From the IMG/VR virus record IMGVR_UViG_3300037479_000144, positions 1-26,005 of that record: a stretch of DNA of 26,005 nt, one strand, 5' to 3'. This document shows positions 1 through 26,005 of the stretch, piece after piece (positions within the stretch are counted from its first letter, which is position 1; each line of letters begins with the position of its first letter). The notes under the pieces were generated by a model that had not been told where the DNA came from, searched no databases, and saw nothing but the letters and a program-made list of their open reading frames with translations. Origin of the DNA: a virus (lineage: Duplodnaviria; Caudoviricetes). Made by a program: the position numbers and the translations under genes.

Positions 1-991
1 ACCACACATAGATATAAACAGCACCCGTACCACCATTGCCACCCTTACTGGCTAAAAAACCATTTAAGACAGCACCTCCACCTCCCCCACCTCCTCCAGG
101 TGATGTGCCATTTCCACCACTCCCACTATTAATACTTATACTAGAACCACCGCCACCACCACCAGATCCCGGCATAGGTGGATTAAATACGGTAGCAAAG
201 GTACCACCCCCGGCCCCTGTACCACCACCACCACCCCCAACTGTGGAACCTCCCTGATAAGCGTAACCACCCTTACCGCCTCCACCCCCGCTATTTGTGG
301 CATTGGCAGAAGTCACAGCCCCACCACCCCCACCGGATCCACAAGCCATATTAGAAAATGATCCACCAGTACCCCCAGAAGTACCACCAGATCCACCAGT
401 AGATCCCGGATAGGTTGCGATATTTCCTGCTGTTCCTGCTGTTCCGCCAGTCGATGATGTGCCACCGCCCCCGCCACCACCACCACTAGCAAAAGCTAGA
501 ATTCTACTAGATGAAACATCAACTATCTGACTACTACCACCAGCAGTGCCACCATTTCCATTGGTATCATTAGTACTTACCGCGGCCCCGCCTACACCAG
601 CCCCACCGACAGTAACACTAAGATTAAACCCAGGGATATCAATATTTCTATAGGTGATATCGGTCACTCCACCACCCCCACCACCACCCCCACCAGTTCG
701 GCTGGTCGAGGTGGCGCCCCTCCTCCCGGTTCCACCCCCACCACCACCACCTATAACAACCATACGTATATAGTTAGCATTATTAGGTATGGTGTACGTA
801 TACGATCCAGGTGTGGTGTATACAATGGTTTGTGGTGTAAAATAATCTGAAGTTACAGCTAATACGCCATCTTTATCAGGTAAAGATAGACTACGGTTTT
901 CTGTTGCTGATGGTATAATCTCAGTTTTTATACCAATATCATTAATCAAGATGATTTTATCGCTATCACCAGATGTATTTTGTGTACTCAT
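1..991 (-). CDS. Glycine-rich virion/tail-fibre-associated protein (3' end at window edge; missing from ORF track)
   Basis: ATG at 991-989 opens a frame that stays open to position 2: MSTQNTSGDSDKIILIND...YTTPGSYTYTIPNNANYIRMVVIGGGGGGG...GGNGGTGAVYIYVW. The 'TTPGSYTYTIP...VIGGGGGGG' start and 'GGxGxVxIxxW' end are typical of phage Gly-rich tail domains. The stop is probably just outside the window. Confidence 0.8.
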   Translation of the reverse strand, partial: MSTQNTSGDSDKIILINDIGIKTEIIPSATENRSLSLPDKDGVLAVTSDYFTPQTIVYTTPGSYTYTIPNNANYIRMVVIGGGGGGGTGRRGATSTSRTGGGGGGGGGVTDITYRNIDIPGFNLSVTVGGAGVGGAAVSTNDTNGNGGTAGGSSQIVDVSSSRILAFASGGGGGGGGTSSTGGTAGTAGNIATYPGSTGGSGGTSGGTGGSFSNMACGSGGGGGAVTSANATNSGGGGGKGGYAYQGGSTVGGGGGGTGAGGGTFATVFNPPMPGSGGGGGGSSISINSGSGGNGTSPGGGGGGGGAVLNGFLASKGGNGGTGAVYIYVW

Positions 992-998
992 ACTTAAA

Positions 999-1014
999 TT
1001 AAGCAGCTTTACTA
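999..1014. repeat. Palindromic gene-end motif A (TTAAGCAGCTTTACTA)
   Basis: Abuts the TAG stop of 1012..2103; one of about 14 copies in the window. Confidence 0.85.
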
Positions 1015-2103
1015 AACTATATCAACAGTACCTACACCGTTTGTCACAACCCATGTAGTATTTTCAACAACACATAATAATTCTAGAGAAGCTTTAGAAG
1101 AATTTGTATTAGTTAATTCCGTATCAATTCTTCCGCTTGTACCTGCTGTTGTTGATAGTCCCAAATAATGTATCTGCTGTGAAGCATTTTGAGATATTCT
1201 CCAGCCCCCAGCACCAAAACCAGCAACTTTGATAATTGTCCCTAATGCTGCCGTACTTGGTAACGTTAGAGTTACTAAAGCAGCATTATTTGCAATATAT
1301 CCGTTATCAGCAGTCATTGCTTGTGTAGTGCCTGTTACATTGTTCCAGGTAAAATTAGAGCCACCCGAAACACTCGACCACGTACCATCACCACGTAAAT
1401 AGGTTGATGAGGTGGCAGTACCACTACCCAATCTAGAAGGTGCAATTATACCTGATGCAATTTCTGATGCATCAATACTGGTATCACCGATCGATATCCA
1501 ATTAGAATCCGTTGAGGCGGGGGTAGCTGATAGAATGTAACTGATTCCATTGTCAGTTTGTTTTGCTATATCACCTATTTGAACATCGGTTAATGCCAGC
1601 CTAGCCGCTTGATTAGCTACTACTTGAATGCTAGTAATGGCGATATTAGGAATGATAGAAGGATCAAGCACACCCCCGCTTTGTAATACAGGTATGTCAC
1701 CTACTGATGAACCCGTATTTAGTAAAGCCGCGCTACCTAAACCTAGCATACTTCTAACTGTTGAGGAGTCCACCGCCTCAATAGAACCCGTACCAGCGGT
1801 GTTACGACCTAATAGAAATCCACTACTGATATTTTGCATTTTTGCAAAAGTTACAGTATTTAGGGCGATCGTTGGATTTGGGTAGGTACCAGTCAGATCA
1901 CCACCCGCATTACCACCCGGCGTGGGATTCCCCCATGTTGGAATTGTGCCAGAGCTAAGCAGGGCTTGCCCCGATAAACCTATACCCAATCTATCTAAGT
2001 TTCCTGATGAGTTTCTGTAATAAATATCACCTTGGGCATCAGAACCTAGAACGGTCTTAATATTACCAACTAACGTATTATTCCAGCTATTTTGAAAAGT
2101 CAT
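1012..2103 (-). CDS. Tail fibre protein
   Basis: 363 aa, rich in G/S/T/N, with fibre-type motifs GGDLTGTYPNPTI, LGLGSAA, SSTYLRGDGTW and LTLPSTAALG; adjacent to the Gly-rich gene. Confidence 0.7.
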   Translation of the reverse strand: MTFQNSWNNTLVGNIKTVLGSDAQGDIYYRNSSGNLDRLGIGLSGQALLSSGTIPTWGNPTPGGNAGGDLTGTYPNPTIALNTVTFAKMQNISSGFLLGRNTAGTGSIEAVDSSTVRSMLGLGSAALLNTGSSVGDIPVLQSGGVLDPSIIPNIAITSIQVVANQAARLALTDVQIGDIAKQTDNGISYILSATPASTDSNWISIGDTSIDASEIASGIIAPSRLGSGTATSSTYLRGDGTWSSVSGGSNFTWNNVTGTTQAMTADNGYIANNAALVTLTLPSTAALGTIIKVAGFGAGGWRISQNASQQIHYLGLSTTAGTSGRIDTELTNTNSSKASLELLCVVENTTWVVTNGVGTVDIV

Positions 2104-2564
2104 TATAAAACCTCGAAATTACCTATTATTTCAGTTGCTACCCATTCATCAATAATGTACTCAAGTCTGAGATAATCACCTAAATCATAAGAGTTGATTG
2201 CACCCGCCACACCTAGAGTAGTTGTCGTGTTGCCTAATCTGATTCTATGGGACATATCAGATTGCTGAATTTTAAAACCAGCAATACCACTATTTTTAAA
2301 TGCTAATACACTCCCATCTAATGGGGTTTGTGTAGGCAGGGATAGGATTATTCTGCTTATATCATTCCGGCAATCATACCCATAGTTGAAAGTGATAATT
2401 GAGTTATTAATTCGTATAACCCATAGTAGTTGATCGCCCTGGTTCCCATTGTTATTATTGATTACAAAGACTTTAACTAATTCTGCCGTTTTGCATTCGC
2501 ATAATAATTCAGCAGATTTTTTGTTTTCTAGTAGATTCGCATTAAATGATTCAGTAATTGTCAT
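2103..2564 (-). CDS. Putative tail-fibre-associated protein
   Basis: 153 aa with AGGA RBS; its C-terminal half resembles the C-terminal domain of 1012..2103; 1-nt stop/start overlap with that gene. Confidence 0.6.
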   Translation of the reverse strand: MTITESFNANLLENKKSAELLCECKTAELVKVFVINNNNGNQGDQLLWVIRINNSIITFNYGYDCRNDISRIILSLPTQTPLDGSVLAFKNSGIAGFKIQQSDMSHRIRLGNTTTTLGVAGAINSYDLGDYLRLEYIIDEWVATEIIGNFEVL

Positions 2565-2578
2565 CCAAATTCCTGGGT

Positions 2579-2920
2579 CTAAGTTATTTGAGTTATCCTC
2601 TTTATTATCTGAATTTTCCCTCCTACAGCATAAAATCTATTACCCGTCGTACTGCTAGCAAATAAGACATCATATTGATAATTTCCTGCGATAATATCAA
2701 CTGGATAATCATTGAAAGCAATTGATATAGTAAACAAATCTTTGCTCACTATATGAACTCTAGGCGATAGAATTACTAGGTTTGATTGGTTATTGGTTCG
2801 GATTTGACAGTAGCCGGAATACCCGTCTGATAAATCAGGCGCATTACATAATTTGAAAGATGCTTCATAATTAGCACCTATCTCAATTGAATTATCATTA
2901 ATCAGATCGATTATCACCAT
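2579..2920 (-). CDS. Putative virion structural beta-sandwich protein
   Basis: 113 aa; pattern IEIGANY...YSGYCQIR...GNYQYDVLF...GKIQI is common in small phage baseplate/fibre-associated proteins. Confidence 0.55.
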   Translation of the reverse strand: MVIIDLINDNSIEIGANYEASFKLCNAPDLSDGYSGYCQIRTNNQSNLVILSPRVHIVSKDLFTISIAFNDYPVDIIAGNYQYDVLFASSTTGNRFYAVGGKIQIIKRITQIT

Positions 2921-2949
2921 TACATGAATCTCTTCTCTAGTAAAGCAGC

Positions 2950-4362
2950 TTAACCATTGCTACTTAGTAGCCAATTATATTCATTTGTCACATAATCATA
3001 AATACCGCTTATACAGTCTCCCAAATCTGTTACCAACGGTTGCCTTTTATTAGAAAATTTAGTAATTAATTTGCAAAATTGATCACGATCTCTCATCCCC
3101 GCCTCAATCATCAAATCACCTGCACACATGGCATTCCCTGCTGGAATGGCGCGTTTGACTTTATCTATAGAAGGCCTATATCCAAATACCTGAAAAATAC
3201 CTTTTTTGATTAGCCTATCTTGCATGATTGCTACATATTTCTCACCCGTTGATCCAGGTTCTAATTCGATCAATTGCACCGATTTAGAACCATCAGCAAG
3301 CGCTAATCTTTCAATTTGTGCATCACCTTCTAATGGTGATAATTTCTCAGCTGTCCAATCAACGATGGACATTTTATTGGTATTCAGAATATATCTAATC
3401 TTGACTGATGCAGAATAGTACAGACTATCATTTTTATCATCGTCGTCATCGGATGCGGCTAGATCGTGATATCTAAATTCAATGTATTGCCAGGATGTTA
3501 GGTCGCTAGTATCAATAAATTGGAAATCCTTAAATATTTTTCCCCCTTGGCTGTAATCGCTTGGCTCCGCATCCAATTCTTCACTAGCGCGATTTCCATA
3601 CATTTTGTAGATACCACTAACCCATTCTTCTTCTTTTTCTATTGACCATACATCCTTTTTCTTTGCACAAACCCGCTTAAATAATCCCTCTTTAACAGCT
3701 TGCTTGAAACTAACTCTATGATGTGTGTATGGCAGATTACCCGCTTTTACACTTTCTATTAAATGATTGAAATCGCTATCAATACCCGCATGAGTTGAGA
3801 GTACTCTGATAGTACCACCGTGAATAATTGCAGCTAAACCAGCAGCTAGAATATCATCCAATGAATCAGCACGATAAGCCGCTTCATCAATGTAGATATC
3901 CCTACCAGAATATGATCTGAGATTGACCGCATCCCCCGCTAAACCCGTAATAGTTCTACCGTTTAAAAATCTAATTTCAAATATGTTTAAGTCTCTCTCG
4001 TTGACTACTTCCTGATAAGAAATAATTTCAAATATAGTATTAAATGTTCGGGCCCAATATGCCGCATCTTTGATAAATTGCTTAACGGCTGCTTTATTGT
4101 AACTGGATACAATACTATCTCTCTGGTTGCTAACTGCTCTAAAAGATGCCCTAAAAGCATAAGAAAAAGATGCCCCAATTTGTCGACCTTTTTCAACAAT
4201 TGAGACTAATGATTCATCAGTAACTAGTGTATTTTGATATGGGCAAAAAATGGGTATTCCTTGCCAAAAAGTCTCATCAACAAGATCTATATTTGTCTCT
4301 TGTTTATTATTTAAATTTTTCTTAATTAAATCACCCGTATTTATTATCAAACCTTTAAGCAT
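2950..4362 (-). CDS. terL: Terminase large subunit (Mu gp28-like ATPase plus RNase H-like nuclease)
   Basis: Walker A region EKGRQIGASFSYA, Walker B IYIDEAA, coupling motif VLSTH, C-terminal nuclease motifs RYHDLAAS and DLGDCISG. Confidence 0.9.
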   Translation of the reverse strand: MLKGLIINTGDLIKKNLNNKQETNIDLVDETFWQGIPIFCPYQNTLVTDESLVSIVEKGRQIGASFSYAFRASFRAVSNQRDSIVSSYNKAAVKQFIKDAAYWARTFNTIFEIISYQEVVNERDLNIFEIRFLNGRTITGLAGDAVNLRSYSGRDIYIDEAAYRADSLDDILAAGLAAIIHGGTIRVLSTHAGIDSDFNHLIESVKAGNLPYTHHRVSFKQAVKEGLFKRVCAKKKDVWSIEKEEEWVSGIYKMYGNRASEELDAEPSDYSQGGKIFKDFQFIDTSDLTSWQYIEFRYHDLAASDDDDDKNDSLYYSASVKIRYILNTNKMSIVDWTAEKLSPLEGDAQIERLALADGSKSVQLIELEPGSTGEKYVAIMQDRLIKKGIFQVFGYRPSIDKVKRAIPAGNAMCAGDLMIEAGMRDRDQFCKLITKFSNKRQPLVTDLGDCISGIYDYVTNEYNWLLSSNG

Positions 4363-4921
4363 CGCCCTCTCCTAAAATAGCAGCCTTGATTAGTGCGATC
4401 GCTTTCTTATCATTAATAAATTCAGCATCGGGGGAAATATCAAATGATTCAATAATCTCATTGCTGATTTTATTAGCAGAATTTAATATTTTTCTAGCGA
4501 TCGCGCTGGGTATTACACCCTCTGAGGCCAATGTATTAACGGCTTTGACAATGCTTGACTCTTTTAATGATTCTTGTATTGCCCAAGCAGGAACACCTAG
4601 ATGCTTGGTGGTTCTTGTAGTTTCAAACTCACTATTACCATCATCAATGATGCGGTGTTTCTGTGTGATCGTGTGCTGAGTTATACCATTCTGTAGAGCT
4701 TCATTAATTCTAAGTAATGACATCATATAGTTCTCATCTTTAAGATGTTGCAGAACTATACGCTTTGTTTCTCTAAATTGACTTTCAAATTCTTTATAGG
4801 TTTGTTGCCATGAAATGATATGCGACGCGTCCAAACCCATAGATTCTATGGTTTTGTAGAAATCCCCTTTATTATTAATATATCGAGATAAAAATCTTTG
4901 CTGTTCCGGCGTTAAACCCAT
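4355..4921 (-). CDS. Probable terminase small subunit
   Basis: 188 aa directly upstream of and overlapping terL; HTH-like N-terminus LTPEQQRFLSRY. Confidence 0.6.
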   Translation of the reverse strand: MGLTPEQQRFLSRYINNKGDFYKTIESMGLDASHIISWQQTYKEFESQFRETKRIVLQHLKDENYMMSLLRINEALQNGITQHTITQKHRIIDDGNSEFETTRTTKHLGVPAWAIQESLKESSIVKAVNTLASEGVIPSAIARKILNSANKISNEIIESFDISPDAEFINDKKAIALIKAAILGEGDA

Positions 4922-5022
4922 AAGATTATGTTATAGTAATTTTAATGTGTCCATTGTAACCCTGATACGGGGATGAACACAATAGACATAACAAAAATGT
5001 GTAATCCGGTTAAATTGAATTT
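4922..5022. promoter_or_regulatory. Divergent control region between the packaging and tail operons
   Basis: Intergenic between divergent genes; imperfect inverted repeat TGTGTCCATTGT (4946-4957) / ACAATAGACATA (4979-4990). Confidence 0.5.
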
Positions 5023-5544
5023 ATGCCAAAAATTAACATTAAACCCCGAACAGGAAAAGACTTTTTTGAATTCACACAAAGAACTATTATCAATACCAAA
5101 TTAGCCCAAGAATGGGCTATAGAGCAATTTGTCTTGATCGATGATCGGCCAATAACAATAGAGGAAATTAGCCGCCTGAAAACAGATATTTATATCAAAT
5201 TAACTAGTAGTATTTTTACTAACAACATCACCCCCGCCTCTGAAGACAACACAGGAATAGAAATAGAGGGAAACTACATAAAAATAAAACGTTTATCTAG
5301 AGATTTTGTAGCTGAATTGCAAGCTGTTATAAAAATAGCTAATGGTAACACATTAAAAATCATGAAATACTGTTTGACAGAATTTTATGATATTAGTGTT
5401 TCCGAATTGGAAAATATGCCCTATCAAGTAGCGGCTTATTTATTTAATAAAATCAACTTTTTTCTTGGGGAATTGTCCGAATTTAATGACGAATTTTATA
5501 TTGATGAGCTATTCGATCCAGATCCCGGATCAGTTATCGCCTGA
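5023..5544 (+). CDS. Probable tail assembly chaperone
   Basis: 173 aa immediately upstream of the tape measure gene; ISVSELENMPY...INFFLG ending resembles P2 GpE / Mu gp41-type chaperones. Confidence 0.65.
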   Translation: MPKINIKPRTGKDFFEFTQRTIINTKLAQEWAIEQFVLIDDRPITIEEISRLKTDIYIKLTSSIFTNNITPASEDNTGIEIEGNYIKIKRLSRDFVAELQAVIKIANGNTLKIMKYCLTEFYDISVSELENMPYQVAAYLFNKINFFLGELSEFNDEFYIDELFDPDPGSVIA

Positions 5545-5626
5545 CGCTTGGATCTATTGGTATAAAGAAGCAATTAAATTTGTTAAAAAGCAAATAAAGC
5601 AGCAGCAGCAACAAAAACAACATTGA
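5459..5626 (+). CDS. GpE'-like frameshift extension of the tail chaperone (or a 46-aa ORF from ATG 5486)
   Basis: The +1 frame is open from 5432 to TGA 5624-5626 and reads ...IPDQLSPDAWIYWYKEAIKFVKKQIKQQQQQKQH; T-run TTTTTTC at 5458-5464. Confidence 0.55.
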   Translation, partial: FFLGNCPNLMTNFILMSYSIQIPDQLSPDAWIYWYKEAIKFVKKQIKQQQQQKQH

Positions 5627-5711
5627 GATTGAGGCGGGGAGATGGTTCTTCTGGTAAAGCTGCTTTACTAGGGACAACAAAAACAAAATTGAGATTGAGG
5701 CGGGGAGATGG
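5609..5711 (+). repeat. 37-bp direct repeat x2 (1 mismatch) flanking a 29-bp spacer that contains palindrome A
   Basis: CAACAAAAACAA(C/A)ATTGAGATTGAGGCGGGGAGATGG at 5609-5645 and 5675-5711. Confidence 0.9.
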
Positions 5712-7681
5712 CAACTGAAGTTATTAATGTGGTGTTGCAATTAGTAAATAATTTTACTAAAGGGATTGATCAAGCCACTAGCAAAGTAGTCAGCTTTAAA
5801 AATAGAGTTGATACCCTTGCGGGTGCTTTCACCCCGCTTTCTATTGCTGCGGGTGCTGCTTTAGGTGTATCTACCAAACTAGCAGCCGATTTTGATAAAT
5901 CGATCCAGGGTGCGGTTAGAGGATTGGATCTAGCCGCTAATGAGGTAGAAGGATTTAGGAAATCTGTAAGACAATTATCAGCCGATCTACAATATCAATT
6001 CTCGTCGACTGAATTGGCTAATATCGTTACAGAGGCGGGTAAATTAGGGGTTGCCAAATCTGATGTAGATGATTTTGCTAAAATCATGGCAAAAGTAGCG
6101 GTAGCTACTGATCAGAAAGAAAATATAGAAAAAATATCAAGTAATGCTGCAAAAATAGCCTCAGTTTACAAATTCAATACAAAAGCAACAGAGGAATATT
6201 TAGCAGCAGTTAACAAATTAGATGATGCCACATCAGCAACATCTAATGAGATATTAAATTTTACTCAGAGGGTATCAGGATCGGCTAGTTCTGCCAAAAT
6301 TGCTGGTACTCAGATCGCTGCTTTTGGCGCAACTTTAATCAGTTCCGGTAAAGCACCAGAAACAGCCGCGACATTTATGAATAAATATTTATCTGTTTTG
6401 GGTGCTGCTACTAACTTAAGCGAGCCAGCACAAAGAGCATTATTAAAAATAGGTTACTCAGCTACCGATTTGTCAAAGAGATTTGATAAAGATGCGATCG
6501 GTACAATGCAAGAATTTCTAAACCGCATTAAACAGTTAGATACTGTTACTCAACGTGAGATTTTAGGAAGAATTTTTGGGCAGGAACACGTAGGATCCGC
6601 ACAATTGTTGGTGCAACAAACGGATTTATTAGCTAAATCTTTACAAGAAGCAGGAAACACCACAGGTAACATTAATAAGCTTAATAGTGAATTTGATAAA
6701 TTTGCTAAAAATTCTTTTCAAGGACAGATGAACGCTTTTAATAATTCATTAGGTGAATTAGGAATAACCATCGGTACGGCTATTTTACCTGGATTAAATA
6801 CTCTACTACAAACTGCTATTATACCCTTTGTAAAACACATCTCTGCATTGGTTGATCAATACCCCCAATTGAGTACTTTTATAGCTGCATTTTTGGGTAT
6901 CACAGCAGCTATTGCCCCATTCTTAATGTTAGTATCAGCTATTGGTAGTTTCATAACGGCTGTTCCTATCTTACTTGGTGGAATTACTGCTGTAGGTGTG
7001 GGTCTATGGGCGGCATTAGCTCCACTATTACCGATAATTGCAATAATAGGTGCGATCGCCGGTGCAGCTTATCTGATATACAAAAACTGGGAACCTATAA
7101 AGGGGTTTTTTACAGGTTTATGGAATAGTGCGTATAAATCAGTTTCAGATTTTGTCAGTAATGGTATTAATAAAATAGTAGAGTTTGGTAATTGGGTAAT
7201 AAGTCTAGATAGAAAATTCAGGGAAGCGGCTATTAATTGGGGTAGAGGATTGATCCAAGGGTTTATTGATGGATTGCAATCGATGTACGGCAATATTCAA
7301 TCAGCTATGGATAACTTCACTAAGTGGTTGAGGCAGTATCTACCCTCATCTGATGCCAAGAAGGGGGCATTGTCAGATTTAACAGCTAGCGGTCGTAGTA
7401 TGGCTGAAACTTTTATGAATGGTGTTAATAGCTTTGATTTAAACAGAGGTATTAACAATCAATTGGCTAATAGAGGCGGGGTGGGTGTTGGAGGATTGCA
7501 ACCAGCACCGATCTTTAGTAGAAATTCGGCAACCCCCGCCTCTAATAACACTTACAACATTAACTACACTATTAATGGTGGTGGTAATGATGATTTAGTT
7601 AAGCAGCTTAAACAGAGGGATAGAGATTTATTAGACATAATTAATAAAGGCAATCAGCGAGTTAACAGGAGAACGTATTAA
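5708..7681 (+). CDS. Tail tape measure protein (TP901-type core)
   Basis: 657 aa, Ala-rich and helical, with AADFDKSI, ELANIVTEAGKLGV and LGRIFGQEH, then a hydrophobic segment and IYKNWEPIKGFFTGLW repeats. Confidence 0.92.
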   Translation: MATEVINVVLQLVNNFTKGIDQATSKVVSFKNRVDTLAGAFTPLSIAAGAALGVSTKLAADFDKSIQGAVRGLDLAANEVEGFRKSVRQLSADLQYQFSSTELANIVTEAGKLGVAKSDVDDFAKIMAKVAVATDQKENIEKISSNAAKIASVYKFNTKATEEYLAAVNKLDDATSATSNEILNFTQRVSGSASSAKIAGTQIAAFGATLISSGKAPETAATFMNKYLSVLGAATNLSEPAQRALLKIGYSATDLSKRFDKDAIGTMQEFLNRIKQLDTVTQREILGRIFGQEHVGSAQLLVQQTDLLAKSLQEAGNTTGNINKLNSEFDKFAKNSFQGQMNAFNNSLGELGITIGTAILPGLNTLLQTAIIPFVKHISALVDQYPQLSTFIAAFLGITAAIAPFLMLVSAIGSFITAVPILLGGITAVGVGLWAALAPLLPIIAIIGAIAGAAYLIYKNWEPIKGFFTGLWNSAYKSVSDFVSNGINKIVEFGNWVISLDRKFREAAINWGRGLIQGFIDGLQSMYGNIQSAMDNFTKWLRQYLPSSDAKKGALSDLTASGRSMAETFMNGVNSFDLNRGINNQLANRGGVGVGGLQPAPIFSRNSATPASNNTYNINYTINGGGNDDLVKQLKQRDRDLLDIINKGNQRVNRRTY

Positions 7682-8058
7682 TGGGTTATATTGCATTAGC
7701 TTATGGTTCTGTTTTGTCTTTATCATCCGAAGAAATTTTAAATATTAGATGGTCAAAAAAATTTCAAATTAATAGTATACCTACTATTAATTTAACCGAG
7801 ATAACACAACCGGGAAATCTAACAGCTACAGAAATAGAAGTTCAGGCTAGAATTACATACAATGCCAGATCTGTTTTTAATAACTGGACGGGATTAATCG
7901 CAATCAAACCGCTAGAACAATTAGTATTATTTACCAGTAACTTAGGTAATTATTATTTAATAAGTTTGGATATTAATACCAATGAATTAGATGATAATGG
8001 TGATATTTTACGATTAGACATGACTTTATCATTCAAGGAAAATATAAATTTCGGCTAA
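7681..8058 (+). CDS. P2 GpU-like tail (tube initiator) protein
   Basis: 125 aa after the tape measure gene; LGNYYLISL...DDNGDILRLDMTLSFKE C-terminus matches the GpU pattern. Confidence 0.65.
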   Translation: MGYIALAYGSVLSLSSEEILNIRWSKKFQINSIPTINLTEITQPGNLTATEIEVQARITYNARSVFNNWTGLIAIKPLEQLVLFTSNLGNYYLISLDINTNELDDNGDILRLDMTLSFKENINFG

Positions 8059-8067
8059 TCAAAAATT

Positions 8068-9726
8068 ATGGCTACTCTTTACTATCCAAGATTTGAGATT
8101 AAAATAAATGGTTTTGACATTAGTAAAACAATTGCACCTTATTTAGTTTCTATTACCATTGAAGAGGTTTTTAATACTAGTTTTACACCAACAAAATTGG
8201 AATTAATTTTCCATAGTAAATACACCAGATCAACCGCTTGGCAATATAAAGATACAATAACCGTAAAATTATGGTGGGAACCTTTGATATTATTTGTATA
8301 TCAATCTCCTACATTTTATGTAGATTACATTGATGATATTAAAAATGGAGGCGGGGATCAGTTATTCAGAGTTTCGGCATTAGCAGCGGATCCTAGTCTA
8401 GGTTTTACCTATGGTTTCAATCAGCTGACTTATACTAATACCACAATAAGCACGGCCGTAACTAATTTCGCTTCTGCATTTGGTTTAACACTTGTTCAAA
8501 ACTTCGCCTCTAATGTGTATCTAGGAACTATAAAAGATATTAATAATATCAATCCGCCAGATGTTAATTTATGTAGAATTTCATTTAATTCTTATGCAGA
8601 TATGCTTAAATATATCTGCGATACATATGGTTATTATGGGGATTTAAGAGGCACAACATTACGAATGTTCGATATCGGGACAGCTGTTAGTGATGTTACC
8701 AGATTTTATATTTGGGATTTTGGCGAAATATTCGGATTTAATGCTAAACAGAGTTATACCCAGCTTTATAAAGAATATAATATTTTTTATATTAATCGTG
8801 ATAATGCTAATGCATACTCTATCGCGTTGTCCCGACCTACACCATACACACAATTGAATAATAAAGTTGATAATATAGATTTTAATGATGCTTATAACAA
8901 TATAGAATCGGCAACACGTAGATTACGAGCCAGAATTTTACAAGATTATTTAGAAGGTTTTGAAGTCACTATTAATTCATCTGGATTGCCAGAATTTACA
9001 GCAGGTAATGTGTTTTTATTAAATCCTGATTATGGTAGTCATGCTGGTTTCTATCGATGTACTAAATGTATACATAGAGTTGATGGGAGTAATGGATGGA
9101 TAAGTGAACTAACAGGCTATCCTATATCAAAGGTTTCCGCTGATTTTGCAACATTCACTGTAGCTTATTTGGGTAATACTAGGCTTCCAGATCCAAAAGA
9201 CACGCTAACAATATCAACTAATATTAAAGGCACACTTAGTTTATTAACAGGAACACAACTAGATCAATATGCAAAAGCATTAAATCCTAACTATAATCAA
9301 AATTTAGGTAATACTTTTATTACGGAGGGTAATAAATCTGGTAATAAAATTAGAGCCGATATAGCATTTTGTATAGCATTATATGAAACAGTAAATTTTA
9401 CTAATAAAGATTTATTAGATACATTCAATCCTTTATTTGTTGGCACTGTAGATAATGTAAATATACCCTTTAATTACATCAATTGGGCTAATGGTGTTAG
9501 AGGCGGGATCCAACATTTGTATGCTTTTGCCACACCTGGAACAACCCCTCCAGCAGATCCGATTATAGACCCCCGTTTCAATTATGTTACTCGTGGAAGC
9601 GCGACTACCGTAGACGCACTACAAGGTAAATGGACTAATAATCTAGACTTTAGCAGATTTATTAAAGCTCTAATGTTTGGACTTTATTCCAAGTTTTACC
9701 CCAAAAAAACAATTGACATAAGTTGA
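8068..9726 (+). CDS. P2 GpD-like baseplate hub fused to a C-terminal glucosaminidase-like domain
   Basis: N-terminus PRFEIKINGFDISKTIAPYLVSITI...GLPEFTAGNVF...GFYRCTKCIHRV is GpD-like; C-terminus ADIAFCIALYET...GVRGGIQHLYAFA...IIDPRFNYVTRG...LQGKW resembles GH73-type peptidoglycan hydrolases. Confidence 0.75.
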   Translation: MATLYYPRFEIKINGFDISKTIAPYLVSITIEEVFNTSFTPTKLELIFHSKYTRSTAWQYKDTITVKLWWEPLILFVYQSPTFYVDYIDDIKNGGGDQLFRVSALAADPSLGFTYGFNQLTYTNTTISTAVTNFASAFGLTLVQNFASNVYLGTIKDINNINPPDVNLCRISFNSYADMLKYICDTYGYYGDLRGTTLRMFDIGTAVSDVTRFYIWDFGEIFGFNAKQSYTQLYKEYNIFYINRDNANAYSIALSRPTPYTQLNNKVDNIDFNDAYNNIESATRRLRARILQDYLEGFEVTINSSGLPEFTAGNVFLLNPDYGSHAGFYRCTKCIHRVDGSNGWISELTGYPISKVSADFATFTVAYLGNTRLPDPKDTLTISTNIKGTLSLLTGTQLDQYAKALNPNYNQNLGNTFITEGNKSGNKIRADIAFCIALYETVNFTNKDLLDTFNPLFVGTVDNVNIPFNYINWANGVRGGIQHLYAFATPGTTPPADPIIDPRFNYVTRGSATTVDALQGKWTNNLDFSRFIKALMFGLYSKFYPKKTIDIS

Positions 9727-9793
9727 TTAAGCAGCTTTACTACACATTTTTAGGTATTGTATTGCATTTTGTTGTCAAAAATAATACAATACC
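9727..9793. promoter_or_regulatory. Palindrome A plus an 11-bp inverted repeat upstream of the head operon
   Basis: TTAAGCAGCTTTACTA at 9727-9742; GGTATTGTATT (9753-9763) / AATACAATACC (9783-9793). Confidence 0.6.
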
Positions 9794-9816
9794 CTTTGTA
9801 CTGATAAATAAAACTT

Positions 9817-10758
9817 ATGGCCAAACTGCAACTTAATTCTGATTCTTATCAAATTAAGAATTATGAATTAACACCCGAAGGATATTTAAAATTCTGGATG
9901 GTTGGGGGTATTCCCGGTCAAGAATTGTTATATGATGGCGGGCGTAAGGAAATTATCAACAAAGATGCGCTTTTTAATGAGGATTCTTTATCAACTGCTG
10001 TGGGTAAACCAGTTTCATTAAATCACCCGCCCCGGCCTATCAACGCCAAAAATTACCGAGAATATAGCAAAGGCAGTTTATTACAAGAGTATTCAGAAGA
10101 TGAAAATGGTGCTTTAGTTTTCGCGGGTATTGTTCATGATGATGCTATAGTTCAAGCCATCATGAAAGGGGAAATCACACACGTTAGCGCTTCATACTTG
10201 GCTGAAAAAAAAGCAAATGATGACGGTATTCTTGAACAAACAAACCGGAAATATAATCATATTGCATTGCTCACCAAAGAATTTTCACCTAGAGCAGGCG
10301 AAAATAGCAAAATTATTATCTTAGATGATACCCCGCCTCAAGCCGATTCTGATGATACAGAAAATAAAAAAGAAAAGCCAGTAAATAACATCGATGCAAT
10401 GGAAATTCAAGAAAGAGTAGAATTACTAACTGATTGGAGAGAAGTACTAGAAAAAAATAGCATAGCCATTGATTATAACGCTGATTCTAATGCTATCAAG
10501 CGTCAAATATTGGGTATTTACTACCCAGAAAAAACCATTAAAGCACTCAATAATGATGCTATTTTACAGGGTTTCTGGCTCAACTTTATTAGCAATCCCC
10601 AGCCCGAAATAACTAAAAATGATGATGGATCTGAATCTGGTTTTAACTTTGATTACAGCAGAAAAAATCAAAACAGCCCACACGGATCAATGAATTTTGA
10701 TTCTGATGTAGAAGCGATCAGAAATAAATACATTGCAAAGATGGAAGGAAAGCATTAG
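9817..10758 (+). CDS. DUF2213-family head protein (putative prohead protease/scaffold)
   Basis: LTPEGYL, GKPVSLNHP, VSASY, YNHIAL and RAGENSKI motifs; acidic low-complexity C-terminal half; first gene of the head cluster. Confidence 0.85.
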   Translation: MAKLQLNSDSYQIKNYELTPEGYLKFWMVGGIPGQELLYDGGRKEIINKDALFNEDSLSTAVGKPVSLNHPPRPINAKNYREYSKGSLLQEYSEDENGALVFAGIVHDDAIVQAIMKGEITHVSASYLAEKKANDDGILEQTNRKYNHIALLTKEFSPRAGENSKIIILDDTPPQADSDDTENKKEKPVNNIDAMEIQERVELLTDWREVLEKNSIAIDYNADSNAIKRQILGIYYPEKTIKALNNDAILQGFWLNFISNPQPEITKNDDGSESGFNFDYSRKNQNSPHGSMNFDSDVEAIRNKYIAKMEGKH

Positions 10759-10793
10759 TAAAGCAGCTTAATCGATTATTAGGTATTAAGAAA

Positions 10794-11321
10794 ATGGCAA
10801 CCGGAATTAATTTAACCTACAACGTAAACACCGCGCCTATTGTACCTGAGAAATGGCAAGGGCAAATTATTTCATTAATAGGTAGACAATACCGTTTTAG
10901 TACTTTTGAACCTCTAGCAAATGGAGCATTAGAGGCAGGGGTATTTGTTACCGGATCTGTAGACTCTTTGGGAGTTTTGAATGTATCCAAACCCACAACA
11001 GCAGGAACAAAAATTTTAGGTGTAACCGCACTCAATTTTCAACGTTTTTTGACTTGGGATTCTGTATTAAATTGCTTTAATTATGCTGATAAAGATATTG
11101 TTACCCTAGTGCAAGAGGGTGACATTGTTATGTACGCGGAGGTAGCGGTTGATATTGGTGATCCTGTATTTTTACGCCATACATCTGATACGGGGCTGAC
11201 TCGTATAGGTGCATTAAGTAAAACTTCTGGCACTGGTAAAGAAGCTATCCCAGGTGCCAAATTCCTTGAGCAAACCTCAGCAGCAGGTTTGGTTAGAGTA
11301 TCGCTACCGGATTTGATCTAA
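10794..11321 (+). CDS. Capsid cement/decoration protein
   Basis: 175 aa between the DUF2213-like gene and the capsid gene; ILGVT...GDIVMYAEVAVDIGDPVF...IPGAKF...AGLVRVSL pattern. Confidence 0.75.
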   Translation: MATGINLTYNVNTAPIVPEKWQGQIISLIGRQYRFSTFEPLANGALEAGVFVTGSVDSLGVLNVSKPTTAGTKILGVTALNFQRFLTWDSVLNCFNYADKDIVTLVQEGDIVMYAEVAVDIGDPVFLRHTSDTGLTRIGALSKTSGTGKEAIPGAKFLEQTSAAGLVRVSLPDLI

Positions 11322-11373
11322 TCCTCTAAATCCACAGAATTAATTAGTTCAACAAATCAATTAGAGAAGTAAC

Positions 11374-12402
11374 ATGGTTTTTCCCGCAAATGTAAATAAG
11401 ATCGGATGGTTTTTAAAAGAGCAATTGACTAAAACTTTACCCCGCCTCTATGAGATTAATTACGCCCAATTATGGGGTTTAGATAGTAGTCTTAATTTTC
11501 ACGTGGCTTTGGGGGATTTGCCTTTAGGATTAGACTTTTTAGAAGCCTATTATAAGTCTGATGCGGGGCAGATGGCAGCTTTATATGATGGATTTAGTGA
11601 TGATGCACCCACTGTAGATGTTTCACTAGGAAAAAAAACATTCCCTTGCGCGATCTTTATCCAGGGCGCTAGGTGGAATTTAATGGATATTGAAAAAATG
11701 CGGGTAGCGTCTGAGACACGTACTATGCTGCCATCGATTAACATTATCACCGCTAAACAAGATGCTGTAGCCGATTATATGAACCGTAGGGAGCACCACA
11801 CGGTTTTGTATGGATATCCTAAAAAGGGAATTTACGGTATTTTCTCTCAAAGAGGAATAGCAACTGCTGATGCTACTTTTGTACCATATACCAAAACATC
11901 TGGTGCGTATAATATAAGCACGGCTGCATTGTACGAAGATTTAACTGACATCATCTGGCAATTCGTGAACCGTGCAAAACTATCCACCCCTGCACAGGTG
12001 CAGATGAAAGTGCCCCCCAGACTGGGTAGACGTTTGGTGGAAATTTACAAAACATCTGCTGGTGAATCTATAGGCATGACAGTACAGCAGATGTTACGTT
12101 CCACTGAATTGGGTCTAGGGATTAATTCGATCAGCATACACAATGAATTGCAAGGATCGGAATTAAATAAATATGTGTGGAATGAGGCGGGTAACGCATA
12201 TTATCCAACTTCTAACGATCGTATAGTATTCAAAGCAACTACTTACAATCCTGAAAGGCACTTTTTTGCACGTCGCCCCATTGAACCTTTCCGGCGTGGA
12301 TCGCTTGAGTATGAGCAAGTAACCATTAGCTCTACCAGTGGTATCCTCAATTTTGAAGAGGAATTTATGTGGTATTACGATTTTAGCAATGCTCTGTCAT
12401 AG
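11374..12402 (+). CDS. Major capsid protein (DUF2184-like, HK97 fold)
   Basis: 342 aa; FLKEQLT...LYEINY, DAPTVD and VLYGYPKKGIYGIF motifs; canonical position after the cement gene. Confidence 0.8.
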   Translation: MVFPANVNKIGWFLKEQLTKTLPRLYEINYAQLWGLDSSLNFHVALGDLPLGLDFLEAYYKSDAGQMAALYDGFSDDAPTVDVSLGKKTFPCAIFIQGARWNLMDIEKMRVASETRTMLPSINIITAKQDAVADYMNRREHHTVLYGYPKKGIYGIFSQRGIATADATFVPYTKTSGAYNISTAALYEDLTDIIWQFVNRAKLSTPAQVQMKVPPRLGRRLVEIYKTSAGESIGMTVQQMLRSTELGLGINSISIHNELQGSELNKYVWNEAGNAYYPTSNDRIVFKATTYNPERHFFARRPIEPFRRGSLEYEQVTISSTSGILNFEEEFMWYYDFSNALS

Positions 12403-12410
12403 ATCAAATC

Positions 12411-12710
12411 ATGCCTAGTTTATCATATAGACCGCGATCGGCTCAAGCATCACCTAAATTAGTTTATGGTACTCCAAGGGGAACCATAGAATTAAATAGC
12501 AATGAATCTTCTGTTAGTGTAACACCCGATCAGCTTGAATGGCTCAAGTGTAAGTACGAAGATTTAAGAATAGCGATAGAATCTGGCGAAATAATTGTCC
12601 TTGATAACGATCCTGTTTCTGATGCGGGGGCGAATAAAAAACCCCCAAAATCTAGTAAAGCAGCTTTACCCACTGAAGAAAACACACCCCCGCTTCCAAA
12701 AGAAAAATAA
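12411..12710 (+). CDS. Hypothetical protein downstream of the capsid gene
   Basis: 99-aa ORF tightly packed in the operon; Pro/Lys-rich tail. Confidence 0.6.
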   Translation: MPSLSYRPRSAQASPKLVYGTPRGTIELNSNESSVSVTPDQLEWLKCKYEDLRIAIESGEIIVLDNDPVSDAGANKKPPKSSKAALPTEENTPPLPKEK

Positions 12711-12712
12711 TA

Positions 12713-13087
12713 ATGAGTACTGTATATAGTGATCCTATTTTCATCAAAACCGAATTACTAACCAGTGATGGCAAAAATAGGATCACGTGTACATTGAAGG
12801 ATCAGAGTGGAAGATATTTAGCCGATTTATTGCGGAATGATTCTAAGGGTTTTTGTTTTGGTCGATTAGTTGACCCGCCCGCATCTCCTAGCTGGCTAGT
12901 TCCAGGGACGGTATTGCATGGTACTATAAATGGATTGAAAGCCGTGCTCACCGTGGAACCTAAAATCCAATCACGTATAGCAGGATTGCAAAATATCCTA
13001 GGAGATGCAATACACTTCTCTTATGTCTCGGTAACAGAATTCAACAATAGTAATAATGACACAACCAATCGCGTCAGTAGATGCTAA
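12713..13087 (+). CDS. Hypothetical protein (possible head-tail joining)
   Basis: 124-aa ORF in the operon; function inferred from position only. Confidence 0.55.
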   Translation: MSTVYSDPIFIKTELLTSDGKNRITCTLKDQSGRYLADLLRNDSKGFCFGRLVDPPASPSWLVPGTVLHGTINGLKAVLTVEPKIQSRIAGLQNILGDAIHFSYVSVTEFNNSNNDTTNRVSRC

Positions 13088-13502
13088 AAGTTTTAAGTCC
13101 TTTATGAAGGATTTGAAACAGTCTACTAGTAATTTGGAGCCTGCATTCAGAGATTTTGGTAATTACATTAAAAAGGAAACTAATACACAATTTCAAAAAG
13201 AAATTGACCCGGAAGGTAGACCTTGGGAACCTCTGAAGCCATCTACATTAGCTAGGAAGAAAACATCATTTAAACTACGCGAAACTTTTTTTATGTTTAA
13301 CGCTTTTTACTACAGAGCTACTAAAACTAATTTTGAATTTGGTATCAAAGATCCTAAATATCAGTTCCATCATTTTGGAACTAGTAAAATGCCAGCCAGG
13401 GTGGTGATAGGAATCCCAGATGATAGGCGCAAAAAGTTGAATGATTTTGTCATTGCACAAATTAGGCGGGTTAAATCACTTAGAAAACAACGTAAAAAAT
13501 GA
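13056..13502 (+). CDS. Phage virion morphogenesis protein (P2 GpS / Mu GpG family)
   Basis: QFQKEIDPEGRPWEPLKPSTLARK and YQFHHFGTSKMPARVVIGI motifs. Confidence 0.88.
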   Translation: MTQPIASVDAKSFKSFMKDLKQSTSNLEPAFRDFGNYIKKETNTQFQKEIDPEGRPWEPLKPSTLARKKTSFKLRETFFMFNAFYYRATKTNFEFGIKDPKYQFHHFGTSKMPARVVIGIPDDRRKKLNDFVIAQIRRVKSLRKQRKK

Positions 13503-13951
13503 GTTTTACCGATGTAACAGAACAAATCAAAACACTGTTGGAAGATTTTGAGGTAAAAGACTTACCAAATATACCCAATCTTAATGGAGTTTTCGAACAA
13601 TCAGAGTTAACTTTTGCTATTGTTAACGGTTCTGTTGAGGGTGAATATCTCAATTTATCTGTTAATGTTTCTGTCGCTTCACCACTCAGATATGATGACG
13701 AGAATAATTTTCTAACCAGTGATCAAAAGCGTAGTTTAGATTCTGTGGTGTTTGGTATTATTTACAAACTACACCGTAGAAAATTAAAAGGGTGCGGAAT
13801 GATGGTTTTACAATCATTCGAAAACTTCACACCTGAATCTGGTAAATGGCGATCGCTTTTGACTTTTCTTGTACCCTTTTATTTAAAATTTGAAGGTAAC
13901 GATACTGAACAGTGTTTGACCTTCCTTGCGGGAAGTCCCCAGAATGCTTAA
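13499..13951 (+). CDS. Putative tail terminator (Mu Gp37-like)
   Basis: 150 aa, ATGA overlap with the GpS-like gene, upstream of the tube gene; FENFTPESGKWR near the C-terminus. Confidence 0.5.
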   Translation: MSFTDVTEQIKTLLEDFEVKDLPNIPNLNGVFEQSELTFAIVNGSVEGEYLNLSVNVSVASPLRYDDENNFLTSDQKRSLDSVVFGIIYKLHRRKLKGCGMMVLQSFENFTPESGKWRSLLTFLVPFYLKFEGNDTEQCLTFLAGSPQNA

Positions 13952-13975
13952 TTGTTGATTGAGGCGGGTATTATA

Positions 13976-14521
13976 ATGACAGTTTCACTATTCGAGATCA
14001 CTCACTGGAATGCAAAATTAGAATACGATACAACCGGTACCGATAACGATATAACAGCCAATTTAAAAGGTGTTATTACTGACCTTTCTAGCCCAATTTT
14101 AGAGCAAGAATTTGACACCGCCAAACGTGCGGGTGAATTGGGTATAATCCCCAGACCAAAGTTTTTTAATGAAGTAGAAGTTAGCTTCACAATTAGGGGA
14201 GTATTCGATGAATTATTAAAAGCATTAGTAACAGGAACTAGTAGAACTGTAACTTTAACTGCCACCGCTTGTATCGAGGCGGATGACAACACTAATAAAG
14301 CTTATCAATTCATTTGTAAGGGGTTTGTGTCAAGTCTCCCATTCGGTGATCTATCAGAGGATGGTCTAGAAGCTGAAATATCAATGATGTGCTACTACCT
14401 AGAGGTTAAATTAGGTACTAGTTTTGCAATGATTTACGATCCTAGAAATTACCTTCTATCAATTGGTGGTGTTAATCTATTTGCTGGTATTAAGACAATC
14501 ATCGATCCGCCAGCAGTTTGA
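13976..14521 (+). CDS. Contractile tail tube protein (P2 FII-like)
   Basis: ATG 13976 follows GAGGCGGG (likely RBS) and is preferred over TTG 13952; LSSPIL...RAGELG...YYLEVKL...YDPRNYLLSIGGVNL pattern of FII tube proteins. Confidence 0.75.
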   Translation: MTVSLFEITHWNAKLEYDTTGTDNDITANLKGVITDLSSPILEQEFDTAKRAGELGIIPRPKFFNEVEVSFTIRGVFDELLKALVTGTSRTVTLTATACIEADDNTNKAYQFICKGFVSSLPFGDLSEDGLEAEISMMCYYLEVKLGTSFAMIYDPRNYLLSIGGVNLFAGIKTIIDPPAV

Positions 14522-14540
14522 TAGTTAAGCTCCTTTACTG

Positions 14541-14786
14541 ATGATCAACCCTCTTACAGAACCCCAACCCCCGCCTCTGAAAAACAATTATCCTTATTCA
14601 ATCGATGGGGTGATCAAAGATCTGACTGATCGAAAAAATTTTGGTATGAATAAATATGGAACAGCTTTACAACCTAACAACGGTAGAAATAATCTGATCG
14701 ATAGCTATCAAGAATTAATGGATTTGTTGGTGTATTTGCGTACTGAAATTAACGAAACATTTACAGAACCTACTGAGTTGTGGTAA
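14541..14786 (+). CDS. Conserved small phage protein, possibly MazG-like nucleotide pyrophosphohydrolase fold
   Basis: RKNFGMNKYGTALQPNNGRNNLIDSYQELMDLLVYL with an ExxD motif; next to dCTP deaminase. Confidence 0.5.
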   Translation: MINPLTEPQPPPLKNNYPYSIDGVIKDLTDRKNFGMNKYGTALQPNNGRNNLIDSYQELMDLLVYLRTEINETFTEPTELW

Positions 14787-14790
14787 ATTT

Positions 14791-14825
14791 TTAACACTCC
14801 CAGGTCTAAAGACACTGAGTTTCCC
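14791..14825. mobile_element. Solitary IS200/IS605-like terminal hairpin (remnant)
   Basis: TTAACACTCCCAGGTCTAAAGACACTGAGTTTCCC is a bulged hairpin around CTAAAG preceded by TTAACACTCCC, resembling IS200/IS605 ends; no tnpA/tnpB in the window. Confidence 0.4.
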
Positions 14826-14847
14826 ACTTACCGGATTTTTTTAAATC

Positions 14848-15393
14848 ATGATTTTAGTAGACTGGCAAATTAGAAACGCTTGCAAAAATGGATTAATAGA
14901 ACCTTTTGACGAAGAACTACTAAACCCTAGTAGTATTGATGTAAGGATCGGTGTATCTGCGATGGTAGATACTAAACTTGGATTCATTGATTATCCCAAT
15001 TTCAAATACCATACAAAAAATGATCCGTACTATATACCGCCAAACGATTGTATTTTAGTAGCTACTCTGGAGCGTATCAATTTGCCCATCTTCTATGCAG
15101 CAGAATTAAAGCTTAAATCAAGCCGTGCTAGAGAAGGTTTGAATCATGCGTTAGCTGGCTGGATTGATAATGGTTATAGGGGTATCATCACGCTAGAATT
15201 AAAGAATAGTTCAAACATACGTAGTGTGCCAATATATCCAGGTTTGAGAATTGGTCAGCTAATCATTATCAATACTACCACACCTGAAACGCCCTACAAT
15301 GGTAAATATCAGGATGCCAGCAGCGTCTTGCCCTCCAGCTGCGAAGATCTGGGTGTATCTACCGTCTATACTGAAGATATTATGGGAACTTAA
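14848..15393 (+). CDS. dcd: dCTP deaminase
   Basis: LNPSSIDVRIG, KSSRAREGL, AGWIDNGYRGIITLELKN, YPGLRIGQL and YNGKYQ motifs. Confidence 0.93.
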   Translation: MILVDWQIRNACKNGLIEPFDEELLNPSSIDVRIGVSAMVDTKLGFIDYPNFKYHTKNDPYYIPPNDCILVATLERINLPIFYAAELKLKSSRAREGLNHALAGWIDNGYRGIITLELKNSSNIRSVPIYPGLRIGQLIIINTTTPETPYNGKYQDASSVLPSSCEDLGVSTVYTEDIMGT

Positions 15394-15408
15394 ACTACCC
15401 ATAATATC
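15376..15408. other. 11-bp perfect inverted repeat spanning the dcd stop codon
   Basis: GATATTATGGG (15376-15386) / CCCATAATATC (15398-15408). Confidence 0.7.
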
Positions 15409-15447
15409 CCTGTAGCGATTTTTGCAGTTACAACCTAGCCACGTTAC

Positions 15448-15480
15448 AACCCCCGCCTCTGTTTGGAAGCGGGGGTTTTT
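15448..15480 (+). terminator. Rho-independent terminator between convergent dcd and DNA polymerase
   Basis: AACCCCCGC-N12-GCGGGGGTT followed by a T-tract; palindrome A follows at 15484-15498. Confidence 0.8.
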
Positions 15481-15499
15481 CTGGTAAAGCTGCTTTACT

Positions 15500-17455
15500 C
15501 TAGTATTTAGGACATTTCTCAAACTGTTCCCACATGGTTTGTACCATCGTTACGTAGTAACTCCAATCGATACGACTAGGATCACTAGTCCACATTACCT
15601 CTGTTTTTTTGAGTACTTGGCCACGTTTACCATACAAAACCTTATCACGCTCTTTGTAAATGGTTATTACATCTCCCGGTTTACCTAATCCTAATTCCAC
15701 AACCCTAGACTCATTAGCCTTGATTTTGCGGTTTATGGCTAATTTTTCCACTGGGTAAGTACCCATTAAAAGTTGAGTTAGTATTTCCTTGTAGTATGCA
15801 TCATGTTTTCCCTCCAAATAGTGCTTAATCAACTCAGGGATAAACGATCGCTCTAAGTGGCATTTATCACGCTTAACGAATTTACCTTTGGCTTTAACTT
15901 TTACCTCATTCGATTTTTTATCAAAATAGACATAAACATAATTTTTGCGCAACCCCTCTTTTGAGTCATTTTCATTGGGTGGGCAATACATGGCAAGTGC
16001 TTCTAATTCATATTCTAGGATTATTGATTTTGGCATTTTAGATTGGCAATATTGCCAAGCGGCTTTATTTTTAGCAAAAGTAGGATCATCGGATGCGAAA
16101 TAAATCCCATCAGTGTCAACGGAAGCATTTATCATGCCGCATTCTTCTAGTGCTGACATCATACGCTTTAGGATCGCCCTACCGTGTGCAGTCACTCCGG
16201 CACCCGCAATAAAATCATTGTATTCAATAAATCCAGTTGATAGGAAACCATAACCGCTATTGATGAGTACCTTTAATGCACCCTGAGTCTGTTTAGCTTG
16301 CATTCCTTCGGGTGTTCCTTTTTTCTCCTCAGCTATAGCTTTTAATCTTAATCTCTCAGTTCTGAGAAATCGTAAAACAGATAGACAATGTCTATCGGGG
16401 TCTTTATCGGAACAAATCCCATATAGCAGCATAATAGAAGGATAAAGGCTGGCTACATCGATTTTAGCAATGTTTCTGAATAAGCCAGGTTTGGAACCTG
16501 TCAACCCGCCTACAAATGTTAGTTTAGGTGATGTTTGAGGCGGGGGTGATCCCTTTCTGTTGTAGTGTTGTTTTAGAATATCATTCCATTTGGAGCCATT
16601 TCCGCTACTAGCTAATGATTGTAAATTCCAATCAGGCAAAATTAATTTTTGATAGTAGATATCAGGTAATAAAAAATCACCTATTGCTTTTGTGGCTTTT
16701 AAATCTGATTCTAGATACTCTATTAGTAACTCTTTGCCATTCACACCCTTCGTAGGCGATCTCACATCCCAATTAGCGATCGCTTGCTGCATCTGAGGAT
16801 ATGATAATTCTATGGGTTTATCGTTCTCATATCCTGGTAAACTTAATTGATTAGGTATATATTTCAAACCGTATCTAGTTAATTTGTGATTGACATAATC
16901 CCATGCTAGAGTCTGGTGAAATAGGTCTATTATTGCTGTTTCGCCCCTATTTAACCAAATATCATTATATTCTACTGGTACAGAAAATTGCTGTGCGGTT
17001 CTAAATATCTTTGTCCTTTCATGATTGATATAGAAAGGTATGTGGTTACTAGGTATACCTAGTAACCGCATCCTTTTAATCAAAAAAGGTAAGTCAAATT
17101 TAAAGCCGTTGAATGTTAGTAATATTTCTGGTTTTTTCTTTCCTAGTATCTCTAAAAATGTCAAGATGCCATTTAACTCACCATTGGATTTGCAATCTAT
17201 GATGTGACTCTTACCTCTCTCATTCATCAGACCTATCAGAACAACCTCATCTGAGTCTGGATCTAATCCGGTTGTTTCAATATCTAAATAAAGTTTAGAT
17301 ACTTGCTCTAATGGCTTTAATGTAATTGCAGGTTTCCATTCGGGTATGAATGTGTCGTCATACTCATAGATATTTATATCATCCTCGTTGATGGTTACAG
17401 TTTTGTCAGTAACTTTTGCAAGTCTTCTGAATTGTTGCAATTGTTTTGTAAGCAT
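15500..17455 (-). CDS. Family B DNA polymerase with 3'-5' exonuclease
   Basis: ExoI LYLDIETTG, ExoII FNGFKFDLPFL, ExoIII YLESD; Pol motif A DVASLYPSIM, B KVLINSGYG, C VDTDG. Confidence 0.95.
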   Translation of the reverse strand: MLTKQLQQFRRLAKVTDKTVTINEDDINIYEYDDTFIPEWKPAITLKPLEQVSKLYLDIETTGLDPDSDEVVLIGLMNERGKSHIIDCKSNGELNGILTFLEILGKKKPEILLTFNGFKFDLPFLIKRMRLLGIPSNHIPFYINHERTKIFRTAQQFSVPVEYNDIWLNRGETAIIDLFHQTLAWDYVNHKLTRYGLKYIPNQLSLPGYENDKPIELSYPQMQQAIANWDVRSPTKGVNGKELLIEYLESDLKATKAIGDFLLPDIYYQKLILPDWNLQSLASSGNGSKWNDILKQHYNRKGSPPPQTSPKLTFVGGLTGSKPGLFRNIAKIDVASLYPSIMLLYGICSDKDPDRHCLSVLRFLRTERLRLKAIAEEKKGTPEGMQAKQTQGALKVLINSGYGFLSTGFIEYNDFIAGAGVTAHGRAILKRMMSALEECGMINASVDTDGIYFASDDPTFAKNKAAWQYCQSKMPKSIILEYELEALAMYCPPNENDSKEGLRKNYVYVYFDKKSNEVKVKAKGKFVKRDKCHLERSFIPELIKHYLEGKHDAYYKEILTQLLMGTYPVEKLAINRKIKANESRVVELGLGKPGDVITIYKERDKVLYGKRGQVLKKTEVMWTSDPSRIDWSYYVTMVQTMWEQFEKCPKY

Positions 17456-17483
17456 ATTGTTATCAGAAAGATGGGTTTAGCAA

Positions 17484-17526
17484 TTAAGCTGCTTAAATCA
17501 TATATGATTGTATAGATAGTTGTCAA
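17484..17526 (-). promoter_or_regulatory. Sigma70-type promoter of DNA polymerase with palindrome A at the start site
   Basis: TTGACA (17526-17521)-N18-TATGAT (17502-17497), immediately followed by TTAAGCAGCTTAA (17496-17484). Confidence 0.7.
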
Positions 17527-17530
17527 TATG

Positions 17531-17560
17531 AAAAAACCCCAGACCTTTGATGGTCTGGGT
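17531..17560 (-). terminator. Rho-independent terminator
   Basis: Minus strand ACCCAGACC-ATCAAA-GGTCTGGGG-TTTTTT. Confidence 0.75.
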
Positions 17561-17584
17561 ATTTCATCCAAATTCCTGGGTCTG

Positions 17585-17622
17585 AAACCCCGCCTCAGCA
17601 TCTTTTTGGTAGAGGCGGGGGT
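17585..17622 (-). terminator. Hairpin made of two GAGGCGGGG copies, downstream of the helicase
   Basis: CCCCGCCTC (17588-17596) / GAGGCGGGG (17612-17620); short T-tract on the minus strand. Confidence 0.6.
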
Positions 17623-17628
17623 GCAAGT

Positions 17629-19311
17629 TCAGATATCTAGTAACTTTTCTACCAGTCGTTGATAGAATTTACTATCAAGTTTATCGGGGATGATTCCGAT
17701 TTTTTCGTTGATAACTCTATTAATATTGGTTGATTTCTGATTGTTGATGGTAGCCATCACGAAATCAACATCTTTTCCAAACACATTGTAAATTGTACAA
17801 TTTTCATTTTGCCCTATTCGATGGATACGATCGGTTGCTTGCGTGTATAGTCCAGGATTCCAAGGAAAATCATTCATCACTAGATAATTGGCTCGTGTTA
17901 ACGTGATCCCTACGCCACCGGCAGCTATCGACCCAATAAAAACTAAATTTTTACCTGATTGAAAATCATCCACCATTTGCTGACGATCTTCTAATTTAGT
18001 ATCCCCATTGAGCGATTTTACATTGAAGTGTGCAGCAATCCGATCTGCTGATTCCCTAAATTCTGTGAAGACTACGACAGGTAACCCCGCATCAACCATT
18101 GACTGAACAGTATTTATAGTTTGATAAGACTTGTAAATACTGGCTGATCTGCGCAAGTGACCTAGTGTAACCAGTGCTTCAGCTTGTAAACTAACCTCAC
18201 CTTTGCTTGCTCTTTCCAGATAGCTTTTTTTAAGCTGCTTAACCGTCTCATCGTATTCATCCTCAGCAGCTTTATTTGGCTCACAGAAAATATCAACAAT
18301 TGTTTTTTCTGGAAGATCAATACATTCCTCTTTTCGGTGCTTTATGAGCTTATCTGATATTCGTTCTGATAATTCCTCAGAATTGATTGATCCTGTAACA
18401 TCCCAAGGGGTAAAAGCGGTGGGTTTCGCATCACAATACCTTATGTCGTAATACTTTTTAGAATCCGCCACAGGATGCTTAACAGCTTTGAGTAGTGGGT
18501 ACAATTCCGAATGTCTACCGTTCAGCATTGGTGTCGCTGTCATCGCCATGACACTTACGCAATTATGGTCAGCAGCCAATTCTAGAAATTTTTTGGAACG
18601 TGCCGAGGCGGGGTTTTTATATACATGTGCCTCATCGGCAATCAGTATGTATTTTTTGTTGATTGGCGCTTTTGGTGTTTTGGCATGAGAAAAAATCTCT
18701 AGCCGTAGCTTCACTTTCTCCGCCTCTATTAGCCAATTGAGTTTCAGCGAAACCGGACAGACAACTATGATTGACAACAATTCTCCATACTCAAATCTGT
18801 AAAAGTCTCGGATTGCTTTTGCAGATATCAAAGCGGATAATGTCTTACCCAATCCCGGATCATCGCTGATAATGGCAGATAAATTGGGCTGATTCAGGAT
18901 GAAATTGATTGTTTCCCATTGGTGAAGATAGGGTGTGAAGTTCCATTCCTCGGATTCAGATTCTAGATGCTCGAAACACCAGTCTACACGGTTTTCTATT
19001 TTCTCCTTGACTAACCGCTTCTCTTCTCTAATGGTTTCCAAATACTGGTCTAGCGCATCTGTAATTACAAACCCAAAAGGAATCAGTACATCTATTAATT
19101 TTTCTACACACTGAGACCCAAACAGCCAGTATTTGTTATGCGAATTTTCGGCAACAAAGTAACCGCCGTGAACACCTTTGACAGCTTTGTAGACATCAGT
19201 ATCATAATCGAATTTGACCTTTATCTTTTTGTCAGCGGTTATGTCAATGATTCTGGTATTAGAGGCGGGTTTATCTAGGTGGGATGTTGATTGCATGGTT
19301 TTGTCTCTCAC
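17629..19311 (-). CDS. SNF2-family (SMARCAL1/HARP-like) helicase/ATPase
   Basis: DDPGLGKT, VVCPVSL, DEAH, MTATP, GITLT and QATDRIHRIGQ motifs; N-terminal IKVKFDYD...KYWLF HARP-like segment. True start may be ATG 19296. Confidence 0.92.
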   Translation of the reverse strand: MRDKTMQSTSHLDKPASNTRIIDITADKKIKVKFDYDTDVYKAVKGVHGGYFVAENSHNKYWLFGSQCVEKLIDVLIPFGFVITDALDQYLETIREEKRLVKEKIENRVDWCFEHLESESEEWNFTPYLHQWETINFILNQPNLSAIISDDPGLGKTLSALISAKAIRDFYRFEYGELLSIIVVCPVSLKLNWLIEAEKVKLRLEIFSHAKTPKAPINKKYILIADEAHVYKNPASARSKKFLELAADHNCVSVMAMTATPMLNGRHSELYPLLKAVKHPVADSKKYYDIRYCDAKPTAFTPWDVTGSINSEELSERISDKLIKHRKEECIDLPEKTIVDIFCEPNKAAEDEYDETVKQLKKSYLERASKGEVSLQAEALVTLGHLRRSASIYKSYQTINTVQSMVDAGLPVVVFTEFRESADRIAAHFNVKSLNGDTKLEDRQQMVDDFQSGKNLVFIGSIAAGGVGITLTRANYLVMNDFPWNPGLYTQATDRIHRIGQNENCTIYNVFGKDVDFVMATINNQKSTNINRVINEKIGIIPDKLDSKFYQRLVEKLLDI

Positions 19312-19322
19312 TCGATATCTAA

Positions 19323-19352
19323 ATTTTATCTTACCGTATAGATGATTGTCAA
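19323..19352 (-). promoter_or_regulatory. Sigma70-type promoter of the helicase
   Basis: TTGACA (19352-19347)-N18-TAAAAT (19328-19323); spacer begins ATCATCTATAC. Confidence 0.7.
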
Positions 19353-19371
19353 CATATCTCCCAGAAATAAG

Positions 19372-19398
19372 AAACCCGCATCTATCTGATGCGGGGGT
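19372..19398 (-). terminator. Terminator-like hairpin
   Basis: CCCGCATC (19375-19382) / GATGCGGG (19388-19395), followed by TTTCTTATTT on the minus strand. Confidence 0.65.
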
Positions 19399-19433
19399 GA
19401 TGGGAGATTGAATCGATTAAGCTGCTTTACTAA

Positions 19434-20660
19434 CTAGAAATCTTCTAATCCGGAACCTGCAAGTACAGGATACACACCATTCACATCTTCGTAGTCTTCT
19501 TTTGTGGCTTCTCTAATGGTTTCTTGAGCGGATGCTGGCAACTGCTTAGATTGCATTTTATCTTTTATCGCTCTGTAGATTTCCTGTAGATGAGGGAAAG
19601 TTGCGATTTTGGCCAAAATCCTTGGTTCTAGCGCGGTAACGGTATTTACAGGTGAATTTGTGATTTTGATCGCGCTAGGTTCGACAATGTGGATTAGCAT
19701 TATCTGATTGTCGAAATATGTATTATTCACCAACCACGTGTAACCCTCATTCTTAACCATTGCTGATGTAAATTGTATGTCTGTTGCATCGGCAAGCGTA
19801 ATGTATTCGTACTCTTTATTAGAGTTTTTCCAGTTGATAATCAACTCAGGGTGACTGCTTGCTATAATTTCCCAGCTGCTTTGTACAATGTCTGATTTTA
19901 TATTTTCGTAAGTACCAGCAGGTGTAATTTTGATAGCTCCATTCTTAACTAGGAGCAAAATCCCGCCTCTAGGAAAAGATTTAGATTGAAAGGAAGGAAC
20001 AAAAGCCTTATTACACTCAATCCATAGGCGGCTATTTCTTTGATTAACGTCTCTACAAACATCAGCAAACTTACCAGATCGCCAGAATTTAATGATATCG
20101 CTAGGCTGGTAATTAGCTTTTTTATCTACTAAAAAAGGAAAGCTAAAATTGATGGTTTTCAGATCTTCAACATATTCTAGATTAATGTAGAATTTTCCAG
20201 TACCCTTACCTTCATTATCAACCTGTTCTATTAGTTCGATCGGAGTACCATTAATAGTGTACTCAAACTCTGTAACAGTCTTTTTCCCGCGCTTCTTTTC
20301 TACTTGATCAACTTCACAGGGAATAAAAAGATCCTGTGTTTCAATATTGAATCGATCGGTGGTTGTCCCGATTAACAAACCTAGTTGACCATCACGTAAA
20401 CCTAGATAACAGGGTGAATGATAATTGAAGACATCGTTAGAATAATACGCAAAACCCATATTATTAATATCTGTGGGTTTTATTTCGATAGCAGACAAAA
20501 ACATATTAAATTGATACAGCTCTGTTTCTTCCACATTTTCAGGCAATACCAGAGTTTTGACACGATTACCAGAATTAATAGAATACTGATTATGGATGTA
20601 AGGATAATCAGAATTAGCAACAGATTGGAAAAGGTTAGACAAACGGATTGAAGAAACCAT
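19434..20660 (-). CDS. Hypothetical protein in the replication module
   Basis: 408-aa ORF with its own promoter and terminator; acidic C-terminus ending in Phe. Confidence 0.8.
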   Translation of the reverse strand: MVSSIRLSNLFQSVANSDYPYIHNQYSINSGNRVKTLVLPENVEETELYQFNMFLSAIEIKPTDINNMGFAYYSNDVFNYHSPCYLGLRDGQLGLLIGTTTDRFNIETQDLFIPCEVDQVEKKRGKKTVTEFEYTINGTPIELIEQVDNEGKGTGKFYINLEYVEDLKTINFSFPFLVDKKANYQPSDIIKFWRSGKFADVCRDVNQRNSRLWIECNKAFVPSFQSKSFPRGGILLLVKNGAIKITPAGTYENIKSDIVQSSWEIIASSHPELIINWKNSNKEYEYITLADATDIQFTSAMVKNEGYTWLVNNTYFDNQIMLIHIVEPSAIKITNSPVNTVTALEPRILAKIATFPHLQEIYRAIKDKMQSKQLPASAQETIREATKEDYEDVNGVYPVLAGSGLEDF

Positions 20661-20738
20661 TTTGAGTTACCTATTGATTTGTATTTGTGGATTTTTTAGA
20701 GATTTGGTCTAGTTGTTCTCTCAACTTCTTATGAAAAC

Positions 20739-20768
20739 AGTATAACATATCATCTATACAATTGGCCA
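20739..20768 (-). promoter_or_regulatory. Extended -10 promoter with an inverted ATCATCTATACAAT box
   Basis: TGGCCA-N18-TATACT with TG extension; box at 20749-20762 on the plus strand. Confidence 0.5.
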
Positions 20769-20797
20769 GTATTTTATCTATATAAATTTGTCCAATT

Positions 20798-20826
20798 AAA
20801 AACCCTAGATCGGATAATCTAGGGTT
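20798..20826 (-). terminator. Rho-independent terminator after the ATPase gene
   Basis: AACCCTAGAT (20801-20810) / ATCTAGGGTT (20817-20826), with a T-tract on the minus strand. Confidence 0.75.
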
Positions 20827-20848
20827 ATCGGTTTCAAGTGGTTGTTTT

Positions 20849-22537
20849 CTACTTGTCGATCAATTTACTTATCAAGTATTCTAAAGCTGCGTCGTTCAGA
20901 GTCACCCCGGTTTCTTCTTTCCATGCTTTTCGGATATGCTCCGAATTGGGATATCTGCCATATTTTTCAAAGCAAGTATCCATCCATTTTTTGATTTTGG
21001 TGTAAATTTCTTCAATATTAGAGGCGGGGGGTTGGGGTTGTTGTGGTTCCTGTGGTTGTTGTGGTTCCTGTGGTTGCTCTGGTTCCTGTGGTTGTTGTGA
21101 TTGCTGGGGTTGTTGGGGTTGCTGTGATTGCTCTGATCTTAATTTTTGTACGATAGCCTCGACATTAAACTCCGGTATGATCGCTACAAAGGGATTGCCT
21201 CTGGTAGGTCTAACCAGGCAGTATCGTAATCCCTCTTTCTGAAACAATTCACACGTTTGTTGCAGTACTGTTAAATACTCCTCAGAAATGTTTCTAACAT
21301 AGTTCGATCGATTTTTGGCATCTAATATGTACGAGGATGTTTCGCCCATAGCTATAAAGCAAGTATTATTCATAGCGGGCAAACTAAAGCCAGTATCACC
21401 GCTTAATGGTGATTGCCCCATAAAGATCCCGTGTCCCTTTGCACCAGCTAGGTTAGTGGTGATGAACAGCCATTGCGCTTGTGCCGCTACGGCGCAATCA
21501 GAATCTATATATTTACCATATCCCTTACCCTTACCGTATACGGTGTTATGTTCATCTTGTAATAAGATCAACTCTCTTACACCTTCACAACTCCCCCCGC
21601 TTTCCGAAACTAAATCTAGCTGTTCACTAGCTAGCGTTTCCATCAATTCAATCCAATTTTCTGTATTTTCATAACCATCGACTTTATATGTAAAGTCACA
21701 CAACCACCGGGTTATATCCTTTTTACCTGGTTTTTTCTTAGCGTCATGCACGGCTATTACAGCAGGTGATTGAGATCGACTAGCTATCCCATTAGCGATT
21801 ACACCCGCCAACGTGCTTTTACCAGCTTGTGTTTCGGCCACAATCATAAAATGGTGGTTAGCACGTTTTGACATCGGCATTGCTGATGATGATTCTATGA
21901 GATCGTCTATCCATTTATTGTCTATGCGTACATAGTCAGGATATTTACTGGCCATCGCTTTAATCAAAGCGCTAGCAGTTTTGTTAATGTGTAGGTCTAA
22001 GATCTCACTATTAGGTTTTGCGATCGCCCGTTCTGCAAAATTATTATTATTGGCTGATTGTGGTTCTGAGGCGGGGGTTGCTTGCTGTAATACATTAGCT
22101 ATTAATCCAATGGGTAAATTATTTCGCTGTATGTATTCAGCCATAGCTTGAGGGTGAATACCGTTAATTTTTAGAAATTCAGCAATTGATACATCTTTAG
22201 TTACATCAAGGGTAAATTGTTGCTTGATGAAACGGTTTTTAGTTTCCAGTTTTTGAGTCTCGCGATTAAGCTGCAAATAAGCTTCATACCGATTTTCAAT
22301 ATCTTCCCTCGATTTGGCAACTATAGCCGATGCGAATCCGCCTATTGATCCCGCTAGCAATTGCAATAATTTATTTCCATCTGGTTGATTGGGTAAAAAT
22401 ATTGCTGTAGCTGGTAAGGTTACTGCGAAACTAGCAATAGCAGCGTTTATCAGTCGCTTTTGGACAACATCAAGGACTAATTCGTCTATTTCCTTTCCTA
22501 GGAAGAAACTACCATTTAGCAGATTTAATTTTTTCAT
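20849..22537 (-). CDS. Membrane-anchored P-loop ATPase, FtsK/HerA-superfamily-like
   Basis: Two N-terminal hydrophobic segments, a coiled coil, HFMIVAETQAGKST (Walker A), LILLQDE (Walker B), IFMGQ motif, Q/P-rich linker and a small helical C-terminal domain. Confidence 0.75.
   Translation of the reverse strand: MKKLNLLNGSFFLGKEIDELVLDVVQKRLINAAIASFAVTLPATAIFLPNQPDGNKLLQLLAGSIGGFASAIVAKSREDIENRYEAYLQLNRETQKLETKNRFIKQQFTLDVTKDVSIAEFLKINGIHPQAMAEYIQRNNLPIGLIANVLQQATPASEPQSANNNNFAERAIAKPNSEILDLHINKTASALIKAMASKYPDYVRIDNKWIDDLIESSSAMPMSKRANHHFMIVAETQAGKSTLAGVIANGIASRSQSPAVIAVHDAKKKPGKKDITRWLCDFTYKVDGYENTENWIELMETLASEQLDLVSESGGSCEGVRELILLQDEHNTVYGKGKGYGKYIDSDCAVAAQAQWLFITTNLAGAKGHGIFMGQSPLSGDTGFSLPAMNNTCFIAMGETSSYILDAKNRSNYVRNISEEYLTVLQQTCELFQKEGLRYCLVRPTRGNPFVAIIPEFNVEAIVQKLRSEQSQQPQQPQQSQQPQEPEQPQEPQQPQEPQQPQPPASNIEEIYTKIKKWMDTCFEKYGRYPNSEHIRKAWKEETGVTLNDAALEYLISKLIDK
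21031..21130 (-). repeat. Coding 9-bp tandem repeat (QPQ/QEP linker)
   Basis: About 11 imperfect 9-nt units encoding QSQQPQQPQQSQQPQEPEQPQEPQQPQEPQQPQP. Confidence 0.9.
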
Positions 22538-22839
22538 GACACAACACCTACGGTTAGACCAACAAGTAAAGCTAAAACAATAAAAATTAATTCGATACCA
22601 TCGATAGATAAAGCAAATCTCAAGGCTTTTTTACCATATTTACCTTGGCTCTCAGCATGGGTATACGCTCTAAAAATACTAAAAGCTGTATAAGATGTGT
22701 ATCCCAGTATTATCAAAGCGCTTGCTGTACGAGTAATAGGGATGATACAACCAAGCGCGGTTAGGAATGATAAACCTGTGTATGTACCGTATCTAAGAGA
22801 TGCATAGTATAGGGCGTTAGGTTTTTTGTTGTTTTCCAT
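22534..22839 (-). CDS. Small integral membrane protein (about 3 TM segments)
   Basis: Start reassigned to ATG 22839 (MENNKKP...) because 22866-22941 is a promoter/terminator cassette; ATGA overlap with the ATPase gene. Confidence 0.7.
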   Translation of the reverse strand: MENNKKPNALYYASLRYGTYTGLSFLTALGCIIPITRTASALIILGYTSYTAFSIFRAYTHAESQGKYGKKALRFALSIDGIELIFIVLALLVGLTVGVVS

Positions 22840-22865
22840 TTTCTTTTTCCGAACTCTTTGAACTA

Positions 22866-22895
22866 ATGATAACTGATTGTATAGATGATCGTCAA
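22866..22895 (-). promoter_or_regulatory. Sigma70-type promoter of the membrane protein/ATPase pair
   Basis: TTGACG (22895-22890)-N18-TATCAT (22871-22866); spacer ATCATCTATACAATCAGT. Confidence 0.7.
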
Positions 22896-22911
22896 CATAT
22901 TCCCCAGAAAT

Positions 22912-22941
22912 AAAAAACCCCGCATCCATAGAGGCGGGGGT
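22912..22941 (-). terminator. Rho-independent terminator
   Basis: CCCCGCATC (22918-22926) / GAGGCGGGG (22931-22939), followed by TTTTTT on the minus strand. Confidence 0.75.
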
Positions 22942-22955
22942 CTGGTTAAGCTGCT

Positions 22956-23396
22956 TTAATAAGTAATGATTCTATCAGCCGTATCAACGTATTCTGCAAA
23001 CCCCGCATGAGACTGCTGGACTGTTCCCATGTCCAGCAGTTTTTCCGACATTTGCTCTAAATTTCTGGCTACTGTCTGCTGCCACTGCAACTCTAATTGT
23101 GCCGCACCTTGGGCGTGTTGCCACATAATTTGATGCGTTTGGTTCATTGCTCTGGCAGCATTTAGTTTTTGCTTACTGACTCGTTTGGCTATCACGTTGA
23201 ATCCTCTAATCTGACCCTCTGCATTAGCATATCGATTCAGTGTTTCCTCATTGCAATCAGCCGGATCCAAACGTAAAGCCTGATTAAATTCTGATTTGAG
23301 TTTGGACAATTCCTGCAAACCTTGTTTGATATCGTATCCGGATTTGACAATTTCCGATTCCCTACCTGTTGCCGTATTGTATCTAGATCCAAACAT
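22956..23396 (-). CDS. Hypothetical helical/coiled-coil protein
   Basis: 146 aa, Q/A/E-rich; operon packing. Confidence 0.7.
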   Translation of the reverse strand: MFGSRYNTATGRESEIVKSGYDIKQGLQELSKLKSEFNQALRLDPADCNEETLNRYANAEGQIRGFNVIAKRVSKQKLNAARAMNQTHQIMWQHAQGAAQLELQWQQTVARNLEQMSEKLLDMGTVQQSHAGFAEYVDTADRIITY

Positions 23397-23398
23397 AT

Positions 23399-23749
23399 CT
23401 AAAACCTAAAGTTAATTTCTTGTGTGGTTGATTTTGGTTGAAATTGTTGACTAATGGCGGATACAGCCGAATAAGTCATGGTCATTACCATAAAAAGGAA
23501 AACAGACACAAACGAAATGATAGCAAAATCAATATTAGTATTTTTGTCTATCTTTTCGCGTTCCAATTTTTGGGCATTTTGCCTGTAGTAATCAGCTTGA
23601 TTTAATAGCTGTAAGAGCATTTCTTGTGTCTGTTTGTCTGTAACATCACCCTCAAATTCTATCTGACCTATTTCTGATATTTTGAATTTGGTGATCGGTG
23701 AAATCTGGAGCGGGGGTAACTTTGTTTTCAGTTGGGGATCTTGCTGCAT
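23399..23749 (-). CDS. Hypothetical single-pass membrane protein
   Basis: 116 aa; coiled coil followed by hydrophobic FAIISFVSVFLFMVMTMTYSAV. Confidence 0.7.
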   Translation of the reverse strand: MQQDPQLKTKLPPLQISPITKFKISEIGQIEFEGDVTDKQTQEMLLQLLNQADYYRQNAQKLEREKIDKNTNIDFAIISFVSVFLFMVMTMTYSAVSAISQQFQPKSTTQEINFRF

Positions 23750-23826
23750 AAATCGCCATCATAAGTAAAAAGTAAAGAATTGGTAGTGTGATTAGTGAGA
23801 TAGAGATTAGATTGATCAACTCATTT

Positions 23827-24504
23827 TTAGTTAGCTGTTTCAGTTTTGATGTAAGCTGTGATATCCTCTTCAAATTTTCTACAGCTACTTTTAAAATGGT
23901 TTGTGGATTCCTCCAAACCCACTTGTAATTTTGTGAAAGCATCAGACGCGATAGCGTTTCTTCTTTGAAATGATGTATTAGCATGAGTCACTAATTCATT
24001 TACAGAGTTTTGAAACTGATTTGTAAACTCACTTTCCTGATAATCAATGTACTGTTTAATTACGCTTATAGCGGTATTAATTGCGTTGGTAGCATCCACA
24101 TTCATCTCTACCAACTGACCTACAATAGCCTTAACCTGAGATGTTTTCAAATCTAGGTTTAATTCTTCTACTTGTTCATATACAATGCTGCTAACTTCTT
24201 TGTATGTTAGTGGTGCTTTGTCTTCTTGTTTGGCTAGCTGATTGTTATTAGTTCCAGGTTGGTATATAACCATTTCTGCTGGTTCGTTTTCTTCTGGTAA
24301 AGCTGCTTTACTAGTGCTATCTACTGTCAATGCATTATTGCTGCTATTTACAATAGAATCAACTACTGCTTCTTTTTCATCTGATGTGATATTATTCACA
24401 TCTTTTGCTATCTCGATTAATTTCGCCTCTATAATATCTTTGGAAACATTGATACCCTTGCGGTATAGGCGATCGTAGATGTTCTTTACTATTTGCTTAT
24501 TCAT
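23827..24504 (-). CDS. Hypothetical coiled-coil protein, first gene of the leftward operon
   Basis: 225 aa; AGGA RBS upstream of ATG. Confidence 0.75.
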   Translation of the reverse strand: MNKQIVKNIYDRLYRKGINVSKDIIEAKLIEIAKDVNNITSDEKEAVVDSIVNSSNNALTVDSTSKAALPEENEPAEMVIYQPGTNNNQLAKQEDKAPLTYKEVSSIVYEQVEELNLDLKTSQVKAIVGQLVEMNVDATNAINTAISVIKQYIDYQESEFTNQFQNSVNELVTHANTSFQRRNAIASDAFTKLQVGLEESTNHFKSSCRKFEEDITAYIKTETAN

Positions 24505-24522
24505 CTGAATAATTCCTAAAAA

Positions 24523-24630
24523 CTTGCTTGACTTGCTTGACGAGTTTTTAAACTCGGTTCATAATATAAGGTTAACCATTTACACGCCGAATGTCAACCA
24601 TTTACACGCCATTTATTATCATTTATACTT
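24523..24630. promoter_or_regulatory. Divergent promoter region with direct-repeat operator candidates
   Basis: AACCATTTACACGCC at 24574-24588 and 24596-24610 (22-bp period) overlapping minus-strand TTGACA (24597-24592)-N17-TAACCT; also CTTGCTTGA x2 and hairpin CGAGTT-TTTA-AACTCG (24541-24556). Confidence 0.7.
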
Positions 24631-24690
24631 ATCAGCATCATTTTAAGTTTAAAATGGTGTATCAGTGATACAAACAATATTAGAGATATT

Positions 24691-24957
24691 ATGTCTAGAC
24701 AAAGATTAAACATTGAAATCAGCCTAAGTACATTAAGAAAACTTATACTTTGGGCATATACGAGGGATGAGAAAAAAAATTCCTGGGCCAGAACAGTTTT
24801 GATACTTAGATGCGATGAGAACGAAGAAAAGGTAAATAAATGGTTTGAGAACGAAGCGGGGCGGCTGGGTATAACAAAAGAAGAATTAGAAGATTATGTG
24901 CTGAAGAAAGAAGGATTCAACGTGGAGGAATACAAAAAAGAAATACGAGGAGAATAA
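24691..24957 (+). CDS. Small putative DNA-binding regulator (ribbon-helix-helix-like)
   Basis: 88 aa, divergent from the leftward operon; N-terminal RLNIEIS beta pattern followed by two predicted helices. Confidence 0.55.
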   Translation: MSRQRLNIEISLSTLRKLILWAYTRDEKKNSWARTVLILRCDENEEKVNKWFENEAGRLGITKEELEDYVLKKEGFNVEEYKKEIRGE

Positions 24958-24993
24958 AAAAACCCCCGCTACTCTATTGAGGCGGGGGTTTTT
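24956..24993. terminator. Bidirectional terminator between convergent genes
   Basis: A7-CCCCCGC-N13-GCGGGGG-T5; palindrome A follows at 24993-25008. Confidence 0.85.
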
Positions 24994-25008
24994 AGTAAAG
25001 CAGCTTAA

Positions 25009-25470
25009 TCACTTTGATCGTAATCTCTGTTTGCGGCACAAACACATGAAAACGACTATAGTGCAAATTTCCTCGTTGTAATCACTCTTAGTTGAAAAAG
25101 TGTAATTTATTTTCTCAAGCCAGTAGTAAATCGTAGAGTCCGGGACATTATCATCAATTTCTTTGATGATGTTATACAATTCCTCCGCTGTCAAATAATC
25201 ACTATTGAATTTATTTACTAATTGTTTAGCTTCTAAGAGTGTGGATTGATTGTATGCAGTTCTTGGTAGATACTTTTTGAATACTTTGTACTCCTGCAAA
25301 ATAGCTTTATTCAAATCCGATGCTGACACAATGGCACCGGATTTTTTCAATTCTTCTATTATCCGGCTAACTTGTAGAACGGTTTTGGGACCTAATACAG
25401 ACTCCACCAAATCTCTAATCTCACTATTCTTTTTCTTGCTCTTGCGGTTTCTACCAAAACTAATAGGCAT
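25009..25470 (-). CDS. Hypothetical basic protein, possibly DNA-binding
   Basis: 153 aa with GGGAG RBS; LTAEELYNIIKE...VPDSTIYYWLEK resembles a winged-HTH. Confidence 0.65.
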   Translation of the reverse strand: MPISFGRNRKSKKKNSEIRDLVESVLGPKTVLQVSRIIEELKKSGAIVSASDLNKAILQEYKVFKKYLPRTAYNQSTLLEAKQLVNKFNSDYLTAEELYNIIKEIDDNVPDSTIYYWLEKINYTFSTKSDYNEEICTIVVFMCLCRKQRLRSK

Positions 25471-25641
25471 AAATACTCCCTTGTATTATTTATTACAGAA
25501 CTTTCTAAAATTTAGGTATCAGTATATCCTAAACTGAAAAGTGTCTAATCTTAGCTGATTCAGTTGCGGGTTTTAGCGAGTTTAACTAATGTCAACTTAG
25601 CTGTTAAGTGGTCTGTCAATTGAATGTTCAGCTGAAATTAA

Positions 25642-25670
25642 TATATAACATAGAGTTAGATATATGTCAA
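25642..25670 (-). promoter_or_regulatory. Sigma70-type promoter
   Basis: TTGACA (25670-25665)-N17-TATATA (25647-25642) with TG extension. Confidence 0.55.
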
Positions 25671-25930
25671 TACTTTTAAAAAAGTTTTTTGAAACGATTG
25701 CACAGTAATGATTTCAATAGTACTGGTATCAAAAAACACTATTAAAAAATGAAAGTTTTTCAGTTTAGAAAAAATTTTTGTTCACTCAGCTAAGGTGCTG
25801 AACTAAACAGCTGTAATCCTTGCTGTGACTGGAAACTCGCCGGGAGCGAGTGTACTGAACTATTTTTTAAATTTTTTCATTTTCTGGTGTTTTGGGGTTT
25901 ATTTCCATAGTGGCGATTTTTTTCGAGGCC

Positions 25931-26000
25931 GCGACGAGTTCGGTAACGCGACGAGTTCGACGACGAGTTTAGTAACGCGACGAACTCGATGACGAGTTAC
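25931..26000. repeat. GC-rich iterated CGACGAGTT repeat with a 29-bp higher-order unit
   Basis: Core at 25932, 25949, 25961, 25978 (variant) and 25990 (variant); units 25932-25960 and 25961-25989. Confidence 0.85.
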
Positions 26001-26005
26001 TGCCG

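Follow-up and report, generated by a model that had tools for sequence, protein, structure and literature searches.

The DNA uptake sequences of Neisseriaceae (DUS) and Pasteurellaceae (USS), which mark the genome of a competent cell, are asymmetric words of 9–12 letters that occur about once per kb; they lie on both strands, also within genes and there in more than one frame, and their inverted pairs serve as transcription terminators. Chi, which is GAAGCGG in S. aureus, is more frequent than expected in the host chromosome, where it is co-oriented with replication. The KOPS (FtsK) and SRS (SpoIIIE; GAGAAGGG) words are G-rich 8-mers for FtsK-type pumps and are strongly strand-skewed towards the terminus. 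The stoperators of cluster A mycobacteriophages (L5 gp71) are phage-specific, asymmetric 13-bp sites repeated in tens of copies genome-wide, found in temperate phages mainly in short intergenic gaps and in one orientation relative to transcription. Known primase recognition sites have 3–5 letters, not 9–11, and to our knowledge are not markedly enriched; the iterons of phage P4 alpha are clustered at the origin, not dispersed. For the cyanobacterial HIP1 word, spread by biased repair or gene conversion has been proposed. In the closest described phages, A-1 and N-1, the consulted part of Chénard et al. 2016 (mBio, PMC4916379) reports 43 and 21 motifs, respectively, which differ between the two phages, are asymmetric, mostly intergenic and not co-oriented with genes, include an 11-bp conserved core in N-1, and are described as putative promoters or 'stoperators'.

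The window, i.e. the whole 26,005-nt stretch analysed here, is a fragment (~36% of the genome, G+C 37.6%) from a virus related to viruses of filamentous cyanobacteria. The motif GAGGCGGG occurs in it in 26 exact copies, 17 on the plus and 9 on the minus strand; our recount gave the same set of positions as the initial annotation. Less than one copy had been predicted from composition, and 100 dinucleotide-preserving shuffles of the window indeed gave a mean of 0.13 and a largest count of 2. The nine-letter form GAGGCGGGG accounts for 20 of the 26 copies, is found at about one per kb counting both strands, and the word is directly preceded by A or T in 24 copies. Matches with at most one mismatch numbered 41 compared to 1.44 expected; the 21 one-mismatch variants were not depleted and were concentrated at positions 3 and 9 of the word. 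The variants GATGCGGG and GAAGCGGG were located at, or 1–2 bases from, the places first assigned to them. ORF mapping placed 19 of the 26 copies inside ORFs (8 sense and 11 antisense), where five combinations of frame and strand occur, and the peptide readings EAG, RGG, GGG, PAS, TPPQ and PRL proved correct. The remaining 7 copies are intergenic while non-coding DNA makes up ~8% of the window, a 3–4-fold over-representation that would also fit a regulatory protein. Copies and hairpins are given below, with the orthologous sites in the sister contig G425.

1514..1522, plus strand: word copy GAGGCGGGG, antisense in ORF 1012-2103(-), P-A-S; G425 orthologous site is GAAGCGGGGG
3097..3105, minus strand: word copy, sense in large-terminase ORF 2950-4362(-), E-A-G
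5232..5240, minus strand: word copy, antisense in ORF 5023-5544(+), P-A-S
5631..5639, plus strand: word copy, intergenic, unit 1 of a 66-bp tandem duplication preceding the tape-measure gene
5697..5705, plus strand: word copy, intergenic, unit 2 of the 66-bp duplication, 2 bases 5' of the ATG at 5708
6032..6039, plus strand: word copy (8-mer, then T), sense in tape-measure ORF, E-A-G
7473..7481, plus strand: word copy, sense in tape-measure ORF, R-G-G
7534..7542, minus strand: word copy, antisense in tape-measure ORF, P-A-S; G425 orthologous site is GAAGCGGGGG
8348..8356, plus strand: word copy, sense in ORF 8068-9726, G-G-G; G425 orthologous site is GAAGCGGGGG
9500..9507, plus strand: word copy (8-mer, then A), sense in ORF 8068-9726, R-G-G
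10331..10339, minus strand: word copy, antisense in protease-like ORF 9817-10758, T-P-P-Q
11440..11448, minus strand: word copy, antisense in major-head ORF 11374-12402, P-R-L
12184..12191, plus strand: word copy (8-mer), sense in major-head ORF, E-A-G
13961..13968, plus strand: word copy (8-mer), 5' end of ORF 13952-14521, in-frame ATG 7 bases on
14569..14577, minus strand: word copy, antisense in ORF 14541-14786
15448..15477, unstranded: hairpin 1, exact copy 15451-15459(-) and variant GAAGCGGGGG at 15466(+), then a T run
16537..16545, plus strand: word copy, antisense in PolB ORF 15500-17455(-)
17588..17620, unstranded: hairpin 2, 10-bp stem formed by exact copies 17588-17596(-) and 17612-17620(+), in the gap between the genes for PolB and the helicase
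18605..18613, plus strand: word copy, antisense in SNF2-type helicase ORF 17629-19311(-)
19262..19269, plus strand: word copy (8-mer), antisense in the same helicase ORF 17629-19311(-)
19375..19395, minus strand: hairpin 3, two variant arms GATGCGGG, then a T run on the minus strand
19962..19969, minus strand: word copy (8-mer), sense in ORF 19434-20660(-), R-G-G
21021..21029, plus strand: word copy, antisense in FtsK/TcpA-like ATPase ORF 20849-22537(-), disordered linker
22068..22076, plus strand: word copy, antisense in the same ATPase ORF 20849-22537(-); G425 orthologous site is GAAGCGGGGG
22918..22939, unstranded: hairpin 4, variant GATGCGGGG at 22918(-) and exact copy at 22931(+)
24958..24993, unstranded: hairpin 5, exact copy 24979(+) and CCCCCGC at 24965, with an A run on one side and a T run on the other

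All five inverted pairs folded as hairpins (z −2.0 to −4.5), in line with the terminator-like structures originally proposed, and two of the five were also flagged by a terminator-like scan. Hairpin 1 sits between the convergent dCTP-deaminase and PolB genes, and its perfect and variant arms are exchanged in G001, a 93%-identical relative. Hairpin 5 folds on both strands between the convergent ORFs 24691-24957(+) and 25009-25470(-), which makes a two-way terminator the likely prediction. The copy at 5697..5705 may double as a ribosome-binding site (GAGG).

The enrichment is real, independent of protein coding and conserved at synonymous sites. It persisted against 1000 synonymous-codon shuffles within genes, where the 19 genic copies compared to a mean of 1.14 and a maximum of 5. 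Among 76 peptide contexts able to encode the word, 19 used it, including 7 of the 9 P-A-S contexts, and minor codons were used by the word. In a selection test against G001, 19 of 21 word sites were retained, against a fully conserved fraction of 59% among all 8-nt windows (binomial P 0.002), and third-codon changes amounted to 0/39 within the word and 888/6224 (14%) elsewhere (Fisher P 0.0045). The word is specific to this phage lineage and is kept in it by selection.

The word is no host repeat, being at background level in the sampled cyanobacterial genomes. In 401 such genomes, evenly sampled across the phylum, WGAGGCGGGG reached at most ~16 per Mb, near the reversed-pattern control, compared to 18 in the 26 kb of the window. 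Similarly, the A-1/N-1 word occurred only 0–7 times per genome in 23 genomes, several of them labelled Trichormus, Nostoc, Anabaena or Dolichospermum.

All relatives in the A-1/N-1 cyanophage group, near or remote, have words of their own at the same density; the PolB of A-1 and N-1 is 42–44% identical to that of the window. The word is TGACTCCGGGG in A-1 (A1), Elbi, Dfl-JY23 (JY23) and YongM, TGATTCCGGGG in N-1 (N1) and GAAGCGGGGG in G425; GACTCCGGGG was counted 75 times in A1, 87 in Elbi and 73 in JY23, GATTCCGGGG 79 times in N1, and AAGCGGGGG 80 times in G425, which is devoid of any GAGGCGGGG. The switch of the word at orthologous sites is concerted: the sites of relatives differ by the same single letter, the N1 word sits at the same position in 16 of 25 alignable A1 sites although the DNA is only 66–79% identical, and of the 16 genic window sites that could be mapped, 4 have the G425 word in the matching position. 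The A-1 and N-1 records name the same host strain, yet their words differ. Taken together, the codon shuffle, the synonymous conservation, the 401 cyanobacterial genomes and the words of the relatives support the view of the initial annotation that the motif is a phage-specific DNA signal rather than an effect of protein sequence or composition.

Copies in the window were spaced more evenly than expected at random (CV 0.58, P 0.003), with 2135 as the largest gap. Taken by themselves, the minus-strand copies were regular (CV 0.34, P 0.003) and the plus-strand copies weakly so (CV 0.67, P 0.07); the strand counts were imbalanced (17:9), with no alternation of orientation in the window (12/25 switches, P 0.55). 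In five complete relatives, the word is strand-balanced (plus/minus 40/40 in G425, 38/37 in A1, 42/45 in Elbi, 38/35 in JY23 and 41/38 in N1) and regularly spaced on each strand, at a mean of 1.4–2.0 kb and with a per-strand CV of 0.42–0.80. Orientation alternated above chance in all five (P ≤0.005). When close inverted pairs were removed, alternation persisted in G425 and in 50-kb stretches of A1, Elbi and N1, and was gone in the 50-kb stretch of JY23.

We tentatively favour a strand-read replication signal, whose inverted pairs are reused as terminators. Because the related viruses have different words of their own, arranged in the same pattern, a signal for the virus's own DNA-copying machinery is likely; among the roles initially listed (translocation, recombination, priming and protein coating), the evidence leans to priming or replication, owing to the strand-wise spacing in the relatives and the co-variation with the primase-helicase. 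A phage-encoded factor would read the word strand-specifically; the predicted reader is the primase-helicase, which might load or start lagging-strand synthesis at the word, and the inverted pairs are predicted to terminate transcription. The per-strand spacing of 1.4–2 kb is comparable to the lengths of Okazaki fragments. Word type and primase-helicase type go together in the A-1 group: among 47 Elbi ORFs of at least 150 aa, ranked if matched in all three other phages, the primase-helicase had the lowest N1-to-(A1, JY23) identity ratio (0.33), and PolB, the helicase, p562 and p408 had ratios of 1.0–1.16. The C-terminal half of the N1 primase shares 10–25% identity with the A1 type and has no counterpart elsewhere in the phage collection, and an A1-type primase was accompanied by the C-word in 5 of 5 phages checked. 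The primase of G425, a contig syntenic with the window, has 841 aa, DUF5906 and an SF3-helicase P-loop; the window itself contains no primase gene. This co-variation rests on a single evolutionary event (N1), in which half of the primase was replaced, yet the word changed by one letter only, a pattern that a reader elsewhere would explain no less well. In addition, G426 has its own word and no detectable homologue of this primase family. Also at odds with the favoured reading are the strand imbalance and missing alternation in the window, whose plus-strand copies are only weakly regular, the excess of copies between genes, and the 3–5 letters of known primase sites.

Alternatively, the reader would be a small phage protein recognizing the word as a double-stranded site, either a 'stoperator'-type regulator, as proposed for the A-1/N-1 motifs in the consulted part of Chénard et al. 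2016 (PMC4916379), or a genome organiser, a possibility that we consider unlikely. The 153-aa putative helix-turn-helix protein (ORF 25009-25470(-)) remains a reader candidate. Its language-model look-alikes are helix-turn-helix families (scores 0.86–0.88, leads only), it has a weak Pfam FUR-like match, and its family is represented in all the word-bearing genomes that were examined (A1, N1, Elbi, JY23, G425, G426, YongM, YongM2 and A-1(L)); among 50,697 phage records it is confined to seven of these cyanophages. The intergenic excess (7/26 in the window; 24–31 of 55–63 copies in 50-kb stretches of A-1-like phages) points the same way. However, orientation should be irrelevant for such a site, yet in the five complete relatives the strands are balanced, orientation alternates and the copies on each strand are regularly spaced; most window copies are inside genes, where they have no common orientation relative to transcription (8 sense, 11 antisense), and the window showed neither a repressor nor an integrase. 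Moreover, the 153-aa protein is 36% identical to its G426 homologue, where the word is unrelated, and 26% to that of G425, where it differs by one letter.

A Chi-like signal would halt or redirect a helicase-nuclease entering from DNA ends and would thus act as a self or kin tag, with phage DNA spared or recombined and DNA without the word degraded; such a role appears rather improbable. The word is G-rich, asymmetric and 8–9 letters long, its largest gaps are small, and its presence in both orientations everywhere would suit the headful-packaged, circularly permuted genomes described for the A-1/N-1 group in the consulted part of Shi et al. 2026. The different words of two phages recorded from one host strain would fit kin discrimination, and relatives carry RusA and exonuclease genes. 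Nevertheless, host RecBCD or AddAB is an unlikely reader because the sampled host genomes are not enriched; the neighbourhood of the word-bearing genes yielded no RecBCD-, AddAB- or NurA-like nuclease, and the 408-aa neighbour gave no structural match. The 562-aa FtsK/HerA-like ATPase also looks a poor candidate reader: neither it nor its C-terminal domain tracks the word, and only 1 of 28 viral contigs with this FtsK/TcpA-like family had a both-strand word.

Molecular drive, in which an unread word spreads by biased repair or gene conversion in the manner of HIP1, is very unlikely. HIP1 itself (GCGATCGC) is enriched (6 in the window compared to 0.11 expected; 27–35 per 50 kb in relatives), and a concerted one-letter change at many orthologous sites is the expected product of a templated process. 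Even spacing, strand balance and alternation are not expected from drive acting wherever near-matches arise, and the 21 undepleted one-mismatch variants and the retention of word positions across 66–79% identical DNA also argue against it. Finally, that the copies are only halves, or decayed remnants, of terminator stems is scarcely credible: although the word or its variants form five hairpins, and a T run follows three of these, only 5 of the 26 exact copies belong to them, and as a complete explanation the idea is largely refuted by the codon shuffle and by the 19 single copies inside genes, conserved at synonymous positions.

Compared with known systems, TGACTCCGGGG and TGATTCCGGGG are probably the A-1 and N-1 motifs of Chénard et al. 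2016 (PMC4916379), judging from its consulted part, and the present words belong to the same phage group. GAGGCGGGG is a different sequence from a lineage known only from metagenome contigs, with most window copies inside genes rather than mostly intergenic, and we counted 75–79 copies in A-1/N-1 rather than 43 and 21; that part of the paper (PMC4916379) does not mention host absence, strand-wise spacing or the concerted switch. The likeness to DUS/USS noted initially holds for behaviour (an asymmetric word at about 1/kb, on both strands, in genes, with inverted pairs as predicted terminators) and fails for membership, since no sampled cyanobacterial, host-like genome is enriched and relatives with the same host strain in their records carry different words. 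As for KOPS/SRS, one product of the window is an FtsK/TcpA-like ATPase that has a linker and, at its C terminus, a small helical domain, but the word is balanced or interleaved instead of skewed. Chi of RecBCD/AddAB is likewise short, G-rich and asymmetric, is read from one side, as is predicted here, and in S. aureus resembles the G425 word, whereas the sampled host-like genomes lack the present word, whose copies are interleaved on the two strands. Like the L5 gp71 stoperators, it is phage-specific, asymmetric and repeated over the genome, but its genic copies lie in both orientations (8 sense, 11 antisense) in a window with no repressor or integrase. T7 gp4, the P4 alpha octamer iterons and SF3-helicase initiators provide examples of a phage replication protein reading a short specific word; the word described here is longer than primase sites of 3–5 letters and dispersed, unlike origin-clustered P4 iterons, with a reader that is predicted; the large primase of the relatives has an SF3-type P-loop.

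The core GAGGCGGG of the word GAGGCGGGG occurred 26 times in the window (17 copies on the plus and 9 on the minus strand), compared with a mean of 0.13 and a maximum of 2 in 100 dinucleotide-preserving shuffles, and every position reported for these copies in the initial annotation proved exact. GAGGCGGG was the most over-represented 8-mer of the window, the leading 9- and 10-mers being its extensions, and the information content of the word reached about (T)(A/T)GAGGCGGG(G). With at most one mismatch, 41 matches were found against 1.44 expected, the mismatches clustering at two places, with 8 at position 3 (T or A instead of G) and 6 at position 9. Nineteen exact copies lay in ORFs and 7 were intergenic; the 8 sense copies encoded E-A-G (four) and R-G-G or G-G-G (four), and the 11 antisense copies encoded P-A-S (seven) or were read in other frames (four).

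Protein sequence did not explain the word, as had been claimed from inspection alone. A within-gene shuffle of synonymous codons (1000 rounds), the check named at the outset as capable of refuting the signal, left the enrichment in place, with a mean of 1.14 and a maximum of 5 copies against the 19 observed, and pooling the codons across all genes gave 0.78 copies. Among the 76 peptide contexts able to encode the word by synonymous choice 19 did so, including 7 of the 9 P-A-S contexts, and the codons spelling it were minor ones in the window genome (GCC 16%, GCG 16%, GGC 10%, GGG 14%). The close contig G002 (99.9% identity across 19 kb) carried 22 copies, and G001 (about 93% identity) carried 31 in 25.4 kb, with no copies of the reversed-pattern control in either. 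In the alignment with G001, 19 of 21 window sites were intact, compared with 59% of all 8-base windows unchanged (binomial P 0.002), and the 12 bases flanking the word diverged by 9.6%. The conservation at synonymous positions that had been proposed as a check was found here: none of 39 third-codon positions within the word differed from G001, compared with 888 of the 6224 outside it (Fisher P 0.0045).

The five terminator-like hairpins attributed to inverted pairs, whether of exact or of variant words, all folded, with z from −2.0 to −4.5, and a scan for terminator-like structures also flagged two of them. The combination of a G+C-rich inverted repeat, a T run and a gene end was confined to these five hairpins, which hold 5 exact copies; terminator stems as an account of the word would leave the 19 genic copies unexplained. 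At the hairpin 15452/15466 the C-arm was perfect in the window and the G-arm read GAAGCGGGGG, while the perfect and variant arms were reversed in G001. Judged from the aligned sequences, this arm swap is compensatory and preserves a G-U pair in the RNA stem.

The window is the entire record of this genome and corresponds to about 36% of the phage genome by the CheckV estimate, with a G+C content of 37.6%. PHROGs matches comprised the large terminase, tape measure, head protease, major head protein and neck proteins, and on the replication side dCTP deaminase, family-B DNA polymerase (PolB) and helicase. Its nearest named phages were the myoviruses of filamentous cyanobacteria A-1(L)/A1, N-1, Elbi, YongM, YongM2 and Dfl-JY23, and its PolB was 42.5–44.4% identical to those of A-1, N-1, Elbi, YongM and Dfl-JY23. 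Homologues of the 146-aa and 153-aa window proteins were found in A-1/N-1 group phages only, and the window has the full set of proteins shared by that group (PolB, helicase, and the 562-, 408-, 146- and 153-aa proteins). The sister contig G425, a 55.8-kb IMG/VR contig with terminal repeats whose PolB was 51% identical to that of the window, had the same gene order and a homologue of almost every window gene.

Features of the window other than the word (positions in the window; (−), minus strand)
1–1000 (−), glycine-rich tail-fibre-like ORF
5606–5707, 66-bp tandem duplication upstream of the tape-measure gene
20849–22537 (−), 562-aa protein
25009–25470 (−), 153-aa protein
about 25925–26005, degenerate tandem repeats with a unit of about 10–11 bases (GCGACGAGTT-like), reaching the contig end
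4395, 4497, 7052, 13849, 16776, 22020, copies of the cyanobacterial palindrome HIP1 (GCGATCGC)
1001, 2943, 5657, 7601, 9729, 10761, 12658, 15487, 17486, 18232, 19419, 22948, 24300, 24998, copies of a second dispersed motif, (T)AGTAAAGCAGCTT(T/A)A(C/T)C

Several of these features are separate observations. HIP1 is a host-like signature borne by phages; its 6 copies in the window, against 0.11 expected, are consistent with a cyanobacterial host, and its density was 27–35 per 50 kb in the relatives and 104 per 50 kb in phage CL131. The second motif (14 copies, 7 on each strand) was intergenic in 10 cases, at gene boundaries, with several copies adjoining word hairpins, and looks like a promoter or operator element separate from GAGGCGGGG. 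Each unit of the 66-bp duplication ends with a copy of the word, with the second motif between the units and a third word copy at the same place in G001. The degenerate repeats at the contig end may mark an origin, packaging or end region. In the tail-fibre-like ORF, CCACCACC/GGTGGTGG runs were strongly strand-biased (14 versus 1) and account for some of the one-mismatch near-words at 85–725.

The core GAGGCGGG was absent from four 50-kb stretches of A1, N1, Elbi and Dfl-JY23, each of which had its own dominant word.

Words of named relatives, counted over whole genomes (copies on plus / minus strand)
A1, GACTCCGGGG, 38 / 37
Elbi, GACTCCGGGG, 42 / 45
Dfl-JY23, GACTCCGGGG, 38 / 35
N1, GATTCCGGGG, 41 / 38

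The A1 word was also present in the 43-kb sequences of YongM (53 copies) and YongM2 (49 copies). G425 had 80 copies of AAGCGGGGG, of which 49 took the form GAAGCGGGG, and none of GAGGCGGGG, and the 76.5-kb contig G426 (PolB 42% identical) had its own word (T)ACCCTGGT. Among distant PolB-bearing metagenome and viral contigs (loci of at least 9 kb), a word was found only in G425 and G426; the top word of another such locus, L135, was a ribosome-binding sequence. Like its relatives, the window bears an asymmetric word of 9–11 letters at about 1–1.4 per kb, on both strands and in both genic and intergenic DNA, its density being 1.00 per kb compared with 1.05–1.43 per kb in A1, N1, Elbi, JY23 and G425. 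As a side observation, the A-1 and N-1 words include GANTC (GACTC, GATTC) and CCGG, and the G426 word includes CCTGG; several DNA methyltransferases are encoded by these phages.

Of 57 A1 sites, 32 fell in DNA that did not align with N1; among the 25 alignable sites, 16 showed the N1 word at the equal position, in DNA that was 66–79% identical, 1 kept the A1 word, 3 were near-variants and 5 lacked a word. Three sites in PolB and three in the helicase occupied equal alignment columns in the A1-type phages and N1; the A-1 PolB gene contains four words in all. Sixteen genic sites of the window could be mapped onto G425, and the G425 word stood at equal codons in four of them (window 1514, 7535, 8348 and 22068), one further site matching a partial copy, two having a copy at most 30 bases away and the rest being lineage-specific; most window sites did not coincide in position with A1-type sites. 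In these alignments, site positions are conserved while the word itself changes.

The cyanobacterial genomes for a host survey were reached via a CRISPR-repeat pattern; when the window and its relatives were compared with 1529 spacers of 122 cyanobacterial arrays, the only matches were of 15–17 letters, as chance would give, and they pointed to no host. In five cyanobacterial genomes (5.7–9.4 Mb) GAGGCGGGG occurred 0–46 times, mostly near the reversed-pattern control, the clearest excess being 40 copies against 22 in the control. The initial annotation had held that equal abundance in the host, as a host repeat, would speak against a phage signal, and none was seen in 401 genomes sampled evenly across the phylum of the cyanobacterial genome G004, a sample that may not include the host itself: WGAGGCGGGG showed no enrichment, with at most 64 copies per genome and a peak density of about 16 per Mb, compared with about 690 per Mb (18 per 26 kb) in the window. 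The relatives' word TGAYTCCGGGG was likewise not enriched (0–7 copies per genome) in 23 genomes, among them 18 from the genus of a Trichormus-titled genome and others titled Dolichospermum, Anabaena and Nostoc. Taken together, the codon shuffle, the synonymous conservation, the host survey and the relatives' own words support the original proposal of a phage-specific DNA signal beyond protein sequence and base composition.

Copies in the window were spaced more evenly than random, with a coefficient of variation (CV) of 0.58 (P 0.003) and a largest gap of 2135 bases compared with 3726 expected. Per strand, the CV was 0.34 for the minus (P 0.003) and 0.67 for the plus strand (P 0.07). Even spacing disappeared under the looser definitions GCGGGG and GANGCGGG, which indicates that the exact word is the unit. 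Orientation in the window, itself only a fragment, showed a 17:9 strand ratio and 12 switches in 25 (P 0.55), with no alternation. In the five complete relatives the word was balanced between strands, and orientation switched more often than expected by chance: 53 of 79 in G425, 49 of 74 in A1, 64 of 86 in Elbi, 48 of 72 in JY23 and 62 of 78 in N1 (all P ≤0.005). Spacing per strand was regular in these five genomes (CV 0.42–0.80, mean gaps 1.4–2.0 kb), with P <0.05 in 9 of the 10 strand sets. When copies with an opposite-strand neighbour within 100 bases were removed, alternation persisted in G425 and in 50-kb stretches of A1, Elbi and N1, and was not seen in JY23, G426, the window and G001. 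Because two combs of equal period interleave automatically, per-strand regularity is the underlying property, and it points to a reader of one strand or a machine that moves in one direction.

A1 and N1, whose records name one host strain, differ in their words, and the sampled host-like genomes lack both, making a phage-encoded reader the economical inference. Elbi has 47 ORFs of at least 150 aa; when identity to N1 was divided by identity to A1/JY23, the primase-helicase gave the smallest value (0.33) of those matched in all three other phages, compared with 1.0–1.16 for the other replication genes. The C-terminal half of the N1 primase-helicase (N1 46094–48832) was only 10–25% identical to the A1, Elbi, JY23 and YongM type and had no close relative among 50,697 phage records; it bears a weak resemblance to 'virulence-associated protein E' genes from satellite phages of streptococci. 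All five carriers of the A1-type primase-helicase that were checked bore the A1 word. The G425 primase (841 aa) combined DUF5906 with a parvovirus-NS1-like SF3 P-loop, a search for its family in viral contigs returned G425 itself only, and G426 has its own word and no detectable homologue of the A1/G425 primase family. The co-variation of word and primase comprises one switch in the relatives, in a gene that lies outside the window fragment, and at that switch half of the primase protein was replaced compared with a one-letter change of the word. Across the compared sequences, the primase-helicase thus appears to track the word in the A-1 group through a single evolutionary event, that of N1. 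The best-supported mechanism, which we favor tentatively, would be a strand-read replication signal tied to the primase-helicase.

A second candidate reader is the 153-aa protein: each of the examined genomes with a word encodes a member of its family, which was otherwise missing from the phage collection. With its weak helix-turn-helix signals, it could make the word the binding site of a small phage protein that binds double-stranded DNA; the similarity of the 153-aa proteins between lineages does not follow the similarity of their words, and we regard this explanation as unlikely. A Chi-like tag, the other main rival, appears quite improbable given the sampled host genomes without enrichment.

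Two further window proteins were considered. The 562-aa protein has two hydrophobic N-terminal helices within a long helical region, a P-loop domain whose predicted structure resembles the TcpA coupling protein, the FtsK motor and HerA (Foldseek E 1e-5 for TcpA and 8e-5 for FtsK; TM by target 0.48 and 0.39), and a C-terminal part formed by a Pro/Gln-rich disordered linker and a small helical domain. Homologues were found in Nostoc, Nodularia and Chlorogloeopsis records, in phage CL131 and, at full length, in A1, and the YongM protein at the equivalent position in the gene order was annotated 'DNA translocase FTSK' by its depositors. Three results weigh against it as the reader: Aphanizomenon phage CL131 has the family and no asymmetric word in the 50 kb examined, a both-strand word was present in just one (G425) of the 28 viral contigs that encode the family, and the C-terminal domain clusters Elbi with N1, away from A1. 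Two IMG/VR loci with this family, L239 and L246, carried one-strand repeats of 16–21 copies (for example GGGACTGGG and TCCTGCAAG), which are probably arrays of some kind. The 408-aa protein gave a beta-rich model (pLDDT 77) that matched no PDB entry at E ≤0.001, and it has no Pfam family. Homologues of the 562- and 408-aa proteins with 70–76% identity (P0002, P0003, P0086 and P0087) lie on two contigs, of 49.8 and 51.4 kb.

With the primase-linked replication signal as the preferred mechanism, a broader and rather doubtful proposal is that A-1/N-1-like cyanophages bear a distributed address code. Each lineage would place its own 9–11 letter word every 1.4–2 kb per strand, at a rare-codon cost in genes, and the entire set of words would shift in concert with a change of the phage primase-helicase. 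The code would serve as sequence-programmed initiation of lagging-strand synthesis, possibly also as a kin tag separating co-infecting relatives, and GAGGCGGGG of the window would be one of its dialects. If this is true, a phage group uses a private word to programme the starts of DNA synthesis, or the action sites of another strand-reading machine; the word would limit how most genes are coded, would evolve jointly at some 80 sites and would be a new kind of genome-wide phage signal. It would account for motifs that have lacked an explanation in A-1 and N-1, two model phages of Anabaena, and provide a simple sequence marker to sort metagenomic contigs of this group by lineage. A-1(L), N-1 and Elbi can be grown on the laboratory strain Anabaena sp. 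PCC 7120, which opens the proposal to direct testing, and it bears on the engineering of these phages for the control of cyanobacterial blooms, where the recoding of genes could remove words.

In the features compared, the word differs from several known iterated signals. DNA uptake sequences (DUS/USS) are over-represented in the cell that takes up the DNA, whereas the window word was near control in the 401 genomes. Chi is host-enriched, co-oriented with replication and read by host RecBCD or AddAB, in contrast to a word lacking enrichment in the cyanobacterial genomes sampled. KOPS and SRS switch polarity strongly at the origin and terminus, whereas the word is interleaved in the window and its relatives. 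The stoperators of mycobacteriophage L5 are mostly intergenic and keep one orientation to transcription, whereas 19 of 26 window copies are genic, 8 sense and 11 antisense; neither a repressor nor an integrase was recognised in the window (about 36% of the genome). Full-text searches for the word strings returned only unrelated primer or oligonucleotide matches among the matches listed, those joining stoperators with cyanophages returned only Chénard et al. (2016) and a paper on a Gordonia phage, and those on primase recognition and on the phage names returned nothing on the motifs in main texts. We found no paper on the intragenic copies, host absence, strand-wise spacing or concerted switch in the literature searched, which did not extend to supplements and subscription journals. 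Chénard et al. (2016, PMC4916379) describe 43 repeat motifs in A-1 and 21 in N-1, detected via PHIRE, which differ between the phages, are asymmetric and not co-oriented with genes, and were suggested to be promoters or stoperators. A preprint (Shi et al. 2026) reports an invertible segment of about 30 kb in this phage group and genomes circularly permuted by headful packaging, an arrangement that a signal working in either orientation would fit.

Follow-up and report, generated by a model that had tools for sequence, protein, structure and literature searches.

A conserved six-gene cassette with a predicted FtsK/HerA-fold ATPase on phages and plasmids of filament-forming cyanobacteria, a candidate for DNA spread along the filament

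Gene organization of the cassette

The window analyzed here is the whole 26,005-nt stretch of phage DNA (IMG/VR record IMGVR_UViG_3300037479_000144). Based on a check of its open reading frames, every gene of the cluster was confirmed as genuine. The features are as follows:

20849..22537, minus strand: 562-aa ATPase, membrane-anchored and of FtsK/HerA fold according to its model
22534..22839, minus strand: 101-aa small membrane protein with 2-3 TM segments, whose TGA overlaps the ATG of the ATPase gene
22915..22942: terminator-like hairpin with GAGGCGGG, between the 146-aa and small membrane genes, read from the sequence
22956..23396, minus strand: 146-aa protein, likely a single long helix, core member
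23399..23749, minus strand: 116-aa protein with a coil and one C-proximal TM segment, core member
23827..24504, minus strand: 225-aa helical/coiled-coil protein, core member
24568..24610: AACCATTTACACGCC as a tandem direct repeat between the divergent genes, likely operators
24691..24957, plus strand: 88-aa divergent small protein, optional, likely a ribbon-helix-helix-type regulator
24958..24993: perfect 12-bp inverted repeat resembling a terminator, which lies between convergent genes and includes GAGGCGGG
25009..25470, minus strand: 153-aa predicted tandem helix-turn-helix (HTH) protein, core member
1514..24986: 26 dispersed copies of GAGGCGGG on both strands, those in the cluster at 21021, 22068, 22931 and 24979

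The block is a conserved six-gene cassette that includes the 153-aa gene. The first-pass annotation had delimited the cluster at 20849..24957; the genes that it listed were recovered, while its extent proved too short, since the core 153-aa gene runs to 25470. In our gene-neighborhood survey, the order coiled-coil protein, 1-TM protein, long helix, small membrane protein, ATPase is kept in 71 of the 77 long loci, which bears out the proposal of a conserved set of membrane and coiled-coil partners around the ATPase. Individually, the 116-aa protein was found in 74/77 loci, the 146-aa protein in 73/77, and the 225-aa and tandem-HTH proteins in 71/77 each. The 146-aa family comprises 165 clusters at 50% identity; its N-terminus looks amphipathic in most relatives, and the family alignment has no WXG motif. 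The 116-aa protein gave a weak match to Synaptobrevin (E 0.003).

The small membrane protein was counted from its second ATG; the first would give 131 aa. It had been described as a 3-TM protein translationally coupled to the ATPase: the stop/start overlap is present, while the hydropathy scan passed two TM segments in the window protein, with 2-3 in its positional counterparts from relatives. Such a gene precedes the ATPase in 73/77 loci. Because profile comparison among three groups of these proteins was weak (E 0.002-0.17), they are positional rather than proven homologues. On the other side of the ATPase, a gene with an HNH-like motif follows in 51/95 loci; a Pfam search of such genes matched 0/4.

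The divergent regulator and tandem operators that had been proposed as part of the system have counterparts in the 88-aa gene and in AACCATTTACACGCC, present twice, 22 bp apart, at 24568-24610, which likely provides candidate operators. As a core element, this arrangement did not hold, with homologues of the 88-aa protein in only 10/77 loci. The 88-aa protein is likely a ribbon-helix-helix-type regulator, given its weak similarity (E 0.019) to an RHH_5 protein encoded in a sister cassette.

The 562-aa ATPase

The ATPase contains a Walker A motif, AETQAGKST (K240), a Walker B motif, LLQDE (D328/E329), and a polar residue after strand 4, Q375. These residues are invariant across 66 aligned ATPase sequences; the first Walker A residue in the window protein is A, not G. 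In the structural model, a helical hairpin with TM and coiled coil (14-124) is followed by a P-loop core (171-474), a Q/P linker of low pLDDT (478-503) and a three-helix HTH-like tail (508-560); one TM segment passed the hydropathy scan.

Using the modeled core in a structural search, the highest matches were TcpA (Z 16.1), EssC (15.3), FtsK (14.8) and HerA (13.8), with RecA lower (11.2). The TcpA match (PDB 6o1x) has an rmsd of 3.4 over 231 residues at 12% identity. The protein is thus predicted to be a membrane-anchored ATPase of the FtsK/HerA fold, in agreement with its original description as FtsK/TraB-like. Sequence searches gave DUF87 in 43/66 ATPases and FtsK_SpoIIIE in 5/66, both below the cut-off, a PD-(D/E)XK match in 13/66 and NCBIfam EccCb at E 0.003. 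Profiles of the ATPase and of the 153-aa and 146-aa proteins found nothing significant in a sequence search of the PDB.

The C-terminal domain had been compared to the winged helix of TraB. A small helical domain does follow the Q/P linker, while the winged character is not reproduced: the model has three helices and no strands or beta-wing, and the protein terminates at helix 3. The best tail match is the CENP-B HTH, a weak one (Z 6.4) tied with unrelated helices. The FtsK gamma and TraB wHTH domains are not among the 50 tail matches listed, an absence that carries no exclusion by itself.

At the arginine-finger position, which we take to lie before strand 4, the window type has NLAGAK/FTAGLK (A/G), the N1 type EGRK and the sister type GREY/F. 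In window-type ATPases, the conserved K367, R225 or R438 could act as substitutes, judging from the alignment. N1-type ATPases match the window protein at both ends, in the N-terminus and the tail, and differ from it in the core; an IMG/VR scan for the N1 type found no matches.

Carriers and the dispersed word

Nearly all named relatives belong to phages, plasmids and genomes of filament-forming cyanobacteria, namely those of Nostocales, including phages A-1(L), N1 and CL131. Among GTDB cassette loci, 63/65 are titled Nostocales, and all 8 phage records with the cassette come from Nostocales hosts. The ATPase and the 146-aa gene match the same 15 plasmids of 72,556. Cassette plasmids from unicellular hosts amount to 0/47, against at least 59/248 among control plasmids, the plasmid counts being not independent. 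In 400 sampled Cyanobacteriota genomes, with 3 candidates per genome scored, there was one further match, to the tail only. For the named carriers, the predicted restriction to filamentous hosts therefore holds, and the host survey did not find homologues to be common in unicellular hosts without the membrane partners. The host of the window phage is presumably a filamentous cyanobacterium as well; the confinement of type 1 to Nostocales may reflect plain inheritance.

Homologous cassettes are present in the GenBank records of A-1(L) (gp45-gp51), YongM (ORF73), N1 and CL131 (gp108-gp113/gp121), where the partners are annotated as hypothetical or misnamed. The A-1(L) and YongM records label the ATPase 'DNA translocase FTSK'. 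In phages, the cassette adjoins helicase and PolB genes.

The word GAGGCGGG occurs 26 times in the window versus 0.13 expected (17 on the plus strand, 9 on the minus strand), a genuine enrichment. It is identical at 6/8 positions to the SRS of SpoIIIE; GAGAAGGG itself has 0 copies in the window. KOPS and SRS are strand-polarised octamers, whereas this word is unpolarised, with strand counts of 17/9 in the window, 27/30 in N1 and 27/27 in A-1(L). Both strands carry it, and no switch point is seen, in the window, N1, A-1(L), Elbi, Dfl-JY23, provirus G402 and one further locus (L070), and its copies do not cluster within the 26-kb window, which is part of a genome. A co-occurrence of the cassette with an enriched 8-mer, as had been anticipated, was not borne out: no counterpart was found in 72/75 cassette loci, the ATPases of which belong to the tail-bearing family. 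In provirus G402 the counterpart word persists, although its ATPase lacks the tail. Across phages, the word follows the PolB lineage.

Because the word is unpolarised, lacking in 72/75 loci and retained in tail-less G402, it is probably not the loading signal of the motor, and recognition by the ATPase tail was rejected on this distribution. The dispersed motifs of A-1/N-1 were reported in 2016 as possible stoperators (PMC4916379). A strict stoperator role does not fit either: 20/26 copies lie within genes, 9 sense and 11 antisense, and the word is thus not transcription-oriented. GAGGCGGG, which is conserved at third codon positions, may still be a repressor site in a general sense. It is more likely bound by another phage protein, the best candidate being the predicted tandem-HTH protein of 153 aa, a possible adaptor or repressor there.

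Candidate functions of the cassette

In our literature search, neither a machine that takes DNA or phages through the septa of multicellular cyanobacteria nor the cassette itself was described in any paper found. By analogy, the explanation that we favor, tentatively, is a TraB/Spd-like spread of DNA along the filament. As in the Streptomyces systems of pSVH1 and pIJ101 outlined in PMC4447253, a single FtsK-like ATPase with a predicted membrane anchor is accompanied by 3-7 small coupled partner genes and an optional divergent regulator in filamentous hosts. At the loci read, no VirB4 or relaxase is annotated within the cassette, which leaves one ATPase, as for TraB. The likeness to the operon of small spread genes is one of layout only; the Spd genes are themselves described as diverse (PMC4447253). 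The divergent gene and tandem repeats of the window recall Kor/TraR, with homologues at the 10 loci mentioned above and an RHH-type regulator in the sister cassette. The cassette differs from TraB/Spd in its wingless tail, in the lack of a clt-like cluster of direct 8-bp repeats in the window type, in its diderm host, in its presence on tailed phages and in its core tandem-HTH gene.

In such a spread, the ATPase would likely come together at the cross-wall with its small membrane and coiled-coil partners and pump double-stranded phage or plasmid DNA into the adjoining cell; we infer the oligomeric pump, its DNA substrate, its septal site and its direction into the neighbor cell. The substrate would probably not be chosen by the tail reading the dispersed word. 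A phage would gain more host cells per adsorption without virion release, and a plasmid that had entered one cell would fill the whole filament. Hints of a DNA substrate are the clt-like arrays of the sister type, the PD-(D/E)XK matches and the HNH-like motif genes. The predicted fold, the conserved gene order, the shared plasmid set of the ATPase and 146-aa genes, the host range, the 7/15 type-1 plasmids typed as non-mobilizable and the small sister-cassette plasmid described below also speak for spread.

Against spread, the cassette has neither a second ATPase nor a wall hydrolase nor a recognised channel, and the septal junctions are known as routes for small molecules; the lack of a clt-like array at the window ATPase and the weak fold match of its tail also count against it. 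The A/G in place of R at the presumed arginine-finger position, and the tie of the protein-secretion ATPases EccC/EssC with TcpA, count against a DNA pump. A preprint mentions potential cell-to-cell spread for a relative of A-1(L), which we counted in favor; it also stresses very different outcomes in adjacent cells, which we counted against spread.

A wider form of this reading is possible, though we would not call it probable: A-1-like and CL131-like phages and Nostoc plasmids would have a septal DNA pump in common, and the filament would be infected from within by naked genomes without virions, the predicted tandem-HTH protein coating the lineage-specific word and handing the genome to the motor. 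This two-part choice of substrate would differ from TraB and FtsK.

DNA segregation at division is the native job of FtsK. The main rival to spread, which we consider unlikely, is that the motor and its partners tether or pump DNA over the septum as it closes and thereby secure its inheritance by both daughters (or hormogonia, akinetes), with no passage through finished cross-walls. The membrane anchor, the predicted DNA-binding proteins and the motor fold, with its linker and small C-terminal domain, agree with this, and a dispersed unpolarised word would suit tethering sites; the cassette core, of ~300 residues, and the tail without a wing set it apart from FtsK/SpoIIIE. However, pNPUN02 already encodes ParA/ParB, and segregation leaves unexplained both the absence from plasmids of unicellular hosts and the retention in lytically growing A-1-like phages.

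Quite improbable is an EccC-like secretion or membrane-remodelling machine that pumps no DNA but serves to export the 146-aa helical protein, to alter septal junctions or to exclude competing elements. EssC/EccC folds (Z 14-15) lie within 1-2 Z of the best match, and the EccCb and Synaptobrevin matches and the core without a canonical arginine finger point the same way. The cassette ATPase, however, has one domain versus three in tandem, the cassette has no WXG100 or EccD-like partner, and the HTH-like tail, HTH partner, nuclease matches and repeat arrays favor DNA.

Donor-to-recipient conjugation between filaments, by the ATPase alone, like TraB, or with the ATPase as TcpA-like coupling protein to a T4SS whose genes lie elsewhere, is very doubtful. 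TcpA of Clostridium perfringens pCW3, the best core match, also has an N-terminal membrane anchor; by mobility typing, 8/15 type-1 plasmids are conjugative (7/15 non-mobilizable), and the annotation of some sister ATPases reads T4SS DNA-transfer protein. Yet the T4SS in which TcpA works includes VirB4, a hydrolase and a relaxase, and the loci read have no VirB4, core-complex homologue or relaxase annotated around the cassette, except for a relaxase ~13 kb off at locus L144. The cyanobacterial MPF-C class, defined by VirB4 linkage in PMC4027160, is thus not matched by this definition; a diderm envelope would require an outer-membrane core, lacking here, and phages already have virions for transfer between filaments.

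Least probable is that the cassette anchors element DNA to the membrane and so organises its replication or recombination inside one cell, with the dispersed word as attachment sites: the neighboring helicase and PolB genes and the lineage of the word would suit it, but plasmids and CL131-like phages carry the same cassette with other replication genes and without such a word, and the host restriction is left unexplained. A packaging motor, judged unlikely from the start, was rejected because the window has a terminase (2950-4362) and plasmids carry the cassette.

If spread along the filament is true, the view of infection in bloom-forming filaments, and of how plasmids fill a filament after conjugation, would be revised, and the Streptomyces spreading strategy would have arisen in a second filamentous lineage and be used by viruses. 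Named genes in tractable systems are gp45-gp51 of phage A-1(L), with Anabaena PCC 7120 as its host, and those of the sister cassette carried by pCC7120gamma and pNPUN04.

The sister cassette extends to Oscillatoria and Leptolyngbya. Clt-like arrays of 4-7 short words directly follow 4/7 of the sister-type ATPases read, a further likeness to TraB/Spd; such an array is absent after the window ATPase and 105/107 type-1 ATPases (a GC-rich 6-mer occurs there three times at most). Among Streptomyces plasmids, pSVH1 is an example of a small spreading plasmid (PMC4447253). A 14.8-kb non-mobilizable plasmid consists of little beyond rep, an RHH regulator and the sister cassette, a layout like that of small Streptomyces spreading plasmids as generally understood.

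Genomic context and conservation of the cassette

The window encodes a terminase, a capsid protein, a tape measure protein, PolB and an SNF2 helicase, and thus represents a portion of a tailed phage genome. Its PolB shares 42-44% identity with those of A-1-like Nostocales phages; therefore, its host is likely a filamentous cyanobacterium. Most of its sequence was contained in two sequencing runs, both freshwater metagenomes, either of which may be its source. The six ORFs proposed in the first-pass annotation were all present at their assigned positions, and the terminase that it had credited to the phage is also present. The stop codon of the small membrane gene (101 aa counted from the second ATG) overlaps the ATPase start, in agreement with the proposed coupling, and a tandem 15-bp repeat occupies the divergent region where tandem operators had been claimed. 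A 408-aa protein of no assigned function (19434-20660; PHROG 36548), encoded 3′ of the ATPase, is limited to A-1-like phages, with no homologue on plasmids or in the provirus G402.

Conservation was surveyed in the 77 loci that extend 5.5 kb or more upstream of the ATPase, keeping redundant copies and excluding shorter loci and same-record repeats. The 1-TM gene had homologues in 74/77 loci, the 146-aa gene in 73/77, and the coiled-coil and 153-aa genes in 71/77 each; a small 2-3 TM gene was found in 73/77, and gene order was kept in 71/77. The divergent 88-aa gene noted earlier as a small regulator exists in the window, but its homologues were found in just 10 of these loci. The 153-aa gene, which lies beyond the span first annotated, gave sporadic HTH matches (e.g., HTH_17, E 1e-5, in 2/22). 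The 146-aa family comprises 165 clusters at 50% identity, and this gene and the ATPase retrieve an identical set of 15 among 72,556 plasmids. Cargo genes (four-helix bundle, MazG-like) often separate the long-helix gene from the small membrane gene (L003 19331-19696, L070 8869-9222, L135 12599-13195).

An exact-pattern GTDB scan, which distant forms escape, yielded 65 loci, of which 63 carried a Nostocales title; the other two were an uncultured cyanobacterium and a 2.3-kb contig binned as Acetobacteraceae. The phage records numbered eight (CL131, N1, A1, A-1(L), Elbi, YongM, YongM2 and Dfl-JY23), five of which were checked for the full cassette. Among plasmids, homologues were not common in unicellular hosts: none of 47 cassette plasmids, which are not independent of one another, came from unicellular genera, versus at least 59 of 248 CyRepA1 control plasmids, a set that includes partial relaxase matches. 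The filamentous Planktothrix and Pseudanabaena plasmids of the control set gave no cassette match.

Architecture of the ATPase

In the AlphaFold2 model of the ATPase (66-sequence alignment, pLDDT 86.6), a long helical hairpin that includes the hydrophobic segment is followed by a P-loop core, and a Q/P linker, which is disordered, leads on to a tail of three helices. The core matched TcpA (Z 16.1, rmsd 3.4, 231 residues), EssC (15.3), FtsK (14.8) and HerA (13.8), which supports the FtsK-like assignment. The alignment shows no variation at the Walker A lysine, the Walker B DE or Q375. At the position that we take to be that of the arginine finger, an arginine is absent from the window type and present in N1-type ATPases. 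These two types have a common N-terminus and tail and different cores, which suggests that motors were exchanged within a constant frame. Modelled by itself, the tail forms three helices and no strands; its top matches in both searches were CENP-B/Tc5-type HTH domains, both at weak scores (TM 0.71; Z 6.4, the latter level with unrelated helices). DNA binding by the modelled tail is plausible. In L105 (1489-2943, genome G153), the tail is fused to a beta-helix-like repeat protein.

A small conserved CxxC-HH-CxxCH gene, presumably HNH-like, lies immediately 3′ of 51/95 ATPases (e.g., L014 11497-11868) and is absent from the window; none of four checked had a Pfam match. PDDEXK_9 matched 13/66 ATPases, and in CL131-type ATPases a PD-(D/E)XK-like domain at the C-terminus takes the place of this gene.

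Possible roles and related systems

Movement of DNA along the filament is the explanation that we tentatively favor, because a membrane-anchored FtsK-fold motor is combined with coupled small membrane genes, no adjacent T4SS, occurrence in both plasmids and phages, and filamentous hosts. The motor and its small membrane partners would move the element's DNA from cell to cell, across two membranes and the septal wall. The accessible part of a 2026 preprint (10.64898/2026.02.14.705889) mentions possible spread from one cell to another, but also strongly divergent outcomes in neighboring cells. Segregation of the element's DNA at division seems unlikely; a secretion or exclusion role, with DNA not the substrate, is less probable, conjugation between filaments slightly less so again, and an anchor for replication the least probable.

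The proposed likeness to Streptomyces TraB/Spd modules, as outlined in part of PMC4447253, holds for layout, but the window cassette failed both the wHTH and clt tests and is therefore not assigned to them. By gene neighborhood in the loci read, the cassette is not of the MPF-C (T4SS) class, judged against a portion of PMC4027160. The FtsK label of the ATPase already exists in two GenBank records and in Table 1 of PMC11356776. A literature search, largely at listing level, turned up no published account of the cassette or of its restricted host range.

Provirus G402 combines coiled-coil and 153-aa homologues with another FtsK/HerA-type ATPase. This sister ATPase was found on 32 plasmids (29 in another scan) from Nostoc, Leptolyngbya, Aulosira, Tolypothrix, Oscillatoria, Microchaete and Calothrix. 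At the six plasmid loci read, it is preceded by a multi-TM gene or by long-helix and multi-TM genes, often with a divergent RHH gene. What ties it to the window cassette is layout, G402 and a weak similarity of the cores (E about 0.001). By eye only, sister-type tails resemble a winged helix. Directly 3′ of 4/7 sister-type ATPases lie clt-like arrays of 4-7 short words, which vary by plasmid; the two loci with tail-less ATPases have 1 and 3 copies.

Short-word arrays 3′ of sister-type ATPase genes
L140 10054-10250, clt-like array
L141 10576-10750, clt-like array
L144 15066-15230, clt-like array
L145 14146-14396, clt-like array

A ParM/StbA gene lies 5′ of the sister cassette in the same direction in L140 (3913-4845) and L141 (4734-5849). 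L145 (1-14818) is a non-mobilizable 14.8-kb Calothrix plasmid, without a GCGATCGC site, that mainly carries rep, an RHH regulator, the sister cassette and a recombinase-like gene.

The dispersed word

The window contains 26 copies of GAGGCGGG versus 0.13 expected. The word is under selection: none of 28 G/C third-codon positions inside its sites differs from the relative L099, versus 288/1279 outside (p 0.002). Among cassette loci of at least 9 kb, HIP1 excluded, only 3/75 (window, L070 and N1) contained a dispersed 8-mer with strong enrichment, and 0/14 further loci did. Of the two expectations of the first-pass annotation, restriction of named carriers to filamentous cyanobacteria was supported and co-occurrence with an enriched 8-mer was not. 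On both strands, L070 carries AAGCGGGGG, N1 TGATTCCGGGG, and A-1(L), Elbi and Dfl-JY23 TGACTCCGGGG. Each A-1-like PolB phage examined (window 1514-24986; L070, L002, L101-L103, G402) has its own unpolarised G-rich word, at about 1/kb, largely intragenic and conserved at synonymous sites.

The idea that the ATPase tail reads the word as a loading signal has one point in its favor, a tail insertion common to the window, L070 and N1 types. Against it stand the rarity of enriched 8-mers, their both-strand placement and G402, which has about 80 copies of ACCAGGG, an ATPase that stops at the core end and no such tail elsewhere in its 81% complete record. In a tree, 6/7 of the elements that bear a word have 153-aa proteins that cluster together with support (98/97), with L070 on a long branch; this protein is only a candidate reader, since kin share labels and the PolB and helicase genes are likewise shared.

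In the available part of PMC4916379, Chenard et al. proposed asymmetric motifs (43 in A-1, 21 in N-1) as possible stoperators, and these are likely the words found here in A-1(L) and N1. At the window end (25932-26000), imperfect tandem GACGAG(T) repeats are possibly an origin or a terminal/inverted repeat, as described for A-1-like phages.
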